Virus record (IMG/VR): IMGVR_UViG_2974779775_000001
Location: 60,108 to 124,107 of that record
Strand: one strand, 5' to 3'
DNA length: 64,000 nucleotides
DNA from: Samistivirus egole
Lineage: Duplodnaviria; Heunggongvirae; Uroviricota; Caudoviricetes
The notes below the pieces were generated by a model that saw only the letters and a program-made list of their open reading frames with translations, did no database searches and was not told the origin of the DNA. This document shows, piece by piece, positions 1 to 64,000 of this stretch. How positions within the stretch are numbered: the first letter of the stretch is position 1; the number at the start of each line of letters is the position of its first letter. The position numbers were made by a program, and so were the translations under genes.

Positions 1-3000
1 ATGACTCAGACTGTCGAACTACACCTTCATGACCATTACTCCTCCATGGACGGAACCAATACTGCTGCTGAGTATATGGTTCGCGCCAAGGAATTGGGAA
101 TGACGCACCTTGCCCAGACGAATCACGGTACCCTTGGTGGCCACCGCGAGTTTCAGCAAGCTGCGAAGGATGCAGGTATTGTTCCAATTCTCGGTGTAGA
201 GGCTTACATCTCACCGACTGACCGTTTCGACAAGCGCTCAAAGGCGTCTCGTTCAGACGGCACAAACGCATACAACCACCTTATCATTCTGGCTCAGAAT
301 GAGACTGGTCTACAGACTCTCAACCGAATCAACCGTGTCGGATGGACTGAGGGCTTTTACTCAAAGCCTCGTATCGACATGGAAGTTCTGGAAAACGACA
401 ACGAGGGTCTGATTGTTCTTTCTGGGTGTCTTAACGGACTCATCTGTAAGGCAATCGAGCGAGGTGAGCTTGATGAGGCTATGGCTATTGCCGACCGATT
501 CAAGAACATTCTTGGCGACCGATTCTTCATTGAGGTTCAGGGTCACAACCCTGTCGATATGAATGCGGCACTATTTCACATTGCTGACGCTAAGGGCATT
601 AAGCCTGTCGTCACAAGTGACTGCCACTACGCTCGTAAGGAAGACCTGTGGATTCAGGAAGCTATGCTCATCCTGTCCACAAACCCCAAGAAGAACAAGG
701 ACGCTGAGTTCTCCAAGTCTCAGAAGATGGAGATGCTGGAGCGGTTCAATTACCTGTACCCTGACCGCAAGATGACGTTCGAGAAGATTGAGATTTACCT
801 TCACGACGCTGAGGAGCACCGTCAGGCATTTAAGGCGCAGGGATTTGACCGTGAGGACATCATCACCAATACCCATGTCGTTGCTGACATGATTGGTGAC
901 TATCCGTTCCATCAGGGTCTTGACCTTCTGCCTCGTCCAAAGGATGGAAATCCTGACGACCTGCTTGAGGAAATGTCTCGAAAGGGCCTGGAAGACAAGG
1001 GTCTCTCTGGCGATAAGAAGTATGTAGAGCGACTTGAGGAAGAACTTGAAATCATCAAGTCAAAGGACTTCTCTACCTACTTCCTCATTGTTGAGGACAT
1101 GATTTCATGGGCTAAGTCTCAGGGAATTATGGTTGGTCCTGGTCGTGGTTCTGGTGCTGGTTCACTCGTGAACTACGTACTTGGCATCACTGACATTGAC
1201 CCAATCGCTGAGAACCTGCTGTTCTTCCGATTCATTAACCCTGAGCGAAATGACTTCCCTGACATTGACACCGACTTCGAGGATGCTCGTCGTGGTGAGG
1301 TCAAGGAATACCTTCGCAAGAAGTACAAGAACGTAGCGTCCATTGCCACCTTCACCTTCTTTGGTGATAAGGCGGTAGTAAAGGATGCTGCTCGTGTATT
1401 CTGTGTTCCTGTTGGTGAGGTAAACCGAGCACTCAAGTTCGTTGATAAGTGGGAGCAGTTCCTTAACTCTCCAACGACTGAGGAGTTCCGCAAGAAGTAT
1501 CCAGAAGTCATCACCCTGGCAGAACGCCTTCGTGGTCGTATCCGTCAGACTGGTATGCACGCGGCTGGTGTAGTAATTGCAAATCAGCCTCTGGCCAACT
1601 TCGCGCCCATCGAAACCGCAAAGGACCCGAACGACCCTAACGGTCCTCGTATCCCTCTTGTGGCTATGGACATGGACCAGGCAGCAGACCTTGGATTGGT
1701 AAAGCTTGACGCCCTTGGGCTTAAGGCTCTCAGTATCATCAAGGACACCATCAAGATGATTGAGGACCGTCACAACAAGAAGATTGTGTTGAATGACATT
1801 CCTCTGACCGACAGCCGTGTATATGGAATGCTCTCTGAGGGATACACCAAGGGTGTGTTCCAGTGTGAGGCGACCGCATACACCAAGTTGATTATCAAGA
1901 TGGGTGGCGTTCAGAACTTCGATGAGCTTGCTGCGTCTAACGCTCTTGTTCGTCCTGGTGCAATGAACACCATTGGTGCCGAGTACATCGCTCGTAAGAA
2001 CGGAAAGTCTCCTGTAAAGTATCACCACTTTGAGATGAAGCCATTCACCTCTGAGACCTATGGTGAGATTCTGTACCAGGAGCAGGTCATGCAGACCATG
2101 ACAGAATTGGCCGGAATGAAGATGGCCACTGCTGACAAGGTTCGTAAGATTATTGGTAAGAAGAAGGACGCACGTGAGTTCGACCAGTACCGAGAGGAAT
2201 TCCTTGAGGGAGCATCCAAGAAGGTCCACCCTGCTGTTGCTGAAAAGCTCTGGCATGACTTCGAGGCTCACGCTGGATACTCATTCAACAAGTCTCACGC
2301 TGTAGCGTATTCTCGCCTCAGCTATTGGACTGCGTGGCTCAAGAAGCATTACCCACTTGAGTTCATGTGTGCTACCCTTCGCAATGAGGGGGACAAGGAT
2401 GCTCTGACCGAGTACCTGATTGAGACGAAGCGCATGGGCATCAAGATGCTTCTGCCTCACGTCAATGTGTCAGGGGTCAACTTCGAAATTGAGGGTGACG
2501 CCATTCGGTTCGGTCTGACGAACATCAAGTTCATTCGTGAGCCTGGTGCTTTGCAGCTCATTGAGTATCGCCCCTTCACCTCTTACTCTGACCTGTATGC
2601 CAAGGTCAACGAAAAGGGCAATGGACTGAGCGCTAGGACCCTCACAGGTCTTAATGCAATCGGTGCGTCTGCCTTTGAGGACCATCCTCGCACAGGAGAG
2701 GAGCGAGAGAACTACTACGAGTACCTTCGCATTCCTGCCTTCGAATTGAAGTTCATTCCTCCAAAGGTCAGGGCACAAATGACTGACCTGGAAGACTACA
2801 AGGACAAGGGAGCGTTCTGCGTCCTTGCAATGGTTCGAGGAATCAAGCGAGGAGAAGGCTGGGCACGTCTGGACTTGATTGATGAGACTGGCACTGCTGG
2901 TGTCTTCACGAATCCAGAGACGCCTATTGAGTCTGGCCAGATGTATGCTATCCTGGTATCTGACAACAGGGTTGCGAGGTTTGCGACCATGGACGAGCTG

Positions 3001-3285
3001 ATTCACAGGATTCCTAACGGCTTCGTGGACTATCTGTATGCGAGTGAATACGGTGACATTCCGGAAGGCATGTACAAGGTGCTTGCTTTCCAGCGGTACG
3101 TTACGAAGGCGAAGAAGACAATGGCGTATACGACAGTATGCGATTCTGACAAGAATCTGTATCCTGTGATGGCCTTCCCTACCATGTTCCACAAGGCATA
3201 TGGTAAGTGCAAGGATGGTGCGGTAATCGACGCTATTCTCAAGCAGACTCAGGAAGGTAGCTGGTTCTACGACAATATCCTGTGA
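1..3285 (+). CDS. dnaE: DNA polymerase III alpha subunit (DnaE-like replicative polymerase)
   Basis: 1094 aa with an N-terminal PHP domain (HLHDHYSSMDG) and polymerase core motifs. The ORF begins at base 1 of the window. Confidence 0.9.
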   Translation: MTQTVELHLHDHYSSMDGTNTAAEYMVRAKELGMTHLAQTNHGTLGGHREFQQAAKDAGIVPILGVEAYISPTDRFDKRSKASRSDGTNAYNHLIILAQNETGLQTLNRINRVGWTEGFYSKPRIDMEVLENDNEGLIVLSGCLNGLICKAIERGELDEAMAIADRFKNILGDRFFIEVQGHNPVDMNAALFHIADAKGIKPVVTSDCHYARKEDLWIQEAMLILSTNPKKNKDAEFSKSQKMEMLERFNYLYPDRKMTFEKIEIYLHDAEEHRQAFKAQGFDREDIITNTHVVADMIGDYPFHQGLDLLPRPKDGNPDDLLEEMSRKGLEDKGLSGDKKYVERLEEELEIIKSKDFSTYFLIVEDMISWAKSQGIMVGPGRGSGAGSLVNYVLGITDIDPIAENLLFFRFINPERNDFPDIDTDFEDARRGEVKEYLRKKYKNVASIATFTFFGDKAVVKDAARVFCVPVGEVNRALKFVDKWEQFLNSPTTEEFRKKYPEVITLAERLRGRIRQTGMHAAGVVIANQPLANFAPIETAKDPNDPNGPRIPLVAMDMDQAADLGLVKLDALGLKALSIIKDTIKMIEDRHNKKIVLNDIPLTDSRVYGMLSEGYTKGVFQCEATAYTKLIIKMGGVQNFDELAASNALVRPGAMNTIGAEYIARKNGKSPVKYHHFEMKPFTSETYGEILYQEQVMQTMTELAGMKMATADKVRKIIGKKKDAREFDQYREEFLEGASKKVHPAVAEKLWHDFEAHAGYSFNKSHAVAYSRLSYWTAWLKKHYPLEFMCATLRNEGDKDALTEYLIETKRMGIKMLLPHVNVSGVNFEIEGDAIRFGLTNIKFIREPGALQLIEYRPFTSYSDLYAKVNEKGNGLSARTLTGLNAIGASAFEDHPRTGEERENYYEYLRIPAFELKFIPPKVRAQMTDLEDYKDKGAFCVLAMVRGIKRGEGWARLDLIDETGTAGVFTNPETPIESGQMYAILVSDNRVARFATMDELIHRIPNGFVDYLYASEYGDIPEGMYKVLAFQRYVTKAKKTMAYTTVCDSDKNLYPVMAFPTMFHKAYGKCKDGAVIDAILKQTQEGSWFYDNIL

Positions 3286-3293
3286 GGAGGATA

Positions 3294-3473
3294 ATGGACG
3301 AGGCAATCAGGCCAGAAGACATTCTGCGCCTGTTGCTTATCGCTAACGGCCCTGTCACTATCTCTGCTGAGGAGATGGACAGGGCTCTTGGCGATGCAAC
3401 ACACTATCAAGTAGCGGTAAGCTACGAACCATTCAAAGAAGAATTCACAATACACCTGGAGAACGATGATTAG
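3294..3473 (+). CDS. hypothetical protein
   Basis: Small + strand ORF overlapping the dnaE stop, with RBS GAGGAGG upstream. Confidence 0.4.
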   Translation: MDEAIRPEDILRLLLIANGPVTISAEEMDRALGDATHYQVAVSYEPFKEEFTIHLENDD

Positions 3474-3840
3474 CGGATTTGAAAACCTGGGCAACGACCT
3501 GAGCATTAACGACTATCAGCTAACTGCCAACGAGACTGCGATTTACCCTGAGAATGGTGAGGCCAGTACAGCAGCTATCAATTACTGCATTCTTGGCCTG
3601 GTTGGTGAGGCTGGCGAAATCGCAAACAGCTTCAAGAAGACCATTCGAGACGACAATGGCATTGTCACAGGAGAAAAGGCGAAGGCCCTCGCAGCAGAGC
3701 TTGGTGACGTTCTCTGGTATGCCGCTAATCTGGCGAGTGAGCTTGGCTATCCGCTTGAGCTAATTGCGAAGCAGAATCTACAGAAGCTCAAGTCACGTCA
3801 GGCACGAGGAGTGATTCAGGGCAGTGGCGACAACCGCTGA
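3466..3840 (+). CDS. mazG: MazG-like nucleotide pyrophosphohydrolase
   Basis: MazG motif EIANSFKKTIRDD...LGDVLWYAANLA. Its start overlaps the upstream ORF. Confidence 0.75.
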   Translation: MISGFENLGNDLSINDYQLTANETAIYPENGEASTAAINYCILGLVGEAGEIANSFKKTIRDDNGIVTGEKAKALAAELGDVLWYAANLASELGYPLELIAKQNLQKLKSRQARGVIQGSGDNR

Positions 3841-4031
3841 CGCCTGATATACTGAGCCTATGGCAACAGAAGCATATTTCCTCCGGGGAGTCGAAGACGA
3901 ACATCTATTGGTGTTTCGTGGAAACTCTTCGGAGGAAATTTTGTTTATCATTAAGCGGTTGGCCGCCTGCCGCGACAAAGAAATAAAGGCAATGGCAAGA
4001 AAACTTGAAGAGGAATGGAACCAGAGAGAAT

Positions 4032-5036
4032 ATGGAAATAGAAGAGGAGATTCTAGCTAAGCTAAGCCCAAAGGTATTGGCAAGAGCTAAGATGGCCTCA
4101 GAGGTGCAATTGATGAGGCAGCCCACTCCAAGCACAGGGCTGAATTCTGCATTGCGTGGAGGCATCGGCTATGGACGCCAGACCCTAATCTGGGGTAGCA
4201 AGTCAGCAGGAAAATCAACATTCTGTCTAGGGATGCTGGGAATTGCACAGGCGGCCGGTAAGAAGACGGCCTTTATTGACTCTGAGCAGTCCTTTGACCC
4301 CTCTTGGGCAGAGCGTCTAGGAGTAGATACAAGAAAGCTCATCTACACTGACGTAAAGACAATCGAAGATATGGTAAGCGCAGGAGTCGAGTTCATGAAG
4401 GCTGGCATTGATATTGTCACTGTGGACTCCATCTCAGCACTTCTTTCATCAGCCTACTTTGAGAAAGATAAGAAGGGTGATGAACTAAAGGAACTATCTG
4501 GCACAAAGCAGATTGGTTCAGAGGCAAGAGAGTTGGCTAATGGCGTAAAGATGCTTAACTACGCCAACAAGAAGACTGCTCTGGTTCTCATTTCCCAGGT
4601 ACGTAACAAGATTACTACCTATGGAGCTATGCATCAGGCGACCGGTGGTCACGCAGTGGACTTCTTTAGTTCTACAGTCGTAAAGCTATGGAGTTCTGCT
4701 CGTGAGGCAGACCAGATTATGGGTGAGGTCCACAATGGTGACCTTCTGCTAAAGGAGCCAATTGGTCGTGAAGTAAACTGGACCATTGACAAGAACAAGC
4801 TTGGTCCTCCAAACAAGACTGGCAAGTACAATCTCTTCTACGATGGCGACTTCGTAGGAATCGACAATATTGGTGAAGCAGCCGTTTTGGGTGTTGCGCT
4901 TGGCATTGTCGAGAAGAAGGGCGCTTGGCATTACTACGGAGACCTCAAGGTTCAGGGTGGAGACAATTTCGCCATTGAGCTACGAGCTAATCCTGAATTG
5001 GCTGAAAAGCTGGTGAAGGAGGTAGAGGGCGCGTGA
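4032..5036 (+). CDS. RecA-family recombinase
   Basis: Walker A GSKSAGKST and a RecA core (TAFIDSEQSFDP, VTVDSISALL). A TTG start at 4005 is also possible. Confidence 0.8.
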   Translation: MEIEEEILAKLSPKVLARAKMASEVQLMRQPTPSTGLNSALRGGIGYGRQTLIWGSKSAGKSTFCLGMLGIAQAAGKKTAFIDSEQSFDPSWAERLGVDTRKLIYTDVKTIEDMVSAGVEFMKAGIDIVTVDSISALLSSAYFEKDKKGDELKELSGTKQIGSEARELANGVKMLNYANKKTALVLISQVRNKITTYGAMHQATGGHAVDFFSSTVVKLWSSAREADQIMGEVHNGDLLLKEPIGREVNWTIDKNKLGPPNKTGKYNLFYDGDFVGIDNIGEAAVLGVALGIVEKKGAWHYYGDLKVQGGDNFAIELRANPELAEKLVKEVEGA

Positions 5037-5233
5037 TTAATCCATTCGCTGAGCAGCCGAAGAAGCCTGTCGATGAACTTCCTATGGGAATCGTCATCGA
5101 CGGCTCTTTCGTCTGTATGACTTGTGGCCACGTTTGTGACGAAGCAGAGTATTTTCCAGTGGACAAGATTCTTGTATGGATTTGTGTCGAGGAGCACAAG
5201 TCTGCTATTGAGAATTTCAATCTAGGAGTGTAA
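5033..5233 (+). CDS. small zinc-ribbon protein
   Basis: Paired cysteines (CMTCGH...C) in an ORF that overlaps both neighbours. Confidence 0.4.
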   Translation: MINPFAEQPKKPVDELPMGIVIDGSFVCMTCGHVCDEAEYFPVDKILVWICVEEHKSAIENFNLGV

Positions 5234-5553
5234 TGACTGAGCTAAACGAAATCAAGAGAGATGGTGCCAAAGCACAGAAGAATTCTGGGCGTGGTCAATT
5301 CCAAAAGGGTGACGCCACGCTAGGACCCTTCTGCTACGACATCAAAGAGTATGCCAAGTCTTTCAGTGTTTCCCAGGCTGTGTGGGGCAAGATTTGCACA
5401 GACGCCTTCCGGTCTGGTAACATGATTCCTGCGCTCAAGCTCGTCCTAGGCGCAGCAGACAAGAAGACTCGTGTCTGGGTAATTGGGGACGATATGTTCA
5501 AGGAGATGCTAGAAGCATGGGAGGAGAAGTATGGCGAAGCTAATGAGGGTTGA
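5233..5553 (+). CDS. hypothetical protein
   Basis: ORF in the + strand gene array with no recognisable motif. Confidence 0.4.
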   Translation: MTELNEIKRDGAKAQKNSGRGQFQKGDATLGPFCYDIKEYAKSFSVSQAVWGKICTDAFRSGNMIPALKLVLGAADKKTRVWVIGDDMFKEMLEAWEEKYGEANEG

Positions 5554-5740
5554 GTATATTCGTCGTGACAATGGCGGATGGCTGGCGTACAAGAAGTATG
5601 ACGACGGCAGCGAATATGGAGGCCCGGTAAGTAAGCAGGAGGTCGAGAACATGATTCTTGAAATGTTTGATGACCTAGGTGGCGTAATGATGCCAACCGA
5701 CCTTGTGAAGGATGATGATGAGCGACCTGACGCCTCTTGA
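5531..5740 (+). CDS. hypothetical protein
   Basis: Overlapping + strand ORF. Confidence 0.35.
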   Translation: MAKLMRVEYIRRDNGGWLAYKKYDDGSEYGGPVSKQEVENMILEMFDDLGGVMMPTDLVKDDDERPDAS

Positions 5741-6053
5741 GCACATTTCAAAGATTGGTGAGTTTCAGGAGCTTCATGACTTCATGGAGGACCCGGAACT
5801 AGATGAGGCAATGGCTGTCATGGTACAGCTCATGATGAATCCAAACCTCAAGCCAGAAACCAATCAGCGACTCATCGTCCAGCTACAGGCGTATGCTGCA
5901 AAGTTCAGCATGCTTGCCTCTATCTATAGCACAATCAAAAAGGCACCTGCTGGTAGTCCAAACAACTTCAAAAAGAATATCTACTACACGACGGCTGAGT
6001 CAATCGACAAGCTAGTCCAGGCATTGAAGTACACTTTCAAGTTGCCCTACTGA
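5712..6053 (+). CDS. hypothetical protein
   Basis: + strand ORF with no recognisable motif. Confidence 0.4.
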   Translation: MMMSDLTPLEHISKIGEFQELHDFMEDPELDEAMAVMVQLMMNPNLKPETNQRLIVQLQAYAAKFSMLASIYSTIKKAPAGSPNNFKKNIYYTTAESIDKLVQALKYTFKLPY

Positions 6054-6097
6054 TGTGTTACAATAGTAATCACTAAGAGAAACGGAAACTAACAACA

Positions 6098-6871
6098 ATG
6101 TCTAACGGACTACTTAAGATTGCTCGTCTGGGAAAGAAGGCGGACTTCGATATCAAGAAGCTGGTATCAGTTCTCGAAGACGCCTATGTAAATTCCCGGC
6201 CGAAGGAAAGATATTCCAAGAAGGTCTCATTTAGTCCGTCCTCTCTTGGCTATGGTGCCGGTACCTGTCCTAGGTACTGGTATCTGGCTTTTGAGGGCGG
6301 AACTTTTGTCGATACCTTTGATGGACTGAGTGTCGCCAACATGGCAAACGGAACAGCCGCACATACTCGCATCGAAAAACTATTCGGTGATGCTGGTGTG
6401 CTTGATGAAGCAGAGCGAGAGATTACCTATGCAGACCCTCCAATTCGAGGGTTCGTGGACGTAATCGTAGATTTCGAAGGACGAAAGATTGTTGGTGAGT
6501 TTAAGACGACTCGTCAGGAATCATATATCCATCGTGAAACAAATGGAACAGCAATTGACTATCATAAGGTTCAGGTTCTCGTGTACATGCGAGTGCTTGG
6601 CCTAGACGATGGCTTCGTTCTCTACGAAAACAAGAACACGCAGGAACTATTCCTCGTCCCCATTACAATGGATGAGGCGAACAGTGAATATACCGACTAT
6701 CTGTTCGATTGGATGCGTGACACACGAAAGACATGGGAAGACAAGACTCTGCCTACCCGACCATTTACCCAAAAGAGTAAAGCGTGCAAGTCCTGCGCGC
6801 TATTCAATGTGTGTTGGAACGAATCTCCAGAAGGCGACATTACTAAGGCACCACTGGAGGTGAAGAAGTAA
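6098..6871 (+). CDS. Cas4/RecB-like PD-(D/E)xK nuclease
   Basis: D..E.K core (DVIVDFEGRKIVGEFKTT) plus a C-terminal cysteine cluster (CPRYW...CKSCALFNVC) typical of Fe-S Cas4-family exonucleases. Confidence 0.7.
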   Translation: MSNGLLKIARLGKKADFDIKKLVSVLEDAYVNSRPKERYSKKVSFSPSSLGYGAGTCPRYWYLAFEGGTFVDTFDGLSVANMANGTAAHTRIEKLFGDAGVLDEAEREITYADPPIRGFVDVIVDFEGRKIVGEFKTTRQESYIHRETNGTAIDYHKVQVLVYMRVLGLDDGFVLYENKNTQELFLVPITMDEANSEYTDYLFDWMRDTRKTWEDKTLPTRPFTQKSKACKSCALFNVCWNESPEGDITKAPLEVKK

Positions 6872-7153
6872 TTGATTTGCGCCTACGGAGAATGCGGTAA
6901 CATGTTTGAGCCCAAGACTCATAATCAGAAGTTTTGCAGCTCAGCATGTTGCCGTAAGGCGACCAACGCAAGAATCATGGAGAAGTATTACGCTCGGCGT
7001 GCACGTCAAAAGGGAATCCTAAGAACGTGCTCTGAGTGCCCCACTGTGCTCTCCAGATATAACAGCTCAGACAAATGCGAGGGCTGTAAAGCGGAGCAGC
7101 GCCGGAAGGAACGAGTGGAACTATTGGAGTTGATTGGTAGTGCCTCTGTCTGA
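6872..7153 (+). CDS. zinc-ribbon DNA-binding protein
   Basis: Two CxxC pairs in a basic protein. Confidence 0.4.
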   Translation: MICAYGECGNMFEPKTHNQKFCSSACCRKATNARIMEKYYARRARQKGILRTCSECPTVLSRYNSSDKCEGCKAEQRRKERVELLELIGSASV

Positions 7154-7709
7154 TATACACAAGACAAAGGCTCGAAGGGTCATGGGAATTGACTGCTCTA
7201 CCAAATCCATAGCATTCACTATCTTTGACGGGGAAGACTTCTTGAAGTGTGGAGAGGTCTTCTTCAATGGAGCGACAGTATTCGAAAGAGTGCATGATGC
7301 GAACGTAAAGACCCTCGCACTCTTCGAACACTTCTCTCCTGATTTTGTTGCAATTGAAGCAGCCATTATGGTTCGAAGTACATCAGTCGCTATTAAGATG
7401 GCTTATGTGTTTGGTGCCGTGATTGCTGCTCTCTTGAAAAAGGGAGCAACTGTAATTGAAGTCCCACCGATTTCATGGCAATCATTCATTGGCAATAAGA
7501 ATCTGACGAAGGCAGAGAAGGATGCTATAAAGGCAGAATTTCCTGGTAAGTCTGCAAGTTGGTATCAGAATAAGGGCAGACTGATGAGGAAGCAGCGCAC
7601 CATTGACTTTGCTAAACGAGAGTTTGGCGTCGAGCTAGAAAGCGATAACGTAGCTGATTCACTAGGCATTGCCTGGTGGGCAGTGAAGAATAAGACACGA
7701 AGGAGTTAG
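7134..7709 (+). CDS. RuvC-like Holliday junction resolvase
   Basis: RuvC N-terminus VMGIDCSTKSIAFTIFD with downstream acidic residues. The true start may be the internal ATG at 7182. Confidence 0.7.
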   Translation: MVVPLSDIHKTKARRVMGIDCSTKSIAFTIFDGEDFLKCGEVFFNGATVFERVHDANVKTLALFEHFSPDFVAIEAAIMVRSTSVAIKMAYVFGAVIAALLKKGATVIEVPPISWQSFIGNKNLTKAEKDAIKAEFPGKSASWYQNKGRLMRKQRTIDFAKREFGVELESDNVADSLGIAWWAVKNKTRRS

Positions 7710-7710
7710 C

Positions 7711-8169
7711 ATGATTGTTGCGGGAACAGGTCATAGAGATTTGAGGGACCGTGACTGGATTGCTGCCCAAACTGAGAAGGCCCTCATTGATATGGGGGCC
7801 TCTTTGGTTTATGTAGGCATGGCATCTGGTTTCGACCTCCTATTGGCGAAAACGGCATGGGGACTCAAGATTCCCTTCATTGCTGCAAAGCCATGGAGAG
7901 GCCACAAGCCACGTAGAGCAGACGAGTACGACTATCACAGGGCTCTACAACTGGCTGATGAGGTCATCAACGTATTGCCAAATGACGACTACCCTGGAGC
8001 ATGGGCTTACCAAAAGCGCAATGAATACATGGTGGACCACGCAGAAGGCGTCCTTGGAATGCTTGAGGCTGGTAAGACTGGGGGCACGTACAATTGCATT
8101 AAGTACGCCTCTGGCAAGATGCCAATCAAGATTATTGACCCTCTGATGAAGGAGGTGTGGGATGTCTAA
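7711..8169 (+). CDS. SLOG/DprA-like Rossmann-fold protein (DUF1273/DUF2493-like)
   Basis: N-terminal GxGxR (IVAGTGHRD) and a later GG-T motif. Confidence 0.35.
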   Translation: MIVAGTGHRDLRDRDWIAAQTEKALIDMGASLVYVGMASGFDLLLAKTAWGLKIPFIAAKPWRGHKPRRADEYDYHRALQLADEVINVLPNDDYPGAWAYQKRNEYMVDHAEGVLGMLEAGKTGGTYNCIKYASGKMPIKIIDPLMKEVWDV

Positions 8170-8326
8170 GAAGAAAAAGAAAGAGTATTACAAGAGTGAG
8201 AAATGGCTGAGGGCACGTTATCGACAAAAGAACGCTCGCCAGATTGCCGAAGAGTGTGGTGTCTCAGAGATGACAATCACTCGCTATCTTGAGACGTTCA
8301 ACATCACACGTAGACGTAGCCGTTGA
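8162..8326 (+). CDS. small HTH DNA-binding protein
   Basis: 54-aa basic ORF containing an HTH-like segment (IAEECGVSEMTITRYL). Confidence 0.35.
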   Translation: MSKKKKKEYYKSEKWLRARYRQKNARQIAEECGVSEMTITRYLETFNITRRRSR

Positions 8327-8964
8327 CCTGTGCTATGCTGACCTCTATGATGAAGATTGGCATGATGGGCGCACACGGGACAGGGAAGACTTCCATGGCA
8401 GAAGCCATGGTTGAAGGACCATTCAAATTGTTTTCCCTGGTCCCATCAACGGCCCGGCAGATAAAAGCATATGGCTATCCTATTAACAGAGAAGCCACAG
8501 AGCTAAGTCAGATTCTCGTTCCCCTTCTACGAATGATTGATGAAGCAGAGGCTACAGTCAATCCACACAACAGAATGTATAAGCAAGGACTCATCTCAGA
8601 CAGAACGCTGGTTGACTCTCTTGCCTACACGATGTATCAGTGTGCTAACGTATGGGAGAGTGGAGAATTCATTGAGCACGTCACATATCGTCTGACTCAG
8701 ATGTATATGAAGACATACTCACTTCTCCTCTACTTCCCAATTTACTGGGGAAATGTGGACGATGGAGTCCGAGACCCTGATGAGAAGTACCGCAGAGAAA
8801 TCGACAATAACGTAAAGACAGTCCTGGATATGTTGGATGTTCCCTATTTCACGGTTCCTGATGTATCTCCTCAAATGCGTGTGAGCTGGCTTGTTGACAA
8901 GCTGGACGTTCAGCGTGAGGAAGATGCCCGGAAGTGGATGGAAATCTTTCAGGGCATGATATAA
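8323..8964 (+). CDS. P-loop NTPase (possible nucleoside/nucleotide kinase)
   Basis: Walker A GAHGTGKTS. Confidence 0.5.
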   Translation: MTCAMLTSMMKIGMMGAHGTGKTSMAEAMVEGPFKLFSLVPSTARQIKAYGYPINREATELSQILVPLLRMIDEAEATVNPHNRMYKQGLISDRTLVDSLAYTMYQCANVWESGEFIEHVTYRLTQMYMKTYSLLLYFPIYWGNVDDGVRDPDEKYRREIDNNVKTVLDMLDVPYFTVPDVSPQMRVSWLVDKLDVQREEDARKWMEIFQGMI

Positions 8965-8988
8965 TTATCTTGAAAGTGAGGAGATACT

Positions 8989-9309
8989 ATGGGAACACCG
9001 ACTAGAAGGCGCTCAAGGGAAAAGAATCCTGATGCCTGGTGGCAGGGAGCGTACAGCGGAATCCCACACATCATCGCTTCATATGAATTCGAAATTGATG
9101 GAGACACGGTTCTGCCAAAGGCTCTCATCAAGTTCAAAAATACGCGAGGCTCATTCAAGTTCCGATGTGTGGCAACCAATACTCAGACTGGCAAAACCTG
9201 GATTGACTGCATCAATGCAGATACAGGTGAATGGAAGTCTTTCTATGTGGAAAAGCTCAAGGGACTCGTAAAGCCAAGGCGTCCACGTAGAAGGAGAAAG
9301 GTTGCCTAA
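8989..9309 (+). CDS. hypothetical protein
   Basis: + strand ORF with a basic C-terminus. Confidence 0.4.
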   Translation: MGTPTRRRSREKNPDAWWQGAYSGIPHIIASYEFEIDGDTVLPKALIKFKNTRGSFKFRCVATNTQTGKTWIDCINADTGEWKSFYVEKLKGLVKPRRPRRRRKVA

Positions 9310-9829
9310 AGAACTAGACACGCTTGACCGAATTGAGCAGATGAACACGGTCGTAGCGGCTCATCTTAAGGGCGACAATGCCACTGCAATTGCTCGTAGT
9401 ACGGGCATGAAGCGTGCTCAAGTCATTGAGTATATTGACGAGTGGAAGCTCATCGCTCAGAATAATAAGGCAATCCAGGCGCGAGCCACGGAAGCCTTGA
9501 CTGGCATGGATGAGCATTACAACATGATTATCAGAGAACTCTGGGAAGTCCTAGAGGAAGCTGATATGAACAATGACCTCAAGACAAAGACTACTGTCCT
9601 GAAAAACCTGGCAGATGTTGAGGGCAAGCGAGTAGACCTTTTGCAGAAGGCTGGTCTCATTGACAGTCAGCATGCAGGAGATGAAGTAATCGAGATGGAG
9701 CGAAAGCACGAAATTCTCATTAGCATTCTCCGAGAAGTGACATCTGATTGTCCACATTGCAAGGTCGAAGTTGCTCGAAGGCTGAGCAGGGTCACTGACA
9801 AGACAGAGACCATTGTCGTTCCGAATTGA
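9302..9829 (+). CDS. putative terminase small subunit
   Basis: HTH-containing N-terminus lying directly upstream of the large terminase. Confidence 0.4.
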   Translation: MPKELDTLDRIEQMNTVVAAHLKGDNATAIARSTGMKRAQVIEYIDEWKLIAQNNKAIQARATEALTGMDEHYNMIIRELWEVLEEADMNNDLKTKTTVLKNLADVEGKRVDLLQKAGLIDSQHAGDEVIEMERKHEILISILREVTSDCPHCKVEVARRLSRVTDKTETIVVPN

Positions 9830-9831
9830 TT

Positions 9832-9871
9832 AAATCCCTTCATGATATACTTTATATCAATGAAGGGATTT
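9832..9871. terminator. perfect 12-bp inverted repeat hairpin (terminator or packaging-related site)
   Basis: AAATCCCTTCAT-N16-ATGAAGGGATTT followed by a T-rich tract, between terS and terL. Confidence 0.4.
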
Positions 9872-9875
9872 AGTT

Positions 9876-11696
9876 TTGTCTACTGATTTTGCTGAGTTCT
9901 TCAATGCGTTGTCAGACGACGACTTTGAAGAAATTCCAGTCGATATCGAGGTCTTCGTGCAGAGCGAAGACTATCTAGGCATGCCTCATTTGTCCGAATA
10001 TCAGTACCAGCTCATTCGTGCTAGCAGTCAGATTTACAAGCAAAGCACACTGTACAACCTCTATGAGGCAGAAAAGGCAGAACGACGCTGGAAAGAAACG
10101 TGCAACGAGGTAATTGCCTGTTTGGGTAAGGGTAGTGGTAAGGACTTCACGTCAACTATTGCCTGTGCCTACATTGTTTATTTGCTGCTGTGTCTACGTA
10201 ATCCAGCAAAGTATTTTGGAAAGCCTGCTGGCGACTCCATTGACATTCTGAACATTGCTATCAACGCAGCGCAGGCCAACAACGTATTCTTTAAGGGATT
10301 CAAGAGCCGCATTGAGGGCTCTCCCTGGTTTGAAGGAAAGTATACGACCAAGGCTGGGCACATCGCTTTCGAGAAAAACATCAACGTCTACTCAGGGCAC
10401 TCTGAGCGTGAAGCCTGGGAGGGCTATAACCTCATCTATTGCGTTCTTGACGAGATTTCCGGTTTTGCACTCGACTCTACCTCTGGTAATGAGCAGGCAA
10501 AGACGGCTGACGCTGTCTATAAGATGTATCGAGCATCTGTTGACTCTCGATTCCCGGCAGAAGGAAAGGTAGTTCTTCTATCATTCCCTCGCTTCAAGAA
10601 CGACTTTATCTCTCAGAGATATGAGGCGGTAGTTGCAGAAAAGGAAGTAGTCGAGCGTAGCCATGTATTCAAGCTTGACCCTGAACTACCAGACGAGATT
10701 GAGGAAAACAAGTTCAGCATTAAGTGGGAGGAAGACCATATCATTTCCTACCACGTTCCTCGCGTCTATGCCCTGAAGCGTCCTACCTGGGAAGTCAATC
10801 CAACTCGTCAGATTGAAGACTTTACGACCGCATTCTTCACTGACCCAATTGATGCCCTTTCTCGATTTGCGTGTATGCCACCTGACGCCATTGATGCATT
10901 CTTCAAGGACAAGGAGAAGGTGGAAGCCTCTTTCGTTCGTCCTAATGGAGTTGACGAAGACGGCTCATACAGGGCAGACTTTACACCGAAGGAGGGTGTG
11001 CGCTACTATGTACACGTAGACCTTGCGCAGAAGCATGACCACTGTGCTGTAGCTCTTGCTCACGTTGAGAAGTTCGTACAGAAGAAGATTGGTGGTCAGC
11101 TTAACGAAGTGCTTCCTTATGTTGTGGTTGATGCTGTCCGATGGTGGACACCAAAGCCCGGTAAGGATGTTGACTTCGCTGATGTAAGAGACTACATTAC
11201 AGGATTGAAGCGCAGAGGTTTCGACCTCCGCCTAGTGACCTTTGACCGCTGGAACTCTAATGACCAGATGAAGTATCTGCGAGGAGTCGGTATTAATTCC
11301 GAGGTTCTTTCAGTGGCAAAGAAGCACTACGAAGACTTGAGCTGGGTCATCTATGACCAGAGACTTATGGGTCCAGATGTATCATTGCTCAAGAGGGAAT
11401 TGCTAGCACTGCGTATCATGCCAAATGACAAGATTGACCACCCTAGAACGGGGTCAAAGGACTTGGCTGATGCAACGTGTGGAGCAGTTCACAATGCAAT
11501 TACATACACGCCACGAGACGAGTTTGCTACCATTGAGGTACAAACGTACGAGTCAATCAGGCGGGCAGAAGTTGAGGCCAAGCGTGAGGAGCTTGACATG
11601 GCTCGTGAACGTGATAATGTAATTGAAGTGCCTCGTGAGCAAAGAAAGATGCCAGATGAATTGGCTGATTATCTCACGAAGCTAGAAATTATCTGA
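9876..11696 (+). CDS. terminase large subunit
   Basis: 606 aa with an ATPase-like GKGSGKD and Walker B (VLDEISGF) plus a C-terminal acidic nuclease region. Flanked by an HNH gene as in many phages. Confidence 0.6.
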   Translation: MSTDFAEFFNALSDDDFEEIPVDIEVFVQSEDYLGMPHLSEYQYQLIRASSQIYKQSTLYNLYEAEKAERRWKETCNEVIACLGKGSGKDFTSTIACAYIVYLLLCLRNPAKYFGKPAGDSIDILNIAINAAQANNVFFKGFKSRIEGSPWFEGKYTTKAGHIAFEKNINVYSGHSEREAWEGYNLIYCVLDEISGFALDSTSGNEQAKTADAVYKMYRASVDSRFPAEGKVVLLSFPRFKNDFISQRYEAVVAEKEVVERSHVFKLDPELPDEIEENKFSIKWEEDHIISYHVPRVYALKRPTWEVNPTRQIEDFTTAFFTDPIDALSRFACMPPDAIDAFFKDKEKVEASFVRPNGVDEDGSYRADFTPKEGVRYYVHVDLAQKHDHCAVALAHVEKFVQKKIGGQLNEVLPYVVVDAVRWWTPKPGKDVDFADVRDYITGLKRRGFDLRLVTFDRWNSNDQMKYLRGVGINSEVLSVAKKHYEDLSWVIYDQRLMGPDVSLLKRELLALRIMPNDKIDHPRTGSKDLADATCGAVHNAITYTPRDEFATIEVQTYESIRRAEVEAKREELDMARERDNVIEVPREQRKMPDELADYLTKLEII

Positions 11697-11710
11697 CCGA
11701 AAGGTATGCC

Positions 11711-12232
11711 ATGCCGAGCTTAAAGTTCAATCGTAAGGAGATTGTCAAGGCATTGACTCTTCGTGATGGACTCATATGTCGATACCCTGGCTGTGAGACT
11801 CCATTCACAAAGGACAATGGCCCTACTATTGACCACTGGTTTCCATTGAGTGCTGGTGGCACGTGGGACCTTGACAACCTCAAGTTGATGCACAAGAAGT
11901 GCAACTCTGCCAAGGGCGACAAGATACCTCTTGACGACGGTACCTTGCCTGTGGTAGAAAAGAAGCAGCGGGTCAGCCGAGCTGTGAAGCGAAGCGAACG
12001 CCCAGTAGTTTGTGAGCAGTGTCAGTCTGGTAGACTGCTTGGTCCAGACGAAGAGTGTGACCAGTGTGGTAGTGGTCCTATGCCACCTTCTTACCCTCAA
12101 TGGAGTAAGATGCGTGCAAACGAGTGTACCCATGAGGGTATCTGGTGGTGTTGGGCCTGCATCTCTGGCGTAGTTGACAGGGTGCCTGCTTCTAAGATAG
12201 TGTTTGATGGAGGAGAACCGGGGATAGACTAG
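11711..12232 (+). CDS. HNH endonuclease
   Basis: HNH motif DHWFPLSAGGTWDLDNLKLMHKKCN plus C-terminal cysteine pairs. Confidence 0.8.
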   Translation: MPSLKFNRKEIVKALTLRDGLICRYPGCETPFTKDNGPTIDHWFPLSAGGTWDLDNLKLMHKKCNSAKGDKIPLDDGTLPVVEKKQRVSRAVKRSERPVVCEQCQSGRLLGPDEECDQCGSGPMPPSYPQWSKMRANECTHEGIWWCWACISGVVDRVPASKIVFDGGEPGID

Positions 12233-12259
12233 TCCCCGGTACCTCTAAAAAGGAGAGTA

Positions 12260-12865
12260 ATGACTGACGTAGATATTGTTCTTATCGTAGACCGCTCTGG
12301 TAGCATGTCTAGGATTAAGGACGAGGCAGAAGGTGCCCTCAACAGGTTCCTTGATGAGCAGCAGAATGTTGAGGGTGATGTTTTTGTCACCTACGTGCAG
12401 TTTGATGATGTATACGAGACCAAGTTTGAGAAGGTTGGTCTTGCCAATGCGGTTGGTACAGTAAGTATTCAGCCTCGTGGTATGACCGCCCTTCTTGACG
12501 CAATCGGTAAGACCGTAGTAAACTATGTACCACAGACCAAGAAGACAATCTATGTCATCATGACTGATGGCCTGGAGAACGCTTCTCAGGAGTGGACAGT
12601 AGAAACGGTCAACCAGCTCGTTACGGAATCAAAGCAGCACGGTGATGAATTCGTATACCTCGGTGCCAATCAGGACGCCATCGCAGTAGGCTCAAAGCTG
12701 GGAATCCCTGTGGCTTCCAGCCTAACGTTCGCTGCGGACAAGGCAGGACTTGACGCGGTATCAAGGAGTATGACAAGCTATGTAACAGCGACTCGCTCTG
12801 GACTCGCCTACGAGTTCACTGATGAGGACCGTAAGAACGCTACAGGCTTGACAGACAGCGAGTGA
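12260..12865 (+). CDS. vWA-domain protein
   Basis: MIDAS motif DRSGSMS at the N-terminus. Confidence 0.7.
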   Translation: MTDVDIVLIVDRSGSMSRIKDEAEGALNRFLDEQQNVEGDVFVTYVQFDDVYETKFEKVGLANAVGTVSIQPRGMTALLDAIGKTVVNYVPQTKKTIYVIMTDGLENASQEWTVETVNQLVTESKQHGDEFVYLGANQDAIAVGSKLGIPVASSLTFAADKAGLDAVSRSMTSYVTATRSGLAYEFTDEDRKNATGLTDSE

Positions 12866-12972
12866 GCTGTTAAAGTAGTAAATGTGGGTCGAACGAAAGT
12901 TGGTTATCTTTCAATAATGGTGAATACGCTCCGATAGGGGCTCTCCGACTTTCAAACACTTATCCACACAAT

Positions 12973-13043
12973 GCATCGGTAGTTTAATGGTAGAACGTCT
13001 GACTTCCAATCAGACAGCGCGGGTTCGATTCCCGCTCGGTGCT
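12973..13043 (+). tRNA. tRNA-Gly (anticodon TCC)
   Basis: Cloverleaf by eye: acceptor GCATCGG/TCGGTGC, D-loop TTTAATGGTA, anticodon loop CTTCCAA, T-arm GCGGG-TTCGATT-CCCGC. Confidence 0.7.
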
Positions 13044-13076
13044 CTTAGCCCATAAACAGCGCTTGCGCAGGGCACC

Positions 13077-13151
13077 TTCCCCCGTGGTCCGTGTGGCTGG
13101 CCACTGAGACTCTGAATCTCAGGTACGTAGGTTCGACTCCTGCCGGGGGAG
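13077..13151 (+). tRNA. tRNA-Gln (anticodon CTG)
   Basis: Acceptor TCCCCCG/CGGGGGA, anticodon stem CTGAGA/TCTCAG with loop CTCTGAA, T-loop TTCGACT. The D-arm is unclear. Confidence 0.55.
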
Positions 13152-13279
13152 CTGGTCCGACTTCGTGATATCGGTGACAATAACTGATTCGGAACGCATA
13201 ATAACCATGGTAAAAGTGCGGAAAGAGGATGTAACGATAATCGGAAGCGATGGGTAAAACCTCCTCGGACCGACAACAT

Positions 13280-13350
13280 ATGCCCTAAGTGTTACGGTAG
13301 CACGTTGGTCTCCAAAACCAAAAGCGTAGGTTCGACTCCTACAGGGCGTG
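13280..13350 (+). tRNA. tRNA-Trp (anticodon CCA)
   Basis: Anticodon stem TTGGT/ACCAA with loop CTCCAAA, T-arm GTAGG-TTCGACT-CCTAC, acceptor ATGCCCT/AGGGCGT. Confidence 0.65.
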
Positions 13351-13556
13351 CTTTGACGAAACTCGCCTTAGAAGGCATGAACGATGGTGGTCAGCATAAA
13401 CCATTTAGTAAGCCCGAGAGTAGTATCAAAAGGACATCGGCCATGCTGAGGTCGTCTGAGTAGAGAAGTAGGGGATAAGGTCCCGAATGGCGTCAAAACC
13501 ATTTAACAAACGCCCGGTATCGAAAGGTACCGGGCACAATCATATCCGGAGGAAAC

Positions 13557-14009
13557 ATGGGATATTACACCGACTTCACACTAAGCGCTGAGGGTCGTGG
13601 CCCAGTCTATGATAAGATGATGAACCAAAAGGACAAGATTATCTTCTCCAGTGGAGACTACGATTTCGTCCTCGGAGAGTGGCTTGACAGAAACTACTCA
13701 CAGAACCTAAAGTGGTATGACTGGGAGAAGGACATGAAACAGCTCTCACGTGAGTGGCCAAACGTCCTGTTCATCCTTGAGGGTGATGGTGAAGAGGCTG
13801 GTGACCTCTGGAAGGCATGGTTCCGAAATGGAGAAATGCACAAGCTAGAGGCTAAGATTATCTTTGAGACAATCAAGCCAGACCTGGACAAACATCTTCC
13901 ATACGACCACAGCCTTGACAAGCGTCTTGGTGAGCAGTACAAGAAGGAGCTTGAGGCAGAGATTGCCAAGCTACAGGGTCAGCTTGACGAACTGAACCAG
14001 AAGGAGTAA
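13557..14009 (+). CDS. hypothetical protein
   Basis: RBS GGAGG precedes the ORF. The C-terminus is coiled-coil-like. Confidence 0.5.
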   Translation: MGYYTDFTLSAEGRGPVYDKMMNQKDKIIFSSGDYDFVLGEWLDRNYSQNLKWYDWEKDMKQLSREWPNVLFILEGDGEEAGDLWKAWFRNGEMHKLEAKIIFETIKPDLDKHLPYDHSLDKRLGEQYKKELEAEIAKLQGQLDELNQKE

Positions 14010-14168
14010 AGTGGCTCTTACAGGCAGCAATGGACAGTGTTGGTTCCAGCGCTGTTCAAGAAAGGCTACTGTCACGATTAGGTACCACAACAAATCTGTG
14101 GTAGTCTGTGAAGGACACAAGAACCTGGACGGCAAAGGCTGTCCACCGAGTAGGCGAAAGCCGAAGAG

Positions 14169-14197
14169 TTGACACTCGCTAGAGCGTCTGCTAAGAT
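14169..14197 (+). promoter_or_regulatory. sigma-70/SigA-type promoter upstream of a tRNA cluster
   Basis: TTGACA-N17-TAAGAT. Confidence 0.45.
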
Positions 14198-14225
14198 TAA
14201 GTACAACGGCAGGGAAACCTGCTAT

Positions 14226-14297
14226 CAGGCACGGGGAAGATGGTAATCCGTTGGCTTTGGAAGCCTAAGAAACTCGGTTCGATTCCGAGGTGCCTGA
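14226..14297 (+). tRNA. tRNA-like, anticodon loop UGG (Pro-like), weak stems
   Basis: Acceptor CAGGCAC/GTGCCTG and T-arm CTCGG-TTCGATT-CCGAG are good. The D stem has 3 bp and the anticodon stem has a mismatch. It may be a pseudogene. Confidence 0.35.
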
Positions 14298-14302
14298 CTT
14301 CC

Positions 14303-14375
14303 GGGATATAGCTCAGCTTGGTCAGAGCGCTGCATTTGGGATGCAGAAGTCGCTGGTTCGAATCCAGTTATCCCG
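14303..14375 (+). tRNA. tRNA-Pro (anticodon TGG)
   Basis: Acceptor GGGATAT, D-arm GCTC-AGCTTGGTC-AGAGC, anticodon stem CTGCA/TGCAG with loop TTTGGGA, T-arm GCTGG-TTCGAAT-CCAGT. Confidence 0.7.
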
Positions 14376-14378
14376 ACT

Positions 14379-14451
14379 GGTTCCATAGGATAATGACTAA
14401 TCCGCCCTTCCAGGGGAAGGGTAATACCGGTTAAATTCCGGACTAGGAACC
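14379..14451 (+). ncRNA. tRNA-like element / probable pseudo-tRNA
   Basis: Good acceptor (GGTTCCA/GGAACC), a D-arm and an anticodon-like stem. The T-loop is non-canonical (TTAAATT), the anticodon loop lacks U33, and the geometry is off by 2 nt. Confidence 0.3.
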
Positions 14452-14622
14452 ACCAACTTTTGGGTCGATTGAGACACGGTTATCTTACACAATGGATACT
14501 AGGTTCGATTCCTAGGGGTGCTGTAAAAGGTGCTCTGTAAAGTCATCTCAGATGTGTGTGGTAGGATGACATTAGGTACTACACTCTCTCCGTTCTCGCC
14601 ACTTACCTAAAGGATTTACATT

Positions 14623-15144
14623 ATGACGGTACTCCTAAGAACAATTCATGGTTCGCATCTGTACGGTCTCGCTCACGCAGGTTCGGATAAAGACATCTAC
14701 GAAGTGGTTGCTACAAAGCGAACCAAGCGGAAGCGCAATATTAAGCAAACCATCGTGAATGGAATTGACAAGACGGTCGTTGACCTCTCGACATTCATGC
14801 ACATGGTTGACGAATGCGTACCTCAAGCACTTGAAGCGCTATGGACGCCGGTACCAGATGTGGATGAAATCCACCAGTTCCGGACACAATATCGAGTGAA
14901 TCGCGCCAAGATGAAGGAAGTATACATTCGTACCGCTCTGAACTTCGCCAAGCATGAAGACGTAAAACGAAAGCGACATGCTATTCGTCTCCTTCTAAAC
15001 CTTGGTGAGGCCCTGGAATACGGTAAGTTCAATCCACGGCTGTCCACTATGGACAAGTTCATTCTCCGCTCATCACTCGGAGAGTCTGGAGCATATGAGG
15101 ATGTCTTTCTGGGCGTTCTCGATGAAGTGCAAAAGTGGGTCTAA
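14623..15144 (+). CDS. nucleotidyltransferase-fold (Pol beta-like NTase) protein
   Basis: Minimal NTase motif HGSHLYGLAHAGSDKDIYEVV (GS-x-D-x-D). Confidence 0.45.
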   Translation: MTVLLRTIHGSHLYGLAHAGSDKDIYEVVATKRTKRKRNIKQTIVNGIDKTVVDLSTFMHMVDECVPQALEALWTPVPDVDEIHQFRTQYRVNRAKMKEVYIRTALNFAKHEDVKRKRHAIRLLLNLGEALEYGKFNPRLSTMDKFILRSSLGESGAYEDVFLGVLDEVQKWV

Positions 15145-15157
15145 CGGCTCACGCCAA

Positions 15158-15234
15158 TGGGGCGTATACCCTCACTCTGATAAAGTGTAGAAAGGTTAAT
15201 CGGTTACATGTGGGTTCAATTCCCACCGTCCCAA
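15158..15234 (+). ncRNA. atypical tRNA-like element
   Basis: Acceptor TGGGGCG/CGTCCCA and T-arm GTGGG-TTCAATT-CCCAC are present, but the 45-nt interior does not fold into canonical D and anticodon arms by eye. Confidence 0.3.
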
Positions 15235-15276
15235 CTGGTCTTCATTGGAGGACCCTAATAGAAACCCTTTAAAACA

Positions 15277-17091
15277 ATGGTAGATTTCGACAAGAGACAT
15301 TCCAAAGAGCTTGTGAAACGCCCTGACACAGACCTGGTTGATACCAGGTCTTTTCGGTCTTCCGGTCAGGGTGCATTTTCGCATGTCCGAAAGGGAATGA
15401 AAGTAACTACGAAGGCCGTTCTGGATTGGGTCTACCTGAACGACTATAAGGAAGAGATTGCCAAGGCTAAGATGGATGGCAATCTGGAAAAGGCCCGGAA
15501 GTTGAAGATAGAGCAAGAGAAGCGTAGTGAGCCAAGGCGCAAGAGATTCTACTCTGTCCTTGCTGTACTGATTGCGCTTCTTGGTTGGGCCTACGTCACA
15601 TGGGCGATTGTTCCAATTGTTGTGGTGCTTGCTGTGAGCCTTCTTGCCATGTGGTTCGTAGGTAGTGGCGTCAAGCCTAAGCAGCTTGTGTCAGCAATAA
15701 CAGGAAAGGAAGAGGAGCTTGACCCTATGGAGCCTTTCCCAATTGCAGACGCTCGCACGAGAGATGAGGCGCAGGAATGCTTGAGGCGTGCGCTACTTGC
15801 TGAGGGAATCACTCCCAGGGTTATCTTGGAACCAACTCGTTACAATTGGGGCTGGGAAATCCCGGTAGTTCTGAGAAAGGGAACTCCTGATGATGTAATG
15901 TCTAAGGCTAAGAAGATGGAAACGCTACTAAGACTTCCTACTGATGGAATGCTAGTAGCTGCTACTCGATTCCGGGCCGAAGTTGTCATCAGACTTATGC
16001 AGACTGACCCGTTTGCAGATATGACCCCAGAGCACAGAGCAGAACCCCTTTCTCGCTCAATCAAGAAGAAGTACAAGATTGCTCAGCGAATGGATGGTCA
16101 GTTTCTCGAACTCAGCTTGCTTCGAAATCACGCAGTAATCATTGCTGCGCCTGGTGGTGGTAAGTCAATGTTCATGCGTAAGCTGGCAGACATCACCACT
16201 AGCTGTAGAGACTGTGTAACTTGGGACATTGACCCTGGTGGCAATGGACTCGAAGTCTTCGGAAGGGCTATCGCAAGGCGCGGTAGGACGGAAGAGGAAA
16301 TTGAAGAAATGCTAACCGAGGCTCTGGAGTACACCAAGATTCGTGCAAAGAAGCTGACGAAGCTAGGAATGGGTGACAACTGGCAGCCAACCAAGGAACA
16401 CCCTGCTCTCATCATCTTCATTGACGAGTTTATTCAGCTCAATAAGAAGTGCAAGGATTTGGCTGTGCAGATTATCCGCAATGGACGTAAGTCAGCTATT
16501 ACTGTCGTTATGGCAGCACAGCAGGCTACAAAGGACACTCTTGGTGCCGCCATTGCAGATGCAGTAAGCATCAAGGTAATGTTTGCTTCTCGTCACGCTG
16601 ACGTACCTCTCGTGTTCGGAGAGGGCATGTTGTCACAGGGCTGGAGACCTGATAAGCTACATCCAGCATCAGGTGAGGACGTCGAAGACGCTGGTAAGTG
16701 CTACATCTTGGGCGGTGGCTCAAGAGAACCATACCTGTACAAGGTCTTCCCAATCGAACCAGATGAGGCAATTGAAATGGGTGACGAGCGTGAAGCAGAG
16801 GGCATGCCCGAGCTTGACAAGGACACCTACCTAGATGTTACAGTTACAGACACAACCGACAAGCGCATGCTTGAGGACGTGCTTGACATCTTTGAGAACT
16901 TCGACGAGAATGATTGGCTACCAGCCAGCATCTTGGTCAAGGAACTCAAGGGCTACGGCCACACCTTGACAGCTCGTCAGTTGCATGAGATTCTAGGGGA
17001 TACCGGCCGAGAGAGCCGTATTTGGGAAGGGTCCAAGTACAAGGTGGCTGGTTATTTCAGGAAGAACATCGAGAAGCAATTGGAGAAGTGA
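15277..17091 (+). CDS. FtsK/SpoIIIE-family DNA translocase-like ATPase with N-terminal transmembrane segments
   Basis: Transmembrane region (VLAVLIALLGWAYVTWAIVPIVVVLAV), Walker A IIAAPGGGKSMF and Walker B IIFIDEF. Confidence 0.7.
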   Translation: MVDFDKRHSKELVKRPDTDLVDTRSFRSSGQGAFSHVRKGMKVTTKAVLDWVYLNDYKEEIAKAKMDGNLEKARKLKIEQEKRSEPRRKRFYSVLAVLIALLGWAYVTWAIVPIVVVLAVSLLAMWFVGSGVKPKQLVSAITGKEEELDPMEPFPIADARTRDEAQECLRRALLAEGITPRVILEPTRYNWGWEIPVVLRKGTPDDVMSKAKKMETLLRLPTDGMLVAATRFRAEVVIRLMQTDPFADMTPEHRAEPLSRSIKKKYKIAQRMDGQFLELSLLRNHAVIIAAPGGGKSMFMRKLADITTSCRDCVTWDIDPGGNGLEVFGRAIARRGRTEEEIEEMLTEALEYTKIRAKKLTKLGMGDNWQPTKEHPALIIFIDEFIQLNKKCKDLAVQIIRNGRKSAITVVMAAQQATKDTLGAAIADAVSIKVMFASRHADVPLVFGEGMLSQGWRPDKLHPASGEDVEDAGKCYILGGGSREPYLYKVFPIEPDEAIEMGDEREAEGMPELDKDTYLDVTVTDTTDKRMLEDVLDIFENFDENDWLPASILVKELKGYGHTLTARQLHEILGDTGRESRIWEGSKYKVAGYFRKNIEKQLEK

Positions 17092-17315
17092 TGGAAGCCG
17101 TACTCGTCGGCCCTGTCATCCTCTGGGTTCTAATCTCACTCTACCTTGTCAAGAAGAAGGGTAAGCAGTGGCCGGAACTCATGTGGGGCATCGTAGGAGG
17201 TCTCATCCTTGCCACCATCTTTACCGGTCTTCCTAAGACCGTGTATAACATGGCTGACACTGGATGGAACGGTATCGTCAGCGTGGCACAGAGCATCACC
17301 AACTCTCAGGGTTGA
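17091..17315 (+). CDS. small membrane protein
   Basis: ATGA overlap with the upstream stop codon and two predicted transmembrane helices. Confidence 0.5.
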   Translation: MEAVLVGPVILWVLISLYLVKKKGKQWPELMWGIVGGLILATIFTGLPKTVYNMADTGWNGIVSVAQSITNSQG

Positions 17316-17340
17316 CAGGTGCTCGTGCTCGCTGTAAGAT
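17312..17340 (+). promoter_or_regulatory. SigA-type promoter
   Basis: TTGACA-N17-TAAGAT upstream of a tRNA. Confidence 0.45.
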
Positions 17341-17372
17341 ATAACTAAACCTAGTCCTTCCGGGCTAGCGGA

Positions 17373-17446
17373 GCGCCAGTAGCATAACGGTTCAATGCAG
17401 TAGGCTTATATCCTACCGAGAGAAGGTTCAATTCCTTCCTGGCGTA
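17373..17446 (+). tRNA. tRNA-Ile (anticodon TAT)
   Basis: Acceptor GCGCCAG/CTGGCGT, D-arm GCAT-AACGGTTCA-ATGC, anticodon stem GTAGG/CCTAC with loop CTTATAT, T-arm GAAGG-TTCAATT-CCTTC. Confidence 0.65.
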
Positions 17447-17520
17447 CTTGTGGGTCGAAGATGATTGTTTATCTTCAAATCAGCGTGTTGGAGGTTCGAA
17501 TCCTTCCTGGGGACTTCATT
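17447..17520 (+). ncRNA. degenerate tRNA-like segment (T-arm only)
   Basis: T-arm GGAGG-TTCGAAT-CCTTC and a 6-bp hairpin with an 8-nt loop, with no acceptor or D-arm partner. It directly abuts tRNA-Ile. Confidence 0.3.
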
Positions 17521-17623
17521 GTCCTCGGTAACTCAATGGCAGAGTAGCTGACATTGCCCGAATGGGCTAGACGATTGTCACACCTTATCCACATTACAAA
17601 CAACTACTAACTAAGGAATAACC

Positions 17624-17791
17624 GTGGCTGCTCTTTCACATGCAGTGGGTACCAGAGTTAAAGTTACAAATGGGTCTTACAAGAACACGACTGGAACTGT
17701 TCAGGTAAGGGATGGCCACAAGGTCATCGTTTCTGACAAGGACAACGCGGTTCTGTTTGGTGCCCATGACCGTATGGTCGAAGTTCTCTAA
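17624..17791 (+). CDS. small KOW-like protein
   Basis: 55-aa ORF with a GTG start after RBS TAAGGAA, containing VGTRVKVTNGSYKNTTGTV. Confidence 0.4.
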   Translation: MAALSHAVGTRVKVTNGSYKNTTGTVQVRDGHKVIVSDKDNAVLFGAHDRMVEVL

Positions 17792-17800
17792 GGAGGCACA

Positions 17801-17959
17801 ATGGCTTATTTCGAGGGCCAGAAGATTTGGGTTGGAAACGAACCTGGTATTTACTGGGGAGATTCTGAGAACCCAACCTTGGCAAAGGTAGAGGTTCCCG
17901 AGGGTTCTGGGAACGTCGTGCTCTGTGTAAAGAAGCAAATCAACGTTCGGAATGACTGA
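17801..17959 (+). CDS. small hypothetical protein
   Basis: 52-aa ORF directly preceded by RBS AGGAGG. Confidence 0.4.
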   Translation: MAYFEGQKIWVGNEPGIYWGDSENPTLAKVEVPEGSGNVVLCVKKQINVRND

Positions 17960-17966
17960 ACGTTTT

Positions 17967-18051
17967 GGAAGGTAAGCGATTGGCTAGCAGGAGTCTTGGA
18001 AAGGCTCTAAGGGTGTTACAGCCCGGCAGGGTTCAATTCCCTGGCCTTCCG
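17967..18051 (+). tRNA. tRNA-Ser (anticodon GGA), class II
   Basis: 85 nt. Acceptor GGAAGGT/GCCTTCC, anticodon stem GAGTC/GGCTC with loop TTGGAAA, a long variable arm, T-arm CAGGG-TTCAATT-CCCTG. Confidence 0.65.
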
Positions 18052-18064
18052 CAGGAGGTGCAAT

Positions 18065-18283
18065 ATGATAATCTGTGGTGACACAGTTGAAGTAAAGCAC
18101 GACCGTCCTAATGTTGACCCTGATTACTACGGTAAGCGTGGCAGGATTCACAAAAGGACTCGCATTCTCGGTGCTCTTGGTGCTGGGCAATACGAAATCA
18201 TGTTCTTCGAAAGAGGACTCAATCACCCTATCATGGGTGTGATGGGTGGCTTTAACGAAGATGACCTGGAAGTCATTCGCTGA
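18065..18283 (+). CDS. hypothetical protein
   Basis: RBS GGAGGTG precedes the ORF. Confidence 0.5.
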   Translation: MIICGDTVEVKHDRPNVDPDYYGKRGRIHKRTRILGALGAGQYEIMFFERGLNHPIMGVMGGFNEDDLEVIR

Positions 18284-18292
18284 CTTCCCTAT

Positions 18293-18378
18293 GGAGGCAC
18301 GCATTGGAGTGCTTATAGGTCTTGAAAACCTTGAAGGTGTAGTGATATGCCGTGGGGGTTCGACTCCCTCTGTCTCCG
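18293..18378 (+). tRNA. tRNA-Ser (anticodon TGA), class II
   Basis: 86 nt. Acceptor GGAGGCA/TGTCTCC, anticodon stem AGGT/ACCT with loop CTTGAAA, a long variable arm, T-loop TTCGACT. Confidence 0.6.
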
Positions 18379-18383
18379 CTCCC

Positions 18384-18413
18384 GCCCGGTACTAATTGTG
18401 CCGGGCATTTTCT
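18384..18413 (+). terminator. rho-independent terminator
   Basis: GCCCGG-N11-CCGGGC followed by ATTTTCT. Confidence 0.5.
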
Positions 18414-18425
18414 ATAGGAGGAATC

Positions 18426-18638
18426 ATGAAGCCCGAAGAAGAACTTCGCTTCTATGAGAATCTTAAGCGTGACCTTCCTGGCAAGGAGAGGGAGCTTAAG
18501 TCAATGGAGCAAACTATGCGTGGCAAGAAGGGTGCCGAGCTTGATGCAATTAAGCGCAAGGCTGCTACCCTGGCAATGGAAATTGGTGGAATGAAGAACA
18601 CCATCAAGGCCATTAAGCATAAGCGTGGTCTTAAATGA
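18426..18638 (+). CDS. hypothetical protein
   Basis: RBS AGGAGG precedes the ORF. The protein is charged and helical. Confidence 0.5.
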   Translation: MKPEEELRFYENLKRDLPGKERELKSMEQTMRGKKGAELDAIKRKAATLAMEIGGMKNTIKAIKHKRGLK

Positions 18639-19027
18639 CGGCAGCTCTTATCGGAGTTTTGCTCCACTTTGTAGGTGATTACATCATTCAGACAGACTGG
18701 ATGGCACAGCTCAAGACAAAGCGGTGGGCACCAGCAATTGTCCATGGTGTCACATACGGTGTCCCATTCCTGTTTGTCACGATGTCACCAATAGCCTTGG
18801 CTGTCATCATTGTCACTCACATTGTCATCGACCATTATCGCCTGGCAAGACATGTGGTTTGGGCAAAGAATCAACTTGCTCCGAAGGAATGGCGATATTC
18901 CTGGAGCGAAGGTAACCTAACTGGTTACCGAAATGACGGGCCTCCTTGGCTCAATACCTGGCTGATGATTATCGCGGATAACACTATTCACGTAATCATC
19001 AACACTCTAGCCATCCTCTATCTATGA
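18635..19027 (+). CDS. membrane protein
   Basis: Several hydrophobic helices. Confidence 0.5.
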   Translation: MTAALIGVLLHFVGDYIIQTDWMAQLKTKRWAPAIVHGVTYGVPFLFVTMSPIALAVIIVTHIVIDHYRLARHVVWAKNQLAPKEWRYSWSEGNLTGYRNDGPPWLNTWLMIIADNTIHVIINTLAILYL

Positions 19028-19064
19028 GGATGGCTTTTAGTGTTTTTGGTGATAAAATGAATGC

Positions 19065-21020
19065 ATGGCTAATTCAACACCCTTGCTTGGAGCAGGAAAC
19101 GTCACCACAGCAAGCAACGCAAATGCGACATCAGTAACCGTTGCCAAGCCAGCTAATCTGGCAAACGGGCATTACATGTTCGCAGCTATCCTACAAAGGA
19201 ATGCGGCCGGTACGTGGACTGTTCCTTCCGGCTGGACCGAAGTTGGTGTAACTCAGCAGGATTACGTTGACTGCAAGGTGTATTACAAATACGTGGCTAC
19301 AGCCTCAGCAGAGAGTGCGTCTAACTATACATGGACGACCAACAAGACTGCCGAGCGAATTGTAGCTATTCTTTGGCTTCAAACCAATACCGACACCACA
19401 ACTGCAATTGATGCACTAGGCTCTGGTACGGCTACAGCACCCAACAGAACAAGCATGAATTTCGCGTCTGTCAATGCAGTAAGTGACCACGCGACTCTGT
19501 TCACCATTGGCTATTCCACAATTGCAGGAGGAAGCTCAGCACCAGTTGGAAGCACTCCAAGCGGTATGACTGAGATTGCCAACGTCAACATCGCTAACAG
19601 CGTACCTAATGCTCTTGACCTCAAGGTGTCATACCAAGTTCTATCTGTCACTGGAGCTACAGGAACAAGGACGACTACCTATTCACCGGCCGCATCTGGT
19701 TCTGGTGGATTCACATTCACAGTAAAGCCTCTTGGAGCAGCACCACCAACTGTCATCGCATTGAGACAGGGACTTGCGGACAAGGACAAAATCCGTGTCC
19801 TCAGCAGGACAAGCAGTGCGACATCTGTCCGCCTAGCAGTGTCACTGTCAAGTGACATGTCCTCACCTGTATATTCATCAGCAGTGACACCGGACAGCGA
19901 TGGCTACTCTAAACTGACTGTCACTGGTTTGTCCCAGGACACACAGTATTACTTCGCCCTGGAAATGAACGGTGTCCTGGATGTCACAATCGTGGGACAG
20001 ACGAGGACATTCCCTGTCACTGGCTCTTTTAGCTTTCTTGCTGCGTCATGCTCTTTCACTGCGTCAAACCATGCAGTCTTCGATGCCATGCGCACACGAG
20101 TAGGGCCAGACGGACTGCCTGCAAGATTCTTTGCTCATCTGGGAGACGTGCACTATGAGCATGCCAGTTACACGTCTAATCCGATAGCTCCGAATGACCC
20201 TGTGGAGCACCGTACGAATTATGAGAATTCTCTGATGACCGCCAGACAGTCTGCTCTTTGGCGCAATATTCCAGTGAGCCATACGTACTCAGACAACGAC
20301 TTCTGCGGAAGTAACTCTGATAGCACGTATGCCGGTCGGCCAGCAATCATCAGCGTTCGTCATCAGATTATGATTGACCCGCCTCTTTCTGATAGTCAGG
20401 GAAACGGACTCTGGAGAACCTGGGTAATCGGAAGAGTAAGATTCATTCAGACTGACAGCCGTACTTATATGAGTGCAAGAGGGTCTACAGATAATTCATC
20501 AAAGACTATGCTGGGAGCAGAACAGAAAGCTTGGCTTAAGAGTCAACTTCTACAGCCAGAGCTTCTGAAAGTCTGGCTACATGACCAAGCATGGGGAGGA
20601 ATAGCAACAAACCCCGGTACAAATGATACTTGGCAAGCCTTCAATACTGAGAGAGTAGAGATAGGAAACTTCATCTCTTCCAATCAAGTCAAGGTAGTCT
20701 ATGTACATGGCGATAGCCATCGCCTTTCTGCTGATGATGGAATTCTTAACACAAGGGGAGGATTCCCAACAATCTCCTGTGCTCCTATGGACCAATCAGC
20801 TCAAGGAGGGGATTCATCAGGAGAAGCAAATTCAGCAGGAGTCTATCCTGCTTATGGAGTTACACAACAAGGGAATCACTATGGATGGTTTGATGTTGAT
20901 GACGATGGCTATGAACTCTCCTTGATATTCAAGGGGTACGACTCAGGAGGAACACAGAGAGTAACAATGACAGTTACAGTCAGTCCTGATGTAGCCATTG
21001 GATGGGGATATCCTCTCTGA
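19065..21020 (+). CDS. PhoD-like metallophosphatase with a large N-terminal domain
   Basis: FLAASCSF, LGDVHYEHA, HTYSDNDF and VHGDSH motifs resemble PhoD / calcineurin-like phosphoesterases. The N-terminal ~250 aa are Thr/Ser/Ala-rich. Confidence 0.55.
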   Translation: MANSTPLLGAGNVTTASNANATSVTVAKPANLANGHYMFAAILQRNAAGTWTVPSGWTEVGVTQQDYVDCKVYYKYVATASAESASNYTWTTNKTAERIVAILWLQTNTDTTTAIDALGSGTATAPNRTSMNFASVNAVSDHATLFTIGYSTIAGGSSAPVGSTPSGMTEIANVNIANSVPNALDLKVSYQVLSVTGATGTRTTTYSPAASGSGGFTFTVKPLGAAPPTVIALRQGLADKDKIRVLSRTSSATSVRLAVSLSSDMSSPVYSSAVTPDSDGYSKLTVTGLSQDTQYYFALEMNGVLDVTIVGQTRTFPVTGSFSFLAASCSFTASNHAVFDAMRTRVGPDGLPARFFAHLGDVHYEHASYTSNPIAPNDPVEHRTNYENSLMTARQSALWRNIPVSHTYSDNDFCGSNSDSTYAGRPAIISVRHQIMIDPPLSDSQGNGLWRTWVIGRVRFIQTDSRTYMSARGSTDNSSKTMLGAEQKAWLKSQLLQPELLKVWLHDQAWGGIATNPGTNDTWQAFNTERVEIGNFISSNQVKVVYVHGDSHRLSADDGILNTRGGFPTISCAPMDQSAQGGDSSGEANSAGVYPAYGVTQQGNHYGWFDVDDDGYELSLIFKGYDSGGTQRVTMTVTVSPDVAIGWGYPL

Positions 21021-21021
21021 G

Positions 21022-21050
21022 TTGACACCACCTTGAGCCCATGCTAGGGT
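21022..21050 (+). promoter_or_regulatory. SigA-type promoter
   Basis: TTGACA-N17-TAGGGT, followed by a TCTAGA-rich palindromic region. Confidence 0.45.
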
Positions 21051-21122
21051 AGTATTACACTAGAGAAAATAAAGAAAAAGATGTTTAGATATTCTCTAGA
21101 ATCTAGATAGAATATAGGGAAA

Positions 21123-21407
21123 ATGAGACTGTTTGAACTTCATAGAGACGTAGATTCATCTGGCGTCTCTGGAACAGGAGTGGTTGCACAGGGAGTCCAG
21201 TTTGACAATGGTCAGTGTTGTATGACATGGTTGACCTCCTGGAACTCAGTTGCTGTGTATCCAAACATTGAGACTCTTGAGAACATCCATGGACACAACG
21301 GTAACACTCGTGTAGTCTTTGTTGAAGGTCCGGTAGAGAAGACTGTCAGAGTTGCTGGCAAGGATGTTCCAGTCCAGTCAGTTGACAGGTTCTCCGAGAA
21401 CCGGTAG
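21123..21407 (+). CDS. hypothetical protein
   Basis: + strand ORF. Confidence 0.45.
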   Translation: MRLFELHRDVDSSGVSGTGVVAQGVQFDNGQCCMTWLTSWNSVAVYPNIETLENIHGHNGNTRVVFVEGPVEKTVRVAGKDVPVQSVDRFSENR

Positions 21408-21484
21408 AGTAGAACGTAGATGGTCGGCAAGCAGGTAAGAGAGGAACACAGGAGCTTGAGCCACAACCCCTCCGCCATCACCTT

Positions 21485-21560
21485 GCGTCTGTAGTATAGT
21501 CTGGTCTAATGCACCTGATTGTCAATCAGGAAATCGCGGGTTCAAATCCCGTCAGGCGCG
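21485..21560 (+). tRNA. tRNA-Asp (anticodon GTC)
   Basis: Acceptor GCGTCTG/CAGGCGC, anticodon stem CCTGA/TCAGG with loop TTGTCAA, T-arm GCGGG-TTCAAAT-CCCGT. Confidence 0.65.
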
Positions 21561-21561
21561 C

Positions 21562-21726
21562 ATGGCTATCAGATTCTGTCCATCATGTATGCAAAATGTC
21601 GTAACCATCGTGCAAAAGTCGAACTGCAAGCACTGTGGTACAGTTACTAAGTCGGTAGATGAGAAGCTTCCTCTACCAGACGAAGGCGAAGTCAACGACT
21701 TGACAGGTAAGCATCGTAAGGAGTAA
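21562..21726 (+). CDS. small zinc-ribbon protein
   Basis: 54-aa ORF with CPSC...CKHC. Confidence 0.35.
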   Translation: MAIRFCPSCMQNVVTIVQKSNCKHCGTVTKSVDEKLPLPDEGEVNDLTGKHRKE

Positions 21727-21727
21727 T

Positions 21728-21916
21728 ATGCCTAAGTACGAAATCAAGGGGACAATTCCCTTCGGCAATGATACTGAAATTGTCGATGATGTGTACGAAG
21801 CAAAGAACGAACTGGAAGCAAATCGGAAGTTCAATGCACGAGTGCAGGAGATTTCCAGGCAGACTGGTCGTAAGACGACAGGTAAGCCAAATGTAACAAT
21901 CACCCTCAAGCGGTAG
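21728..21916 (+). CDS. hypothetical protein
   Basis: + strand ORF. Confidence 0.4.
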   Translation: MPKYEIKGTIPFGNDTEIVDDVYEAKNELEANRKFNARVQEISRQTGRKTTGKPNVTITLKR

Positions 21917-21924
21917 GGTGTTAT

Positions 21925-21995
21925 CCCGGCGTGGTGTAATGGAAACACACTTCGTTGTCAGCGAAATGTCGAGGGTTCGATTCCTTTCGTCGGGA
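21925..21995 (+). tRNA. tRNA, anticodon GTC by eye (Asp-like), imperfect anticodon stem
   Basis: Acceptor CCCGGCG/CGTCGGG, D-arm GTGT-AATGGAA-ACAC, loop TTGTCAG, T-loop TTCGATT. Confidence 0.45.
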
Positions 21996-22000
21996 CAATA

Positions 22001-22039
22001 GGGTTCAAATTTGACAAAACATTTGAACCCATGTAGTGT
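22001..22039 (+). promoter_or_regulatory. promoter embedded in a perfect 10-bp inverted repeat
   Basis: GGGTTCAAAT-[TTGACAAAAC]-ATTTGAACCC, then TAGTGT 17 nt after TTGACA, directly upstream of the HNH gene. Confidence 0.4.
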
Positions 22040-22045
22040 AGTAGT

Positions 22046-22396
22046 ATGCCATTTTCCAATGAAGAGGAGCGAAAGGCGTACGCTAAGGCTCACTACGAAA
22101 AGAACAAACATGTCTACAAAGAACGTAATAATCGTTCACGGCAAAAGAGAGAAGACTTCGTCTTCGACCTTAAGAAAAACAATCCGTGTGCTGATTGTGG
22201 AGAGTTCTATCATCCATGTCAGATGCAGTATGACCACATAGCTGATGACAAAGAAGCTACTGTGAGTTGGCTAGTTCGCAATGGAACAATCAAGAAGATT
22301 GAAACTGAGATTGCCAAGTGTGAACTTGTTTGTGCCAACTGTCACGCATTGAGAACGTGGACCAGACATGAAAAGAATTGCGGGTCGAAAGAGTAA
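22046..22396 (+). CDS. HNH endonuclease
   Basis: CADCG...YDHI...N...CANCH. Confidence 0.75.
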   Translation: MPFSNEEERKAYAKAHYEKNKHVYKERNNRSRQKREDFVFDLKKNNPCADCGEFYHPCQMQYDHIADDKEATVSWLVRNGTIKKIETEIAKCELVCANCHALRTWTRHEKNCGSKE

Positions 22397-22451
22397 GTCG
22401 GTTATCTTCCTTTGAATAAGAAACAGGTAGGTTCGAATCCTACGTAGCCCA
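22382..22451 (+). ncRNA. tRNA-like element (uncertain)
   Basis: T-arm GTAGG-TTCGAAT-CCTAC and an anticodon-like loop CTTTGAA (TTG). The acceptor and D-arm are poor. Confidence 0.3.
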
Positions 22452-22494
22452 AGGCACGGGCGACTCCGACTCTCACCTATATATCCGCACTAGT

Positions 22495-22824
22495 ATGAAC
22501 ACTGAGCAAAGAATTGAAAAGCTGAAAGAACTCTGGAATGATGGCTGGTACCTTGAGGATGCCATCGATGAAATTGGTGACCTAGTAGAAGACGGTGAAT
22601 TCAAGCCGGTACTAGTGGATACCATTGAGGAGCATGAGTCTCGTTGGATGATTCATACTCTTGACATTGCTGAGCTTGACAAGGGCGTATACGTAGGTGT
22701 ACGTTGGGAGCGAGGCAAGACGGAGATGCAAGAGAATATCTTCGATGACAAGAACGTCTACCTTCTTGAAAGAGTCGAGAAGGTTGTCACTACAGTCGAT
22801 TGGAATGACAAGAAGAAGCTATGA
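22495..22824 (+). CDS. hypothetical protein
   Basis: + strand ORF. Confidence 0.45.
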   Translation: MNTEQRIEKLKELWNDGWYLEDAIDEIGDLVEDGEFKPVLVDTIEEHESRWMIHTLDIAELDKGVYVGVRWERGKTEMQENIFDDKNVYLLERVEKVVTTVDWNDKKKL

Positions 22825-23237
22825 AGAATTGGCTCGGTCATGAAATCGAGGTTGGCGCAGTAGTCTTTCGCGGCGGAAAGCAGGGCACATCGTCCTCTTT
22901 CCGCGTCGGCGTTGTAGACGACATTAACGAAGAAAAGCGAACGGCACGTGTAGAATGGCATTGGGTTCCTAGTAACAGAACTATCTGGGACAAGGATACC
23001 TATCAGTATTCTCACATGGATGACAATCGCTACTACGTTTCTGGTCCTGCAAAAGCCAGCACTCAGAGAACTCGCTATCACATCAACGACCTTGCGCGAC
23101 TTGATGACGGTATGCTAGAGTACCTAGAACGACGATACAGGCTCATTGAAGCCGCAATCCATTACAAGATTCGTGAAGACGACTTTGCTCAGTTTGAGCA
23201 TGACTTCGAGATGGGTCTTGTTCCTGAATACAACTAA
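22821..23237 (+). CDS. hypothetical protein
   Basis: + strand ORF whose start overlaps the upstream stop. Confidence 0.45.
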   Translation: MKNWLGHEIEVGAVVFRGGKQGTSSSFRVGVVDDINEEKRTARVEWHWVPSNRTIWDKDTYQYSHMDDNRYYVSGPAKASTQRTRYHINDLARLDDGMLEYLERRYRLIEAAIHYKIREDDFAQFEHDFEMGLVPEYN

Positions 23238-23262
23238 TTATCCTTAGAAAGGGTCGAAAGAA

Positions 23263-24915
23263 ATGTCAAACGCACTTAACACTGCTGCCAAGGGTCTGAA
23301 CAAGACTCCTCAGTCTCAGAAGGCTAAGGCAGGTCAGGTAAAGAACAACGCTGGTGGATTCGTCTTCCAGGTTTCTGACCAGGCTCGCCTAGAGCGATTC
23401 CTGATTCTGGGTGTAGACGGTGGCACTTATTACGTCAAGGAGAGTGCACACGCTCGTTCCAACGTACAGTTCCTCAACGAGATGATTGAGCGAGACGAAG
23501 CCTCTGTACTGAACACCATTGTGGACGTGTCTGTCAATGGTCGTGCATACAAGCAGTCTCCTGCCCTGTTCGCTCTAGCCTCTGTCATTGCCAATGGTAA
23601 GAACAAGCAGGCGGTCAAGGCGGTATTCAATCGTGTCGTTCGTACAGGCACTCACCTGTATGAGCTTCTGAACTACCTTACTTCAATGAACGTTGGGTGG
23701 GGTCGTTCAAAGCGAGAGATTGTTGCTTCTTGGTTCGACCGAGATGCTGACAAGCTGGCTTATCAGGCGGTCAAGTACCGTTCTCGTAAGTTCGGTGAGC
23801 AGACTTGGACACTCCGAGACGTAATGCGTCTTTCCCACCCACGAGATGTGAACACGTCTGTTGCAGATTTTGTTCTCGGCAAGCCTCACGATGCTACCGA
23901 TGACCTTCGGGTTATCGAGGGCTTCAAGAAGATGCAGAGGGCTCAGTCTGTCGAGGACGTTCACAGCGTTCTCCGTGAGTACGAGATGCTTTCATGGGAG
24001 ACAATCCCAACTCAGTTCCTCAAGGACGTGAGTGTGTGGAAGCGAATCTTCGCTAACGGACAGCTCCGTGGCCAGGCTCTTGTTCGAAACATCACTCGCC
24101 TCGCGCGAATTGGTGCTTTCCAGGACATGCGCTTTGCTGCTGCGTATGCGGGACAGCTCACAAATCAGGAGATGATTGTACAGACTCGTCTGCATCCAAT
24201 CAACTTCCTGAATGCGTCTGTCGTGTACAACGAAGGCCAGATGAAGACCGTAAGGGACCGCTGGGGCTTCGAGCGCGAGGAGCGTGTAAAGGACTGGACA
24301 ACTGAGAGTGTTATTGCGGATGCCCTCAATGAGGGATTCCACAAGGCATTCAAGGCTGTCGAGCCTGCCGGTAAGCGAACGATGCTGGCTCTGGACGTAT
24401 CAGGCTCCATGAGTGCAAAGGCTAACGGTCTCGACCTTAGCTGTGCTCAGGTTTCTGCTGCAATGTCTATGGCCATCGCTCGTACCGAGCCTGCTCACAT
24501 CATCCGTGGATTCACGTCCAATGGATATGGCTGGTCTGGTCGCAACAGTGACCTTACCGACCTTGGTATCAGCGCTAAGACAGACCTTGCTACGGCAATG
24601 CGTAATGTCCAGCGTCACAACTGGGGTGGTACGGACTGTAGCCTTCCAATGCGTTGGGCTCTGGACCGTGGAATTGAAGTAGACACGTTCGTCATTATCA
24701 CCGATAATGACACGTGGGCTGGTGAAATCCACCCATTCCAGGCGCTCAAGGAGTACCGTAAGAAGACTGGCATTCCAGCTCGTCTGGCAGTTCTGGGAGT
24801 TCAGGCAACTGAATTCACCATCGCTGACCCAAGCGACGCAGGAATGATGGACTTCGTAGGGTTTGACAGCAATGCACCTCGTGTGCTCGCTGACTTCTCC
24901 GCAGGTCGCATCTGA
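23263..24915 (+). CDS. rsr: Ro60 (TROVE domain) ortholog with C-terminal vWA domain
   Basis: TROVE-like N-terminus (GGFVFQVSDQARLERFLILGVDGGTYY) and a C-terminal MIDAS motif (LALDVSGSMS). The length of 550 aa matches the bacterial Rsr architecture. Confidence 0.7.
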   Translation: MSNALNTAAKGLNKTPQSQKAKAGQVKNNAGGFVFQVSDQARLERFLILGVDGGTYYVKESAHARSNVQFLNEMIERDEASVLNTIVDVSVNGRAYKQSPALFALASVIANGKNKQAVKAVFNRVVRTGTHLYELLNYLTSMNVGWGRSKREIVASWFDRDADKLAYQAVKYRSRKFGEQTWTLRDVMRLSHPRDVNTSVADFVLGKPHDATDDLRVIEGFKKMQRAQSVEDVHSVLREYEMLSWETIPTQFLKDVSVWKRIFANGQLRGQALVRNITRLARIGAFQDMRFAAAYAGQLTNQEMIVQTRLHPINFLNASVVYNEGQMKTVRDRWGFEREERVKDWTTESVIADALNEGFHKAFKAVEPAGKRTMLALDVSGSMSAKANGLDLSCAQVSAAMSMAIARTEPAHIIRGFTSNGYGWSGRNSDLTDLGISAKTDLATAMRNVQRHNWGGTDCSLPMRWALDRGIEVDTFVIITDNDTWAGEIHPFQALKEYRKKTGIPARLAVLGVQATEFTIADPSDAGMMDFVGFDSNAPRVLADFSAGRI

Positions 24916-24917
24916 GC

Positions 24918-24943
24918 AAATCCCCTCTTCGGAGGGGATTTTT
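24918..24943 (+). terminator. rho-independent terminator
   Basis: AAATCCCCTC-TTCG-GAGGGGATTT followed by TTT. Confidence 0.6.
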
Positions 24944-25114
24944 GCTATACTGAATAGATGATTAGTAAAGAAGAACGTAAACAACTCAAACTCGCAAGGT
25001 CTAAGGCAGAACTAGTAAGAACTGTGACAAGTGTTTTTCAGATGATTATTGCATCTGCTACACTCATCATCCTAGTCTATGTGAACTTCATGCGTTGACA
25101 CAGCTCCTACGAAG

Positions 25115-25312
25115 GTGTACTCTCGATACATGAAGGAAGACGAGCCTGGCGTTTCAATCCTCAGTCTATTGAGGATGTTCAGGCGTGCAAAGAAAGTTCG
25201 GCCGGTAGTGGTAGAGTCCACCTGTGGCCATTGTAAGACTAAGTACGATATCCATAAGGGCCATATGTGTCCCTATATCAGAGACCTCTATGCAAAGATG
25301 GAGAAACCATGA
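25115..25312 (+). CDS. small zinc-binding protein
   Basis: CGHC...HMC. Confidence 0.4.
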   Translation: MYSRYMKEDEPGVSILSLLRMFRRAKKVRPVVVESTCGHCKTKYDIHKGHMCPYIRDLYAKMEKP

Positions 25313-25515
25313 GTTACAAGGCAGAGACCTTCACTCGTACTGGCAATGGCAAGATGGGCAACAGCATTAAGGCTCTGGCCGCCAGTAACCACTTGAAGGT
25401 AAACAGTTTCAGTGCGGTTGGTTGGGTTCTCAAGACCATCACCATTACCGTTTATGGTCACGTTGATGACATCGCTCGTTTCGAGAGTCAGCTCCCGGAA
25501 GGTGTTCAGTCTTGA
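25310..25515 (+). CDS. hypothetical protein
   Basis: ATG preceded by GATGGAGAAACC. Confidence 0.4.
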
Positions 25516-25892
25516 GCAATAGCTTTTATCATGCTCGTAGCTCTGCACGGAAATGGGGAGGTGAGCCAGAGGACTACATTGCCATTCACGAGTGGCTTGA
25601 TGCATCCAAGGCTCACTTCGGAGACGCCCGGCACAGAGCGTTGCGTCATCACACAGAAGGATGCTGGGAGGCCGAACGAGTCTTTGGCCTCACCATCACA
25701 GTAAAGAAGAAAAGGACAGGCGTAGAAGTACGAGTGCCTGTTCGTGAAATTGCTGAGCAGCATGTCTTTGAAGACTTGGGATGGCTTCCAAGTCTGTCAG
25801 ACTGGCTTGGTAACATGGAACTCAAGGCATGGATGGGTGGTAAGATAAAGACCACAGTCTCTCGTGCCGATACATTGAAGGGAAGCAAGTGA
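25512..25892 (+). CDS. hypothetical protein
   Basis: + strand ORF. Confidence 0.45.
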   Translation: MSNSFYHARSSARKWGGEPEDYIAIHEWLDASKAHFGDARHRALRHHTEGCWEAERVFGLTITVKKKRTGVEVRVPVREIAEQHVFEDLGWLPSLSDWLGNMELKAWMGGKIKTTVSRADTLKGSK

Positions 25893-26413
25893 CAAATCTA
25901 TATGGTCGTACTCTGCAAGGCGAGCCGCAGGATGACGACAGTTGGCCTGAGCAGGACGATACGTCTATCCTGATTGCTGGTATTGACAAGCTGCTTGACA
26001 TGGAGCACGTTGCTTCTGTACGCTGGGAGCAGTACACACCGAGCTTTAATGACGGTGAGCCTTGTCGATTCAGCATCCATCGTGTTGCGGTAAGTCTCAA
26101 GGGATTTGCTGTTCCAGCGGATGGATTTGAATCAGCCGAAGACCGGTGGTACGATGAAGACGAAGAGGTCTTCTTCGATGAGTATGAGCTTTACGAGTAT
26201 GCTGTCAACGAAGATGGTAGTAAGAACTGGGACGAGCACGTATATGAGATTCAAGGTATTCCTACCAAGGAAATCAAGGCTGCTCTGAGCGAGTTCGAGA
26301 AGCTTCTTGACAATGGTGCTCACTATGCATGGCTCATGACATCATTTGGAGACCCGGCAGAGGTGACGGCAACATCTGATACCTTTGCTGTAGAACGTTG
26401 TGAGCACGAGTAA
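25889..26413 (+). CDS. acidic hypothetical protein
   Basis: + strand ORF rich in Asp and Glu. Confidence 0.45.
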   Translation: MTNLYGRTLQGEPQDDDSWPEQDDTSILIAGIDKLLDMEHVASVRWEQYTPSFNDGEPCRFSIHRVAVSLKGFAVPADGFESAEDRWYDEDEEVFFDEYELYEYAVNEDGSKNWDEHVYEIQGIPTKEIKAALSEFEKLLDNGAHYAWLMTSFGDPAEVTATSDTFAVERCEHE

Positions 26414-26421
26414 GGAGCTAT

Positions 26422-26607
26422 ATGTCTTTGGAACACATTGACGCCGAACGTATCCTTGACCTCATCTCCGGAACCATTGATGGTGGATGGAATGATGGTA
26501 TCGAGGCATTCGTAGGTGCGTCCAATGATGGAGAGTTTCTGAATGTCGAAGTTGAAGATGACGACGGCACGAAGAAGCGCTTCACCCTGACTATAGAAGA
26601 ACTATAG
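26422..26607 (+). CDS. hypothetical protein
   Basis: + strand ORF. Confidence 0.4.
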   Translation: MSLEHIDAERILDLISGTIDGGWNDGIEAFVGASNDGEFLNVEVEDDDGTKKRFTLTIEEL

Positions 26608-26662
26608 CCAAAGCTTCTCATAATCATTCGTCAGATATAATGATTGTGAGAGGAGGGTAAAG

Positions 26663-26944
26663 ATGGCTTATTACCCAATTAACCAGTTCTTCTACGACTC
26701 AGAGACTAACAACATCATCGTTCAGTTCGCTGTATATACCGAAAAGACTTATGAAACAGCAGAGATGGACGACCCATATGATGTAGTTGAGGCAGAACTC
26801 TTCCTGGATGCAGGTAAGTTCAAGATTGGTGAGTACCGTCCAGCAGCACTTGATGGTAGTGTAACTCAGGAGTTCATCGGTCGTGACCTAGGTCAGGCAC
26901 CTAACATAACTCCACCCAATCCAGTTCCAGAAGAACCAGCTTGA
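26663..26944 (+). CDS. hypothetical protein
   Basis: RBS GAGGAGGG precedes the ORF. Confidence 0.45.
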   Translation: MAYYPINQFFYDSETNNIIVQFAVYTEKTYETAEMDDPYDVVEAELFLDAGKFKIGEYRPAALDGSVTQEFIGRDLGQAPNITPPNPVPEEPA

Positions 26945-26969
26945 CAGACTAGTCTAGTCACGCTAGACT
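26941..26969 (+). promoter_or_regulatory. SigA-type promoter with a 10-bp palindrome in the spacer
   Basis: TTGACA-N17-TAGACT. The spacer contains AGACTAGTCT. Confidence 0.4.
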
Positions 26970-27011
26970 AACTTATACAGCGCAGGACGGGGCGCTCACA
27001 AATCCGTTCAC

Positions 27012-27082
27012 GCCCCTATAGTCTAAGGGTAGGATGCAAGATTCTCAATCTTGTGGTCGGAGTTCAATTCTCCGTAGGGGTA
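27012..27082 (+). tRNA. tRNA-Glu (anticodon CTC)
   Basis: Acceptor GCCCCTA/TAGGGGT, anticodon stem CAAGA/TCTTG with loop TTCTCAA, T-arm CGGAG-TTCAATT-CTCCG. Confidence 0.65.
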
Positions 27083-27083
27083 C

Positions 27084-27335
27084 GTGCCAGCTAAGATACC
27101 AACTCAAATAGAAGCAAGAATAGTAGTAGCCATCCTAACCGGAATCATTGGCTGCATATTTGCCAGCTTCTTGATGGTTGGATGTATAACTGAAAGCAAT
27201 GAAACAAGCAAGATGAAGGCTTGTGTAGCTAAAAGTATGGAATGGGTAAACGCGCCCGGTGGTCCTGAGTGCAGGAAGCCGCTTGACAGACTCCCACAGC
27301 CAAGCTACAGTAGTAGTAACGAAGACAAGCAGTGA
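27084..27335 (+). CDS. putative lipoprotein
   Basis: Signal peptide with a lipobox (LMVGC). Confidence 0.45.
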   Translation: MPAKIPTQIEARIVVAILTGIIGCIFASFLMVGCITESNETSKMKACVAKSMEWVNAPGGPECRKPLDRLPQPSYSSSNEDKQ

Positions 27336-27339
27336 ACAT

Positions 27340-27413
27340 GCCCCGTTGGTCTAGCGGTTAGGATACCGGACTTTCAATCCGTGTGAACGTCGGTTCGAAT
27401 CCGACACGGGGTA
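27340..27413 (+). tRNA. tRNA-Glu (anticodon TTC)
   Basis: Acceptor GCCCCGT/ACGGGGT, D-loop TCTAGCGGTTAGG, loop CTTTCAA, T-arm GTCGG-TTCGAAT-CCGAC. Confidence 0.6.
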
Positions 27414-27446
27414 CTCCAAAAAAAACAAACCGAAAGGTACAAGAAA

Positions 27447-27650
27447 ATGGCTTGTCGCATTGCAGTGGTTCTCAAGGGTCAAGAGCCTGGTACTCCGATT
27501 ACCGGCCTCAAGACGCGAGACGAGTATCGTGAGGCTTTCACCAAGGCAATTCAGGAGAAGGCATCAACCATCACTGTGACTGACCAGGATGGTGACTACT
27601 ACATTCTGGTGGTTGACCAGATTCAAGCGTTTGCTGTAGAATCTATCTAA
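27447..27650 (+). CDS. hypothetical protein
   Basis: + strand ORF. Confidence 0.4.
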   Translation: MACRIAVVLKGQEPGTPITGLKTRDEYREAFTKAIQEKASTITVTDQDGDYYILVVDQIQAFAVESI

Positions 27651-27673
27651 GCAAGCAGGCCGGAAAGGCCCAA

Positions 27674-27744
27674 GCCCGGTTAGCTCAATGGGAGAGCGGC
27701 GCGTTTACACCGCGTATACGGGGGTTCGATTCCCTCACTGGGTA
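27674..27744 (+). tRNA. tRNA-Val (anticodon TAC)
   Basis: Acceptor GCCCGGT/ACTGGGT, D-arm GCTC-AATGGGA-GAGC, anticodon stem GCGCG/CGCGT with loop TTTACAC, T-loop TTCGATT. Confidence 0.65.
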
Positions 27745-27748
27745 CGCT

Positions 27749-27846
27749 GGAGAGTTGAAAGTCTTGAAAAGTTGGTCACTCAGTAGAGATTGTTTTACAT
27801 GCAGGTTTAACCAACCTCCATGCCGGGTTCGAATCCGGACTCTCCG
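27749..27846 (+). ncRNA. 98-nt tRNA-like RNA with non-tRNA interior
   Basis: Perfect 7-bp acceptor GGAGAGT/ACTCTCC and a TTCGAAT T-loop. The interior holds an 8-bp hairpin CATGCAGG/CCTCCATG and a long-range TTGGT/ACCAA pairing. No canonical D or anticodon arm is visible. Confidence 0.4.
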
Positions 27847-27855
27847 TTGACTTAT

Positions 27856-27932
27856 GGGTTTGATTGGTATAAGGTTACTGAAAGCCGACAATGGACCGGT
27901 AACTGTAGAGGGTTCGAATCCCTCCAAATCCA
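27856..27932 (+). ncRNA. atypical 77-nt tRNA-like element
   Basis: Acceptor GGGTTTG/CAAATCC and T-arm GAGGG-TTCGAAT-CCCTC. The 45-nt interior is not foldable into standard arms by eye. Confidence 0.3.
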
Positions 27933-28004
27933 CTTGGTGATAAAGCTCCCCAAGCTGATAGTCCATATCAGCCGGACACTTGGCGGTGACGCCCTTCACC
28001 TTAT

Positions 28005-28079
28005 GCGCCGTTGACGGGAACTGGCATACCTAGTTGACTTAGAATCAACTGCTTGGGAGTTCGACTCTCCCACGGCGTA
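28005..28079 (+). tRNA. tRNA with anticodon TAG (Leu codon CUA) but a short variable arm
   Basis: Acceptor GCGCCGT/ACGGCGT, anticodon stem AGTTGA/TCAACT with loop CTTAGAA, a 4-nt variable loop, T-arm GGGAG-TTCGACT-CTCCC, A73. Confidence 0.5.
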
Positions 28080-28106
28080 CTCCATAACTACAAAGACAAG
28101 GATGCA

Positions 28107-28208
28107 CATGGCAGCCTGCCCAAAGGGTGGTAAGCATGAATGGAAAATGTGGTCTGGAAAGTATCGTTGTCGCAAGTGTGGTGAAACAAGTAAGATACAG
28201 CCTACATA
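28107..28208 (+). CDS. small zinc-ribbon peptide
   Basis: About 33 aa: MHMAACPKGGKHEWKMWSGKYRCRKCGE... Confidence 0.3.
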
Positions 28209-28218
28209 GGTTGTTTAT

Positions 28219-28292
28219 GCGTCGGTAGCCCAATGGCAGGAGGCACCAGTCTTAGGAACTGGACAGTGTGAGTTCGAGTCTCACCCGGCGTA
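28219..28292 (+). tRNA. tRNA with anticodon TAG (Leu-like), short variable arm
   Basis: Acceptor GCGTCGG/CCGGCGT, anticodon stem CCAGT/ACTGG with loop CTTAGGA, T-arm GTGAG-TTCGAGT-CTCAC, A73. Confidence 0.5.
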
Positions 28293-28345
28293 CTTTGATG
28301 GTAAACGCGATGCCATCGAATGCACACAGGGTCGCTCCCAGTGTG

Positions 28346-28470
28346 AGGAACGTAGTTTAATGGTAAAACCGTGAAATGCGCTGTCGAAATATGCGGTGGT
28401 GCCTCATTGGAGGCTCGTCCGTGAGTAGATATCAGAGTAGCAGTTGTCGGTTCGATTCCGACCGTTCCGC
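28346..28470 (+). ncRNA. 125-nt tRNA-like RNA with a ~55-nt non-tRNA insertion
   Basis: Acceptor AGGAACG/CGTTCCG (6 bp), a canonical D-arm GTTT-AATGGTA-AAAC, and T-arm GTCGG-TTCGATT-CCGAC. The interior contains direct repeats CCGTGA and no anticodon arm. Confidence 0.4.
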
Positions 28471-28613
28471 TAGCCTGCGCTAGATGCAGGAATGTAAGTC
28501 GGCAAGGGAGTGTACAATCCCAAACCGCATTTCTCAACGGCCTTGCAAGGGGCGTCAAAGCAACAGGGTGAGAGTGTCTTGGTTGTTCCGACTCATAACT
28601 GGAACCTCCACAA

Positions 28614-28684
28614 TCCGTAGTGGTGAAATGGTATCACATGGCCTTGCCAAGGCTAAAGCGCGAGTTCGATTCTCGTCTACGGGA
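28614..28684 (+). tRNA. tRNA-Gly (anticodon GCC)
   Basis: Acceptor TCCGTAG/CTACGGG, D-arm GTGA-AATGGTA-TCAC, anticodon stem TGGCC/GGCTA with loop TTGCCAA, T-loop TTCGATT. Confidence 0.6.
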
Positions 28685-28699
28685 CTTGGGAGCTGACAT

Positions 28700-28785
28700 G
28701 GAACTGGCTGAGTCATGACCAGCACGCAATGGTGCGATAGCGGCCGATAAACCGTCAATTCTGGGTTCGAATCCCGGCAGTTCCC
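28700..28785 (+). ncRNA. 86-nt tRNA-like RNA with non-tRNA interior
   Basis: Perfect acceptor GGAACTG/CAGTTCC and T-arm CTGGG-TTCGAAT-CCCGG. The interior has a GTCATGAC palindrome and a CGCA-ATGG-TGCG hairpin, with no anticodon arm. Confidence 0.4.
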
Positions 28786-28791
28786 CCTAAT

Positions 28792-28864
28792 GCCCTGGTA
28801 GCGTAGTGGATGACGCGGGTGCCTTCTAAGCATTTATAGGCAGGTTCGATTCCTGTCCAGGGTA
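28792..28864 (+). tRNA. tRNA-Arg (anticodon TCT)
   Basis: Acceptor GCCCTGG/CCAGGGT, D-arm GCGT-AGTGGATG-ACGC, anticodon stem GGTGC/GCATT with loop CTTCTAA, T-arm GCAGG-TTCGATT-CCTGT. Confidence 0.65.
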
Positions 28865-28947
28865 CGTAATGAAAATGCTCGGTAGAAAAGTCTGGAGAGG
28901 CCAGACGTTCGAAGACTCTCCAGTCAAAAATAAAATTTGGAGGCGTC

Positions 28948-29139
28948 GTGAACGAAGAGAATGGCACCGAGAATGGAATAATGACAGAGCTGATTCTGCG
29001 AGGGATTCTTCAACTTGAAGAAGTCGAAGAGAATGGCGACATTCTTCTCTCTCTAGACTGGGATGCTCTGTACGAGTACAATCCAGATATCTACCTGTAT
29101 CTGAGAACTGCCGAACTTAACGGTCAGATGATACAATGA
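28948..29139 (+). CDS. hypothetical protein
   Basis: GTG start after RBS GGAGG. Confidence 0.4.
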   Translation: MNEENGTENGIMTELILRGILQLEEVEENGDILLSLDWDALYEYNPDIYLYLRTAELNGQMIQ

Positions 29140-29143
29140 GTTC

Positions 29144-29299
29144 ATGAAGACATACACCATTGCAGTTAGCCTTCTGTTGGCGGTGGAAGCTCCCGACCAA
29201 TCAGACGCCCTTGAAGCAGTTAAGGATACGTTTGGTGAAGGTGAAATCTGCGGAATAGATATCAAAGACGTTGAGGTTGAAGTAATTGACGAACTTTGA
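29144..29299 (+). CDS. small hypothetical protein
   Basis: 51-aa acidic ORF. Confidence 0.3.
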   Translation: MKTYTIAVSLLLAVEAPDQSDALEAVKDTFGEGEICGIDIKDVEVEVIDEL

Positions 29300-29300
29300 T

Positions 29301-29477
29301 ATGCTGTCTAACATACCTGATGTCGAGTTCTTCCTTAAGTGCACATTTTGCCCGGAAGAAGCTGACGGTGACTTGACAGTAGAGCTTGAACCTGGTATGT
29401 TTGTACCAATGCCAATCTGTGAAGATTGTCTGGTAGAACAAGCCAAGAACTTCAACATGATTGACAGTCCTCAATGA
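29301..29477 (+). CDS. small zinc-finger protein
   Basis: CxxC...CxxC. The stop codon sits inside a 9-bp inverted repeat (CAGTCCTCA/TGAGGACTG). Confidence 0.4.
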   Translation: MLSNIPDVEFFLKCTFCPEEADGDLTVELEPGMFVPMPICEDCLVEQAKNFNMIDSPQ

Positions 29478-29484
29478 GGACTGT

Positions 29485-29556
29485 GGGCGATTAGTGTTAA
29501 TGGTAGCACGTCTGTTTTGCAAGCAGATAGAGGGGGTTCGAGTCCCCCATTGTCCA
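29485..29556 (+). tRNA. tRNA-Ala (anticodon TGC)
   Basis: Acceptor GGGCGAT/ATTGTCC, D-arm GTGT-TAATGGTA-GCAC, anticodon stem TCTGT/GCAGA with loop TTTGCAA, T-arm GGGGG-TTCGAGT-CCCCC. Confidence 0.65.
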
Positions 29557-29583
29557 CAACTCCTGCGCAGGGAGGTGTTAAAT

Positions 29584-29658
29584 ATGAGAGGCGATAGTGT
29601 AATTTGGACTATCGTAGGAATCCTGCTCATCGTAGCGCTTGTGCTTTGGATTCTTTGA
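29584..29658 (+). CDS. 24-aa hydrophobic peptide
   Basis: RBS GGGAGGTG is followed by MRGDSVIWTIVGILLIVALVLWIL. Confidence 0.3.
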   Translation: MRGDSVIWTIVGILLIVALVLWIL

Positions 29659-29723
29659 TAACAAACTGGCTGGCCGATACGAACCCCATCGTATCCTCGC
29701 CCGAGGGTTAGGGACCAGCACTA

Positions 29724-29797
29724 GATTCAGTCGCAGAATTGGTACTGCAAAAGACTCTTAATCTTTGAGGATGTGGGTTCGAGTCCCACCTGAATCA
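29724..29797 (+). tRNA. tRNA-Lys (anticodon CTT)
   Basis: Acceptor GATTCAG/CTGAATC, D-arm GCAG-AATTGGTA-CTGC, anticodon stem AAAGA/TCTTT with loop CTCTTAA, T-arm GTGGG-TTCGAGT-CCCAC. Confidence 0.7.
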
Positions 29798-29854
29798 CGT
29801 TGGGTTAGGGGACGCACACCTGGCGAGGTGCCCGCCCAGCTCCACTTAAAACCC

Positions 29855-29882
29855 ACCCTATCCCTCGTGGATAGGGTTTTTT
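29855..29882 (+). terminator. rho-independent terminator
   Basis: ACCCTATCC-CTCGT-GGATAGGGT followed by TTTTTT. Confidence 0.6.
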
Positions 29883-29900
29883 CATGCTACAATAGTTTGT

Positions 29901-30452
29901 ATGACTACACCAAAGAAGTACACACCAAGGCCAGGCGACATTGGACTCACCAGAATTGGTGGTCTGACAGGCGTTCTAGTAGGTCTGGGACAATTCATCA
30001 TGCGAGATGCGAGTAGATACACTCACGTCTTTGTTGTTTTGGACAACCAGGAAGTCATAGAGGCTATGCCAGGTGGAGCAATCATCAGTCCACTGGACAA
30101 GTATGCTGGAACTACTAAGTACGGCAGTCCACTGGCAGCTTACCTAGACATCAAGTTGACGCAGGAGCAGCGAGACGCTATCGTAGAAGTAGCCCGGCAG
30201 CTAGAGGGAACGCCATACAGCTTCCTTGACTACGTGGCCCTGGCTATAGAAAGATTCGGTATCCATTGGAAGTGGGTAGAGAATAGAGTAACCTCTTCCA
30301 AGCACATGATATGCTCTCAGCTAGCTGATGAAGCCTACAAGAGAGCTGGCGTCCATCTCTTTGAAGATGGTAGACTGTCCCAGAAGGTAACCCCAGGAGA
30401 TTTGACTTATGTCGGGTTCGACCAGCGGTACGATGAAGTGTCTGGGCTGTAA
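29901..30452 (+). CDS. possible permuted papain-fold (NlpC/P60-like) hydrolase
   Basis: His (THVFVVLD) precedes Cys (HMICSQLADEAY), suggesting a permuted Cys/His hydrolase. The call is weak. Confidence 0.35.
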   Translation: MTTPKKYTPRPGDIGLTRIGGLTGVLVGLGQFIMRDASRYTHVFVVLDNQEVIEAMPGGAIISPLDKYAGTTKYGSPLAAYLDIKLTQEQRDAIVEVARQLEGTPYSFLDYVALAIERFGIHWKWVENRVTSSKHMICSQLADEAYKRAGVHLFEDGRLSQKVTPGDLTYVGFDQRYDEVSGL

Positions 30453-30633
30453 CAAAGACAAGCCCAGGAGTGATTTCGGAACGACCGGTAATGCGAGGGC
30501 CTTGTGTTCACGCTGTAGGTCTGGTAGAGTAGTACACACAAGCAAGGGCAGTGGTCGAAAGTCCAGCGATGGTAGCTGGATTGGTGACATCTTCGAAGGC
30601 ATCTTTGATGCAATCGGAGACATGCTAAAATAA
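30433..30633 (+). CDS. zinc-finger protein, paralogous to the Endo VII N-terminus
   Basis: CLGCNKDKPRSDF resembles CTGCHKDKPLSEF of the Endo VII-like gene at 53465, but it lacks the HNH catalytic part. Confidence 0.35.
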   Translation: MKCLGCNKDKPRSDFGTTGNARALCSRCRSGRVVHTSKGSGRKSSDGSWIGDIFEGIFDAIGDMLK

Positions 30634-30655
30634 GTACAACGCCCGAAAGGGCTAT

Positions 30656-30731
30656 TCCGGTGGGGCTACTATTGGCAGTAGCGACGAGCTGTTAACTCGT
30701 TTCCCTGTAGGTTCGATTCCTGCCTCCGGAG
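30656..30731 (+). tRNA. tRNA-Asn (anticodon GTT)
   Basis: D-arm GCTAC-TATTGGCA-GTAGC, anticodon stem ACGAG/CTCGT with loop CTGTTAA, T-arm GTAGG-TTCGATT-CCTGC. The acceptor has one mismatch. Confidence 0.5.
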
Positions 30732-30853
30732 CTGGAACGCCAAAGCTCGTATACAGGGCACGGATAAAGTCAAAGGGTAGCGTACGTATTCTAGATACTA
30801 TGTGCGTGAGAGTATGATACTAATCCCGGATTAACCGGCAACGTTCCACCAAC

Positions 30854-30881
30854 TTGACACTCCGACTACATCTGCTAGGAT
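30854..30881 (+). promoter_or_regulatory. SigA-type promoter
   Basis: TTGACA-N16-TAGGAT, 7 nt upstream of the ATG at 30888. Confidence 0.45.
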
Positions 30882-30887
30882 GAACAC

Positions 30888-31022
30888 ATGAACGAAGAGA
30901 GCGGCTGGCTGGTAGCTAGCGAGCCTTATTTCAGGCTTATTCACGGCAAGTTCAAGACTGAGGTCGTGATGAGCGACAATCGTCTGTGGGTCTGGTGGAA
31001 AAGTGATTCAGAATCTGAATGG
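30888..31022 (+). CDS. small hypothetical protein
   Basis: 44-aa ORF directly downstream of the promoter. Confidence 0.3.
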
Positions 31023-31067
31023 ACTCTTCGAGAGCCCAGCGAGATTGTAGTTGACGAGGAGCAGTGA

Positions 31068-31286
31068 ATGCCCTACGATGAAGACCTCGGATGCGTCCGA
31101 GAGACAAAGAAATTTCAGGTGACGCTCAAGGAAGCTGCTTGGGACAATGAGGAACACACTGGCCCTCAACCCGGTATTAAGGGTGAATGTTTCGAGCAGA
31201 GGTTCATTGATGGAGACTGGTTTTACTACATCAAGTTTCCTGGATGGCCTGGCTTCCATATTGCATACAAGCACCAAGTGAAGTAA
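31068..31286 (+). CDS. hypothetical protein
   Basis: + strand ORF. Confidence 0.4.
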   Translation: MPYDEDLGCVRETKKFQVTLKEAAWDNEEHTGPQPGIKGECFEQRFIDGDWFYYIKFPGWPGFHIAYKHQVK

Positions 31287-31492
31287 GCTTTACTCACAGC
31301 ATGTAGATTCATTCGCTTGATGGGGTTTTACGTCTTTCCCAGCCCCGGCGGCGGTGATGAAGAAGGGTTTAGCGGCCCTACTTGTACAAGAGGAAGACGT
31401 TGAGTACAATCATGCTAGAGTAAATAAGCGGATGTTGGGACCGCTTCAAGCAAGAGACACCGCTCAAAGGTGGAGTGCTGCATCCCTTCCTA

Positions 31493-31564
31493 TGGCCTAT
31501 AGCTTAACGGCAGAGCGATTGACTGTTAATCAATTAGGTGCTGGTTCGAATCCAGCTAGGTCAG
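31493..31564 (+). tRNA. tRNA-Asn (anticodon GTT), second copy
   Basis: Acceptor TGGCCTA/TAGGTCA, anticodon stem ATTGA/TCAAT with loop CTGTTAA, T-arm GCTGG-TTCGAAT-CCAGC. Confidence 0.6.
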
Positions 31565-31597
31565 CTCCAAAGCACAACCCAACAACAAAGGAAAACA

Positions 31598-32467
31598 ATG
31601 ACATATCTTGTTATTGCAGGTCTCCTCCTGCTCGTTCTGCTCGTCGCAGTCGCTTTCAGCGCCGTTACTAAGCAGAAGGGTGGATACCTCGTTGCTGTTG
31701 GTGTCGGTCTGCTGCTTGCTGTGTTTACTCTCTTCAACTCAGTAACCTCTGTTGGAGCGCGTAACGTCGGCATTCAGACGGCCTTCGGTCGATACCAGGG
31801 AAACCTTGACAATGGCCTCCAGGTCATTGCTCCTTGGTCAGAGCATGAGGACTTCTCTACTCAGGTTCAGTATCTTGACCTTGATGGTGAGAAGTGGGAT
31901 GAAGGTGCAACGGTTACCTTTGATGGTGGCGGTCGTGGTGTGGTTTACGCTACTCCTCGCTGGCGCATCAATGAGGGTATGGCTGGTGAACTGTGGAAGA
32001 AGTACAAGAACTTCGACAACGTTCGTGACCAGCTCGTTAAGTCTTCTGCCAAGGACTCATTCCGTGCAGTTCTGACGGAGTACACTCCTAACGATGCTCG
32101 TACTAAGGTTCGTGAGGTTGCTGCTAAGGTTCAGAGTGACCTGGCTTCTAGTCTCAAGGATGATGGAATCATCATTGATTCCATCAGCATCAAGGACATT
32201 AAGCTGGACGACCGTACCCAGTCTTCACTTGACAAGATTGTTCAGGCCAACAACGACATTGAGCGTTCAAAGTCTGAGCAGGAGCGAGCGAAGATTGACG
32301 CTGAGACTGCCAAGATTCGTGAGAAGACTGGTGCTCTCAAGCCCGAGGCTCTACAGCGTTACTGCCTTGAGGTTGTCAACAACTGGGACGTGAAGAAGAA
32401 CGGCAACCTGCCTGCTGGCTTCAACTGCAATGGGTCTAACGTTCCCTTCACGGTCACCAACAAGTAA
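31598..32467 (+). CDS. SPFH/Band-7 (stomatin/prohibitin-like) membrane protein
   Basis: Two N-terminal transmembrane helices, an SPFH core (VGIQTAFGRYQ...LQVIAPW) and a C-terminal coiled coil. Confidence 0.65.
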   Translation: MTYLVIAGLLLLVLLVAVAFSAVTKQKGGYLVAVGVGLLLAVFTLFNSVTSVGARNVGIQTAFGRYQGNLDNGLQVIAPWSEHEDFSTQVQYLDLDGEKWDEGATVTFDGGGRGVVYATPRWRINEGMAGELWKKYKNFDNVRDQLVKSSAKDSFRAVLTEYTPNDARTKVREVAAKVQSDLASSLKDDGIIIDSISIKDIKLDDRTQSSLDKIVQANNDIERSKSEQERAKIDAETAKIREKTGALKPEALQRYCLEVVNNWDVKKNGNLPAGFNCNGSNVPFTVTNK

Positions 32468-32509
32468 TAACGCAATCGCAGTGAGATGACTTCAATCTGC
32501 TCTCGCCTG

Positions 32510-32533
32510 CCCCTGACTTCGGTCGGGGGTTTT
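32510..32533 (+). terminator. rho-independent terminator
   Basis: CCCCTGAC-TTCG-GTCGGGGG followed by TTTT. Confidence 0.6.
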
Positions 32534-32561
32534 CGGCGTTGTAAGGCCCGGTAGCGAGGGG

Positions 32562-32590
32562 TTGACACTACTCCTTGCTTCCAGTAGAGT
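32562..32590 (+). promoter_or_regulatory. SigA-type promoter
   Basis: GGGGTTGACAC-N16-TAGAGT. Confidence 0.5.
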
Positions 32591-32649
32591 AGTAATAAGC
32601 GAACAGCACAAAAGTATGCTATCCTATTGAAACAAATAGGAGGCAAACA

Positions 32650-32814
32650 GTGAGGTTCGCTTTTGGACTTAGGCCAGGACATGTTACCAAGCATGGTACA
32701 GTAGTCGCAGCACAGAAGACCTTTGATGGTAAGCATGTGCAGTTGACACTGACTGGTAGGTCAAATAATGTAGTCATAAGCAAGTACACACTTCTACGAA
32801 CACGGAGAAAATAA
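32650..32814 (+). CDS. small basic protein
   Basis: GTG start 7 nt after RBS AGGAGG. 54 aa. Confidence 0.35.
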   Translation: MRFAFGLRPGHVTKHGTVVAAQKTFDGKHVQLTLTGRSNNVVISKYTLLRTRRK

Positions 32815-33210
32815 GTGTCTGTAAACATTGGCGATGGCGAAGAGACTGCGGCTGAGACTGAGGTAACTCAGGATGACCGTCCGATTAAGGAAATCATCAA
32901 GGACTCTGCCAAGGCTTACGCTCGTACCAAGGGTCGTCAGGCTTTCTTCTGGGCCGTCAAGAACATGAAGGCTCAGGCGAAGGATAAGGGGAAGGACCCT
33001 AAGTCTGTCAAGGTTCCTACGAAGAAGGCTTCTGCCCTTCGTGTTGGTGACCTTACTGCAAAGGGTGAGCTGAGGAACAGTCAGGTATCTCCCATCGACA
33101 AGAAGAAGATGGAACTGACATTCATCGGTGACTCTGGGGTCGTCTACGAGACGGTTGACAAGAACACCTCCTACAAGGTAGTATCTCGTAGGGACGTCAA
33201 GGAACGCTGA
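32815..33210 (+). CDS. hypothetical protein
   Basis: GTG start. The protein is lysine-rich. Confidence 0.45.
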   Translation: MSVNIGDGEETAAETEVTQDDRPIKEIIKDSAKAYARTKGRQAFFWAVKNMKAQAKDKGKDPKSVKVPTKKASALRVGDLTAKGELRNSQVSPIDKKKMELTFIGDSGVVYETVDKNTSYKVVSRRDVKER

Positions 33211-33229
33211 GCAAGGGCCTTCGGGCCAA

Positions 33230-33301
33230 GTCCCTATAGTTCAAGGGAAAGAACAAGACTCTCCTAAAGTCTAGATGCAGGTTCGAATCCTGCTGGGGAT
33301 A
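33230..33301 (+). tRNA. tRNA-Arg (anticodon CCT)
   Basis: Acceptor GTCCCTA/TGGGGAT, D-arm GTTC-AAGGGAAA-GAAC, anticodon stem AGACT/AGTCT with loop CTCCTAA, T-arm GCAGG-TTCGAAT-CCTGC. Confidence 0.65.
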
Positions 33302-33304
33302 CGG

Positions 33305-33333
33305 TTGACGCCCGGCACCGAAGGGTGTAGAGT
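33305..33333 (+). promoter_or_regulatory. SigA-type promoter between tRNAs
   Basis: TTGACG-N17-TAGAGT. Confidence 0.4.
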
Positions 33334-33348
33334 AGTCAACAGAAGCAA

Positions 33349-33423
33349 GGGAGCGTAGCTCAGTCTGGTCGGAGCAATGCACTGATAATGCATCGGTCGC
33401 TGGTTCAAATCCAGCCGTTCCTA
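33349..33423 (+). tRNA. tRNA-Ile (anticodon GAT)
   Basis: Acceptor GGGAGCG/CGTTCCT, D-arm GCTC-AGTCTGGTCG-GAGC, anticodon stem ATGCA/TGCAT with loop CTGATAA, T-arm GCTGG-TTCAAAT-CCAGC. Confidence 0.7.
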
Positions 33424-33427
33424 CTTC

Positions 33428-33499
33428 GGGGTTGTAGCATAACGGTAATGCACTTGCATGGCATGCAAGCGATTGTGGGTTCAAATCCCATCGACTCCA
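33428..33499 (+). tRNA. tRNA-Ala (anticodon GGC)
   Basis: Acceptor GGGGTTG/CGACTCC, D-arm GCAT-AACGGTA-ATGC, anticodon stem CTTGC/GCAAG with loop ATGGCAT, T-loop TTCAAAT. Confidence 0.55.
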
Positions 33500-33672
33500 C
33501 TCTTTTAATGTTTCTGCCCAGAGGGGCAAGTAAACATGCGGGTCAGTCCTAGCAGGCTGATTACGGTAGCAAGGTGATAGCCCGTATGCACCCCTTGCAA
33601 GCCACAGACTACATGTGCTAGCATGGTGGTTATTATAGCGGATGAAGGACTAGTCATCTGGAATCCGCGTTT

Positions 33673-33745
33673 GCTCCGGTAGCTCAGTTGGTAGAGCAGG
33701 TGACTCTTAATCATCAGGTCCACAGTTCAAGTCTGTGTCGGAGTA
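33673..33745 (+). tRNA. tRNA-Lys (anticodon CTT), second copy
   Basis: Acceptor GCTCCGG/TCGGAGT, D-arm GCTC-AGTTGGTA-GAGC, anticodon stem GGTGA/TCATC with loop CTCTTAA, T-arm CACAG-TTCAAGT-CTGTG. Confidence 0.65.
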
Positions 33746-33864
33746 CAAAGCATCATTGCAAGGGTGCTCAATCACATTGGGGTTCGATTCCCTCTGGTGA
33801 AACAATGTGGTGTAATCGAGAAGTACAACGATGGGTTTCCCATGCGGTTTAACTTCTCCCTTAT

Positions 33865-33939
33865 GGTCCAGTCGCACAGTCTGGTAGTGCAATTGACTTT
33901 TAATCTTTGTGGACGTGGGTTCGAATCCCACCTGGACCA
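33865..33939 (+). tRNA. tRNA, probable Lys (anticodon TTT), weak anticodon stem
   Basis: Perfect acceptor GGTCCAG/CTGGACC, D-arm GCAC-AGTCTGGTA-GTGC, loop CTTTTAA flanked by ATTGA/TCTTT (two U-U mismatches), T-arm GTGGG-TTCGAAT-CCCAC. Confidence 0.4.
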
Positions 33940-33943
33940 CTTT

Positions 33944-34016
33944 GCCCTTTTAGCTCATTGGATAGAGCGTTGGTCTTCGAAGCCAAGCGTAGGGAGTTCG
34001 ATTCTCTCAAGGGGCA
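33944..34016 (+). tRNA. tRNA-Arg (anticodon TCG)
   Basis: Acceptor GCCCTTT/AAGGGGC, D-arm GCTC-ATTGGATA-GAGC, anticodon stem TTGGT/GCCAA with loop CTTCGAA, T-arm GGGAG-TTCGATT-CTCTC. Confidence 0.65.
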
Positions 34017-34120
34017 CTTGACATAGCCAAGATGGCATGTCACACTGTTAACAGGACACAGCGGACAAGGCTTAGGCGGATGAAACAAGCCGGTGGGATG
34101 CGAGTGGCTGACCAGTCCTG

Positions 34121-34187
34121 TTGACACAAGCGGGGAACGTTGAGTATGCTAACCTCATAGAGGAACGACGACTAACAAGTTCCCCGC
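34121..34187 (+). promoter_or_regulatory. promoter plus 5'-UTR long-range inverted repeat upstream of the vWA gene
   Basis: TTGACA-N18-TATGCT, with a 9-bp inverted repeat GCGGGGAAC...GTTCCCCGC (34130-34138 and 34179-34187) bracketing the -10 and the leader. Confidence 0.35.
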
Positions 34188-34224
34188 TTTCTAATAAACA
34201 ACTATAGTAACTAGGAGTTACACA

Positions 34225-35013
34225 ATGGGTTTTCTGCGTAAGATGAAGAACTTCACGCCTGCTGCTAACCTGTCTGCGAAGAAGACGGTTACGCTGACCC
34301 GAATCAATTCTGGCCAGCCTGCTGCAAACGTGAGCCTCATCAAGCAGAACGGCGTTTCCTTCGAGAAGAAGGTTCAGAGCGCTGTTAAGCTCCAGAAGAA
34401 CCTGGGTGTCGATAACCGATTCGACGTTATTGCTCTGATTGACGAGTCTTACTCCATGGATGGCCTCTTCGCTGATGGCACCGTTCAGGCAATTGCTGAA
34501 CGAGCCCTTGCGTGGACTGCTGGTGTGGATGCGGATGGCATGGCCCCTGTCGGTGGCTTTGCGAACGGATTCAAGTGGCATGGTGAGATTGACCTCACCA
34601 ACGTCATGGGATGCGCGTCAAGTTGGGGAACCTGGGGTGGAACTGACCTGGCTGCTGGTCTTAAGGCTGCATTTGAGGTTGCGAAGGGTGCTGACAATCC
34701 TGTCTATCTCTTCGTTGTTACCGATGGTGCTCCTAACGACCGACAGGCGGTAGTAAAGCTGGTCAAGGAGATGTCTCAGTATCCTATCTTCATCAAGTTC
34801 CTGCTCGTTGGCAATGACCGCAGCGGTAAGCAGTTCCTTGAGTATCTGGATGACCTTGAGACTCACGAGGGTGCCTCTCGTCTCTTCGACAACGTGGACA
34901 CGCAGCACATCCAGAACGTCTCTCGTGTAAGCGACGACGATTTCAACAAGGCCATGACTGAGGAAGTTCCTTCCGCCATTCAGGCAATGCGTGGAGTCGG
35001 TCTGGTTCGCTGA
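34225..35013 (+). CDS. vWA-domain protein (TerY-like)
   Basis: MIDAS motif ALIDESYSMDG and a vWA core. Confidence 0.6.
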   Translation: MGFLRKMKNFTPAANLSAKKTVTLTRINSGQPAANVSLIKQNGVSFEKKVQSAVKLQKNLGVDNRFDVIALIDESYSMDGLFADGTVQAIAERALAWTAGVDADGMAPVGGFANGFKWHGEIDLTNVMGCASSWGTWGGTDLAAGLKAAFEVAKGADNPVYLFVVTDGAPNDRQAVVKLVKEMSQYPIFIKFLLVGNDRSGKQFLEYLDDLETHEGASRLFDNVDTQHIQNVSRVSDDDFNKAMTEEVPSAIQAMRGVGLVR

Positions 35014-35014
35014 G

Positions 35015-35043
35015 TTGACACACCAGCTCAGATGATGTAGAGT
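35015..35043 (+). promoter_or_regulatory. SigA-type promoter
   Basis: GAGTTGACAC-N16-TAGAGT. Confidence 0.45.
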
Positions 35044-35257
35044 AGTTCTTATCAGGGATGCAAAAACCCTCTCAAGCTTCCAGGTAACAGCGGCGGCGGC
35101 GTTCAGGGAAGAGGGGTAGTGTGGTAGAGTGAACGTACCCACACAACAGCAAAGACAAAAATCTCCGTCTGAGGCTGATAATGTGGAGTAGTGCTAAAGG
35201 TAAAGAGGTGGAGGCGAAAGCCAGAGAAGCTTAAGACTTACCCCAAAGCACTATAAT

Positions 35258-35329
35258 GGCAGTGTGGTGAAACGGCTATCACGTTCCCCTCATAAGGGAA
35301 AATCGAAGGTTCGATTCCTTCCATTGCTA
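35258..35329 (+). tRNA. tRNA-Met (anticodon CAT), initiator-like
   Basis: Acceptor GGCAGTG/CATTGCT, D-arm GTGA-AACGGCTA-TCAC, and an anticodon stem with three G:C pairs next to the loop (TTCCC/GGGAA, loop CTCATAA), which is the hallmark of initiator tRNA. Confidence 0.6.
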
Positions 35330-35331
35330 CT

Positions 35332-35401
35332 TGCAGATTAGTGAAACGGTATCACGCTGGGCTCATAATCCAGAATTCCTGTTCGAATCAGGGTCTGCCC
35401 C
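35332..35401 (+). tRNA. second CAT-anticodon tRNA (elongator Met or Ile2), defective acceptor stem
   Basis: D-arm GTGA-AACGGTA-TCAC, anticodon stem CTGGG/TCCAG with loop CTCATAA, T-loop TTCGAAT. Only 5 of 7 acceptor pairs form. Confidence 0.4.
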
Positions 35402-35446
35402 CACGTAACAACAAAACAATCAATGCAAGACAACAAGGAGAATAAA

Positions 35447-35578
35447 ATGCCTGGTCCTCTTTCTACCCCTGGTGCCGTCAAGCGTCCGACTGTCGCTGAG
35501 CAGATGAAGCGTGTTGCGGACCTGATGAAGGGTAAGGCTCCTCGTACTGGCAAGACCGCAAAGAAGCACGGTCGCTGA
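35447..35578 (+). CDS. small basic protein
   Basis: 43-aa ORF after RBS AAGGAG. Confidence 0.35.
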   Translation: MPGPLSTPGAVKRPTVAEQMKRVADLMKGKAPRTGKTAKKHGR

Positions 35579-35593
35579 CCTCTCGGAGGTTAA

Positions 35594-35767
35594 ATGGCAA
35601 AGCGAGAGCAGGTTGGAACAGCCTTCTCTGTGGCTGAGAAAGACAGGGTAAAGAAGAGTCTAGAAGACCTTCTAAAAGCCCGGAAGGCGAAGGGAAGGCT
35701 AGAAGTAAAGCACTTCACCAAAGGAAAGAATCAGCACCGCTGGGAATTCTGGTACGTGGAGGATTAA
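35594..35767 (+). CDS. small basic protein
   Basis: 57-aa ORF after RBS GGAGG. Confidence 0.35.
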   Translation: MAKREQVGTAFSVAEKDRVKKSLEDLLKARKAKGRLEVKHFTKGKNQHRWEFWYVED

Positions 35768-36009
35768 TGGATTACACAATGGAAGATGTCCTGGCTGCTG
35801 TTGAAACTCTCGATGGCGTTCAGCCAAGCTACTACCGAGACATCCTGGAACTTGGTCCTGATGGGACTGAGGCATACAAAATCTACGGTGACGACCTTGG
35901 AAGCATGATTCATGCGATTCATGTTCTCAAGACTCACTTCGGAATCGTGGGCAATGCTCCACGGTCAACGGGTCCGGTTGCTTCTCCCAATCGAACTGTG
36001 GTAGAGTAG
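35767..36009 (+). CDS. hypothetical protein
   Basis: ATGA overlap with the upstream ORF. Confidence 0.4.
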   Translation: MDYTMEDVLAAVETLDGVQPSYYRDILELGPDGTEAYKIYGDDLGSMIHAIHVLKTHFGIVGNAPRSTGPVASPNRTVVE

Positions 36010-36030
36010 GAGAAAGCCCTTCGGGGCAAT

Positions 36031-36112
36031 GCATGAGCGGCGAAGTTGGAGAGACGCGGTGGTCTGTAAAACCATTCCTTCGGGTGAGTCAGTTCGAATC
36101 TGACCTCATGCA
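36031..36112 (+). tRNA. tRNA-Tyr (anticodon GTA), class II
   Basis: 82 nt. Perfect acceptor GCATGAG/CTCATGC, anticodon stem GTGGT/ACCAT with loop CTGTAAA, a long variable arm, T-arm GTCAG-TTCGAAT-CTGAC. Confidence 0.65.
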
Positions 36113-36168
36113 CGTACAGTATAATAGAAAGAAGAGGTTGTAGCAGCTCCTCTGGAAAAGCTGCCTAT

Positions 36169-36240
36169 GCATGTAAGCCAGGGATAAGCTAGGCGGGCCT
36201 GTAAAGCCCTACCTCGATGGTTCGAATCCGTCTACATGCA
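36169..36240 (+). tRNA. tRNA with anticodon GTA (Tyr codons) but a short variable arm
   Basis: Perfect acceptor GCATGTA/TACATGC, anticodon stem GGGC/GCCC with loop CTGTAAA, T-arm GATGG-TTCGAAT-CCGTC. Only 72 nt. Confidence 0.45.
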
Positions 36241-36242
36241 CG

Positions 36243-36314
36243 GTGACGTTGTTGTAATGGTGGCATAGAAGATTGTGACTCTTCCAGAGGCGGGTTCGAT
36301 TCCCCCACGTCACA
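36243..36314 (+). tRNA. tRNA-His (anticodon GTG)
   Basis: Perfect acceptor GTGACGT/ACGTCAC with a G at -1, anticodon stem GAAGA/TCTTC with loop TTGTGAC, T-loop TTCGATT. Confidence 0.6.
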
Positions 36315-36382
36315 CTGGGTGGCTGTACGGCAAAAGGTCCGTACGGTGTTATCTCTCCAAACTCCCATAAGGTTTGGCGCAA

Positions 36383-36454
36383 GGGCATGTAGCTCAGTTG
36401 GTAGAGCGTCGGTGTGAAGTACCGAGTGCGAGGGTTCGATTCCCTACTTGCCCA
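36383..36454 (+). tRNA. tRNA-Phe (anticodon GAA)
   Basis: D-arm GCTC-AGTTGGTA-GAGC, anticodon stem TCGGT/ACCGA with loop GTGAAGT, T-loop TTCGATT. The acceptor has one U-U mismatch. Confidence 0.6.
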
Positions 36455-36455
36455 C

Positions 36456-36785
36456 ATGAAAAGAATGAGGGTAGCAGCCAGTCTAGCTACTCTTCTCATT
36501 CTTGTTGGATGTGGTTCTAATCAAGACGAAGACAAGCTGACAACAAAGGATAAGGCTTATGTGAAAGTCGTAAGAGAAGAGATTACTGGCGTCAAAGACA
36601 TGAGTGACGAGAAGCTAGTAGCTTTGGCAATCACTGCTTGCGAAGTTTCCAGCAGTGGAGAGAATTTCTTCGAGACTGTCAGGAAGATTAGCAACTACAA
36701 TCTAACCGAAAGTGATGCTTCTTATCTGACAGGAGCAGCGTTCGCAGCATATTGTCCAGAGAATGTTCAGAAAATAGGCCAGTGA
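36456..36785 (+). CDS. putative lipoprotein
   Basis: Signal peptide and lipobox (LLILVGCGS) with a conserved Cys pair. Confidence 0.5.
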   Translation: MKRMRVAASLATLLILVGCGSNQDEDKLTTKDKAYVKVVREEITGVKDMSDEKLVALAITACEVSSSGENFFETVRKISNYNLTESDASYLTGAAFAAYCPENVQKIGQ

Positions 36786-36786
36786 A

Positions 36787-37026
36787 ATGATGCAGATTGA
36801 GATACATTACTCCTTTGGAGAAGGTCCCTACGTAGTAGGTGGAGAGATTGATGAAATCCCCTTCGAATTGAAGTATTACGAAGGAGAAGCGTATCTCGTA
36901 GTTCTGACAAAGGACTTCGTTCTGCGTACAGGTTGCGCTTACAGCCCATTTCTTGGTAAGCTTGACCACCTAATGACAGGCCAACTGATATTCAATCTGG
37001 CCAGGCAGATGAACGACAATCTGTGA
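36787..37026 (+). CDS. hypothetical protein
   Basis: + strand ORF. Confidence 0.4.
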   Translation: MMQIEIHYSFGEGPYVVGGEIDEIPFELKYYEGEAYLVVLTKDFVLRTGCAYSPFLGKLDHLMTGQLIFNLARQMNDNL

Positions 37027-37038
37027 TATAATGTACTT

Positions 37039-37112
37039 GAGGTAGAAGCAGCGGGTGCTGCCGACAGTCTGCAAAACTGTTTGTATTTGGAGTTCAACTC
37101 TCCTCTATCTCT
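37039..37112 (+). tRNA. tRNA-Cys (anticodon GCA), atypical
   Basis: Acceptor GAGGTAG/CTATCTC, D-arm GCAG-CGGGTG-CTGC, anticodon stem ACAGT/ACTGT with loop CTGCAAA, a 7-nt variable loop and a 4-5 bp T-stem with loop TTCAACT. Confidence 0.4.
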
Positions 37113-37162
37113 CTCCGAAAGGTAGGAGCCCTTTACCGAGGCCAATGACAATATCGGTTCTT

Positions 37163-37237
37163 GCCACCTTAGCTCATTTGGTGTAGAGCGACGCTCTTGT
37201 AAAGCGTAGGCGGTCGGTTCGAAACCGACAGGTGGCT
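37163..37237 (+). tRNA. tRNA-Thr (anticodon TGT)
   Basis: Perfect acceptor GCCACCT/AGGTGGC, D-arm GCTC-ATTTGGTGTA-GAGC, anticodon stem ACGCT/AGCGT with loop CTTGTAA, T-arm GTCGG-TTCGAAA-CCGAC. Confidence 0.7.
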
Positions 37238-37329
37238 CAATGGGAAGATGTGCTGGGGAGAATGCAACCGAACCAGCCTCCATCAACTCAGGACGGTCTA
37301 GTACCTAGTTGCAGGGGAACGGCCTTTAT

Positions 37330-37402
37330 GCCTCGTTAGTGCTAATGGTTAACACATATCCTTGGTACGGATATAAAGAGAGTTCGATTCTCTCACGAGG
37401 CT
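37330..37402 (+). tRNA. tRNA-Thr (anticodon GGT)
   Basis: Perfect acceptor GCCTCGT/ACGAGGC, anticodon stem TATCC/GGATA with loop TTGGTAC, T-arm GAGAG-TTCGATT-CTCTC. Confidence 0.65.
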
Positions 37403-37405
37403 CGC

Positions 37406-37507
37406 TATGAATACACTAACTCTAAGGCTCAAGGCCCTGTTCCTTAAGGCTAAGCCATACATTCCACTAGCCCTTGCTTGGTGGAAGTCACGCAAGAACA
37501 AGAAGTA
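37406..37507 (+). CDS. 33-aa membrane peptide
   Basis: MNTLTLRLKALFLKAKPYIPLALAWWKSRKNKK, followed by a 7-bp-stem hairpin. Confidence 0.25.
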
Positions 37508-37571
37508 AGGGGATTTCGACGGAGGCGACGAAATCTTAAACGACCGTCCACCTCGGTGCCCAAACTTCTAT

Positions 37572-37644
37572 CTCTCCATAGGCTAACTGGATAAACCAGA
37601 GTGCTACGAACGCTCAATTGTGGGTTCGAATCCCGCTGGAGAGA
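37572..37644 (+). tRNA. tRNA-Arg (anticodon ACG)
   Basis: Perfect acceptor CTCTCCA/TGGAGAG, anticodon stem GAGTG/CGCTC with loop CTACGAA, T-arm GTGGG-TTCGAAT-CCCGC. Confidence 0.6.
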
Positions 37645-37646
37645 CT

Positions 37647-37677
37647 GGCCCAAGTCAATAAGACTTGGGCCTTAATT
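37647..37677 (+). terminator. rho-independent terminator
   Basis: A 10-bp stem GGCCCAAGTC/GACTTGGGCC with loop AATAA, followed by TTAATT. Confidence 0.55.
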
Positions 37678-37697
37678 CATGTTGAAGGTGATTTAAC

Positions 37698-37931
37698 ATG
37701 CACGAAATTGACCGGTGGGAAGGAGAGGGTGGTCACTTGCATTACGACCTAACTCATAGAGAAAGATTGATGAAGATTCTCAAAGAGGCCGGTATTCGTT
37801 TCGAAGAAGATACATTTGGAGAGGAAGGAACAGACCAAGATATAACTGTCTATCCGAACAACGATGAGAGAGTCTATTTCTCCTTTCATCCAGACGGATT
37901 CCTCAGCGATATCAACGTCTTTTATTCATGA
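37698..37931 (+). CDS. hypothetical protein
   Basis: + strand ORF. Confidence 0.45.
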   Translation: MHEIDRWEGEGGHLHYDLTHRERLMKILKEAGIRFEEDTFGEEGTDQDITVYPNNDERVYFSFHPDGFLSDINVFYS

Positions 37932-38485
37932 AAACATTCTATGACACAGAATTTTTGGAGACTGGGCCAGATGAGCCTACTAGGTTCATCAGTCTAGGGG
38001 CTGTACGTGAGGACGGTGAGGAGCTGTATCTCATCACTAACAACCTCTACGTGCTCAACAGAGCAAATGAGAATGAGTGGATGAGGGAGAACGTCATCTC
38101 TCAGTTGCCAGTAAAGCAGGCGGCCTCTGGTGGCCTTGCTTGGGACACTCAGCATCCTGACTACGCAAGGGTACTTCCCAACGAAGCGATTGCTGGACTA
38201 TGGAGAGATTTTGTTCTCGACTACGAGCCTCGCTACGAGTTTGACACGCCAGAGCTATGGGCCTACTATGGAGCCTATGACCACTACGTGGCCAGCCAGC
38301 TCTTTGGTTGCATGAGGTTCTTGCCAGATGGCATGCCGATGTATACTATGGACATCAAGCAGCGCTGGCACAATGAAGGTAAGCCTAGTCTGCCTCCACA
38401 AGAGGGCACGGAGCACAACGCTCTTGACGACGCCCGGTGGAATAAGGTAGCATATGAGTACCTTGATGAGTACGCCAATCGGTGA
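37928..38485 (+). CDS. DEDDh 3'-5' exonuclease (DnaQ / RNase T-like)
   Basis: Exo I motif FYDTEFLETG and Exo III motif EHNALDDARWN. Confidence 0.7.
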   Translation: MKTFYDTEFLETGPDEPTRFISLGAVREDGEELYLITNNLYVLNRANENEWMRENVISQLPVKQAASGGLAWDTQHPDYARVLPNEAIAGLWRDFVLDYEPRYEFDTPELWAYYGAYDHYVASQLFGCMRFLPDGMPMYTMDIKQRWHNEGKPSLPPQEGTEHNALDDARWNKVAYEYLDEYANR

Positions 38486-38495
38486 CTCATCACCT

Positions 38496-38761
38496 GGGGA
38501 TGCCTTGGTTTCGACTGGGGTGGATGACTTTAGTTTGCAGCCTGACATTGAGGAGATGTCATTAAAAAGCCTCAACACTATAAATGCCAACTCTAAGTTC
38601 GCATTCGCTCTTGCTGCCTGACGGTAGCTGAGCGGGGCTAGTGGGCGGCCTGGCAACAGAATAGCCCACCACAAACTTTCTTGTAACACCCCTTGACACA
38701 TGGCTGTGTATAGACTACTGTTTGAAGCATCAGGACGCGGGTTCGACTCCCGCCATCTCCA
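38496..38761 (+). ncRNA. ssrA: tmRNA (SsrA), tag peptide ANSKFAFALAA
   Basis: 5' end GGGGATGccttGGTTTCGAC matches the conserved tmRNA 5' region. The resume codon GCC falls at positions 91-93 of the RNA, followed by the in-frame tag ANSKFAFALAA and TGA at 38586..38621. The 3' end carries T-arm GCGGG-TTCGACT-CCCGC and an acceptor strand CATCTCC-A that pairs with the 5' GGGGATG. Confidence 0.7.
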
Positions 38762-38833
38762 CGTGGATTACGAAACACTAATGAACAAGTGGATGAAAGT
38801 AATCAGAGATAAGAAAGGTTCTGTTACAGAATC

Positions 38834-38862
38834 TTGACACAGAACACTCGATACAGTACAGT
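38834..38862 (+). promoter_or_regulatory. SigA-type promoter
   Basis: TTGACA-N17-TACAGT upstream of the NlpC/P60 gene. RBS-sequestering hairpins follow. Confidence 0.4.
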
Positions 38863-39002
38863 TGAATGCACGTGAGCCTACCGACCTATTAGGAGGAATC
38901 TATTCCTCCAACAGAAAGAAAGCTCAAGCACAACTCAATAGGACAAAATTAGGATTCCCGATGAATACCTAGTTGCGTAGGCTCCACTAACATTGGAGTT
39001 AT

Positions 39003-39461
39003 ATGTATAAGTCAGCGATAGCTGCGATACTGGTCGCCTCTGCTATTGTGGTGGCAACGCCCGGTCAGTCAGAGGCAGCAACATTGAAGTCAAAGGCCCT
39101 TGCTGTTGCTAAGGCGCAGAAGGGAGATAGATATCAATACGGTGCTGAGGGACCAAATGCTTTCGATTGTTCCGGACTCTCTTGGTATTCATACAAGAAG
39201 GCTGGCAAGACAGTCAAGCGCGTAGCTAATGACCAGTACAACGCTTCTAAGCACATCAGTGCAAGCGCTGCACAGCCAGGAGACCTTGTATTTTTCAAGT
39301 ACAAGTCTGGTGGTAAGGTCTTTCACATGGGCATCGTGTCCAAGAAGGGGTACATGGTCCATGCAAATGCTGGTGGATACTATGGCAAAAAGGTAATTGA
39401 GGAGAAGATTGCTCCATATTGGGGTAAGAACTATAGAGTCTACTACGGCTCTGTCAAGTAG
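39003..39461 (+). CDS. secreted NlpC/P60 (C40) peptidase
   Basis: Signal peptide, catalytic Cys motif FDCSGL, PGDLVFF and HMGIV. Confidence 0.8.
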   Translation: MYKSAIAAILVASAIVVATPGQSEAATLKSKALAVAKAQKGDRYQYGAEGPNAFDCSGLSWYSYKKAGKTVKRVANDQYNASKHISASAAQPGDLVFFKYKSGGKVFHMGIVSKKGYMVHANAGGYYGKKVIEEKIAPYWGKNYRVYYGSVK

Positions 39462-39469
39462 GAGTGAAA

Positions 39470-39781
39470 ATGGCTCGTGAGTACAAGATTTGGGTTGACG
39501 ATGAGCGACCCAAGCCAGACGACAGTTGGACACCAATGAAGAACAGCACAGTTGCGATTCTTTTGTTGAAAGCCCTCAAGCGTCGTGGTCTTGTACCACG
39601 GGCCATTTCTCTTGACCATGACTTGGGTGGTGACGACACGGCTCGTGCTGTGGTACTGTGGATGTGTGAGAACGAGTTCTGGCCTATAGAGGTCTACGTT
39701 CATAGCATGAACCCAATCGGCCGAGAGTGGTTGATTGGTATGGTGGAGCGATATGCCCCCGAAGGAACATATAGACGTTAG
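39470..39781 (+). CDS. hypothetical protein
   Basis: RBS GGAGTGAAA precedes the ATG. Confidence 0.45.
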   Translation: MAREYKIWVDDERPKPDDSWTPMKNSTVAILLLKALKRRGLVPRAISLDHDLGGDDTARAVVLWMCENEFWPIEVYVHSMNPIGREWLIGMVERYAPEGTYRR

Positions 39782-39871
39782 GGGGTGATTAGAATTCAGC
39801 CTATTTTTGGATTGGGTGATGAAGGAGTTGACCCAAGAAGGGTAGAGAGCCTGGACGCGGCCCTTAGAGCC

Positions 39872-39901
39872 ATTTACCAAGCATTGTATTGCTTGGTAAA
39901 T
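39872..39901. terminator. bidirectional terminator hairpin between convergent genes
   Basis: A perfect 12-bp stem ATTTACCAAGCA/TGCTTGGTAAAT with loop TTGTAT. A second hairpin GTGCATCT/AGATGCAC lies at 39922-39942. Confidence 0.55.
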
Positions 39902-39950
39902 GAAGATAAGAGTAGTGCAAAGGTGCATCTGAGAGATGCACACGATGCAC

Positions 39951-40436
39951 TCAACGAATAGCTTCTCTACGCTTACCAGCATAGGTATCTGTTTGGGTAT
40001 GACAATTAGGACAAAGAAATCTTAGATTCTCAATTCTATGGTCGTTGTTCTTTCCATTGATGTGGTCTAGTTGTAGAACAAGTGGTTCGCCATTCCATTC
40101 TGCTCCTAGGCCACATTTTTGGCATTCGTACTCAAGCCACCCGTTGGCAAGGATGCGAGTCTTGAGATTCACTCTGTTGTTGACATAAGGGGAGTCCTTG
40201 ACGAAGACCTCCTCATCTGGTATCTTGTTAGGTGGAACGAGAGGGGCGAAGCTGAGTTCAATTCCAAACGATTCACATGCAGCCCTGAACCTCTTGTAGG
40301 TTGCTCCTCCGTGTGCTAGCTTGAGATAAGCAACACACTCACGAACTGACTTGCAGTTCTGTACAGCTTCACGTAGTCTGGCTTCATCAGTCCAGACAGT
40401 AATCTTCTTTCTAGTCATATTGACAGTATAAGCCAC
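39951..40436 (-). CDS. HNH homing endonuclease
   Basis: This is the only convincing minus-strand gene. HNH motif QLDHINGKNNDHRIENLRFLCPNCH and an upstream CQKCG. Confidence 0.8.
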   Translation of the reverse strand: MAYTVNMTRKKITVWTDEARLREAVQNCKSVRECVAYLKLAHGGATYKRFRAACESFGIELSFAPLVPPNKIPDEEVFVKDSPYVNNRVNLKTRILANGWLEYECQKCGLGAEWNGEPLVLQLDHINGKNNDHRIENLRFLCPNCHTQTDTYAGKRREAIR

Positions 40437-40481
40437 ACTGCTTTATGACGCAAAGCGACGTGGCTAAGAGGGAGTGTCCCG

Positions 40482-40667
40482 ATGAATGAAGCAGTTGCGT
40501 ACATGGTGTACTATCGTGATGCCAACTCCTGGAACTCAAGCAACCAGCTTCCCAAGGCTGTGTTCCTTGACGAGAAGAAGGCTGAGGAGTATGCTTCTAA
40601 GCAGCCAGGATACGGACTGAACGTTGACTGGTTTGTCAAGGAAGTCGCTCTCAATCCGGAGGTATGA
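40482..40667 (+). CDS. hypothetical protein
   Basis: + strand ORF. Confidence 0.4.
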   Translation: MNEAVAYMVYYRDANSWNSSNQLPKAVFLDEKKAEEYASKQPGYGLNVDWFVKEVALNPEV

Positions 40668-40840
40668 TGAGAACGTATGAGCCCGACGAGTGGACTCTTG
40701 AAATGGCGCTTGGCAGGGCCATGGACAACGATGGCTTGACCTACGGTGAAGTTGTTGCTATCATGTTCCTTACACAGGGATGGCCGGTAGACAACAACAA
40801 TCCGGGCGTCTTCAAGAGTCTGATGCCAATCAAGGAGTAG
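40664..40840 (+). CDS. small hypothetical protein
   Basis: 58-aa ORF with ATGA overlap. Confidence 0.3.
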   Translation: MMRTYEPDEWTLEMALGRAMDNDGLTYGEVVAIMFLTQGWPVDNNNPGVFKSLMPIKE

Positions 40841-40841
40841 G

Positions 40842-41249
40842 ATGCGTACCAAAACAGCTATTAAGCTGGTGCGTAATCTCACCCCGGAAGAATATCGCAA
40901 ATGCCGTAGCCTGAACCTACGCTGGGGAGGCTACATGCAGGAGGAGCTGATGTTCGCCCGGCGTGGTGAGAGAGGTGATGCAAAGGCCGTGTTGATTACA
41001 GAGTCTGGAACTGATAGACTCATCGCATGGTCACTGCTTCTCCCCAAAGATGAGCAGATGATTGCTCATTACTACACTCGAAGGTCTTGCAGACGGCAAG
41101 GCTTCGGTGATAGACTGATGAAGTCAGTACAGAAAGTTGCGCCAAAGCCCATCGTGGTTCCTGGCGAAGACATCATGAGTCAGCGTTTCTTTGGCAAGCA
41201 CAAGGAAAACCTGACCATCACAAACGTTTACTCACTCTACGAAAGTTGA
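40842..41249 (+). CDS. GNAT family acetyltransferase
   Basis: Motif A YYTRRSCRRQGFGDRLM. Confidence 0.6.
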   Translation: MRTKTAIKLVRNLTPEEYRKCRSLNLRWGGYMQEELMFARRGERGDAKAVLITESGTDRLIAWSLLLPKDEQMIAHYYTRRSCRRQGFGDRLMKSVQKVAPKPIVVPGEDIMSQRFFGKHKENLTITNVYSLYES

Positions 41250-41473
41250 TAATCATGGCTGCTAAGACCAAGGCGTTCGAGCTTCGCAAGACCGACAAGG
41301 ACAACACCTTCAACCTGTTCGTTCAGGGTCGATGGGTTGGTCTGGTCGAGACCAGCAAGGCTGCGAACCGTAAGACCAACTTCCGCCTGCACGGTGGTCG
41401 TGGTAACTGGGAGGACGTTGTTGGCACTAAGAAGGACTTCGAGACCTTCGCCAAGGACAAGTTCACCAAGTGA
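41246..41473 (+). CDS. hypothetical protein
   Basis: + strand ORF. Confidence 0.4.
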   Translation: MIIMAAKTKAFELRKTDKDNTFNLFVQGRWVGLVETSKAANRKTNFRLHGGRGNWEDVVGTKKDFETFAKDKFTK

Positions 41474-41494
41474 GGCCCGGCCCGAAAGGGTCAT

Positions 41495-41569
41495 TGTCAC
41501 GTAATTCAATCAGGCAGAATCAATGCCCTTGGCCAGGGTAGGTTAGAGGTTCAAATCCTCTCGTGACAG
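41495..41569 (+). tRNA. tRNA, anticodon GGC by eye (atypical, C37)
   Basis: Acceptor TGTCACG/CGTGACA, D-arm ATTC-AATCAGGCA-GAAT, anticodon stem TGCCC/GGGTA with loop TTGGCCA, T-arm AGAGG-TTCAAAT-CCTCT. Confidence 0.4.
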
Positions 41570-41647
41570 CAAGTTAATTAGACTTCATAATCTCCTTCCT
41601 GCTATACTGATAGCGCCTAATCCATCAGAGGCAGGAGGATTGATTAA

Positions 41648-42079
41648 ATGGATTTTGTAGAACATCTGGGCTACCAATACCTTACTGACCTTCTGACGGA
41701 AATCCGCGTAGGCCAGCAGGGATTGGAGGAACAAATGGCAGACCTAACAACTGAGGTTGCAAACCTCCGTGAGGCAGTAAGCGGTGTCAGCGCACGTGTT
41801 GATGCACTTGTTGGACCACTTACGGATGCCGTTAGAGAGGCACAGGATGCCCTTGCAGCAGAGCGTGAAGCAGCAGCAAATCTAGCAGCAGCAGAAGATG
41901 CTGAGGACGTTGAGCAGAACCGTCAGCTAGACGAAGCAAAGGCAGCTACAGACGCAGCTCTAGCAAACGCTCAGAGCGCAGCAGATGAAATCAGCAATGA
42001 GACTGCACGTCTAAACTCTATTGCGAAGCCAGCCGAGGAGCCAACTCCAGAGCCAACAGAGCCACCAGTCGAAGGCTAA
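41648..42079 (+). CDS. coiled-coil protein
   Basis: Ala, Glu and Gln-rich heptads. Confidence 0.5.
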   Translation: MDFVEHLGYQYLTDLLTEIRVGQQGLEEQMADLTTEVANLREAVSGVSARVDALVGPLTDAVREAQDALAAEREAAANLAAAEDAEDVEQNRQLDEAKAATDAALANAQSAADEISNETARLNSIAKPAEEPTPEPTEPPVEG

Positions 42080-42089
42080 TATTTGACTA

Positions 42090-42126
42090 TTGACAACCAG
42101 CTTAGCTTCATGTTAGGCTGGTTGTC
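42090..42126 (+). promoter_or_regulatory. promoter -35 element inside a 10-bp inverted repeat
   Basis: TTGACA within GACAACCAGC...GCTGGTTGTC. Confidence 0.35.
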
Positions 42127-42193
42127 GCATGCCGGGGAAGTTCTTTGGTAAGAACAGTCTCTCTATAGTGTTCATTTGACCGTGCACAGTCTC

Positions 42194-42222
42194 TTGACAC
42201 CTCCTAGTAGCGCTGCTAGGAT
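42194..42222 (+). promoter_or_regulatory. SigA-type promoter driving a noncoding region
   Basis: TTGACA-N17-TAGGAT. Confidence 0.45.
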
Positions 42223-42237
42223 GACAGAGTAGAAAGG

Positions 42238-42264
42238 TTGGAGGTTCGATTCCTCCCTCTGGCA
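42238..42264 (+). ncRNA. isolated T-arm-like hairpin
   Basis: GGAGG-TTCGATT-CCTCC plus an acceptor-like CTCTGGC, with no full tRNA. Confidence 0.3.
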
Positions 42265-42274
42265 CTTAAGACTT

Positions 42275-42403
42275 GGCCCCAAGAGGCAGCCGATGGTCAC
42301 CGGGATGCATACCGCCCATTGGACCTTATCTAGGTACCACGTCTATGCAACCGACGGGTTGAGCCCATAGACAATGGGGTAGGTTCAAATCCTACTGGGG
42401 TCC
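42275..42403 (+). ncRNA. 129-nt tRNA-like RNA with a ~100-nt non-tRNA interior
   Basis: Acceptor GGCCCCA/TGGGGTC pairs completely, and T-arm GTAGG-TTCAAAT-CCTAC sits next to the 3' acceptor strand. It lies downstream of the promoter at 42194. Confidence 0.4.
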
Positions 42404-42500
42404 ACTATGTTGGAAACTATTCATTCGAAGAGTGGAAGGAGCGTAATGATTTACGACCCTGGTTAGTGTAACTACACTAACTTTGAAGGAGTGAATTATT

Positions 42501-42788
42501 ATGGCAACTGGCAAAGAGCGTGGCTACAAGGACTGGAAGCTTTCCAAGAACTTCAAGCGCAGCGCTCGCAATTACACTGAGTCCGACACCATTAGCCGTG
42601 GTCGCAAGAAGAAGAACACGCGCAAGTGGTGCAAGGGCGTTGAGGGACGTAAGCACACCCTTGCGCTTTACAACAAGTATTCCTGGAGTCACAGCCACAA
42701 GTGTGTCAAGTGTGGCAAGGAAATCTGGGGACCTGTGAATCGTGAGGAGTTTGACTTCGTTCCCATGCGTTGGGAAGACTTTCACTGA
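42501..42788 (+). CDS. basic zinc-finger protein
   Basis: RBS GAAGGAG, with CKG...HKCVKCG. Confidence 0.45.
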   Translation: MATGKERGYKDWKLSKNFKRSARNYTESDTISRGRKKKNTRKWCKGVEGRKHTLALYNKYSWSHSHKCVKCGKEIWGPVNREEFDFVPMRWEDFH

Positions 42789-42973
42789 TGCAACTCAAGA
42801 TGTACGCTATTGCCTGTGACCAAGCAGAAGCTATCAAAAACTGCTACACAGGCAAGTACACAAATCAACCATTCTGGCCAGAGCATAAGACTCTGGTACC
42901 ATATCTAGAAAAGGCCAAGGAAGAGAATCCTGGCCTTCCACTAAAAATCTTTGTGATTAAGGTGAGTGGATAA
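42788..42973 (+). CDS. hypothetical protein
   Basis: TGATG overlap with the upstream ORF. Confidence 0.4.
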   Translation: MQLKMYAIACDQAEAIKNCYTGKYTNQPFWPEHKTLVPYLEKAKEENPGLPLKIFVIKVSG

Positions 42974-43250
42974 ATTGGCCGGAAACAAGAACAGCCGTAA
43001 GAAGTGGCTCTGTCTTGACTGTGGTGTTGACACTGGCAGGATTGGCGAACACTTCTTTCTCGACATGAGCGTCTGGTCCTTGACAGGACTTGGACACGAA
43101 GGTATGCTCTGTGTAGAGCACGTTGAGGAGTGAATCGGCAGGCGTCTTGTTCCGGCCGATTTTACGTCCGCCTACATCAACCGCTTGAACAACGGGTTCA
43201 AGTCTGCTAGGCTGGTCTCACGAATCAAGGGCAACTAACAAGGAGGACCG

Positions 43251-44351
43251 ATGAAGTTCACCAAGATTTTCTCTCAGGACTTGCTTGACCAGATGGTCAA
43301 CGAGGGCTTTGTTCGGGTGCAGACTCATCCGGTTCTCCCTCTGCGAATCCTGAACTACTCTGAGAAGGCGCAGTTCGCTGGCAAGTGGAACGCATGTACG
43401 CTTGCTTGTCGTGGCCTTGTCGTTGACGAGTTTGACAATGTCATTGCTCGTCCGTTCGAGAAGTTCTTCAACATGGGGGACTCTCACGCTGCTGACATCG
43501 ACTGGAACGCTCCGGTTGAGGTAACGGACAAGAAGGACGGCTCTATGGGCATCCTTTACTCCGTAATGCCTTACAACGACGCGATTCCGCCTTACGGATT
43601 CCAGTACGGAATTGCTACGCGAGGCTCTTTCCAGTCTGACCAGGCAATTCACGCTACAAAGCTATGGCTGGAGCGCTACAAGAACACCGCTGTCCCTCAC
43701 GACTGGACGTTCATTTTCGAGATTGTCTACCCTGACAACCGAATCGTCCTGGACTACGGAGACATGGATGACCTTATCCTTCTGGGTGCGGTCAACAAGG
43801 AGCACGGCTACGTGTATGGTCCTCGTGAGGCTGCGGCTTTGCTGGATTGGCAGGGGCCGGTAACCGAGGTGTTCGATTACAAGAACATTCACGAGGCTGT
43901 TGGTGCAGACTACCGTCCTAACGCTGAGGGTCTTGTAATTCGCTCTGGTTCTAAGATGGTCAAGCTCAAGCAGGCTGATTACGTTGAGCTTCACCGACTG
44001 ATTTCAATGCTTTCCGAGCGCTCTGTATGGAGTCAGCTCACTGAGGGCAAGACGATTCTGGAGATTTGTGAGGCTCTGCCTGACGAGTTCCACCAGTTCG
44101 TCAAGGATGTCGGTGGCAAGCTGCTCAACGACTACGAGGAGATTGAGATTAAGGTGCGTGGAATCTTCCACAACCTTCTTTCTTCAATGGACGAGGGCTT
44201 CACACGACGTGACTTCGCAATGAAGGCCAACGGTGTGGACCTATACCGTAGCCACATGTTCAACCTGCTTGACGGCAAGAGCATCGATGAGCTAATCTGG
44301 AAGCAGCTCAAGCCCGCTGCAAAGACGGAGGATGGCTACCCTGTCGGGTAG
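43251..44351 (+). CDS. ATP-dependent RNA ligase (Rnl1-like)
   Basis: Nucleotidyltransferase motif I TDKKDGSMGILY (KxDG) in a 366-aa protein, similar in size to T4 Rnl1. RBS AAGGAGG. Confidence 0.6.
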   Translation: MKFTKIFSQDLLDQMVNEGFVRVQTHPVLPLRILNYSEKAQFAGKWNACTLACRGLVVDEFDNVIARPFEKFFNMGDSHAADIDWNAPVEVTDKKDGSMGILYSVMPYNDAIPPYGFQYGIATRGSFQSDQAIHATKLWLERYKNTAVPHDWTFIFEIVYPDNRIVLDYGDMDDLILLGAVNKEHGYVYGPREAAALLDWQGPVTEVFDYKNIHEAVGADYRPNAEGLVIRSGSKMVKLKQADYVELHRLISMLSERSVWSQLTEGKTILEICEALPDEFHQFVKDVGGKLLNDYEEIEIKVRGIFHNLLSSMDEGFTRRDFAMKANGVDLYRSHMFNLLDGKSIDELIWKQLKPAAKTEDGYPVG

Positions 44352-44374
44352 CCTCCCATAACAAGGAGAATAAA

Positions 44375-44512
44375 TTGTCTGACGCCACTCGCACTGCCGA
44401 TGAGGCTGTTTCAAACGCTAAGCTCATTGGCATGGCTGTTTGGTCATGGCTGAGTTCCCATCCTGCGGTTCTCGCCATTCTGTTTTTCGTACTTGGCTTC
44501 ATGATTGGCTAA
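44375..44512 (+). CDS. small membrane protein
   Basis: 45-aa ORF with a TTG start after RBS AAGGAGA and one transmembrane helix. Confidence 0.35.
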   Translation: MSDATRTADEAVSNAKLIGMAVWSWLSSHPAVLAILFFVLGFMIG

Positions 44513-44515
44513 GCA

Positions 44516-44694
44516 TGAGGAACGTATTTAGGGCGGCAGCTCAAAAGGCTGTACGCGAAGGTATATGTACCCCAGTAATAGGTTGTGGACAACCTATTCG
44601 AGATGAGGATTTTAATGACGAAGAGTCTTTGCGAGAATCCCGTATCTCAGGTCTCTGTCAGTCCTGTCAAGATAGGATTTACGGAGACCTCTGA
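44516..44694 (+). CDS. small zinc-finger protein
   Basis: CTPVIGCG...CQSCQ. Confidence 0.4.
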
Positions 44695-44701
44695 GGTCAG
44701 G

Positions 44702-44794
44702 ATGGGCGAAGAGGCATTTCGATGCTCTATTTGCAAGTATCAATTTCCATACCATTCTGACGAATGTCCGTATAACATGAACAACCAGAAGTAG
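44702..44794 (+). CDS. 30-aa zinc-ribbon peptide
   Basis: CSICK...ECPY. Confidence 0.3.
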   Translation: MGEEAFRCSICKYQFPYHSDECPYNMNNQK

Positions 44795-44797
44795 CAG

Positions 44798-44820
44798 AAG
44801 GGCCCTTCGGGGCCCTTTTT
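44798..44820 (+). terminator. rho-independent terminator
   Basis: AAGGGCCC-TTCG-GGGCCCTT followed by TTT. Confidence 0.65.
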
Positions 44821-44829
44821 GCGTAGGGG

Positions 44830-44858
44830 TTGACACTGTCTCAGTGATGTACTAGGCT
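44830..44858 (+). promoter_or_regulatory. SigA-type promoter
   Basis: GGGGTTGACAC-N16-TAGGCT. Confidence 0.5.
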
Positions 44859-44885
44859 AGAGCTAACAACAACGAAGGGAAAAAC

Positions 44886-45791
44886 ATGGCAACGCTTCTC
44901 ATTCTCCGGGGTGTCCCTGGATGTGGTAAGAGCACCTTCGCTCACCAGTGGCTCAAGGAGGGCGAGCGACGTGCCCGTGTAAACCGTGATGACATCCGCA
45001 TGCAGTTCTTCGGTAAGGAGACTGGTGTAGATGAGAACATGGTTACACAGATTGAGCACATGCAGGTTGACAGTCTGCTTAAGGCTGGATACTCTGTGGT
45101 GGTCGATGACACGAACATCCGTCACGCTTACATCAAGGCTTTCGTCAAGATTGCTGGTAAGCACGGTGTGCCTGTTGCAGTAAAGCAGTTTGATGTAGAC
45201 CTCAAGGTCGCCATTGGGCGCAATGCTGGTCGGGCGGCACAGGGTGGTCGTGACGTTCCTACTCCTGTCATTGAGAAGATGCACAAGTCTCTCAAGTCCA
45301 GTGGACAGTTCACGCGCAAGCTGATTGAGGAAAGCTACTGTAGCTCTCCTGTTGGCAAGCCTTACGTTCGGCCAGTGGGTAAGCGGAAGATTTACCTCTT
45401 TGACATTGATGGCACTCTTGCCAGCATGTCTGACAGGTCTCCGTTTGACTGGTCTCGCGTGGGAGAGGATGACCCTCGTAGGCAGGTCGTACTGACTGCT
45501 CAGGCACTTGCTGAGGCAGGTTACGACATTGTAGTTATGAGTGGTCGTGACTCTAGCTGCCGTGAAGAAACAATTGCTTGGCTGGAGTTCTACGATGTTC
45601 CTTTCTGTGACCTCTTCATGAGGGCAGAGGGCGACATGCGTAAGGACAACATCGTTAAGCAGGAATTGTTTGACCAGCACATCCGTGACTTCTACGATGT
45701 TGTGGCCGTCTTTGACGACCGGCAGCAGGTGGTTGACATGTGGCGTGACATGGGCGTAGACTGCTTCCAGGTTGCGCCTGGAGATTTCTGA
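44886..45791 (+). CDS. pnk: polynucleotide kinase-phosphatase (Pnkp-like)
   Basis: N-terminal P-loop kinase GVPGCGKST and C-terminal HAD phosphatase DIDGTLA, the T4 Pnkp architecture, in a 301-aa protein. Confidence 0.8.
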   Translation: MATLLILRGVPGCGKSTFAHQWLKEGERRARVNRDDIRMQFFGKETGVDENMVTQIEHMQVDSLLKAGYSVVVDDTNIRHAYIKAFVKIAGKHGVPVAVKQFDVDLKVAIGRNAGRAAQGGRDVPTPVIEKMHKSLKSSGQFTRKLIEESYCSSPVGKPYVRPVGKRKIYLFDIDGTLASMSDRSPFDWSRVGEDDPRRQVVLTAQALAEAGYDIVVMSGRDSSCREETIAWLEFYDVPFCDLFMRAEGDMRKDNIVKQELFDQHIRDFYDVVAVFDDRQQVVDMWRDMGVDCFQVAPGDF

Positions 45792-45795
45792 GATT

Positions 45796-45819
45796 GCGGG
45801 CCTCCGGGCCCGCTTTCTT
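45796..45819 (+). terminator. rho-independent terminator
   Basis: GCGGGCC-TCC-GGGCCCGC followed by TTTCTT. Confidence 0.6.
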
Positions 45820-45831
45820 GGGTAGAAGGGG

Positions 45832-45860
45832 TTGACACCCCATTACAGGCGCGATAGAGT
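45832..45860 (+). promoter_or_regulatory. SigA-type promoter
   Basis: GGGGTTGACAC-N16-TAGAGT. Confidence 0.5.
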
Positions 45861-45890
45861 AGTACCAACAACAACGACGAAGGGTCGAAA

Positions 45891-46367
45891 ATGAACAAGC
45901 GAGTTGCCACCACTGCCGTATCCGCTGCCGTTGCTGCTGGGATGGTCTTCGGACTCTCTGCCTGTGGCTCTGAGCCCAGCGATGAGTTCAAGAAGAACTG
46001 TAAGGCGGCTGGTGGTCACATCGAGCGAGAGAACGACTTCGAGTCTCTGGGAATGGCTCCCATGGCATTCAATGCTCCGAAGCCTCCTGCTCCTAAGCCT
46101 GCTGCCCCTGCGGCCAAGGCCCCTTCTGCTCCGAAGGCTCCTAAGCCTGCGGCTCCGAAGGTGGAGATTCCCAAGACGCCGAAGATTCCGAAGAACGATG
46201 CTCCGAAGTCAAACAAGACTCGGACTCCTTCTGTCACGGCTACGCCTAACAGCAATGGTCTGGCCTTCGGAACCTCCAAGAGCAAGAAGCGCAAGTCGAA
46301 GAAGCACGACGACAATGACTTCCTTTGCGTGAAGGACGGCAACGTTCTTTTCGAAGAGGATGAGTGA
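45891..46367 (+). CDS. secreted lipoprotein with Pro/Ala/Lys repeats
   Basis: Signal peptide and lipobox (FGLSACGS) followed by a PKPAAP/APKAPK repeat region. Confidence 0.6.
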   Translation: MNKRVATTAVSAAVAAGMVFGLSACGSEPSDEFKKNCKAAGGHIERENDFESLGMAPMAFNAPKPPAPKPAAPAAKAPSAPKAPKPAAPKVEIPKTPKIPKNDAPKSNKTRTPSVTATPNSNGLAFGTSKSKKRKSKKHDDNDFLCVKDGNVLFEEDE

Positions 46368-46407
46368 TTGACACAAAGAGTGCCTTGGTGATACACTAAG
46401 TGCACGA

Positions 46408-46489
46408 GCGCCTATGGTGGAATGGTAGACACACTAGACTGAGACTCTAGGCTCGAATGAGCGTCCGGGTTCGACTCCCGGTGGGTGTA
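46408..46489 (+). tRNA. tRNA-Leu (anticodon GAG), class II
   Basis: 82 nt. Acceptor GCGCCTA/TGGGTGT, anticodon stem CTAGA/TCTAG with loop CTGAGAC, variable-arm hairpin GCTC-GAAT-GAGC, T-arm CCGGG-TTCGACT-CCCGG. Confidence 0.6.
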
Positions 46490-46490
46490 C

Positions 46491-46688
46491 ATGAGAATGG
46501 GAAGCAGAGTTGAGGTCAAGTATTTCGTTGACACGAAGACGATGACTGACTATTCTGGTAAAAAAGGCCAAGCTCTTACAAAAGAGCGCGGTGGTAAGTG
46601 GGGTGTAAGAATTGACGGTCGTGAAGGCCCCAATCTCATCATCCCAGAAAAGCAGCTAAAGGAAATTCCCTGGAACGAAGGAGAATAA
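46491..46688 (+). CDS. small KOW-like protein
   Basis: + strand ORF starting inside the tRNA 3' flank. Confidence 0.4.
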   Translation: MRMGSRVEVKYFVDTKTMTDYSGKKGQALTKERGGKWGVRIDGREGPNLIIPEKQLKEIPWNEGE

Positions 46689-46919
46689 ATGCCTGACATG
46701 CCTTACATGGAACGAGTTGGACGACAATTCGCCTCTGACATGAATGAGGTTCTGACTGGCATCGACCGAATCAATGCACTTCGGGCGGTGGCTAAGCCAG
46801 CGAATCGTGAAAAGGCTGACAAGTATCTCAAGCTGTACACTGAGCAAAACCTTCCGCCAAAGACCATGGCAGAGTGGCGAGTGCTCCGAGATGGAATGAT
46901 TAAAAGGCTTCGAGGCTGA
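46689..46919 (+). CDS. hypothetical protein
   Basis: + strand ORF. Confidence 0.45.
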   Translation: MPDMPYMERVGRQFASDMNEVLTGIDRINALRAVAKPANREKADKYLKLYTEQNLPPKTMAEWRVLRDGMIKRLRG

Positions 46920-46926
46920 GGCCCCA

Positions 46927-46997
46927 ACCCGCTTAGCTCAATGGTAGAGCGCCTGCTCGACACGCAGGAGACATGAGTTCAATTCTCTTAGTGGGTA
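46927..46997 (+). tRNA. tRNA-Val (anticodon GAC), C33
   Basis: Acceptor ACCCGCT/AGTGGGT, D-arm GCTC-AATGGTA-GAGC, perfect anticodon stem CCTGC/GCAGG with loop TCGACAC, imperfect T-stem. Confidence 0.5.
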
Positions 46998-47017
46998 CTC
47001 CCGAACAAAGGAACACG

Positions 47018-47212
47018 ATGGAAAGCGCAGTAAATCTGGTAATGGCAAGCTACCAGCTTGTCTATCCTGATGCTCCATACGAGTGGCTTGAGAGGGCTGC
47101 TAACGAGACTCTTCATTGGAGTGCTCGTACTGAAAATCCTACTCTTGAGCAGATGGAGGCTCATCAGGCTCGAATTGACACGATGTGTCGGACGGGACAG
47201 TGGAATGTTTGA
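47018..47212 (+). CDS. hypothetical protein
   Basis: ATG after RBS AAGGAA. Confidence 0.4.
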   Translation: MESAVNLVMASYQLVYPDAPYEWLERAANETLHWSARTENPTLEQMEAHQARIDTMCRTGQWNV

Positions 47213-47408
47213 CAGTTCAGATGTGAAGATTGGCTTCATGGTTCTTCTGGGATTCATAAGTCTCCTACTTGCAGTTGCAGGTGGAGTCAATATGAATACC
47301 TATCTGGAGAACCAGAAGGTGAAACAGTGCATCTCAGCAGACAGGATTTGGGCTGAGGGTGCATGTGTGAATGACATCAACGACCTTCGGTATGTTGATA
47401 ACGACTGA
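47205..47408 (+). CDS. membrane-anchored small protein
   Basis: N-terminal transmembrane helix. Confidence 0.4.
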   Translation: MFDSSDVKIGFMVLLGFISLLLAVAGGVNMNTYLENQKVKQCISADRIWAEGACVNDINDLRYVDND

Positions 47409-47422
47409 TTCGTCAGTCTCAT

Positions 47423-47498
47423 GCCCGCGTAGCAGAATTAGGTATATGCTCTGGTCTCAAACACCAGGTAATTGAGGGTTCGAGTCCCTTCGTGGGTA
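47423..47498 (+). tRNA. tRNA with anticodon CAA (Leu codon UUG) but a short variable arm
   Basis: Acceptor GCCCGCG/CGTGGGT, anticodon stem CTGGT/ACCAG with loop CTCAAAC, T-arm GAGGG-TTCGAGT-CCCTT, A73. 76 nt. Confidence 0.5.
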
Positions 47499-47499
47499 C

Positions 47500-47718
47500 G
47501 TGACATATACAGGATTTCCAAAGCTCCCCAACAACTTCCGTCTGGAAAGGGATGCCAATAAGCCTCAAGTTGTCTTGAAGAAAAAGGGTCTGCTAGGATG
47601 GAGAGAAGTTTCCAGAGAGACTGTTTTTGGAATCGTCTCGTATCCCATCAAAGACGAACTGTACTTTCTTACAGGACACGTGATGTGGGATGTATACAGG
47701 AGAATTAATGACATATGA
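47500..47718 (+). CDS. hypothetical protein
   Basis: + strand ORF. Confidence 0.35.
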   Translation: MTYTGFPKLPNNFRLERDANKPQVVLKKKGLLGWREVSRETVFGIVSYPIKDELYFLTGHVMWDVYRRINDI

Positions 47719-47926
47719 GTTGAACGAAGCTCCCGAAGGATACGCCTGGGAGCTGGGGACTGTAGACGGTCCTTTCATGGGCACAGAAGGAACGACGTAC
47801 GAGCTACAGCTTTTCAAGAATGGCAAGGTTGTGGATACCAGAGGCGTGTTTGTTCCAAAGGTACGCGAAGCTGACACAGTTTCATTCATCAGAGCAATGG
47901 AACAGAGCATTAGAATGAGCATCTGA
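47710..47926 (+). CDS. hypothetical protein
   Basis: ATG after RBS GGAGAA. Confidence 0.4.
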
Positions 47927-47937
47927 AAGATGCTTTT

Positions 47938-48020
47938 GGAAGGTGAGCGAGAGGTCTCGCAGGTAGTTTGCTAAACTGCTGGGTTGTAAAAGGCTCGGGG
48001 TTCGAATCCTCCTCCTTCCG
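47938..48020 (+). tRNA. tRNA-Ser (anticodon GCT), class II
   Basis: Acceptor GGAAGGT/TCCTTCC, anticodon stem GTAGT/ACTGC with loop TTGCTAA, a long variable arm, T-loop TTCGAAT. Confidence 0.55.
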
Positions 48021-48054
48021 CATAATATAATGAATCCCAGAGGGTGGAGAAGAA

Positions 48055-48258
48055 ATGACTCTAATTAATTGCTCTCAGTGTGGGTTTCGATTGGCAGAGG
48101 ACGACTACATGGAAGATGGTGTATGCGGCCTCTGCCTTCTTGTTGCCCTGACTGAGGAACTGGGACTTTACGATACAAATATGGGAGGTGTAAATGAAGA
48201 AGAAGTGGATTTCGCCCGGCACGAGAGTGATGGACCGAGCGTACATGAGGGACCGTAG
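48055..48258 (+). CDS. zinc-finger protein
   Basis: CSQCG...CGLC. Confidence 0.4.
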   Translation: MTLINCSQCGFRLAEDDYMEDGVCGLCLLVALTEELGLYDTNMGGVNEEEVDFARHESDGPSVHEGP

Positions 48259-48436
48259 TGGTAATGTACATACGGGAGAAGCCCTCCTGCTAGCTCTGCT
48301 ATTGCATGCAAAGGGTAAGACCAAGCGAGGTCAGGAAGAAATGACTGAGGTTGGTAAGATTATGAAGGACCGCAATCTACCAAAGGAAAAGAAGAATGGC
48401 GACAGGCGAAGGACCCAAAGAGGTAACAAGGCTTGA
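48194..48436 (+). CDS. basic hypothetical protein
   Basis: Overlapping + strand ORF. Confidence 0.3.
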   Translation: MKKKWISPGTRVMDRAYMRDRSGNVHTGEALLLALLLHAKGKTKRGQEEMTEVGKIMKDRNLPKEKKNGDRRRTQRGNKA

Positions 48437-48755
48437 GTGGCATTATCTTGACATCCAGGAGTTCGTGAAGAACAATTGGGGAGTCGAATGGGAAGGCGGA
48501 GCTGCAATGGGCTTTCCTGCTCAGGACACCTACCATGATGTTGAGGTAAACTATGGCGTCGAAGAGGGTGATGAACTCAATCTTTGGATTGATGACTACA
48601 CCTTTGAAGAGGCCAAGGCTGCCATTGAGAAGTTCAAGGCTGAGGGAATGCCTCGTGAAGAGTATGCTGAGCCTGGTGAGGGATTGCTTCTTAACTGGCT
48701 GGCATACGAGGGCCTGATTCCAAAGGGCAATTACCGTATTTTGGTGTGGTGGTAA
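48396..48755 (+). CDS. hypothetical protein
   Basis: + strand ORF. Confidence 0.45.
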   Translation: MATGEGPKEVTRLEWHYLDIQEFVKNNWGVEWEGGAAMGFPAQDTYHDVEVNYGVEEGDELNLWIDDYTFEEAKAAIEKFKAEGMPREEYAEPGEGLLLNWLAYEGLIPKGNYRILVWW

Positions 48756-49015
48756 TGGGCTGGGGTTCAGGTACTAGGTACTTTGACTTCCCTCTAGACC
48801 TCATGCTAGAGTACGTACCAGAAGACAAGCGCAAGGAAGTCATCGAAGCTCTGTACAGAGAGATTCGGGATGGCGACTGGGATACAGTCGATGAGTCTGC
48901 TTACTTCAACCTACTTGTCAAGTATGACATTGATGGGTATGGTGAGTTGAAGAACGACCCCGACTATCTTGAGGAGCTTGATGAGGACGAGGCAGCGGAA
49001 CTTCAAGAGATGTAA
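48746..49015 (+). CDS. acidic hypothetical protein
   Basis: + strand ORF. Confidence 0.45.
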   Translation: MVVMGWGSGTRYFDFPLDLMLEYVPEDKRKEVIEALYREIRDGDWDTVDESAYFNLLVKYDIDGYGELKNDPDYLEELDEDEAAELQEM

Positions 49016-49056
49016 GTGTGGTCGGCCAATCTTGACCGGCCACCTTCGTCAATACA

Positions 49057-49311
49057 ATGGTGATGACACCAAAGTTTGCCCAGCATGCAATGCTGAGCGT
49101 CAGATTGAGGAGATTAGGAATCGTGTCCGGCCAGAAGGTCTTGACAGCACTGATTCTGACGGGTACGATACTTAACATAGTGTTCCTCACCATCGCTGCA
49201 AGCGAAATCAATAGAGCGATAGAGGAAATCAGCATTGACATACAGCGAAATGCGTGTAGACATGCGAATTCGGAACTTGAAGACTGGTCTCAAAGCAACT
49301 ATTGCGACTAA
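49057..49311 (+). CDS. membrane protein
   Basis: Hydrophobic helix. Confidence 0.35.
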   Translation: MVMTPKFAQHAMLSVRLRRLGIVSGQKVLTALILTGTILNIVFLTIAASEINRAIEEISIDIQRNACRHANSELEDWSQSNYCD

Positions 49312-49401
49312 GGAGAACGGTCGGTTTCGGATTATGGATGAGAACGGTCATGTAGAAGATTTCGACCGGCATGATGCCGGAGAATGGGAACCGATTAAGT
49401 A

Positions 49402-49791
49402 ATGGGATTTTGGTCAGCAGTCAAGGATATCAAGACAATCATTGCTCTTGAAGAGGCTGCCAAAAAGAACAGCAATGCCGCTCGCTACCTGGTGAATGTT
49501 CAGGAGTGGGACTGTTTCGAGGACCTTGTTCAGGAGTGGAAGCGTTACTTCGAACAGTACGCTCGTAAGAACAAGGTTAAGCCGTCTGACCTCCAGTTCG
49601 GTGGAAGTGTCTTCGATTCAGCAATGAATCTGGATGGTTCTACTCCGCCTGCAAAGCGAAGCGGTGGTAATGCAACCTCTCGTGCCAAGTATCTTTGTGA
49701 TAAGTATGGTCGTGGGGATGGCCCTTCATTCGGTGCTGCAATGGCTGAGGGCCTTCACCTTGCCAAGGGTGGCCGCTCAAACTACAGGTGA
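49402..49791 (+). CDS. hypothetical protein
   Basis: + strand ORF. Confidence 0.45.
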   Translation: MGFWSAVKDIKTIIALEEAAKKNSNAARYLVNVQEWDCFEDLVQEWKRYFEQYARKNKVKPSDLQFGGSVFDSAMNLDGSTPPAKRSGGNATSRAKYLCDKYGRGDGPSFGAAMAEGLHLAKGGRSNYR

Positions 49792-49797
49792 GTTGAC

Positions 49798-50037
49798 ATG
49801 GCTGAGCAGAAGCAGTACGATGTAATGGTCCAAGTGCAATTCACCTGGGAGAACGAGTATGGTGATGAGCGTAAGACTTGGGCCACTAACATCGGCACCT
49901 ACGGCTCAAATGACCCTGATTCGCTTCCTGAATGGATAGCTGCAAATCACGTCACCTGTGAGCCACCAGGACCAGAAAAGGTCAAGAGGGTTCTGTTTTC
50001 AGAAATCTCTTGCTACACTATCACTGAGGTGAAGTAA
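49798..50037 (+). CDS. hypothetical protein
   Basis: + strand ORF. Confidence 0.45.
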   Translation: MAEQKQYDVMVQVQFTWENEYGDERKTWATNIGTYGSNDPDSLPEWIAANHVTCEPPGPEKVKRVLFSEISCYTITEVK

Positions 50038-50097
50038 TGTTCAAAGGAGAAGGTAACCGGTCTTTCTAATCGAGACCGGTCTTTTCTGTCTCTAGCA

Positions 50098-50412
50098 ATG
50101 GAACTCAGTTTGAAGAGTAACATGAAGCAGAGGCATGGCGCAGTCATTGTCAAGGGTGGTAGAGTTCTCTCACGAGGCTGGAACCTATTGAAGAATGACC
50201 CCAACAACGTAAGTGACGAGCACATTGAGCGCTTTTGCTCTGTGCATGCTGAGGCAATGGCAATCGCCCGGTGCAAGAAGGCCACAGGTGCAACAATTTA
50301 TATTGCACGAAACAAGTCAGGCAATGCACGACACTCTAAGCCTTGTGACGCATGTCATGCTGCTATCGATGCGGCTGGCATCGCAAGGGTTGTGTACACG
50401 ACTGACCTCTGA
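50098..50412 (+). CDS. dCMP/cytidine deaminase-like zinc-dependent deaminase
   Basis: HAE (CSVHAEAMAI) and PCxxC (KPCDACH) motifs. Confidence 0.7.
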   Translation: MELSLKSNMKQRHGAVIVKGGRVLSRGWNLLKNDPNNVSDEHIERFCSVHAEAMAIARCKKATGATIYIARNKSGNARHSKPCDACHAAIDAAGIARVVYTTDL

Positions 50413-50457
50413 TAGACTCAACTACGTAACCGGCTCACAACTACCAAGGAGAGAATC

Positions 50458-59860: not shown

Positions 59861-60102
59861 TGGATGAAAGAGAATCATTTGTATTGACGACTGACTCTGC
59901 AATCATAGATTCTGTAGAGGAAGCAGTGAGGAATCTGAACATCTCAGTCTCACTCCTATCAGCGATTCTTCAAGAGGCTTTGGCTAAGGCAAAGGTTCCT
60001 ATTGATGATGACACGGTAGATGCTTTTGGAATCGTTGAACAGAGCACTGCGTCAATTAATATGTTCCTTGAAAGGCTGGGTCTGTGGAATTCAAAGGACT
60101 AG
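59860..60102 (+). CDS. hypothetical protein
   Basis: + strand ORF. Confidence 0.4.
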   Translation: MDERESFVLTTDSAIIDSVEEAVRNLNISVSLLSAILQEALAKAKVPIDDDTVDAFGIVEQSTASINMFLERLGLWNSKD

Positions 60103-60359
60103 CCAAAGAGTTCAAGGGAGTCTTTGATGAAAAAGGGTATCAATGGATGATTGGTGGCGTCTTGACAGTGCCATCAGAACGAGATATCCTTGATACGTTG
60201 GAGCAGGTGGTTGAGAGAATCGCCAAGGAGCCTAGCGGCACCTGGGTAGAGCTTGGCCGCCTTATCTTCATCAAGACTGGTAGTCTCATTGATGTGTACC
60301 TGCATCATGGGACAATAGAGAGGCAAGATGAACAACCCCCTACGGAGCCTGTACTTTAG
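60084..60359 (+). CDS. hypothetical protein
   Basis: + strand ORF. Confidence 0.4.
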   Translation: MEFKGLAKEFKGVFDEKGYQWMIGGVLTVPSERDILDTLEQVVERIAKEPSGTWVELGRLIFIKTGSLIDVYLHHGTIERQDEQPPTEPVL

Positions 60360-60386
60360 GCTCCGTAAAGCAATTTACAACTATCT

Positions 60387-60815
60387 GTGAGGAAAATCGT
60401 GGACTTCATTTACACCAATGCAATTGGCACCAACAGCAGCGCTCTCCAGGGTGTCTACTGGAACAAGAACTCAGAGGAACTGGTCGTTCAGTTCTGGGGT
60501 GGCAGTGTCATTAAGTACACTGGCTTCAACGAGGATGACTACCGTGCATTTGCCAGTGCTCTGAGCAAGGGTCGCTTCTACTCTCAGTACGTGAAGGGCA
60601 ACTTCCGTGGTGAGAAGATGGACAATGAGACCAACTTCGTTCACGAGCAGGACGTAGTTACTCCTTTCTCTGAGGTCAAGGAGCTTGAGGCTGAGGTCGG
60701 TCCTTCAATTCAGGTAACCGTCAACATCTACGTCAACGGAGACCCTGACTCAATTGCTAAGGCGGTTGAGCGTCTTGCCCCCAGCATTCGTGCAGTACAG
60801 AATTGGAGGGGATGA
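60387..60815 (+). CDS. hypothetical protein
   Basis: + strand ORF. Confidence 0.45.
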   Translation: MRKIVDFIYTNAIGTNSSALQGVYWNKNSEELVVQFWGGSVIKYTGFNEDDYRAFASALSKGRFYSQYVKGNFRGEKMDNETNFVHEQDVVTPFSEVKELEAEVGPSIQVTVNIYVNGDPDSIAKAVERLAPSIRAVQNWRG

Positions 60816-61120
60816 GAATCCTAGTAAAGGTAGATGACCTCAAGGATTTTGAGTCATACACCAGCCGCAAGGCAATCGTTGTTTTCTCTGCGCCTGATTG
60901 GTGCGTGCCTTGTCAGAGGCTACAGCCACACATCGAGAAGCTGGCTGAGAAACTAGACTATCCTGTCGTGTATGTAGACATCGACAAGGCAGAGGAAATC
61001 AAGAATACGCAGCAGGTCATGTCAGTGCCACAGGTTTACGAATTTGTGGAGGGCAAGCCTGGGCGTGCCCTTAAGGGACGTACTGTCCTTGCAATGGAAC
61101 GGGAACTAGCCGCTGAGTAA
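60803..61120 (+). CDS. thioredoxin
   Basis: Active site WCVPC in a protein of about 105 aa. Confidence 0.75.
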   Translation: MEGMRILVKVDDLKDFESYTSRKAIVVFSAPDWCVPCQRLQPHIEKLAEKLDYPVVYVDIDKAEEIKNTQQVMSVPQVYEFVEGKPGRALKGRTVLAMERELAAE

Positions 61121-61132
61121 TCAGCGGCTTTT
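61108..61132 (+). terminator. rho-independent terminator
   Basis: AGCCGCTGA-GTAA-TCAGCGGCT followed by TTT, overlapping the trx stop. Confidence 0.6.
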
Positions 61133-61450
61133 GCCGTATCACTTGACTTTGACAAGTGATGAGCGTAACATAGCTCTATGGAAACGGTGCTGATGTACGC
61201 TATAGGCTTGCTGCTAGGTCTAATAGGTATTGGACTGGCAGAGTTGTCTTATGTTTTCATCAAGCGCTACGACATTCCAGGCTTTTATTGGCCAGACGTG
61301 GAAGAAGATGAGGATAGTGTCGTGTGAACAATGTGGTTCCACGTGCGATGACAGCGTAAGCTTTGATACTCTGATGAGACGAGTATTCTTTTGCTGCCTA
61401 TCACACAGGGCAGCCTGGTTCTTTGGATGGCTGTGAAATGTTTTTTGTGA

Positions 61451-62005
61451 TTGGGGGACTCGTATGGGTCCTCCTCATTCTTTTTATTTGTCGATGGTTC
61501 TATGTCATCAGCGAAAGGCGAGAAGGTGACTCCAGTACAACCAATCGTGAAGTTTGATGGTCAGTATGATTGGCTATCTAACTTCTATGTCAGGCCAGTC
61601 AAAGTAGGTAATCTGACATTTAGCAACAACGAAGCGGCCTTCCAGGGAGCCAAGTACAAAGCGGCTCTCTGCGACCAGGCTGAGCAATACCGTTATCTTG
61701 AGAAGATGGTTCAGGCCGACCCACAAACTGCAAAGAACATGGGTAGGCGCATCCCTCTAGACCTTGACAAGTGGGAGTCCATCAAGGTAACGTGTATGAG
61801 AGAGGTAGTCAAGGCGAAGTTCGACCAGCATGCTGACCTACACACAAAGCTTATTGAAACTGGTGCTGCTCTGCTAGTAGAGGGCAATCATTGGGGAGAT
61901 AAGTTCTGGGGCCGGTGCGATGGTAAGGGCTTGAATGTCCTTGGCTCTATCTTGATGGAACTAAGAGGCTACTACTTCTGGAAGGAATACCAGAGTATAT
62001 GGTAA
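61451..62005 (+). CDS. NADAR-domain protein (YbiA/DUF1768-like)
   Basis: LSNFY, TFSNNEAAFQGAKY, LVEGNHWGDKFWG and LGSILMELR motifs. Confidence 0.65.
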   Translation: MGDSYGSSSFFLFVDGSMSSAKGEKVTPVQPIVKFDGQYDWLSNFYVRPVKVGNLTFSNNEAAFQGAKYKAALCDQAEQYRYLEKMVQADPQTAKNMGRRIPLDLDKWESIKVTCMREVVKAKFDQHADLHTKLIETGAALLVEGNHWGDKFWGRCDGKGLNVLGSILMELRGYYFWKEYQSIW

Positions 62006-62499
62006 ACGTACTCAATGACATCAGGAAAATGCGTGACCTACCTGATGCAGAGGTGTCATCCAAGTTCAAGGGACTTGTTGATGGCTATGTAAGAGACTTG
62101 ACCAAGAACAAGTCAAAGGGCAATCCAGGCTCAGGCTCTATCCCTTCTGTGCGCGTCGGTAGAATTCGCAGAAGGAAGGGGCAGCTCATCCCCTCAGAGA
62201 TTCTTTTCGCAATGCGTAAGAGCCTGTGGGAGATGGGTTGGACACAGGGCGTACTAAAGAACGCAGAAGGACACATGTGTCTGCGTGGTGCCATGGTGTA
62301 TATCAATCTTAAGGGTCATGCTCACAACGATGACTTGCAGATTGCGGCCCAATACCTGCATGATGAGGTGAGGCGAAAGAATGGCGATGCTCGCCAGTAC
62401 AATTTCATTTACTGGAATAACGATGAGCGTCGAACCCTTGCTGAAATCCTCAAGATTCTAGAGGATTGTGGTAATCGTGCCAGACTCGCAGGGGAATGA
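61999..62499 (+). CDS. hypothetical protein
   Basis: + strand ORF. Confidence 0.45.
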   Translation: MVNVLNDIRKMRDLPDAEVSSKFKGLVDGYVRDLTKNKSKGNPGSGSIPSVRVGRIRRRKGQLIPSEILFAMRKSLWEMGWTQGVLKNAEGHMCLRGAMVYINLKGHAHNDDLQIAAQYLHDEVRRKNGDARQYNFIYWNNDERRTLAEILKILEDCGNRARLAGE

Positions 62500-62944
62500 G
62501 TGGCAGCGTCTTGGATTCACTTCTGAGCCTGAGTTTATTAGGAGTAATGAGGAGTGGGACGAGATTGTTGAGCACTTTCAAAGGGCAGTGGATTCGTACA
62601 GACGAATCGGGCCGGTAGTCATTGAGGCGAGTGAATCTCTAAGTAGGTTCTCTCGCTACATTGAAGAGGCTGATGCTGCTCAAGAAGAAAGAATCAGGGA
62701 GACACAAGCAATGGCAGTAGACATCAGGCATGGTGAGTATCCAGGCCGAGACAGTTATGGGACGTATTGGTATGACCCTTCTGGATTTCATTCTGATGAC
62801 CCTCACGTATGCTTCATCTGTGGCAGACCAACTGGCCGCATCGATATCGATTTTCATGGAGCATTCTGCAATTCGGAAGAGTGCAACGAAGTGATTCGTA
62901 TCGACCTTGAACGTGCGAATGGTGGTCCAGAGAATGAAGTATAG
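62468..62944 (+). CDS. hypothetical protein with a C-terminal zinc finger
   Basis: CFICGRP...CNSEEC. Confidence 0.45.
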   Translation: MVIVPDSQGNEWQRLGFTSEPEFIRSNEEWDEIVEHFQRAVDSYRRIGPVVIEASESLSRFSRYIEEADAAQEERIRETQAMAVDIRHGEYPGRDSYGTYWYDPSGFHSDDPHVCFICGRPTGRIDIDFHGAFCNSEECNEVIRIDLERANGGPENEV

Positions 62945-63152
62945 GATTCATCTGGGTCTCATGTCAGGCAAGCTGGTCTATTCAGACCCTATGGATGTAG
63001 GCAAGATGGACCACGAAGAGGTCACAGACACTCTTGAGAAAATGTTGGAAATCGTAGGCGATGGTGGGCACATCAGTCTTTTGGTCAATGGCCAGAAGAA
63101 GACGTACCTTAATCACGCTATCGAATCAATCTGGTGGACTGACGGCAGTTGA
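62937..63152 (+). CDS. hypothetical protein
   Basis: + strand ORF. Confidence 0.35.
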   Translation, partial: KYRIHLGLMSGKLVYSDPMDVGKMDHEEVTDTLEKMLEIVGDGGHISLLVNGQKKTYLNHAIESIWWTDGS

Positions 63153-63187
63153 CAATCTCGTAACTCATGCTTTAGCATGAGAGCATT

Positions 63188-63424
63188 ATGAGATATACAA
63201 TTGTGAAAGAGCCTCTTAAACGAGGCCGGACTGTGGAGGGCTACAACTGGGCAATTACTGATACCAAAGTAGACAAGGTTGTAGTCCGCTATGGAAATGA
63301 ATTCAAGGCTGAGTTCGTCAAGGACTCCTTCAATGAAGCAAACGTAAGCAGCAGATTCGAGTTTGAAATCCCTGGCGACGAGACCATTGAAGACCTCGAT
63401 GAGTCAGCATTCAAAGGGGAATGA
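63188..63424 (+). CDS. hypothetical protein
   Basis: + strand ORF. Confidence 0.45.
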   Translation: MRYTIVKEPLKRGRTVEGYNWAITDTKVDKVVVRYGNEFKAEFVKDSFNEANVSSRFEFEIPGDETIEDLDESAFKGE

Positions 63425-63703
63425 GTGCTAGAGAAATGGGCATGGTGGTATTTGGGCCGGTGCATGGAGAAGCATCGTAAGGCTAATAGACACCACTGTG
63501 CAGACCACATACGAGCAGCGCTAGCCACAAGACCACAGAAACAATGTACCTTGTGCTGCATACTTGAGAACACAGATTGGCTAGCATGGGCAACGAGGTT
63601 TGACCCAACGTCCGACATGGACAAGGACAGTGAGCTATATGCAAGTATTGTTGAAGATGAATCCCGGTTTGGAGATGTGGTTCGGAGAACAGGTCTGGAT
63701 TGA
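63425..63703 (+). CDS. Cys/His-rich hypothetical protein
   Basis: ATGAGTG-coupled GTG start. Confidence 0.4.
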   Translation: MLEKWAWWYLGRCMEKHRKANRHHCADHIRAALATRPQKQCTLCCILENTDWLAWATRFDPTSDMDKDSELYASIVEDESRFGDVVRRTGLD

Positions 63704-63789
63704 CGAAGACTGGGAAGATTGGGACGACGACGAGGACTGGCCAGATGATGGCTGGTCCTTTTCGTTTTTATAGGGGTGGCATCGGAGGT

Positions 63790-63900
63790 CGGATTTCTTA
63801 GTCGCAATTCGAATCCATGATTTTTTAGTCATGGATTTTTAGTCGCGTAGCGACTGCGCCTGCGGCTCAAAGAAGGCCCGGTAGTGAAGGGCCTCAGTAC
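63790..63900. repeat. cluster of direct and inverted repeats (TTTTTAGTC units, AGTCGC/GCGACT, CCATGA/TCATGG) ending in an AGGCCC...GGGCCT hairpin
   Basis: Seen directly in the sequence. Non-coding. Confidence 0.4.
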
Positions 63901-64000
63901 CCCTATATACATTACTCCTTATCTCCTATAAGAGAACACCCAACCACTATATATCCAAAGACGTATGAGGCATACAGAGCATGTCGATGAGCATGCAGTG

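What the first reader, a model, noticed from the sequence alone, without database searches (positions are those of the whole stretch)
23263..28900. Phage-encoded Ro60 (Rsr) ortholog with no annotated Y RNA, and candidate tRNA-like partner RNAs 3-5 kb downstream
The 550-aa protein combines a TROVE-like N-terminus (FVFQVSDQARLERFLILGVDGGTYY) with a C-terminal vWA MIDAS motif, which is the bacterial Ro60/Rsr architecture. Bacterial and some phage rsr genes are accompanied by Y RNAs (YrlA) that carry a tRNA-like module, by established knowledge of the family. No such RNA sits directly next to the gene, but several abnormal tRNA-like RNAs lie in the adjacent tRNA island.
Basis: partly seen in the sequence, partly recalled or inferred. 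Interest (0 to 1): 0.7.

Follow-up and report, generated by a model that had tools for sequence, protein, structure and literature searches.

The report
Phage Ro60 with four Y RNAs
This Streptomyces phage carries an already-annotated Ro60 RNA-binding protein, and upstream of it (not downstream, as first proposed) lie four unannotated small RNA genes with the hallmarks of Ro60's partner "Y RNAs", one of them a full tRNA mimic.

Summary
The window is Streptomyces phage EGole (MK494112.1). ORF 23263-24915 is a true Ro60/Rsr ortholog: it has the TROVE and Ro60-vWA domains and a MIDAS motif, and matches D. radiodurans Rsr at E 1e-95. GenBank already annotates it "Ro-like RNA binding protein" here and in more than 100 related phages.

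Four unannotated Y-RNA-like genes lie upstream on the same strand, in gaps of the tRNA array:
- A: 12883-12968
- B: 14459-14611
- C: 17449-17593
- D: 22379-22489, 0.77 kb from rsr

All four share a terminal stem (NNNGGGU/AUCCNNN), a CGAA loop (the published Ro-binding motif GNCGAAN0-1G in A, C and D), a second stem and UUAUCUU. C has the complete YrlA tRNA-like domain (T, acceptor-like and D arms).

Covariation is strong: 14 of 16 basal pairs show compensatory changes. A model built from C orthologs finds exactly these four in the window. It also finds the published mycobacteriophage ET08 YrlA, and elements upstream of rsr in 27 viral and 7 bacterial loci, always on the rsr strand.

The downstream tRNA-like RNAs (27.7-28.8 kb) are real conserved structures but lack the Ro-binding module. 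Verdict: new members of a known kind. Ro binding and function are inferred, not shown.

The parts
23263..24915 (+). rsr / Ro60 ortholog (EGole gp128, 550 aa): TROVE HEAT-repeat ring plus Ro60-type vWA domain with MIDAS DVSGS at residue 378
   Evidence: Annotated 'Ro-like RNA binding protein' in MK494112.1.
22379..22489 (+). Y RNA D (111 nt). S1 is UGCGGGU/AUCCGCA, with 5' loop CGAAAG (GUCGAAAG = GNCGAAN1G). S2 has a 2-nt bulge and is followed by UUAUCUUCC. The interior holds a T-arm (GUAGGUUCGAAUCCUAC) and a D-arm-like hairpin (GCCC..GGGC). It ends 773 nt upstream of rsr. Its first 18 nt overlap the end of the gp125 ORF.
   Evidence: Regex hit. R1 gives 25.9 bits, E 3e-4 to 4e-5, full model length. 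The MFE fold gives S1+S2. Orthologs are in Daubenski, Jay2Jay, StarPlatinum and Sollertia. BLAST finds it in 50 Streptomyces phage records, mostly with no feature annotated.
17449..17593 (+). Y RNA C (145 nt), YrlA-like. S1 is UGUGGGU/AUCCACA, with GUCGAAG (GNCGAAN0G). S2 is GAUGAUUGU/ACGAUUGUC, followed by UUAUCUUC. It has a 4-5 bp anticodon-stem-like helix, a T arm (GGAGGUUCGAAUCCUUCC), a closed acceptor-like stem-loop and a D arm (AACUCAAUGGCAGAGU). It starts 2 nt after the tRNA-Ile 3' end.
   Evidence: Rfam YrlA gives 32.9 bits over the full-length model. RNAalifold on 10 orthologs predicts 36 pairs, 11 of them with compensatory changes. R1 gives 136.7 bits, by construction.
14459..14611 (+). 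Y RNA B (153 nt). S1 is UUUGGGU/ACCUAAA, with 5' loop CGAUU (one base off the GNCGAA motif). S2 is GAGA(C)ACGG/CCGUUCUC, followed by UUAUCUUAC. The interior holds a T arm (CUAGGUUCGAUUCCUAG) and two more hairpins. The 3' strand of S1 abuts the ribosome-binding site of gp107 (RlaP NTase).
   Evidence: RNAalifold on 5 orthologs predicts 44 pairs, 6 of them compensatory. R1 gives 26.6 bits, E 2e-4 to 3e-5. BLAST finds it in 83 Streptomyces phage records, with no feature annotated in those listed.
12883..12968 (+). Y RNA A (86 nt, no tRNA-like arm). S1 is UGUGGGU/AUCCACA, with GUCGAACG (GNCGAAN1G). S2 is GAAAGUUGG/CCGACUUUC (9/9 pairs), followed by UUAUCUUUC. The interior holds two small hairpins. 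It ends 4 nt before tRNA-Gly(tcc).
   Evidence: MFE z-score is -2.7. RNAalifold on 5 orthologs recovers S1 and S2. R1 gives 31.6 bits, E 9e-6. BLAST finds it in 44 records, with no feature annotated in those listed.
12848..12876 (+). Sigma-70-type promoter (TTGACA-17-TGnTAAAGT). Its -10 element ends 6 nt before the 5' end of Y RNA A.
   Evidence: Promoter scan. Both hexamers are conserved and the spacer varies in 5 phages.
17373..17447 (+). tRNA-Ile(tat), immediately 5' of Y RNA C. It is probably co-transcribed, so tRNA 3' processing would create the Y RNA 5' end. A promoter-like site lies at 17312-17340.
   Evidence: The same tRNA-Ile to YrlA-like order holds in the BE2 phages.
12973..13044 (+). 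tRNA-Gly(tcc), 4 nt 3' of Y RNA A. RNase P cleavage at its 5' end would free the Y RNA 3' end.
14623..15144 (+). gp107, an RlaP-family (RNA ligase-associating Pol-beta) nucleotidyltransferase directly downstream of Y RNA B. Listed as RNA-repair context.
   Evidence: Pfam PF10127, E 8.4e-6, 26.1 bits against a cutoff of 23. The family's role is taken from PMC7824862.
43251..44351 (+). gp197, a T4 Rnl1-type RNA ligase. Listed as RNA-repair context.
   Evidence: Pfam PF09511, E 2.7e-14.

Best explanation
The phage encodes a Ro60/Rsr ring protein together with a set of four cognate Y RNAs (A-D), all on the rsr strand and upstream of it, inside the tRNA gene array.

Each RNA has the same basal module:
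- a 7-bp terminal stem (S1) formed by its 5' and 3' ends
- an internal loop carrying CGAA, the 5'-strand motif GNCGAAN0-1G that has been proposed as the Ro60/Rsr recognition site
- a second stem of about 9 bp (S2)
- a conserved UUAUCUU

The distal part differs between the four. C has a complete tRNA mimic (YrlA type: T arm, closed acceptor-like stem, D arm). D has a T arm plus a D-like hairpin. B has a T arm plus two other hairpins. A has only two small hairpins.

Proposed production: the RNAs are made as parts of tRNA polycistrons. A has its own promoter and ends at the RNase P site of tRNA-Gly. C begins 2 nt after a tRNA 3' end, B begins just after an annotated tRNA-like gene, and D does so in relatives.

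Proposed function, by analogy with D. radiodurans, S. Typhimurium and Thermus phage phiLo: the basal module docks on the phage Ro60, and the variable module tethers it to partner enzymes. Host PNPase is the precedent; tRNA-recognising or repair enzymes are plausible for the tRNA-like modules. This would give the phage an RNA quality-control, repair or decay particle during infection, alongside its 43 tRNAs, tmRNA, RlaP nucleotidyltransferase and Rnl1 ligase.

Shown here: the sequences, the conserved and covarying structure, homology to YrlA, and the genomic association with rsr. Inferred: expression, processing, Ro60 binding, partner identity and biological role.
For: 1. Protein identity: TROVE plus vWA_Ro60, and 2NVO Rsr at E 9.5e-96.

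2. Four copies of GGGTCG-N6-20-TTATCT on the + strand and none on the - strand, against 0.13 expected. Each copy has a 3' complement that forms S1 and S2. Single-sequence MFE folds of A, B and D give S1 + loop + S2.

3. De novo RNAalifold on 10 orthologs of C recovers S1, S2, the anticodon-like stem and the T, AS and D arms. 11 of 36 pairs show compensatory changes. S1 and S2 are also recovered for A and B.

4. On 39 family members, S1+S2 are 93.9% paired, against 69% in shuffles and 34-47% when slid. 14 of 16 pairs have double changes, and 0 of 500 shuffles reach the observed values.

5. The GNCGAAN0-1G motif of Chen et al. 2014 (PMC4201824) is present in A, C and D.

6. Rfam YrlA hits C over the full model length at E 0.0028 for the window. 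The published ET08 YrlA scores about the same, 37.4 bits.

7. Model R1, built only from C orthologs, finds A, B and D at E 1e-4 to 1e-6 with exact ends, and nothing else in 12-44 kb with filters off. It finds the region 160 nt upstream of ET08 Ro (46 bits) and 7 elements in Rhodococcus phage Trina. It gives 53 of 53 hits on the Ro strand in 27 IMG/VR Ro loci, with about 47 upstream of Ro, and 13 of 13 on the rsr strand in 7 bacterial loci.

8. In BE2 phages the C ortholog lies 1.8 kb upstream of Ro, directly after tRNA-Ile.

9. A conserved promoter abuts A. B, C and D abut tRNA 3' ends.

10. Precedent: phage phiLo Ro60 binds two upstream Y-like RNAs that carry a CGAA bulge, and forms a complex with host PNPase (PMC12135203).
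Against: - There are no expression, end-mapping or binding data for any of the four RNAs.
- Rfam's YrlA gathering score is not reached (32.9 against 69), and Rfam detects only C.
- B deviates from the GNCGAA motif (GUCGAUUG).
- A, B and C lie 5.7-10.3 kb from rsr, beyond the 4-kb window used by Chen et al. 2014.
- Some BE1 phages that encode Ro (Daubenski, StarPlatinum, Sollertia) lack C altogether. The tRNA-like member is therefore dispensable.
- The 39-sequence alignment used for pair counts was fitted to the model, which biases the counts towards pairing.
- R1 E-values are rough because calibration was short.
- The z-scores of single-sequence folds for B and D are unremarkable (-0.4 and -1.2).
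Confidence: 0.8

Rival explanations
1. One reading: Ro60's partner RNAs are the abnormal tRNA-like RNAs 4.5-5.5 kb downstream in the tRNA island (27749-27846, 27856-27935, 28346-28470, 28700-28784).
For: They exist and lie on the rsr strand. At least two are conserved structured RNAs with compensatory changes: 4 of 22 pairs for 27856-27935 and 6 of 23 pairs for 28346-28470. They are tRNA-like, as the YrlA effector domain is.
Against: - None has the GNCGAA motif, the S1/S2 basal module or UUAUCUU.
- R1 with filters off gives only T-arm fragments there, at E >= 0.13.
- Rfam YrlA and Y_RNA give nothing there.
- Their ends form ordinary acceptor stems with free termini. 27856-27935 even carries G3:U70 and aligns to the tmRNA tRNA-like domain. 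YrlA has a closed acceptor-like stem and docks on Ro through a separate terminal helix.
- In 27 viral and 7 bacterial loci the Y-like hits sit upstream of rsr.
Confidence: 0.05
2. The four elements are real structured RNAs but are unrelated to Ro60. They could be processing or insulator modules of tRNA polycistrons, or small regulatory RNAs (B, for example, could control translation of the RlaP gene whose ribosome-binding site it abuts).
For: All four abut tRNA genes or a promoter. A and B are 8.7-10.3 kb from rsr. The 3' strand of B's S1 adjoins the gp107 Shine-Dalgarno sequence in all 5 orthologs. There are no binding data.
Against: The shared module is the one that defines YrlA/Y RNAs: a terminal helix plus a GNCGAA 5' strand. 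A model of it finds the published ET08 YrlA. In 34 independent Ro/rsr loci from actinophages to Poribacteria, it finds elements immediately upstream of rsr and always on its strand. Such an association is not expected for generic tRNA-operon spacers.
Confidence: 0.08
3. Only element C is a Y RNA. A, B and D are decayed duplicates (pseudogenes) of it without function.
For: A, B and D score far lower with R1 (26-32 bits against 137). They lack part or all of the tRNA-like domain.
Against: - A, B and D are each conserved across subclusters with compensatory changes.
- They are retained in phages that have lost C (Daubenski, StarPlatinum, Sollertia).
- A has its own conserved promoter.
- Salmonella YrlB and the phiLo Yrl RNAs show that Y RNAs without a tRNA-like domain are functional Ro ligands.
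Confidence: 0.05

Closest known systems
YrlA (Y RNA-like A; Rfam RF02553; Chen et al. 2014, RNA 20:1715, PMC4201824), including the mycobacteriophage ET08 YrlA
   Same: [quoted passage not shown] The model built from C finds the ET08 region next to Ro (46 bits).
   Different: C is below the Rfam gathering score, as is ET08's own YrlA. In EGole it lies 5.7 kb from rsr, although the BE2 relatives have it at 1.8 kb. It is fused head-to-tail to tRNA-Ile inside a 43-tRNA array. It is one of four paralogs rather than a single gene.
YrlB of S. Typhimurium and Yrl1/Yrl2 of Thermus phage phiLo (PMC12135203): Y RNAs without a full tRNA-like domain
   Same: Elements A, B and D keep the stem / CGAA loop / stem Ro-binding architecture but lack a complete tRNA mimic. 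Several Y RNAs sit upstream of one Ro gene, as in phiLo (two copies).
   Different: B and D retain a T arm. Binding to Ro60 and PNPase has been shown for phiLo and not for EGole.
Metazoan Y RNAs (Rfam RF00019)
   Same: The general plan is the same: a terminal helix bearing the Ro60 site (GGUCCGA in vertebrates, GGGUCGAA here), an internal loop and a second stem. From memory, human Y1, Y4 and Y5 also have GUUAUC just after the upper stem. I did not test this resemblance.
   Different: There is no RF00019 hit at E <= 10. These RNAs are made from bacterial-type promoters and by tRNA processing rather than by Pol III, and they carry tRNA-like modules.
Ro60/Rsr proteins (D. radiodurans Rsr 2NVO; X. 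laevis and human Ro60; phage phiLo Ro60)
   Same: Full-length homology, TROVE plus vWA with MIDAS, and a similar length.
   Different: 39-44% identity or less to the non-Streptomyces phage orthologs. Nothing unusual was detected in the domain architecture.

Membership tests
Ro60/Rsr protein | TROVE (HEAT-repeat ring) domain | tested here: met
   Pfam PF05731, E 2.7e-31, residues 26-319.
Ro60/Rsr protein | C-terminal Ro60-type vWA domain with a MIDAS motif | tested here: met
   Pfam PF25045, E 7.1e-59, residues 372-545. DVSGS at residue 378.
Ro60/Rsr protein | Full-length similarity to experimentally characterised Ro60/Rsr | tested here: met
   2NVO Rsr at E 9.5e-96 over residues 8-549. 9NEN and 1YVP Ro60 at E about 1e-78.
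Ro60/Rsr protein | Binds Y RNA and misfolded RNA | not testable with these tools
   Needs EMSA or RIP.
YrlA / bacterial Y RNA | GNCGAAN0-1G motif near the 5' end (Chen 2014) | tested here: met
   A has GTCGAACG at 12888, C has GTCGAAG at 17454 and D has GTCGAAAG at 22384. B has GTCGATTG, one mismatch.
YrlA / bacterial Y RNA | Helix formed by the 5' and 3' ends that carries the motif, supported by covariation | tested here: met
   S1 is 99% paired and 5 of its 6 pairs show double changes. S1+S2 together show 14 of 16. The helix is also predicted de novo.
YrlA / bacterial Y RNA | tRNA-like domain: a T arm, a closed acceptor-like stem-loop and a D arm, in that order | tested here: met
   Met for C only, with compensatory changes in the T, AS and D stems and an Rfam YrlA alignment. 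B and D have a T arm only, plus a D-like hairpin in D. A has none. A, B and D therefore resemble YrlB-type Y RNAs rather than YrlA.
YrlA / bacterial Y RNA | Encoded within about 4 kb of Ro60 on the same strand | tested here: inconclusive
   The strand is the same for all four. D is 0.77 kb away (met). C, B and A are 5.7, 8.7 and 10.3 kb away in EGole (not met). C orthologs in BE2 phages are 1.8 kb away.
YrlA / bacterial Y RNA | Reaches the Rfam RF02553 gathering score (69 bits) | tested here: not met
   C scores 32.9 bits; the others give no hit. As a control, the published ET08 YrlA scores only 37.4 bits and Trina 23.7. The threshold therefore does not discriminate actinophage members.
YrlA / bacterial Y RNA | Expressed as a discrete small RNA, bound by Rsr, carrying tRNA-type modifications | not testable with these tools
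   Needs RNA-seq or Northern blots, RIP and modification mapping.
Metazoan Y RNA (RF00019) | Match to the covariance model | tested here: not met
   No hit at E <= 10 in the window.

The most novel reading that the evidence does not exclude
Large actinobacteriophages carry a panel of Y RNA paralogs: 3-5 in Streptomyces BE phages and about 7 in Rhodococcus phage Trina. The paralogs share one Ro60-docking module but have graded effector modules: a full tRNA mimic, T plus D arms, a T arm only, or none. They are produced from the tRNA array by the tRNA-processing machinery. Each paralog would couple the phage Ro60 ring to a different partner (host PNPase, RlaP nucleotidyltransferase, Rnl1 ligase, tRNA-modifying enzymes, or host anticodon nucleases as decoys). 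Together they would form an integrated tRNA surveillance, repair or anti-defence system.
Probability: 0.25. Interest if true: 0.7.

Novelty: new member of a known kind. Interest (0 to 1): 0.5.

Why it matters
Ro60 with its Y RNAs is a conserved RNA-surveillance particle and a major human autoantigen, and its function in bacteria and phages is still poorly understood. The Ro gene is annotated in more than 100 sequenced Streptomyces BE-cluster phages, but its RNA partners are not. The loci are blank, or occasionally mislabelled as tRNA.

Pinning down four candidate Y RNAs with exact ends, a shared docking module and different distal modules gives a tractable system for three questions: what the variable Y RNA modules recruit, why a lytic phage brings its own Ro RNP along with 43 tRNAs, a tmRNA, an RlaP nucleotidyltransferase and an Rnl1 ligase, and how Y RNAs are made from tRNA operons.

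There is also a practical point. The Rfam YrlA threshold misses the actinophage members, including the published ET08 RNA. A broader model would improve annotation.

Tried and rejected
- Rfam at gathering thresholds over the whole window gave only tRNAs and the tmRNA, with no Y RNA family.
- Rfam at E <= 10 gave one YrlA hit (element C) and a chance partial hit at 33395-33451 on a tRNA junction. It gave no RF00019 hit.
- The CM alignment of the basal stem was wrong. It paired AUUGUUU with AGACGAU and missed the true 5' end. Comparison with the BE2 phages corrected this.
- The MFE fold of 17448-17590 suggested local hairpins (GAAGAU/AUCUUC and GCCC/GGGC) instead of S2. I rejected these because S2 covaries across orthologs, whereas the GCCC hairpin is absent from BE2.
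- The automatic assignment of 3' ends mispaired several elements with T-loop ATCC. I fixed this by hand and with R1.
- A loose motif scan (GNCG..WTATC) gave 15 + strand and 9 - strand hits against about 58 expected. It was uninformative, so only the strict pattern was used.
- I looked for C in Daubenski, Enygma, Mildred21, Tomas and Naboo after tRNA-Ile. It is absent there: a CDS follows within about 27 nt.
- RNAalifold on the five D orthologs recovered S1 but not S2, because of bulges and divergence.
- Literature searches found no paper on Y RNAs in Streptomyces or actinobacteriophages. The supplementary phage table of Chen 2014 and the 2020 Annual Review were not available.
- The promoter-like site at 22349-22378, just before D, ends too close to D's first base to be its promoter. 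I treat it as chance.
- I did not search the part of the EGole genome outside the window. I did not run structure prediction on the protein, because sequence homology was decisive.

Full report
**Identity of the window and of the protein**

The window is 100% identical to Streptomyces phage EGole (MK494112.1; Stanwilliamsviridae, cluster BE1). Window position equals record position minus 60107.

ORF 23263-24915 (+, 550 aa) is gp128, already annotated "Ro-like RNA binding protein".
- It matches Pfam TROVE (E 2.7e-31) and the Ro60-specific vWA domain (E 7.1e-59).
- It carries the MIDAS motif DVSGS at residue 378.
- It aligns end to end with solved Ro60/Rsr proteins: D. radiodurans Rsr 2NVO at E 9.5e-96, and human and Xenopus Ro60 at about 1e-78.
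- tblastn finds orthologs in 360 phage records: 212 Mycobacterium, 115 Streptomyces, plus Gordonia, Microbacterium, Rhodococcus and others. Nearly all of the records listed carry the same annotation.

The observation about the protein is correct, but it is not new.

At Rfam gathering thresholds the window yields only tRNAs and a tmRNA. At E <= 10 there is one YrlA (RF02553) match, at 17464-17578 (+). It scores 32.9 bits against a gathering score of 69, with E 0.0028 for the whole window and 1.8e-5 locally, and it spans the whole model. It lies in an unannotated gap just 3' of tRNA-Ile(tat), 5.7 kb upstream of rsr.

**From one weak hit to a family**

The CM alignment matched the tRNA-like core well: T arm GGAGGUUCGAAUCCUUCC, a closed stem-loop, and D arm AACUCAAUGGCAGAGU. 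It matched the basal stem poorly. Just 5' of the aligned stretch the sequence reads GGGUCGAAG. This fits the motif GNCGAAN0-1G, which Chen et al. 2014 (PMC4201824) found near the 5' end of every YrlA/YrlB and related to the Ro60-contacted GGUCCGA of vertebrate Y RNAs.

BLAST showed the element in about 52 Streptomyces phage records. These include the distant BE2 phages (Faust, TunaTartare, Sham, Annadreamy, Blueeyedbeauty). There it again follows a tRNA-Ile and lies only about 1.8 kb upstream of the Ro gene on the same strand.

Reading those loci revealed tandem neighbours with the same 5' signature (NNGGGUCG...GGUUAUCUU) and a 3' end ...AUAUCCNN complementary to the 5' end. Scanning the window for GGGTCG-N6-20-TTATCT gives four hits on the + strand and none on the - strand, against 0.13 expected. 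The four elements are:
- A: 12883-12968
- B: 14459-14611
- C: 17449-17593, the YrlA hit with its true ends
- D: 22379-22489

**Anatomy**

Every element has the following parts:
- **S1**, a 7-bp helix between the extreme 5' and 3' ends. It reads UGUGGGU/AUCCACA in A and C, UUUGGGU/ACCUAAA in B, and UGCGGGU/AUCCGCA in D.
- **A 5' internal-loop strand** beginning CGA(A). The opposite strand is 6-8 nt long.
- **S2**, about 9 bp. A and C pair 9/9. B has one bulged C and D has a 2-nt bulge.
- **UUAUCUU**, which corresponds to the "YUAY" noted by Chen et al.
- **A variable interior.**

The interiors differ.
- C contains a 4-5-bp anticodon-stem-like helix, a T arm, an acceptor-like stem closed by a loop, and a D arm. 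This is the permuted-tRNA topology that defines YrlA.
- D has a T arm followed directly by a D-arm-like hairpin.
- B has a T arm and two further hairpins.
- A has two small hairpins only.

Single-sequence MFE folds of A, B and D independently return S1 / loop / S2 closing a multibranch interior.

**Evidence that the structure is selected**

- RNAalifold on ten orthologs of C (five BE1, five BE2) predicts S1, S2, the anticodon-like stem, and the T, AS and D arms de novo. 11 of 36 pairs show compensatory double changes.
- Five-sequence sets of A and B also recover S1 and S2, with compensatory changes. D recovers S1 only, because bulges and divergence spoil the alignment.
- A covariance model (R1) built only from the C orthologs finds A, B and D in the window. 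The hits span the full model length and have exactly the ends I had defined: 31.6, 26.6 and 25.9 bits, with E 9e-6 to 3e-4.
- With filters off over 12-44 kb, R1 finds nothing else apart from T-arm fragments at tRNA junctions.
- On the 39 family members that R1 finds in 11 loci, the 16 S1/S2 pairs are 93.9% paired. Shuffles give 69% and slid registers give 34-47%. 14 of 16 pairs show double changes, and none of 500 shuffles reaches the observed values. One caveat applies: this alignment was fitted to the model.
- The invariant positions are the unpaired ones (CG after S1, GGUUAUC after S2). S1 itself switches between GGGU/AUCC, GAAC/GUUC, GAGC/GCUC, GGGC/GCCC and AGGC/GUCU across genera.

**Link to Ro60**

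R1 hits the stretch 160 nt upstream of the Ro gene of mycobacteriophage ET08 at 46 bits. ET08 is a phage whose YrlA is published (Chen 2014, Fig. 1D). R1 also hits seven elements in the 4 kb upstream of Ro in Rhodococcus phage Trina, at least one of which overlaps a feature mis-annotated "tRNA-OTHER".

In 27 IMG/VR contigs fetched through their Ro genes, all 53 hits are on the Ro strand. About 47 lie upstream of Ro, and there are up to six per locus. This includes loci whose Ro is only 35-41% identical. In seven bacterial MAG rsr loci (Poribacteria, Chthonomonas, Fimbriimonadia and a "cyanobacterial" bin), all 13 hits are on the rsr strand, and the full-length ones lie within about 0.8 kb upstream of rsr. 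The module is therefore the general YrlA/Y RNA docking module.

Failure to reach the Rfam threshold is not informative. The published ET08 YrlA scores only 37.4 bits (partial), Trina's best scores 23.7, and no YrlA is reported at gathering level in four Ro loci.

**How the RNAs are probably made (inference)**

- **A.** It is preceded by TTGACA-17-TGnTAAAGT. Both hexamers are conserved in five phages while the spacer varies, and the -10 element ends 6 nt before A's first base. A ends 4 nt before tRNA-Gly(tcc), so RNase P would define its 3' end.
- **C.** It starts 2 nt after tRNA-Ile.
- **B.** It starts just after a tRNA-Pro or a tRNA-like gene.
- **D.** It starts 2-3 nt after tRNA-Asp in Daubenski, Jay2Jay and StarPlatinum. 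In EGole an HNH-like ORF (gp125) has been inserted between tRNA-Asp and D, and in Sollertia a LAGLIDADG endonuclease sits at the same place.
- Promoter-like TTGACA sites precede the tRNA-Pro...B unit and the tRNA-Ile-C unit.

**How it probably works (inference from known systems)**

In D. radiodurans and S. Typhimurium, Y RNA tethers Rsr to PNPase (PMC4201824). In Thermus phage phiLo, two Y-like RNAs upstream of the Ro gene have a CGAA bulge between two stems. They bind the phage Ro60 and form ternary complexes with host PNPase (PMC12135203).

By homology, A-D should dock on gp128 through S1 and the CGAA loop, and present different distal modules to different partners. The neighbourhood fits an RNA-repair or surveillance role:
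- gp197 is a T4 Rnl1-type RNA ligase (roles taken from PMC7824862).
- The window also holds 42 tRNA genes and a tmRNA by ARAGORN.

Nothing here demonstrates expression, binding or function.

There are real tRNA-like RNAs in unannotated gaps at 27749-27846, 27856-27935, 28346-28470 and 28700-28784.
- 27856-27935 aligns to the two ends of the tmRNA model (36.5 bits). It has a 7-bp acceptor stem with G3:U70, an A discriminator and a T arm, and it is conserved in four relatives with 4 compensatory pairs.
- 28346-28470 is a tRNA-like RNA with a 72-nt insert in place of the anticodon arm. It scores 35.9 bits on Rfam tRNA and has 6 compensatory pairs.

These are interesting, but they have ordinary free acceptor ends and no Ro-docking module, and R1 and Rfam do not link them to Y RNAs. 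I rate them as Ro partners at about 5%.

**Novelty**

Phage Ro60 genes with Y RNAs are known. [quoted passage not shown] Thermus phage phiLo followed in 2025. I found no report of Y RNAs in Streptomyces or other BE-type phages.

BLAST shows the four elements in 44-83 Streptomyces phage records. In the records listed, no feature is annotated under them, apart from one labelled tRNA-Ser.

This is a set of new members of a known kind. Three features are worth noting: multiplicity (4 here, 5 in BE2, about 7 in Trina), graded loss of the tRNA-like domain among paralogs, and embedding in tRNA operons. The tRNA-like member C is absent from some Ro-encoding relatives, so it is not essential to the system.

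Noticed in passing
window 27856-27935 (+), with a similar neighbour at 27749-27846: An unannotated 80-nt RNA that looks like a tmRNA tRNA-like domain without the mRNA part. It has a 7-bp acceptor stem with G3:U70, an A discriminator, a T arm and one long hairpin. It aligns to both ends of Rfam tmRNA (36.5 bits). It is conserved in Daubenski, Jay2Jay, StarPlatinum and Sollertia, with 4 compensatory pairs. The phage also has a full tmRNA at 38496-38764. It could be an alanine-accepting minihelix or an SmpB/AlaRS decoy. The neighbour at 27749-27846 also folds as an acceptor stem plus T arm, but is conserved only in Jay2Jay.
   Followed up: partly
window 28346-28470 (+): An unannotated tRNA-like RNA with normal acceptor, D and T arms but a conserved 72-nt insert in place of the anticodon arm. 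It scores 35.9 bits on Rfam tRNA in a local search. It is conserved in four relatives, with 6 compensatory pairs. The insert is too short for a group I intron. Its nature is unknown.
   Followed up: partly
window 28700-28784 (+): An unannotated 85-nt tRNA-like fold (7-bp acceptor stem, T arm, three short hairpins) with a weak mascRNA-like Rfam match (26 bits). BLAST found no conservation beyond the T arm in the loci held.
   Followed up: partly
window 14379-14455 (+): The GenBank record annotates a tRNA-Gly (GGA codon) here (gene 106). Neither ARAGORN nor Rfam tRNA reports it. The sequence folds as an odd tRNA-like RNA and sits directly 5' of Y RNA B. It is present in Jay2Jay but absent in Daubenski, StarPlatinum and Sollertia, where B follows tRNA-Pro.
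   Followed up: partly
window 14605-14630 (+): The 3' strand of Y RNA B's terminal stem (ACCUAAA) runs straight into the Shine-Dalgarno sequence and start codon of the RlaP nucleotidyltransferase gene (AAAGGAUUUACAUUAUG). This holds in all five orthologs examined. It may couple Y RNA folding or processing to translation of an RNA-repair enzyme.
   Followed up: no
window 22046-22396 (+); L019 10439-10906: A Cys/His-rich ORF (gp125) that looks HNH-like by eye, although it has no Pfam hit. It is inserted between tRNA-Asp and Y RNA D in EGole, and its last 18 nt overlap the Y RNA. Sollertia has a LAGLIDADG endonuclease at the same junction, while Daubenski and Jay2Jay have none. This may be a hotspot for homing endonucleases.
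   Followed up: partly
L021 (Rhodococcus phage Trina MF668286.1) 2258-5946: Seven R1 hits (22-64 bits) in the 4 kb upstream of the Trina Ro gene. At least one overlaps a 209-nt feature annotated as pseudo 'tRNA-OTHER'. In Trina the Ro gene is followed directly by a band-7-like membrane protein gene. EGole also has one, at 31599-32468.
   Followed up: partly
L017 10913-11101 and L019 10912-11101: StarPlatinum and Sollertia carry two tandem Y-like elements at the D position. The second has a GGGCCGAA variant of the 5' motif, paired with GCCC at the 3' end. This is a covarying change in S1.
   Followed up: partly
window 12000-25200 (+): There are ten sigma-70-like sites on the + strand scoring 10 of 12, nine of them with an exact TTGACA -35 element. 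In all, 26 sites were found against 13 expected. Several lie just upstream of tRNA or Y RNA clusters, which suggests many short transcription units in the tRNA island.
   Followed up: partly
window 27084-27335 (+): An 83-aa ORF with a hydrophobic N-terminal segment lies in the unannotated gap between the two tRNA-Glu genes. Daubenski annotates a small CDS at the corresponding place.
   Followed up: no
window 25512-25892 (+): gp132, 0.6 kb downstream of rsr, matches Pfam DUF6915 strongly (E 2e-44). Its function is unknown, and I did not examine whether it is linked to Ro.
   Followed up: no

What the first reader, a model, noticed from the sequence alone, without database searches (positions are those of the whole stretch)
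27749..28785. Family of oversized tRNA-like RNAs with canonical ends but non-tRNA interiors
Four loci are involved: 27749-27846 (98 nt), 28346-28470 (125 nt), 28700-28785 (86 nt) and 42275-42403 (129 nt). Each has a 6-7 bp acceptor stem whose 3' strand directly follows a canonical GTTCGA/AWTC T-arm. The 40-100 nt in between do not fold into D and anticodon arms. Instead they contain unrelated hairpins, for example CATGCAGG/CCTCCATG, GTCATGAC and CGCA-ATGG-TGCG. They sit among bona fide tRNAs and, for 42275, downstream of a consensus promoter. They could be Y-RNA-like partners of Ro60, RNase P/Z-processed punctuation or decoy RNAs, tRNAs with unusual insertions, or a new ncRNA class.
Basis: seen in the sequence. 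Interest (0 to 1): 0.8.

Follow-up and report, generated by a model that had tools for sequence, protein, structure and literature searches.

The report
Phage tRNA-mimic RNAs, not tRNAs
A Streptomyces phage carries at least six conserved, unannotated small RNA genes with the ends of a tRNA and a non-tRNA interior; one matches a known phage mini-tmRNA, the others have no known function.

Summary
The window is Streptomyces phage EGole (cluster BE1). All four loci are real, and none is annotated.

- **tRNA finders:** default ARAGORN, with or without intron search, calls none of them. No locus has an anticodon arm.
- **Conservation:** homologs occur in 78-86 related phage records (21 for 28700), with compensatory base changes in the stems.
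- **Not one family:** E1 (27749), E3 (28700) and E4 (42275) have unrelated interiors. E2 (28346) is related only to E4a.
- **E1b:** this is a tmRNA tRNA-like domain with no coding region. The same kind is known from mycobacteriophage DS6A, and a similar molecule was reported to inhibit tmRNA.
- **Ro60 link is weak:** the window holds four ordinary Y RNAs carrying a shared Ro-binding module that these loci lack.
- **E1 hairpin cap:** its invariant 20-nt cap recurs exactly in an unrelated AT-rich 365-kb viral contig and in metagenome contigs.

The best reading is tRNA-mimic RNAs that are cut out by tRNA-processing enzymes and act as decoys or adaptors. This is a new variant of a known kind, whose closest classical analog is T4 RNAC. 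Function remains inferred, not shown.

The parts
27749..27846 (+). E1: a 98-nt four-way-junction RNA. It has a 7-bp acceptor-like closure, the P2 hairpin, the P4 hairpin (CAUGCAGG/CCUCCAUG) and a degenerate T-like hairpin (CCGG, 8-nt loop, CCGG). It starts 3 nt after tRNA-Val(tac).
   Evidence: Alignment A5 of 10 phages: 87.5% of cells paired, 9 pairs with changes on both sides, and 0 of 500 shuffles reach the observed covariation score. About 47-84 phage records hold it.
27762..27793 (+). E1 P2 hairpin: a covarying stem capped by the invariant 20-mer GAAAAGUUGGUCACUCAGUA (27768-27787). I read the cap as a loop-E-like GAA/AGUA module, then 2-3 bp, then the heptaloop UUGGUCA.
   Evidence: All four inner stem pairs have compensatory changes. 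The 20-mer is exact in L079, a 28% GC, 365-kb viral contig, again after tRNA-Val(tac). It also appears as tandem hairpins in metagenome contigs L083-L086 and once in L089. It is absent from 185,579 bacterial and archaeal genomes.
27856..27935 (+). E1b: a tmRNA tRNA-like domain with no coding region. It has a G1-C, G2-C, G3:U70 acceptor, no D stem, a P2-like stem capped by the invariant GAAAGCCGACAAUGGA, and a canonical T arm.
   Evidence: The Rfam tmRNA model matches only the two ends, at 36.5 bits. Covariation: A6, 99% paired, 7 pairs with changes on both sides. It aligns with the DS6A TLD-only RNA and with non-BE viral contigs L090, L095, L110 and L111.
28294..28345 (+). Conserved leader of E2: two covarying hairpins. 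The second has the invariant loop GGUCGCUCC and abuts the E2 acceptor stem.
   Evidence: Alignment A8, columns 5-57; conservation profile.
28346..28470 (+). E2: a 125-nt tRNA-shaped RNA. It has a 6-bp acceptor stem plus an A1.G mismatch, a canonical D arm and a canonical T arm. The anticodon arm is replaced by a long arm with the invariant strands CGYGAAAUGCRMUGUCGAAAG and UAGUAGAUAWCAGAGUAGC and a variable tip hairpin. I read two GAA/AGUA modules in that arm.
   Evidence: Rfam tRNA 35.9 bits with a 72-nt insertion. A1, 13 phages: 100% paired, 7 pairs with changes on both sides, including U40-A88 changing to C-G in the long arm. Found in 86 phage records.
28471..28610 (+). E2d: a conserved multi-branch structured RNA directly after E2, with a 3' hairpin that may form a pseudoknot. 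It ends at tRNA-Gly 28614.
   Evidence: A7: 16 of 28 predicted pairs have compensatory changes. No Rfam match.
28700..28785 (+). E3: an 86-nt RNA shaped like a class II tRNA. It has a 7-bp acceptor stem, a D-like arm, a 4-bp stem with a tetraloop where the anticodon arm should be, a variable-arm-like hairpin and a canonical T arm. It lies between tRNA-Gly and tRNA-Arg.
   Evidence: 21 phage records, including Beuffert (a different subfamily) and Coruscant. The D-like stem and the variable hairpin show compensatory changes.
42131..42265 (+). E4a: a 135-nt tRNA-shaped RNA with an acceptor stem, D arm, two internal hairpins and a T arm. Its 3' arm strand GAUGACAGAGUAG resembles that of E2, so it looks like a paralog of E2.
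   Evidence: A2: 12 of 37 pairs have compensatory changes. Strict scan.
42194..42222 (+). Promoter-like site TTGACA-17-TAGGAT inside E4a, placed to start transcription about 45 nt upstream of E4.
   Evidence: Both hexamers are retained across homologs.
42275..42403 (+). E4: a 129-nt RNA. It has a 7-bp acceptor stem (with G2.U71), a 45-nt hairpin in the D-arm position, a 41-nt hairpin in the anticodon-arm position and a canonical T arm.
   Evidence: A3, 8 phages: 99.4% paired, 9 pairs with changes on both sides. It is annotated only once, as tRNA-OTHER in phage Mildred21.
27613..27642 (+). Promoter-like site TTGACC-18-TAGAAT upstream of the likely unit tRNA-Val, E1, E1b.

Best explanation
The loci are genuine, independently evolving small RNA genes built on a tRNA chassis. 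Each keeps the acceptor-T minihelix, and E2 and E4a also keep the D arm and therefore the tRNA elbow. In each, the anticodon arm has been replaced by a family-specific structured arm.

**Likely mechanism**
1. They are transcribed within tRNA arrays from phage sigma-70-type promoters.
2. The tRNA maturation machinery cuts them out: RNase P at the 5' end, 3' trimming, and CCA addition, since no CCA is encoded.
3. The products are stable RNAs that cannot decode.
4. They present a tRNA top half plus a conserved effector arm. This would let them bind or titrate tRNA-recognising factors.

**The clearest case is E1b.** It is a tmRNA tRNA-like domain with no coding region. By analogy with the DS6A-type molecule, it would bind SmpB, and possibly AlaRS through G3:U70, and damp host trans-translation.

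The other loci probably act the same way, as mimics, decoys or adaptors. This would fit the phage's translation and RNA-repair toolkit: Ro60, Y RNAs, an RlaP nucleotidyltransferase, RNA ligase, polynucleotide kinase and its own tmRNA.

**Shown:** the genes exist, their structures are conserved, no anticodon arm is present, and E1b belongs with TLD-only tmRNAs.

**Inferred:** processing, stability, binding partners and biological role.
For: - **Strand-specific architecture:** the T arm plus acceptor layout is found only on the + strand.
- **Covariation in every element:**
- **Invariant interior blocks flanked by covarying stems:**
- **Spread:** conserved in 78-86 BE1-type phages; E3 crosses into a second subfamily.
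- **No anticodon arm and no default tRNA call:**
- **E1b membership:** the tmRNA model matches only the ends, G3:U70 is invariant, and it aligns with DS6A. Papers state that a similar TLD-only molecule strongly inhibits tmRNA, perhaps by titrating SmpB (PMC4131195, PMC11915505).
- **E1 cap:** the 20-nt cap is exactly conserved across unrelated viral and metagenome contigs.
- **RNA-repair context:**
  - Ro60 has TROVE and vWA domains, and gp107 is an RlaP-family protein.
  - RNA ligase and polynucleotide kinase are annotated.
  - RlaP and Ro are described as phage RNA-repair components in PMC7824862.
- **Classical analog:** T4 RNAC is 139 nt, lies in the T4 tRNA cluster and has a canonical T arm next to its 3' closing stem. 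Its function is unknown (PMC3014915, PMC9697503).
Against: - There are no expression, processing or binding data for any of these RNAs.
- E2 has an invariant A1.G mismatch and a structured leader that abuts its acceptor stem. RNase P cleavage there is therefore not assured, and the functional unit may be the whole 320-nt block.
- A promoter-like site lies inside E4a. Part of E4a's conservation could therefore be at the DNA level.
- E1's T-like hairpin is degenerate.
- The decoy or adaptor role for E1, E2, E3, E4 and E4a rests on analogy only.
- None of these RNAs was found in the flanks held for the more distant Ro60-bearing relatives, so they are not essential to that phage group as a whole.
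Confidence: 0.55

Rival explanations
1. They are extra Y RNAs. Each would be a Ro60 ligand in which the Ro-binding helix sits in the anticodon-arm position of a tRNA-shaped body, tethering Ro60 to a tRNA-binding effector.
For: - Ro60 is encoded 2.8-3.9 kb upstream of E1-E3 on the same strand.
- E2 homologs carry GUCGAA(A/C)G, matching the YrlA motif GNCGAAN0-1G, in an invariant block. It is paired with GAUA in a helix that shows one compensatory change (PMC4201824).
- In two distant Ro60 phages, L037 and L041, five RNAs next to Ro60 have a 7-bp acceptor stem, then UA, a D arm, a loop-capped Ro-binding helix with GNCGRA...UUAUC, and a T arm. That is the same oversized tRNA architecture.
Against: - The window already has four ordinary Y RNAs with a shared module that no E locus has.
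- The Rfam YrlA model hits 17464-17578 and none of the E loci.
- GNCGAAN0-1G occurs 70 times on the + strand of the window, so it is not significant on its own. EGole's own E2 reads GUCGAAAU.
- In E2 the motif lies on the strand that leaves the D arm. This is the opposite arrangement from YrlA and from the L037 and L041 units.
- E4 and E4a are 17 kb from Ro60.
- Relatives with 54-61% Ro60 identity keep Ro60 and the Y RNAs, and searches found no E1, E1b, E2 or E4 there.
Confidence: 0.15
2. They are only processing punctuation. The tRNA-like ends would recruit RNase P and 3' nucleases to cut long polycistronic transcripts, as with mitochondrial tRNA punctuation or mascRNA, and the excised RNA would have no function of its own.
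For: - The elements lie between tRNAs and small ORFs in same-strand arrays.
- The Rfam mascRNA model gives a weak hit on E3, at 26 bits and below threshold.
- The acceptor-T minihelix is the part most consistently kept.
Against: - Several elements directly abut real tRNAs, which would already supply cleavage sites: E1, E1b and E3, and E4a next to E4.
- The interiors hold invariant 16-21-nt blocks and covarying helices.
- E1's cap and E1b's loop are conserved across unrelated phages. This is not expected for a spacer.
Confidence: 0.1
3. They are decaying pseudo-tRNAs, or tRNAs carrying small introns or insertions that are removed to yield working tRNAs.
For: - Relaxed ARAGORN calls E1b as tRNA-His(atg), E2 as tRNA-Ser with a 35-nt intron, E3 as tRNA-Tyr(ata), and parts of E1 and E4 as tRNA-Cys.
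- E2 passes the Rfam tRNA gathering score.
- E3 has a class II tRNA-like layout.
Against: - Default ARAGORN with intron search finds none of them.
- No 5-bp stem with a 7-nt anticodon loop is present in any locus.
- The supposed introns are the most conserved parts.
- As general knowledge, tRNA introns known in bacteria and phages are group I introns of more than 200 nt.
- Conservation with covariation across 20-86 genomes argues against decay.
Confidence: 0.03

Closest known systems
TLD-only (CDS-less) tmRNA of mycobacteriophage DS6A (tmRNA Website; Mao et al. 2009, as cited in PMC4131195 and PMC11915505)
   Same: This applies to E1b only.
- Both are about 79-80 nt.
- Both have a G1-C, G2-C, G3:U70 acceptor stem, no D stem, a P2-like stem capped by a GAAA-R-CCG-NNNN-YGG mini-hairpin, and a canonical T arm.
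- Neither has a tag reading frame.
- Both are phage-encoded.
   Different: - EGole also carries a full tmRNA, at 38496-38762.
- The E1b loop GAAAGCCGACAAUGGA is invariant in Streptomyces phages and several uncultured viral contigs. DS6A has a compensated variant of it.
- Inhibition of tmRNA was reported for a similar molecule in E. coli, not for this RNA.
Bacteriophage T4 RNAC and RNAD (species 1 and 2 RNAs)
   Same: They are stable small RNAs encoded inside the phage tRNA cluster. RNAC is 139 nt. It has a canonical T arm (CCGGGUUCGAAUCCCGG) directly before a 3' strand that closes with the 5' end, and its interior is made of non-tRNA hairpins. The function has been unknown for decades (PMC3014915, PMC9697503).
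   Different: No sequence homology to E1-E4 was seen by eye, and none was formally tested. RNAD has no T arm in its sequence. The host and phage lineage are different. That RNAC is cut by RNase P is my recollection and was not checked here.
YrlA / bacterial Y RNAs (Rfam RF02553; Chen et al. 2014, PMC4201824)
   Same: These are noncoding tRNA mimics with T and D arms and an acceptor-like stem, encoded near Ro60. [quoted passage not shown] The phage encodes Ro60 and four such RNAs.
   Different: - In YrlA the ends lie in the Ro-binding stem and a loop closes the acceptor stem. The E loci have the opposite topology.
- The E loci lack the family's Ro-binding module.
- The Rfam YrlA model does not match them.
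tRNA (Rfam RF00005)
   Same: They share the acceptor stem and T arm. E2 and E4a also share the D arm and the U8-A9 linker. They sit in tRNA arrays.
   Different: They have no anticodon stem-loop. They are 86-135 nt long, and default tRNA finders do not call them.

Membership tests
tRNA | A 7-bp acceptor stem closing the molecule | tested here: met
   Covariation for E1, E2, E4a and E1b. The E4 acceptor stem is invariant. E2 has 6 bp plus an A1.G mismatch.
tRNA | A 5-bp anticodon stem with a 7-nt loop holding U33 and an anticodon | tested here: not met
   None is present in any locus. The Rfam tRNA alignment of E2 replaces this arm with 72 nt, and the consensus folds show other structures.
tRNA | Called by ARAGORN at default settings, or reaches the Rfam gathering score | tested here: not met
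   ARAGORN default and with -i: none. Rfam: only E2 reaches the score, at 35.9 against 29, and only in a small-window search. It is not reported in the whole-window scans.
tRNA with intron | An intron of a known type (group I in bacteria and phages) whose removal restores a cloverleaf | tested here: not met
   The inserts are 40-100 nt, hold invariant blocks, and leave no anticodon arm when removed. Only relaxed ARAGORN (ps90, i0,150) proposes introns. No group I intron family matched in the Rfam scans.
YrlA / Y RNA | Encoded within about 4 kb of Ro60 on the same strand | tested here: inconclusive
   E1-E3 lie 2.8-3.9 kb downstream of Ro60. E4 and E4a lie 17 kb away. Nearly every gene in the window is on the same strand, so the criterion has little power here.
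YrlA / Y RNA | A Ro-binding module. The general form is GNCGAAN0-1G in the terminal helix. In this phage group the form is GYGGGUCGR...GGUUAUC with 3' AUAUCCRC. | tested here: not met
   The module occurs at 12887, 14463, 17453 and 22383 only. E2 homologs have GUCGAA(A/C)G but not the rest of the module. The bare motif occurs 70 times per strand.
YrlA / Y RNA | Order T arm, acceptor stem-loop, D arm, with the RNA ends in the Ro stem; matches the Rfam YrlA model | tested here: not met
   The E loci have their ends in the acceptor stem. The YrlA model hits only 17464-17578 in the window, at 32.9 bits. The positive control, phage Catera, scores 36.1 bits.
YrlA / Y RNA | Physically bound by Ro60 | not testable with these tools
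   This needs immunoprecipitation.
TLD-only tmRNA (for E1b, 27856-27935) | A tmRNA-type acceptor stem with G3:U70, no D stem, a T arm and a P2-like stem | tested here: met
   The Rfam tmRNA model aligns positions 1-34 and 331-374 at 36.5 bits. G3:U70 is invariant in 9 distinct sequences.
TLD-only tmRNA (for E1b, 27856-27935) | No mRNA-like domain or tag reading frame | tested here: met
   Only about 40 nt lie between the two halves of the domain. By eye, the frame starting at GCC has no stop codon inside the RNA and no tag-like frame is visible.
TLD-only tmRNA (for E1b, 27856-27935) | Homology to the DS6A TLD-only RNA | tested here: met
   Alignment A9. Same length and same mini-hairpin, with a G.U to G-C change. 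L110 bridges the two, with DS6A-like ends and the E1b loop.
TLD-only tmRNA (for E1b, 27856-27935) | Binds SmpB, is charged with alanine, or inhibits trans-translation | not testable with these tools
   Literature exists only for a similar molecule (PMC4131195).
T4 RNAC/RNAD-like stable RNAs of phage tRNA clusters | Encoded in the tRNA array, oversized, with a T arm next to a 3' closing strand and a non-tRNA interior | tested here: met
   RNAC features were read from L068. The same layout is present in E2, E3, E4 and E4a.
T4 RNAC/RNAD-like stable RNAs of phage tRNA clusters | Sequence or structure homology to RNAC or RNAD | not tested
   No formal comparison was run, and none is apparent by eye.

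The most novel reading that the evidence does not exclude
E1's invariant hairpin cap may be a trans-acting receptor for tRNA 3' ends.

- **What the cap is.** I read it as a loop-E-like GAA/AGUA platform, then 2-3 bp, then the heptaloop UUGGUCA. It recurs exactly in unrelated giant viral contigs and in metagenome contigs.
- **Why it could bind tRNA ends.** Its UGGU is the complement of ACCA, the 3' end of tRNAs with discriminator A73. From general knowledge, the same pairing is used by the T-box UGGN bulge and by the GGU of RNase P loop L15.
- **A possible built-in competitor.** In BE1-type phages, E1's own P4 loop holds ACCAAC or ACCAGC. This could pair with GUUGGU, which would make E1 a switchable sponge or sensor of uncharged or damaged tRNA 3' ends.
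- **The wider picture.** E2, E4a and E4 would be further adaptors of this kind. Large phages would then build a toolkit of regulatory RNAs on the tRNA chassis.
Probability: 0.1. Interest if true: 0.85.

Novelty: new variant of a known kind. Interest (0 to 1): 0.62.

Why it matters
- **A blind spot in annotation.** Large phages are annotated for tRNAs and tmRNA only. This 64-kb window alone holds about a dozen further conserved structured RNAs that no pipeline reports.
- **A candidate mechanism for one of them.** The mini-tmRNA suggests that Streptomyces phages interfere with host ribosome rescue while carrying their own full tmRNA.
- **Fresh material for an old question.** What stable tRNA-like RNAs in phage tRNA clusters do has been open since T4 RNAC and RNAD. 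E1, E2, E4a and E4 each come with dozens of sequenced relatives and culturable phage-host pairs, which makes the question testable.
- **A portable RNA module.** The exact reuse of E1's 20-nt cap in unrelated viral and metagenome contigs points to a motif with a conserved, still unknown target.

Tried and rejected
- **Rfam:** I scanned the window at gathering score and at permissive E-values. No family explains E1, E3, E4 or E4a. The mascRNA hit on E3 (26 bits) and the tmRNA-ends hit on E1b are below threshold.
- **E2 as a circular permutation of YrlA:** rejected. E2's GUCGAA lies on the strand after the D arm, the opposite of what a permutation predicts. E2's D arm is also shared with the ordinary tRNA-Gly(UCC) at 12973, so it is not specific to Y RNAs.
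- **GNCGAAN0-1G as a test for Ro binding:** rejected as uninformative, with 70 chance occurrences per strand.
- **Long-range pairing between the E2 leader and E2d**, which would make one tmRNA-like RNA: none was predicted.
- **E1b as a short tag-coding tmRNA:** a stop codon sits at the same place in all variants in one frame. That frame has no plausible resume codon or tag, and the stop lies inside a covarying stem. Rejected.
- **Pattern scans for E1b's 16-mer and E2's 18-mer in viral contigs:** my rough estimate is that most hits are chance matches at that pattern length. I inspected only the E1b hits, and only those with a downstream T arm were kept. I did not examine the E2 18-mer hits.
- **Neighbours of the 20-mer in metagenome contigs L083 and L089:** Pfam gave nothing informative.
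- **The exact 9-nt match of E4a (CUCCUAGUA) to the E. coli sarcin-ricin stem:** judged coincidental, because in E4a it forms a plain Watson-Crick hairpin that overlaps a promoter-like site.
- **Not used:** no covariance models were built and no protein structure tools were run.
Full report
**Source and context**

The window is Streptomyces phage EGole (MK494112.1), cluster BE1, genus Samistivirus. Record position equals window position plus 60107.
- ARAGORN finds 42 tRNAs and a tmRNA, all on the + strand.
- GenBank annotates nothing at any of the four loci.
- The window also encodes the following:
  - Ro60, gp128, at 23263-24915, with TROVE and vWA domains;
  - an RlaP-family nucleotidyltransferase, gp107, at 14623-15144;
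  - an RNA ligase and a polynucleotide kinase.

  The literature describes this gene set as a phage RNA-repair toolkit (PMC7824862).

**Checking the observation**

- A strict scan looked for a 5-bp T stem, a TTCRANN loop, and then 7 nt that pair with an upstream 7-mer. It found about 45 distinct sites on the + strand and none on the - strand.
- Apart from the annotated tRNAs and the tmRNA, the extra sites include 28346-28470 (E2), 28700-28785 (E3) and 42275-42403 (E4).
- E1 (27749-27846) fails the strict test. Its T arm is a 4-bp stem with an 8-nt loop, and the TT of the loop varies among homologs.
- Default ARAGORN, with or without intron search, calls none of the loci. Only relaxed thresholds give implausible calls.
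- The Rfam tRNA model matches E2 at 35.9 bits. It aligns the acceptor stem, a canonical D arm and the T arm, and skips 72 nt where the anticodon arm should be.
- The claim that there are no D arms is therefore wrong for E2, and also for E4a.

**Are they real genes?**

Homologs occur only in Streptomyces phages: E2 in 86 GenBank records, E1/E1b in 84, E4a/E4 in 78 and E3 in 21. The E3 records include Beuffert, from another subfamily, and Coruscant. Almost all are unannotated; Mildred21 labels E4 tRNA-OTHER.

Alignments with loci fetched around Ro60 and gp193 homologs give strong covariation:

| Element | Cells paired | Pairs changed on both sides |
|---|---|---|
| E1 | 87.5% | 9 |
| E2 | 100% | 7 |
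| E4 | 99.4% | 9 |
| E1b | 99% | 7 |
| E4a | not counted | 12 of 37 |

- For E1, E2, E4 and E1b, 0 of 500 shuffles reach the observed covariation score, and the given structure far exceeds every slid register.
- In E3, the D-like stem changes from GCUG/CAGC to GCUA/UAGC, and the variable-arm-like hairpin also shows compensation.
- Interiors combine covarying stems with invariant blocks:
  - GAAAAGUUGGUCACUCAGUA in E1;
  - GAAAGCCGACAAUGGA in E1b;
  - CGYGAAAUGCRMUGUCGAAAG and UAGUAGAUAWCAGAGUAGC in E2.

This rules out chance, decay and spacer-only explanations.

**Anatomy**

- **E1** is a four-way junction: acceptor stem, P2 hairpin, P4 hairpin and a T-like hairpin. P2's loop (GUUGGU) can pair with P4's loop (ACCAAC or ACCAGC). 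All cells are paired, but there is no change on both sides.
- **E2** is a tRNA body whose anticodon arm is replaced by a long arm. From the consensus pairs, I read the arm as:
  - 2 bp, then GAAA/GAGUA, then 2 bp, then a bulge;
  - the helix UGUC/GAUA, in which U40-A88 changes to C-G;
  - GAAAG/UAGUA, then a variable hairpin.

  I read the two GAA/AGUA pairs as loop-E or sarcin-ricin-like modules. That is an inference from sequence.
- **E4a** shares E2's D arm layout and the 3' strand GAUGACAGAGUAG, so it is probably a paralog.
- **E4** has two long hairpins in the D-arm and anticodon-arm positions.
- **E3** looks like a class II tRNA whose anticodon arm is a 4-bp stem with a tetraloop.
- E1, E3 and E4 are not homologous to one another or to E2/E4a. 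The word 'family' fits the architecture, not the sequence.

**E2 is part of a larger structured block**

The whole interval between tRNA-Leu (ending at 28293) and tRNA-Gly (starting at 28614) is conserved.
- It folds as two leader hairpins, then E2, then a multi-branch domain (E2d), then a hairpin that may form a pseudoknot.
- There are 73 predicted pairs, and 32 have compensatory changes.
- The domains abut with 0-1 nt between them.
- Whether E2 is excised or works inside this 320-nt RNA cannot be decided here.

**The Ro60 question**

- The Rfam YrlA model hits 17464-17578 at 32.9 bits. The known YrlA of mycobacteriophage Catera scores about the same, 36.1 bits.
- Profile searches and a composite motif then showed four Y RNAs of ordinary topology in the window, at about 12884-12971, 14459-14612, 17449-17597 and 22381-22492.
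- Each has 5' GYGGGUCGR...GGUUAUC and 3' AUAUCCRC.
- Relatives often carry two or three such RNAs just upstream of Ro60.
- No E locus has this module.
- The bare YrlA motif GNCGAAN0-1G (PMC4201824) occurs 70 times on the + strand. Its presence in E2 homologs is therefore weak evidence.
- Relatives with 54-61% Ro60 identity keep Ro60 and the Y RNAs, and searches found no E1, E1b, E2 or E4 in the flanks held.

One result keeps the idea alive.
- In two distant Ro60 phages, five RNAs next to Ro60 have a perfect 7-bp acceptor stem in exact tRNA register: L037 at 9546-9664 and 9671-9798, and L041 at 7315-7458, 7469-7591 and 7610-7729.
- Each continues with UA, a D arm, a loop-capped Ro-binding helix with GNCGRA...UUAUC, and a T arm.
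- Oversized tRNA-shaped Y RNAs therefore exist. EGole's E loci do not carry their Ro module.

**E1b resolved**

- The Rfam tmRNA model aligns only E1b's two ends, at 36.5 bits, and G3:U70 is invariant.
- The literature describes a TLD-only tmRNA in mycobacteriophage DS6A. It states that a similar molecule strongly inhibits tmRNA, perhaps by titrating SmpB (PMC4131195; also PMC11915505).
- I located the DS6A element (L160:3479-3557, 79 nt, G3:U70) and aligned it with E1b. I added E1b-like RNAs from other viral contigs that carry the same invariant loop (L090, L095, L110, L111).
- They form one family.
- E1b is therefore a new member of a known kind, with a literature-backed candidate mechanism.

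**E1's portable module**

The exact 20-mer occurs in the following places:
- nine BE1 contigs of IMG/VR;
- L079, a 28% GC contig of 365 kb, where it again caps a stem with compensatory changes, inside an acceptor-closed element right after tRNA-Val(tac);
- metagenome contigs L083-L086, as two tandem GC-rich hairpins with no tRNA-like ends;
- L089, as a single copy.

It is absent from 185,579 bacterial and archaeal genomes. Among cultured phages it is found only in Streptomyces phages. Rfam has nothing for it.

Its heptaloop holds UGGU, the complement of the tRNA 3' end ACCA. A role in binding tRNA ends is a speculation, recorded as the novel case.

**Transcription**

Promoter-like sites precede tRNA-Val, E1 and E1b (27613-27642), and E4 (42194-42222, inside E4a). 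No CCA is encoded in these RNAs or in the phage's tRNAs.

**Comparison with known systems**

The closest classical analog is T4 RNAC. It is a 139-nt stable RNA in the T4 tRNA cluster, with a canonical T arm next to its 3' closing strand and a non-tRNA interior. Its function is still unknown (PMC3014915, PMC9697503). YrlA and TLD-only tmRNA are the two tRNA-mimic classes for which mechanisms have been proposed.

**Verdict**

- The loci are new families of tRNA-mimic RNAs rather than tRNAs, intron-bearing tRNAs or canonical Y RNAs.
- The mechanism is inferred. tRNA-type processing would yield non-decoding mimics that bind or titrate tRNA-recognising factors.
- Support for that mechanism is good for E1b and rests on analogy for the rest.

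Noticed in passing
window 12884-12971, 14459-14612, 17449-17597, 22381-22492 (+): Four unannotated Y RNAs of ordinary topology, each with 5' GYGGGUCGR...GGUUAUC and 3' AUAUCCRC. The one at 17449 has T, acceptor-loop and D arms (Rfam YrlA 32.9 bits). The one at 14459 has a T arm and lies just upstream of the RlaP gene. The one at 22381 has a T arm only and overlaps the 3' end of annotated gp125. The one at 12884 has no T arm and ends exactly at the 5' end of tRNA-Gly.
   Followed up: partly
window 28294-28345 and 28471-28610 (+): Conserved structured RNA domains flank E2 and match no Rfam family: two leader hairpins (second loop GGUCGCUCC, invariant) and a multi-branch domain followed by a hairpin that may form a pseudoknot. 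32 of 73 pairs across the block have compensatory changes.
   Followed up: partly
L037:9546-9798 and L041:7315-7729: Tandem tRNA-shaped Y RNAs next to Ro60 in two distant phages. Each has a 7-bp acceptor stem, UA, a D arm, a loop-capped Ro-binding helix and a T arm. Neighbouring units can also be read as ordinary YrlA, so the two topologies can interconvert within an array.
   Followed up: partly
L024:18894-19023; L014:17392-17487; L025:20524-20619: RNAs in related Streptomyces-type phages that hold two or three T arms inside a single acceptor-like closure.
   Followed up: no
L083:3264-3335 (-), also L084-L086 and L089: Metagenome contigs of 130-256 kb and 55-58% GC carry E1's exact 20-mer as caps of GC-rich hairpins, twice in tandem in L083-L086. 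They have no tRNA-like ends. Neighbouring ORFs gave no informative Pfam hits.
   Followed up: partly
L079 (365-kb viral contig, 28% GC), 1-14851: A tRNA array with a tmRNA. Several anticodons appear twice, once as a tRNA of normal length and once as a form of 82-87 nt (Glu, Val, Trp).
   Followed up: no
window 28108-28209 (+): An unannotated 33-codon ORF with a CxxG...CxxC pattern (MAACPKGGKHEWKMWSGKYRCRKCGETSKIQPT) lies between two tRNA-Leu genes. This stretch is poorly conserved in relatives.
   Followed up: no
window 14379-14455, 15158-15234, 36169-36241 (+): GenBank annotates tRNA-Gly, tRNA-Leu(UUA) and a second tRNA-Tyr here. Default ARAGORN does not call them. Rfam gives 30.8 bits for 15158 and 32 bits for 36169.
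   Followed up: no
window 14623-15144 (+): gp107, annotated only as a nucleotidyltransferase, matches Pfam RlaP (the RNA ligase-associated Pol-beta family). It lies directly after a Y RNA.
   Followed up: partly
window 42091-42126 (+): By eye, a second promoter-like site, TTGACA-18-TAGGCT, overlaps an 8-bp hairpin (CAACCAGC/GCUGGUUG) just upstream of E4a. The scan tool did not report it.
   Followed up: no

Follow-up and report, generated by a model that had tools for sequence, protein, structure and literature searches.

Short-loop tRNA genes with leucine and tyrosine anticodons in the tRNA array of Streptomyces phage EGole: probable type I leucine isoacceptors and a conserved armless tyrosine-like gene

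Streptomyces coelicolor possesses a type I tRNALeu(CAA) of its own, whose variable loop measures 5 nt and which the organism's single LeuRS leucylates in vitro (Fan et al. 2019, PMC6614811). The kcat/Km of this enzyme was 6.25 per s per µM for the type I tRNALeu(CAA), whose variable loop is ACAGC, versus 14.2 for type II, and charging of the type I substrate needed a variable loop of at least 5 nt including nucleotide 48, U8-A14 and C74, whereas the LeuRS of E. coli and of some Streptomyces (S. purpurogeneiscleroticus) did not charge it (PMC6614811). In E. coli itself the leucine elements are A15-U48, G18G19 and A20a, the long arm not being among them (PMC9976931). The S. coelicolor work treats the type I case as rare and does not mention phages, and in papers on phages that carry such genes (e.g., PMC12482277) the missing arm passes without comment. 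For tyrosine, the long arm is bound by bacterial TyrRS through its C-terminal domain (PMC1934993), and it is in the variable loop that the PtuAB nuclease of Septu and retron-Eco7 cleaves tRNA-Tyr (PMC13096335, PMC12673091). A phage tRNA-Tyr with its variable loop deleted lost the ability to neutralise retron-Eco7 in E. coli (PMC12673091), so that an armless tRNA-Tyr may be a poor substrate.

The window analysed here (64,000 nucleotides) corresponds to Streptomyces phage EGole (cluster BE, 49% GC, isolated on S. griseus), being identical to record MK494112.1 across the 11 kb compared (27000-38000). Its array holds about 45 tRNA genes and a tmRNA, and the GenBank annotation adds an RNA ligase, a polynucleotide kinase and a Ro-like protein, with no TyrRS gene annotated in the stretch examined (positions 72,000-120,000 of the EGole record). 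The leucine and tyrosine genes under discussion are the following:

28005..28079, + strand, type I tRNA-Leu(UAG), short variable loop, second family (ARAGORN, fold)
28219..28292, + strand, type I tRNA-Leu(UAG), main family (ARAGORN; Rfam 55.2 bits)
36031..36112, + strand, class II tRNA-Tyr(GUA), variable arm 11-12 nt (ARAGORN; Rfam 45.8 bits)
36169..36240, + strand, short 72-nt tRNA-Tyr-like gene (low-threshold ARAGORN; Rfam 32.0 bits)
46408..46489, + strand, canonical class II tRNA-Leu(GAG) (ARAGORN cloverleaf; Rfam 52.2 bits)
47423..47498, + strand, type I tRNA-Leu(CAA) (ARAGORN; Rfam 51.2 bits)

ARAGORN coordinates take in one base past the discriminator, its calls being tRNA-Leu(tag) 28005-28080 and 28219-28293, tRNA-Leu(caa) 47423-47499, class II tRNA-Leu(gag) 46408-46490 and class II tRNA-Tyr(gta) 36031-36113. 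In both ARAGORN cloverleaves and free-energy folds the four short genes have variable loops of 4-5 nt and no extra arm, so the structural anomaly read from the letters in the earlier note, with 4-5-nt loops under TAG, TAG and CAA anticodons next to a class II Leu(GAG), and a class II Tyr(GTA) followed by a 72-nt GTA gene, is real, and no long arm had been overlooked there. The premise placed upon it, that bacterial tRNA-Leu is without known exception class II, does not hold in view of the S. coelicolor tRNA. The identity with EGole, together with conservation and compensatory changes in relatives, indicates that the short genes are real and not chance matches, and all of their acceptor ends keep A73-C74, as working tRNAs do.

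Gene 28219 carries the D arm TAGCCCAATGGCAGGAGGC, the variable loop ACAGT, U8, A14, A15, G18G19, U48, A73 and C74, and its homologues are annotated as tRNA-Leu in phages of Mycobacterium, Citrobacter, Shigella and others. Pattern scans with the motif TAGCCCAAN(1-2)GGCAGGAGGC located this main family in stretches of IMG/VR (at least 119) and in the genomes of at least 120 bacterial species; homologues occur in 314 cultured-phage records, the annotated ones among the matches listed all being named tRNA-Leu. A type considered rare in PMC6614811 is thus spread over all these species and hundreds of phages. Among the matches listed, 114 of the 119 distinct instances fold as cloverleaves at the first parse, about 115 have a fixed 5-nt variable loop ending in AGT (U48) and 117 carry A73, with the anticodons TAG (44), CAA (41), GAG (16), TAA (10), CAG (6) and AAG (1), plus one mis-parse; the genome loci among the matches listed also have Leu anticodons only. 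With these loci added (222 distinct instances among the matches listed), 96% of stem positions are paired, versus 58% after shuffling, and each stem position shows 3-6 pair types. Solo genes of this family in different Micromonospora species have 4-7 kb of flanking sequence in common and are therefore native chromosomal genes. At positions 32 and 38, type I Leu(UAG) shows a systematic difference between phage and chromosomal copies. The mismatch between isotype model and anticodon envisaged in the earlier note did not appear in the homologue of 28219 in phage Sf14, which is 97.4% identical over all 77 nt to the short Leu gene of Moogle and has Leu as its top tRNAscan-SE isotype score (PMC12482277).

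Gene 28005 represents a second family. Its D region TGACGGGAACTGGCATACCT forms a weak D stem (C11xC24), positions 26:44 are paired, the variable loop is TGCTT and the acceptor stem has G1.U72, A73 and C74; position 37 is an A instead of the G37 usual in CUN readers, and the gene is absent from the Rfam tRNA matches at gathering score. It is nevertheless 100% identical among EGole, Evy and Mildred21, while the matched stretch that surrounds it is just 82-85% identical. An IMG/VR pattern scan gave 13 distinct instances in a tRNA context besides the BE-cluster gene, 12 of which ARAGORN calls, all as tRNA-Leu (TAG, TAA, CAA, GAG) and with differing stems.

The third gene, 47423, combines a Leu-type D arm GCAGAATTAGGTATATGC with the variable loop GTAAT. 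When aligned, it matches a class II relative of 81 nt (L016) in acceptor stem and anticodon arm, and has a D arm of the same kind and nearly the same T arm as another of 86 nt (L008), the difference in length lying in the variable region only; judged from these alignments, it is clearly the class II tRNA-Leu(CAA) of this phage group minus its variable arm. The canonical Leu(GAG) at 46408 keeps that arm (GCTCGAATGAGC) and has G1.U72 and G3.U70 in EGole, the latter being G3-C70 in relatives. Short tRNA-Leu genes outnumber long ones in viral loci by 238 to 66, in a sample biased by motif searches.

Altogether, we consider it likely that 28005, 28219 and 47423 are true type I tRNA-Leu isoacceptors, charged by the host LeuRS and reading CUA and UUG as leucine. 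Cloverleaf shape, conservation and covariation, the exclusive tie of the two family D-arm motifs to Leu anticodons among the matches listed and, for 47423, homology to class II tRNAs emerged from the present analysis, and all three genes carry the variable loop of at least 5 nt with nucleotide 48, the U8-A14 and the C74 that the S. coelicolor LeuRS needs. Charging of type I tRNALeu by a Streptomyces LeuRS comes from the literature; that the three phage tRNAs are charged in S. griseus as well is what we infer. Once processed and completed with CCA, they would be charged by the host LeuRS and would then decode CUA and UUG as leucine. Such codons are probably far commoner in this 49%-GC phage than in its high-GC host, and the short genes would supply their readers: in the phage ORFs, 15% of the leucine codons are CTA and 11% are TTG, versus about 2% for CTA in actinomycete proxy loci, which fits the anticodons supplied. 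The three genes would represent three lineages, 28219 coming from a large family common to many phages and actinomycete chromosomes, 28005 from a second, phage-borne family, and 47423 being derived, by loss of the arm, from a class II tRNA-Leu(CAA) of this phage group. With type I tRNALeu already known in the host genus and charged normally there, the short leucine genes of the phage appear ordinary.

The short tyrosine gene is a different case. Gene 36169 is not called by ARAGORN at the default threshold and is called once the threshold is lowered, its 32.0 bits lie above the Rfam tRNA gathering score (29 bits), and GenBank annotates it as tRNA-Tyr. It has the anticodon loop CTGTAAA, G1-C72, A73, C74 and a 5-nt variable loop, and ends 2 nt before a tRNA-His, its C74 abutting the G-1 of the latter. 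The core is irregular and invariant, with the mismatches C11xA24 and C27xU43, and covariation bears on the fold outside it: across 8 variants, 9 pairs have changed on both sides and 90.5% of the cells are paired, a value reached by 0 of 500 shuffles. The gene was found in 15 IMG/VR stretches and in 88 phage records, all from Streptomyces and from BE-cluster phages only, almost always accompanied by a normal class II tRNA-Tyr and usually just downstream of it. Scores from the D arm by itself did not single out any isotype. From its sequence, 36169 is a conserved tRNA-shaped gene of BE-cluster Streptomyces phages with G1-C72, A73 and G34-U35-A36, the marks of tyrosine tRNAs in bacteria, and without the arm, and our best guess is that it represents a second tRNA-Tyr, matured like its neighbours. 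TyrRS may charge such a tRNA less efficiently, yet the tRNA would offer no variable-arm target to tRNA-Tyr nucleases, and escape from nucleases that cut this arm is a testable idea.

The duplicated anticodons reported in the earlier note (Asn GTT, Lys CTT, CAT and Asp GTC, each twice) were also recovered with ARAGORN:

21485..21560, + strand, tRNA-Asp(GUC) copy 1, outside the range 28005-47498 (ARAGORN)
21925..21995, + strand, tRNA-Asp(GUC) copy 2, C1-G72, A73 (ARAGORN)
29724..29797, + strand, tRNA-Lys(CUU) copy 1 (ARAGORN)
30656..30731, + strand, tRNA-Asn(GUU) copy 1, atypical (ARAGORN; not in the Rfam matches at gathering score)
31493..31564, + strand, tRNA-Asn(GUU) copy 2, G3.U70 (ARAGORN; Rfam 69.4 bits)
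33673..33745, + strand, tRNA-Lys(CUU) copy 2, 43/74 positions the same as in copy 1 (ARAGORN)
35258..35329, + strand, CAT-anticodon tRNA copy 1 (ARAGORN)
35331..35401, + strand, CAT-anticodon tRNA copy 2, immediately next to copy 1, top of the acceptor stem mismatched as called (ARAGORN)

Pro TGG, Leu TAG, Tyr GTA and Ala GGC are likewise present twice. The copies of each pair have just 55-68% of positions in common and are thus divergent genes rather than recent duplications: old pairs that have drifted apart, as is typical where a phage has assembled its tRNA array as a mosaic. As a separate observation, identity mark and anticodon clash in some genes of the array: Leu(GAG) 46408 and Asn 31493 both carry G3.U70, which the 'Ala' gene at 41495 lacks.

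Other explanations can be weighed against these data. The short genes could be charged with another amino acid, so that the phage rereads CUA, UUG or UAC; their shape does depart from textbook class II, and the clashes just mentioned could be taken in the same sense. Both D-arm families are however tied, among the matches listed, to Leu anticodons only, covering all six, which is the pattern predicted by an identity defined by LeuRS. Moreover, the other anticodon-blind enzymes, AlaRS and SerRS, are excluded for 28005, 28219 and 47423, which have neither the G3:U70 alanine mark nor the long SerRS arm, and the Leu isotype score in Sf14, the native chromosomal copies in conserved synteny and the leucylation of type I tRNALeu by a Streptomyces LeuRS all speak against a switch. 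For tyrosine, the closest core matches of 36169 among 2,698 tRNAs are phage tRNA-Cys(GCA), with an anticodon loop differing by one base. CysRS requires U73 and GCA, and the A73 and GUA of 36169 suit TyrRS rather than CysRS. We therefore hold a switch of identity to be very improbable. No more credible are class II tRNAs decaying as pseudogenes after deletion of the arm, even if the kinship of 47423 with class II tRNAs that keep it is clear, the D stem of 28005 is weak and its Rfam score low, and the short Tyr gene has two invariant mismatches. The conservation of 28005 amid diverged surroundings, the numerous compensated pair changes seen in the two Leu families as well as in the short Tyr gene, and the (biased) excess of short over long tRNA-Leu genes in viral loci are at odds with loss of function.

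A role as decoys or sponges, unused in translation and binding or saturating tRNA-targeting nucleases or other tRNA-binding defence proteins so as to shield the real tRNAs, is unlikely, although such a role, or evasion of nucleases, may apply to the short Tyr gene. The RNA ligase, polynucleotide kinase, Ro-like protein and tmRNA of the phage indicate that RNA damage matters to it, the differences from chromosomal Leu(UAG) at positions 32 and 38 resemble those of nuclease-evading phage tRNAs (PMC10264068), overexpressed tRNA-Tyr neutralises PtuAB toxicity (PMC13096335, PMC12673091), and the pairing of the short Tyr gene with a normal one would suit a sponge. On the other hand, the leucine anticodons match codon use, tRNAs of this kind are native to cells and proven to be charged, and the A73-C74 ends are those of working tRNAs. 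As to tyrosine, PtuAB cuts the very arm that is absent here and the loop-deleted phage tRNA-Tyr lost its anti-retron effect, so an armless decoy would have to act on some other nuclease. For the three leucine genes, the identity switch, decoy and recoding roles proposed in the earlier note thus find no support, each of the two conserved D-arm motifs going with Leu anticodons only in the hundreds of sequences listed and none of the three genes having G3:U70 or a long arm.

Compared with the type I tRNALeu(CAA) of S. coelicolor (PMC6614811), the phage genes share the Leu anticodon, the 5-nt variable loop (ACAGC there; ACAGT, TGCTT and GTAAT here), U8-A14, nucleotide 48, A73-C74, the presence of class II tRNALeu alongside them in one cell and the host genus. 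They differ in being phage-encoded instead of chromosomal, in including the UAG anticodon, whose isoacceptor in S. coelicolor is class II, and in having U48 rather than C48, with G1.U72 in many copies; 28005 has in addition a different, weaker D arm. Direct homologues of 28219 (~80-87% over 68-70 nt) occur as short tRNA-Leu genes in Bxz1-like mycobacteriophages (cluster C1) and in enterobacterial phages of the Felix O1/Moogle type (e.g., Sf14, PMC12482277), with the same D arm and variable loop and all annotated as tRNA-Leu. Their hosts differ, and for the enterobacterial ones the LeuRS of E. coli reportedly leaves the type I substrate from Streptomyces uncharged. The phage tRNA-Tyr genes that counteract retron-Eco7 and Septu PtuAB (Azam 2024, PMC11555353; PMC12673091; PMC13096335) resemble 36169 as extra phage tRNA-Tyr in which the variable region, the PtuAB cut site, makes the difference from the host; they keep a long or even longer arm, whose deletion abolishes the effect, whereas the EGole gene is armless. 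Tyr or Leu anticodons without a long arm are likewise found in the archaeal/eukaryal-type class I tRNA-Tyr, including that of CPR bacteria (PMC5370408), and in animal mitochondrial tRNA-Tyr and tRNA-Leu, but the archaeal-type tRNA-Tyr has C1-G72 and occurs in CPR with an archaeal-type TyrRS (PMC5370408), whereas the phage gene bears the bacterial G1-C72.

Positions 27000-38000 of the window are 100% identical to Streptomyces phage EGole (MK494112.1), of cluster BE and genus Samistivirus, and window coordinates are obtained by subtracting 60107 from those of the record. ARAGORN called 42 tRNA genes and a tmRNA in the window, all on the + strand, and Rfam recovered 34 tRNAs and the tmRNA at the gathering score; three additional tRNAs are annotated in GenBank. 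Small ORFs, a nucleotidyltransferase and several RNA-related genes are scattered through the tRNA array, the following among them:

23263-24915, Ro-like RNA-binding protein
38496-38764, + strand, tmRNA (tag ANSKFAFALAA)
43251-44351, RNA ligase
44886-45791, polynucleotide kinase

These four form an RNA repair and quality-control set, and no Y RNA was found in the window at the Rfam gathering score. Position 74 is C after all 45 tRNA calls (12973-58252) and CCA follows none of them; a phage nucleotidyltransferase CDS (14623-15144) sits inside this array and suggests that CCA ends are completed or repaired. The sole tRNA-like gene of the window with an encoded CCA end is an annotated tRNA-Gly(TCC) (14379-14455), called by neither ARAGORN nor Rfam, whose fold includes a long, GC-rich hairpin at its centre. 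In 13 of the 45 EGole tRNAs the acceptor stem begins with a G1.U72 wobble, in every case together with A73 (for instance at 17373, 27012, 27340, 27674, 28005, 28219, 33230, 35258, 46408 and 47423). The alanine-identity mark G3.U70 occurs misplaced in the class II Leu(GAG) (46408-46489), where relatives have G3-C70, and in Asn(GTT) (31493-31564); the annotated tRNA-Ala(GGC) (41495-41569) has T3-A70, G73 and a poor cloverleaf. The earlier note had listed duplicated anticodons (Asn GTT, Lys CTT, CAT and Asp GTC, each twice), and ARAGORN found all of them. The members of each pair are alike at only 55-68% of positions, so they are divergent genes rather than fresh duplications.

Among the ARAGORN calls are two Leu(tag) genes at 28005 and 28219, Leu(caa) at 47423, a class II Leu(gag) at 46408 and a class II Tyr(gta) at 36031. 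The first three had been noticed for their short variable loops, and they are real: in ARAGORN cloverleaves and unconstrained energy folds each of them has four arms, with 5 nt in the variable region (TGCTT in 28005, with 26:44 paired, ACAGT in 28219 and GTAAT in 47423). The long stem-forming variable arm of more than 10 nt is present in 46408 and absent from all three. What made these genes look anomalous was the premise that every bacterial tRNA-Leu is class II, which is false, as shown by the type I tRNALeu of S. coelicolor (PMC6614811). This bacterium has five tRNALeu isoacceptors, and the CAA one belongs to type I, its variable loop reading A44-C45-A46-G47-C48 (Fan et al. 2019, PMC6614811). 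A single leucyl-tRNA synthetase, ScoLeuRS, charges both types, with a kcat/Km of 6.25 (type I) versus 14.2 (type II) per s per µM; its minimum is a five-nt variable loop including nt 48, and U8-A14 and C74 are important, C74 being essential for Streptomyces LeuRS, while A73 is not (PMC6614811). In E. coli, leucine identity resides in A73, A15-U48, G18G19 and A20a, and neither in the anticodon nor in the long arm (PMC9976931). Altogether, the charging data from S. coelicolor and the E. coli determinants make a class-I-shaped tRNA-Leu a documented, chargeable species in the host genus.

The phage genes carry the corresponding features. Genes 28219 and 47423 have T8 and A14, as does 28005 with one extra D-loop base, and all three end in A73 followed by C. 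The alanine-type G3:U70 is absent, the 3:70 pair being G-C in two of the short Leu genes, C-G in the third and A-T in the short Tyr gene at 36169. A Leu-type D arm (3-bp stem, 13:22 unpaired, A14 A15 .. G18 G19 .. A20a) occurs in 47423, where it reads GCA G AATTAGGTAT A TGC and aligns with the class II Leu(GAG) and class II relatives, and in 28219 (GCC C AATGGCAGG A GGC). Judged from these sequence features, the leucine part of the observation is in all likelihood explained by known biology, the short Leu genes joining the documented type I tRNA-Leu. Such a result removes a false alarm, as type I tRNA-Leu is documented in the host genus.

Gene 28219 belongs to a large family. In a BLAST search for distant matches it aligned without gaps to Mycobacterium cluster C1 phage genes annotated as tRNA-Leu (87% over ~70 nt) and to tRNA-Leu of Citrobacter and Shigella Felix O1-like phages (~80%). 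The Leu genes of phage Drazdys measure 76 (cag), 75 (gag) and 74 nt (caa), and the tag, caa and taa genes of Moogle 77-79 nt including CCA, the Tyr and Ser genes of Moogle being long. Felix O1 / Moogle-like enterobacterial phages carry three type I tRNA-Leu genes (Citrobacter phage Moogle, L003 5994-7065; Sf14, NC_042075.1 16492-16568); the Moogle feature table places its tRNAs on the opposite strand to the ARAGORN calls. The shared D arm, TAGCCCAAN(1-2)GGCAGGAGGC, was found in at least 119 IMG/VR stretches and in the genomes of at least 120 GTDB species. A first parse of 119 distinct instances gave 114 cloverleaves with a fixed 5-nt loop; the variable loop ended in AGT in ~115, A73 was present in 117 and G3.U70 in none. 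Their anticodons were TAG (44), CAA (41), GAG (16), TAA (10), CAG (6) and AAG (1), that is, all six leucine anticodons and, one mis-parse aside, no other. Similarly, 78 of 80 genome loci carry a family gene, with Leu anticodons only. Over 222 distinct instances, the 17 stem positions were 96% paired (58% in shuffled controls), and each position showed three to six pair types.

An identity defined by LeuRS predicts such a motif, located outside the anticodon yet linked only to leucine anticodons. Decoys for tRNA-targeting nucleases and switched identities, both put forward in the earlier note, are for the leucine genes hard to reconcile with such a D arm. Agreement between isotype model and anticodon, which that note had named as evidence against its own reading, was found in the published scores of a homologue in phage Sf14, where Leu is the top tRNAscan-SE 2.0 isotype model for Leu_TAG, Leu_CAA and Leu_TAA (PMC12482277); Sf14 Leu(TAG) is 97.4% identical to the short Moogle gene over all 77 nt.

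In the genome loci, the short Leu gene was the sole tRNA within 8 kb in 50 of 80 cases, and inside arrays of 10-30 tRNAs in the remaining 8-kb loci. The solo genes are nearly all Leu(UAG) and from Actinomycetota (Micromonospora, Actinoplanes, Streptosporangiaceae, Pseudonocardia and Streptomyces sp. YU58), and examples such as those of Streptomyces sp. YU58 (L199) and Micromonospora have the D arm, V loop and T arm in common with 28219. Loci of different Micromonospora species share flanks of 4-7 kb, so these type I Leu genes are chromosomal and vertically inherited. Such conserved synteny around a solo type I tRNA-Leu(UAG) is seen in many Actinomycetota (L188, L199, L222 and L229, for example, among the bacterial loci L175-L254). 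A 2023 review of tRNA identity gives tRNA-Leu a long arm everywhere but in animal mitochondria (PMC9976931), the Streptomyces paper regards type I tRNALeu as rare (PMC6614811), and the literature searched (phage tRNA, variable arm, class I) gave no account of an arm-less phage tRNA-Leu. The phage context and the breadth of this family seem to have been little noted. Type I tRNA-Leu is no Streptomyces curiosity: one Leu-only family defined by its D arm and V loop extends over at least 120 bacterial species, many with a native solo actinomycete Leu(UAG), and over hundreds of phages, including those of enterobacteria and Firmicutes. This breadth raises the question of charging in E. coli-like hosts, as E. 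coli LeuRS, together with one Streptomyces LeuRS, reportedly leaves the Streptomyces type I substrate uncharged (PMC6614811).

A different history is suggested for 47423. In BE-cluster relatives from IMG/VR, Leu(caa) measures 86 nt (L008), 81 nt (L016) or 75-77 nt (elsewhere). The 81-nt gene has the same acceptor stem and anticodon arm as that of EGole, with an additional GCCGAAAGGC arm; the 86-nt gene is almost identical to it in the T arm and resembles it closely in the D arm. In the alignment of EGole with its relatives (A2), length differs only in the variable region, and 47423 is a class II gene minus its arm. Leu(gag) is in turn 76 nt long in L008 and 83-86 nt elsewhere in the cluster, and five relatives (L012-L015 and L018) have a class II gene of 82 nt as their second Leu(tag). 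From this mixture of long and short Leu(caa), Leu(gag) and Leu(tag) genes it follows that BE-cluster phages have lost the arm more than once, which would agree with a host LeuRS that can do without it.

The third gene, 28005, represents a second family, searched in viral contigs only (IMG/VR). EGole, Evy and Mildred21 carry 100% identical copies of it within a matched stretch of only 82-85% identity. The CAA version found in a Microbacterium phage shares the D region and T arm of 28005, but its anticodon stem is fully different and still complementary. A scan of IMG/VR with ACGGGAACNGGCATACC returned 13 distinct instances in tRNA context besides the BE-cluster gene, three of them in tandem on a 436-kb contig; ARAGORN called 12 of the 13, all as tRNA-Leu (TAG, TAA, CAA and GAG), and their acceptor, anticodon and T stems differ. 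The D stem of 28005 is weak (A10-T25, C11xC24, G12-C23) and position 37 is A. Of the three short Leu genes it departs furthest from the canonical form, yet it is under clear constraint.

Codon usage in the phage gives these genes an ordinary task. The window has a GC content of 49%, and among the leucine codons of its + strand ORFs (100 codons or longer) CTA accounts for 15.0%, TTG for 11.1% and TTA for 0.4%. Streptomyces genomes are high in GC, and the ORFs of two 8-kb actinomycete loci, a rough approximation of the host, showed CTA at ~2% and TTG at 2-7%. Phage demand is matched by two Leu(UAG), one Leu(CAA) and one Leu(GAG), and the Leu genes would be ordinary decoders of host-rare codons. 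The Leu(UAG) anticodon loops of 28219 and 28005 were also compared with those of loci L175-L254, that is, with chromosomal copies of the family: U32/G37/U38 is found in 43 of 62 chromosomal copies, whereas C32 or A38 occurs in 41 of 42 viral ones, EGole having C32/A38. This shift has the same direction as that reported for Sf14 tRNAs relative to the host. In the type I Leu family, G1.U72 occurs in 64/114 viral versus 23/96 genomic copies.

Other elements around the Leu genes were recorded. The tRNA-Leu(UUA) annotated in GenBank (15158-15234, 77 nt), with a 100% identical and unannotated copy in Paradiddles, was considered as a fourth type I Leu and dropped, since its Rfam alignment (30.8 bits) describes a tRNA-like element that nearly lacks a D arm and has a different loop, CUGAUAA, and an insertion of 18 nt; TTA codons number 4/12,865 in the phage ORFs. 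Between both Leu(TAG) genes lies an unannotated 35-codon ORF (28102-28209, MHMAACPKGGKHEWKMWSGKYRCRKCGETSKIQPT), whose product shows a zinc-ribbon-like CxxG...CxxC pattern; the annotations of Pepperwood and Larnav list it as a hypothetical protein. Low-threshold ARAGORN calls at 27856-27933 (His atg) and 28385-28470 (undetermined) flank the Leu(TAG) pair where no feature is annotated, and a third (44181-44276, a 96-nt Leu caa) sits within the RNA ligase CDS (43251-44351); all three may be remnants of decayed tRNA genes or fortuitous hits.

Within the finding, what merits an experiment is the short Tyr gene. That a 72-nt gene with anticodon GTA follows the class II Tyr gene was borne out: 36169 was found at a lowered ARAGORN threshold, scores 32.0 bits with the Rfam tRNA model (gathering score 29) and is annotated as tRNA-Tyr in GenBank. 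Its V loop has 5 nt (ACCTC or ACCTT) and the long arm is absent. Only 15 IMG/VR stretches contain the exact core AGCCAGGGANAAGCTAGGC, and the gene is present in 88 GenBank phage records, all of Streptomyces BE-cluster phages and often unannotated. Its eight distinct variants include four versions of the acceptor stem, four of the T stem and two of the anticodon stem, complementary throughout. On the canonical cloverleaf, both sides have changed in 9 of 21 pairs, and 90.5% of the cells are paired; of 500 shuffles, one reached nine doubly changed pairs and none attained the percentage paired or the covariation score, and slid controls were 26-49% paired. G1-C72, A73, the loop CTGTAAA (with the G34 U35 A36 anticodon), the core and the mismatches C11xA24 and C27xU43 are invariant in all eight. 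An alternative fold with a long extended anticodon stem involves invariant columns, which give no covariation signal either way. Six of the eight variants have a class II tRNA-Tyr within 150 nt upstream. In EGole, A73-C74 is directly followed by G-1 of tRNA-His, a tight spacing that fits maturation of the short Tyr as a tRNA.

Among 2,698 compared tRNAs, no gene of 79 nt or less had a Tyr anticodon apart from those of the BE cluster, of which default ARAGORN called just one. The best core matches of the short Tyr in this set were phage tRNA-Cys(GCA), and scoring of the D arm alone against the same set gave no isotype specificity, so a Cys-to-Tyr anticodon shift as its possible origin stays a weak lead. 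A serine anticodon on a short tRNA is also annotated in Paradiddles, a 70-nt tRNA-Ser(tga) (L004 10766-10835) for which EGole has no counterpart at that position; SerRS normally requires the long arm.

Bacterial TyrRS binds the long arm of tRNA-Tyr through its C-terminal domain (PMC1934993), and the remaining known tRNA-Tyr determinants are A73, U35 and G1-C72 (PMC9976931). In this regard, PtuAB of retron-Eco7 and Septu cleaves tRNA-Tyr in the variable loop and is countered by phage tRNA-Tyr genes (PMC13096335, PMC12673091), but a phage tRNA-Tyr with its V loop deleted lost this counteracting activity in E. coli (PMC12673091). A speculative reading, to which we give a rather low probability, is that 36169 is a natural arm-less bacterial-type tRNA-Tyr, kept by BE-cluster Streptomyces phages beside the normal one because it still serves translation, or titrates a defence protein, and offers no variable-arm target to PtuAB/Septu-like nucleases. 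If true, this would be a structural immune-escape route not yet described, and Streptomyces TyrRS would be able to charge a class-I-shaped tRNA. For current research on tRNA-Tyr-targeting defence nucleases, the conserved arm-less tRNA-Tyr is a specific gene that can be put to the test.

Compared with the type I tRNALeu of Fan et al., the phage Leu genes share all the features recognizable at the sequence level. They differ from class II tRNA-Leu in lacking its defining long arm, although 47423 and 28219 retain the Leu-type D arm. In the nuclease-evading phage tRNAs of van den Berg et al. (2023), the differences from the host cognate lie in the anticodon loop, outside the anticodon. As for the short Tyr, it has three of the four marks of a bacterial tRNA-Tyr and is without the arm. 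Nor does it belong to the class I tRNA-Tyr of archaeal/eukaryal type, which requires C1-G72, since all eight phage variants have G1-C72.
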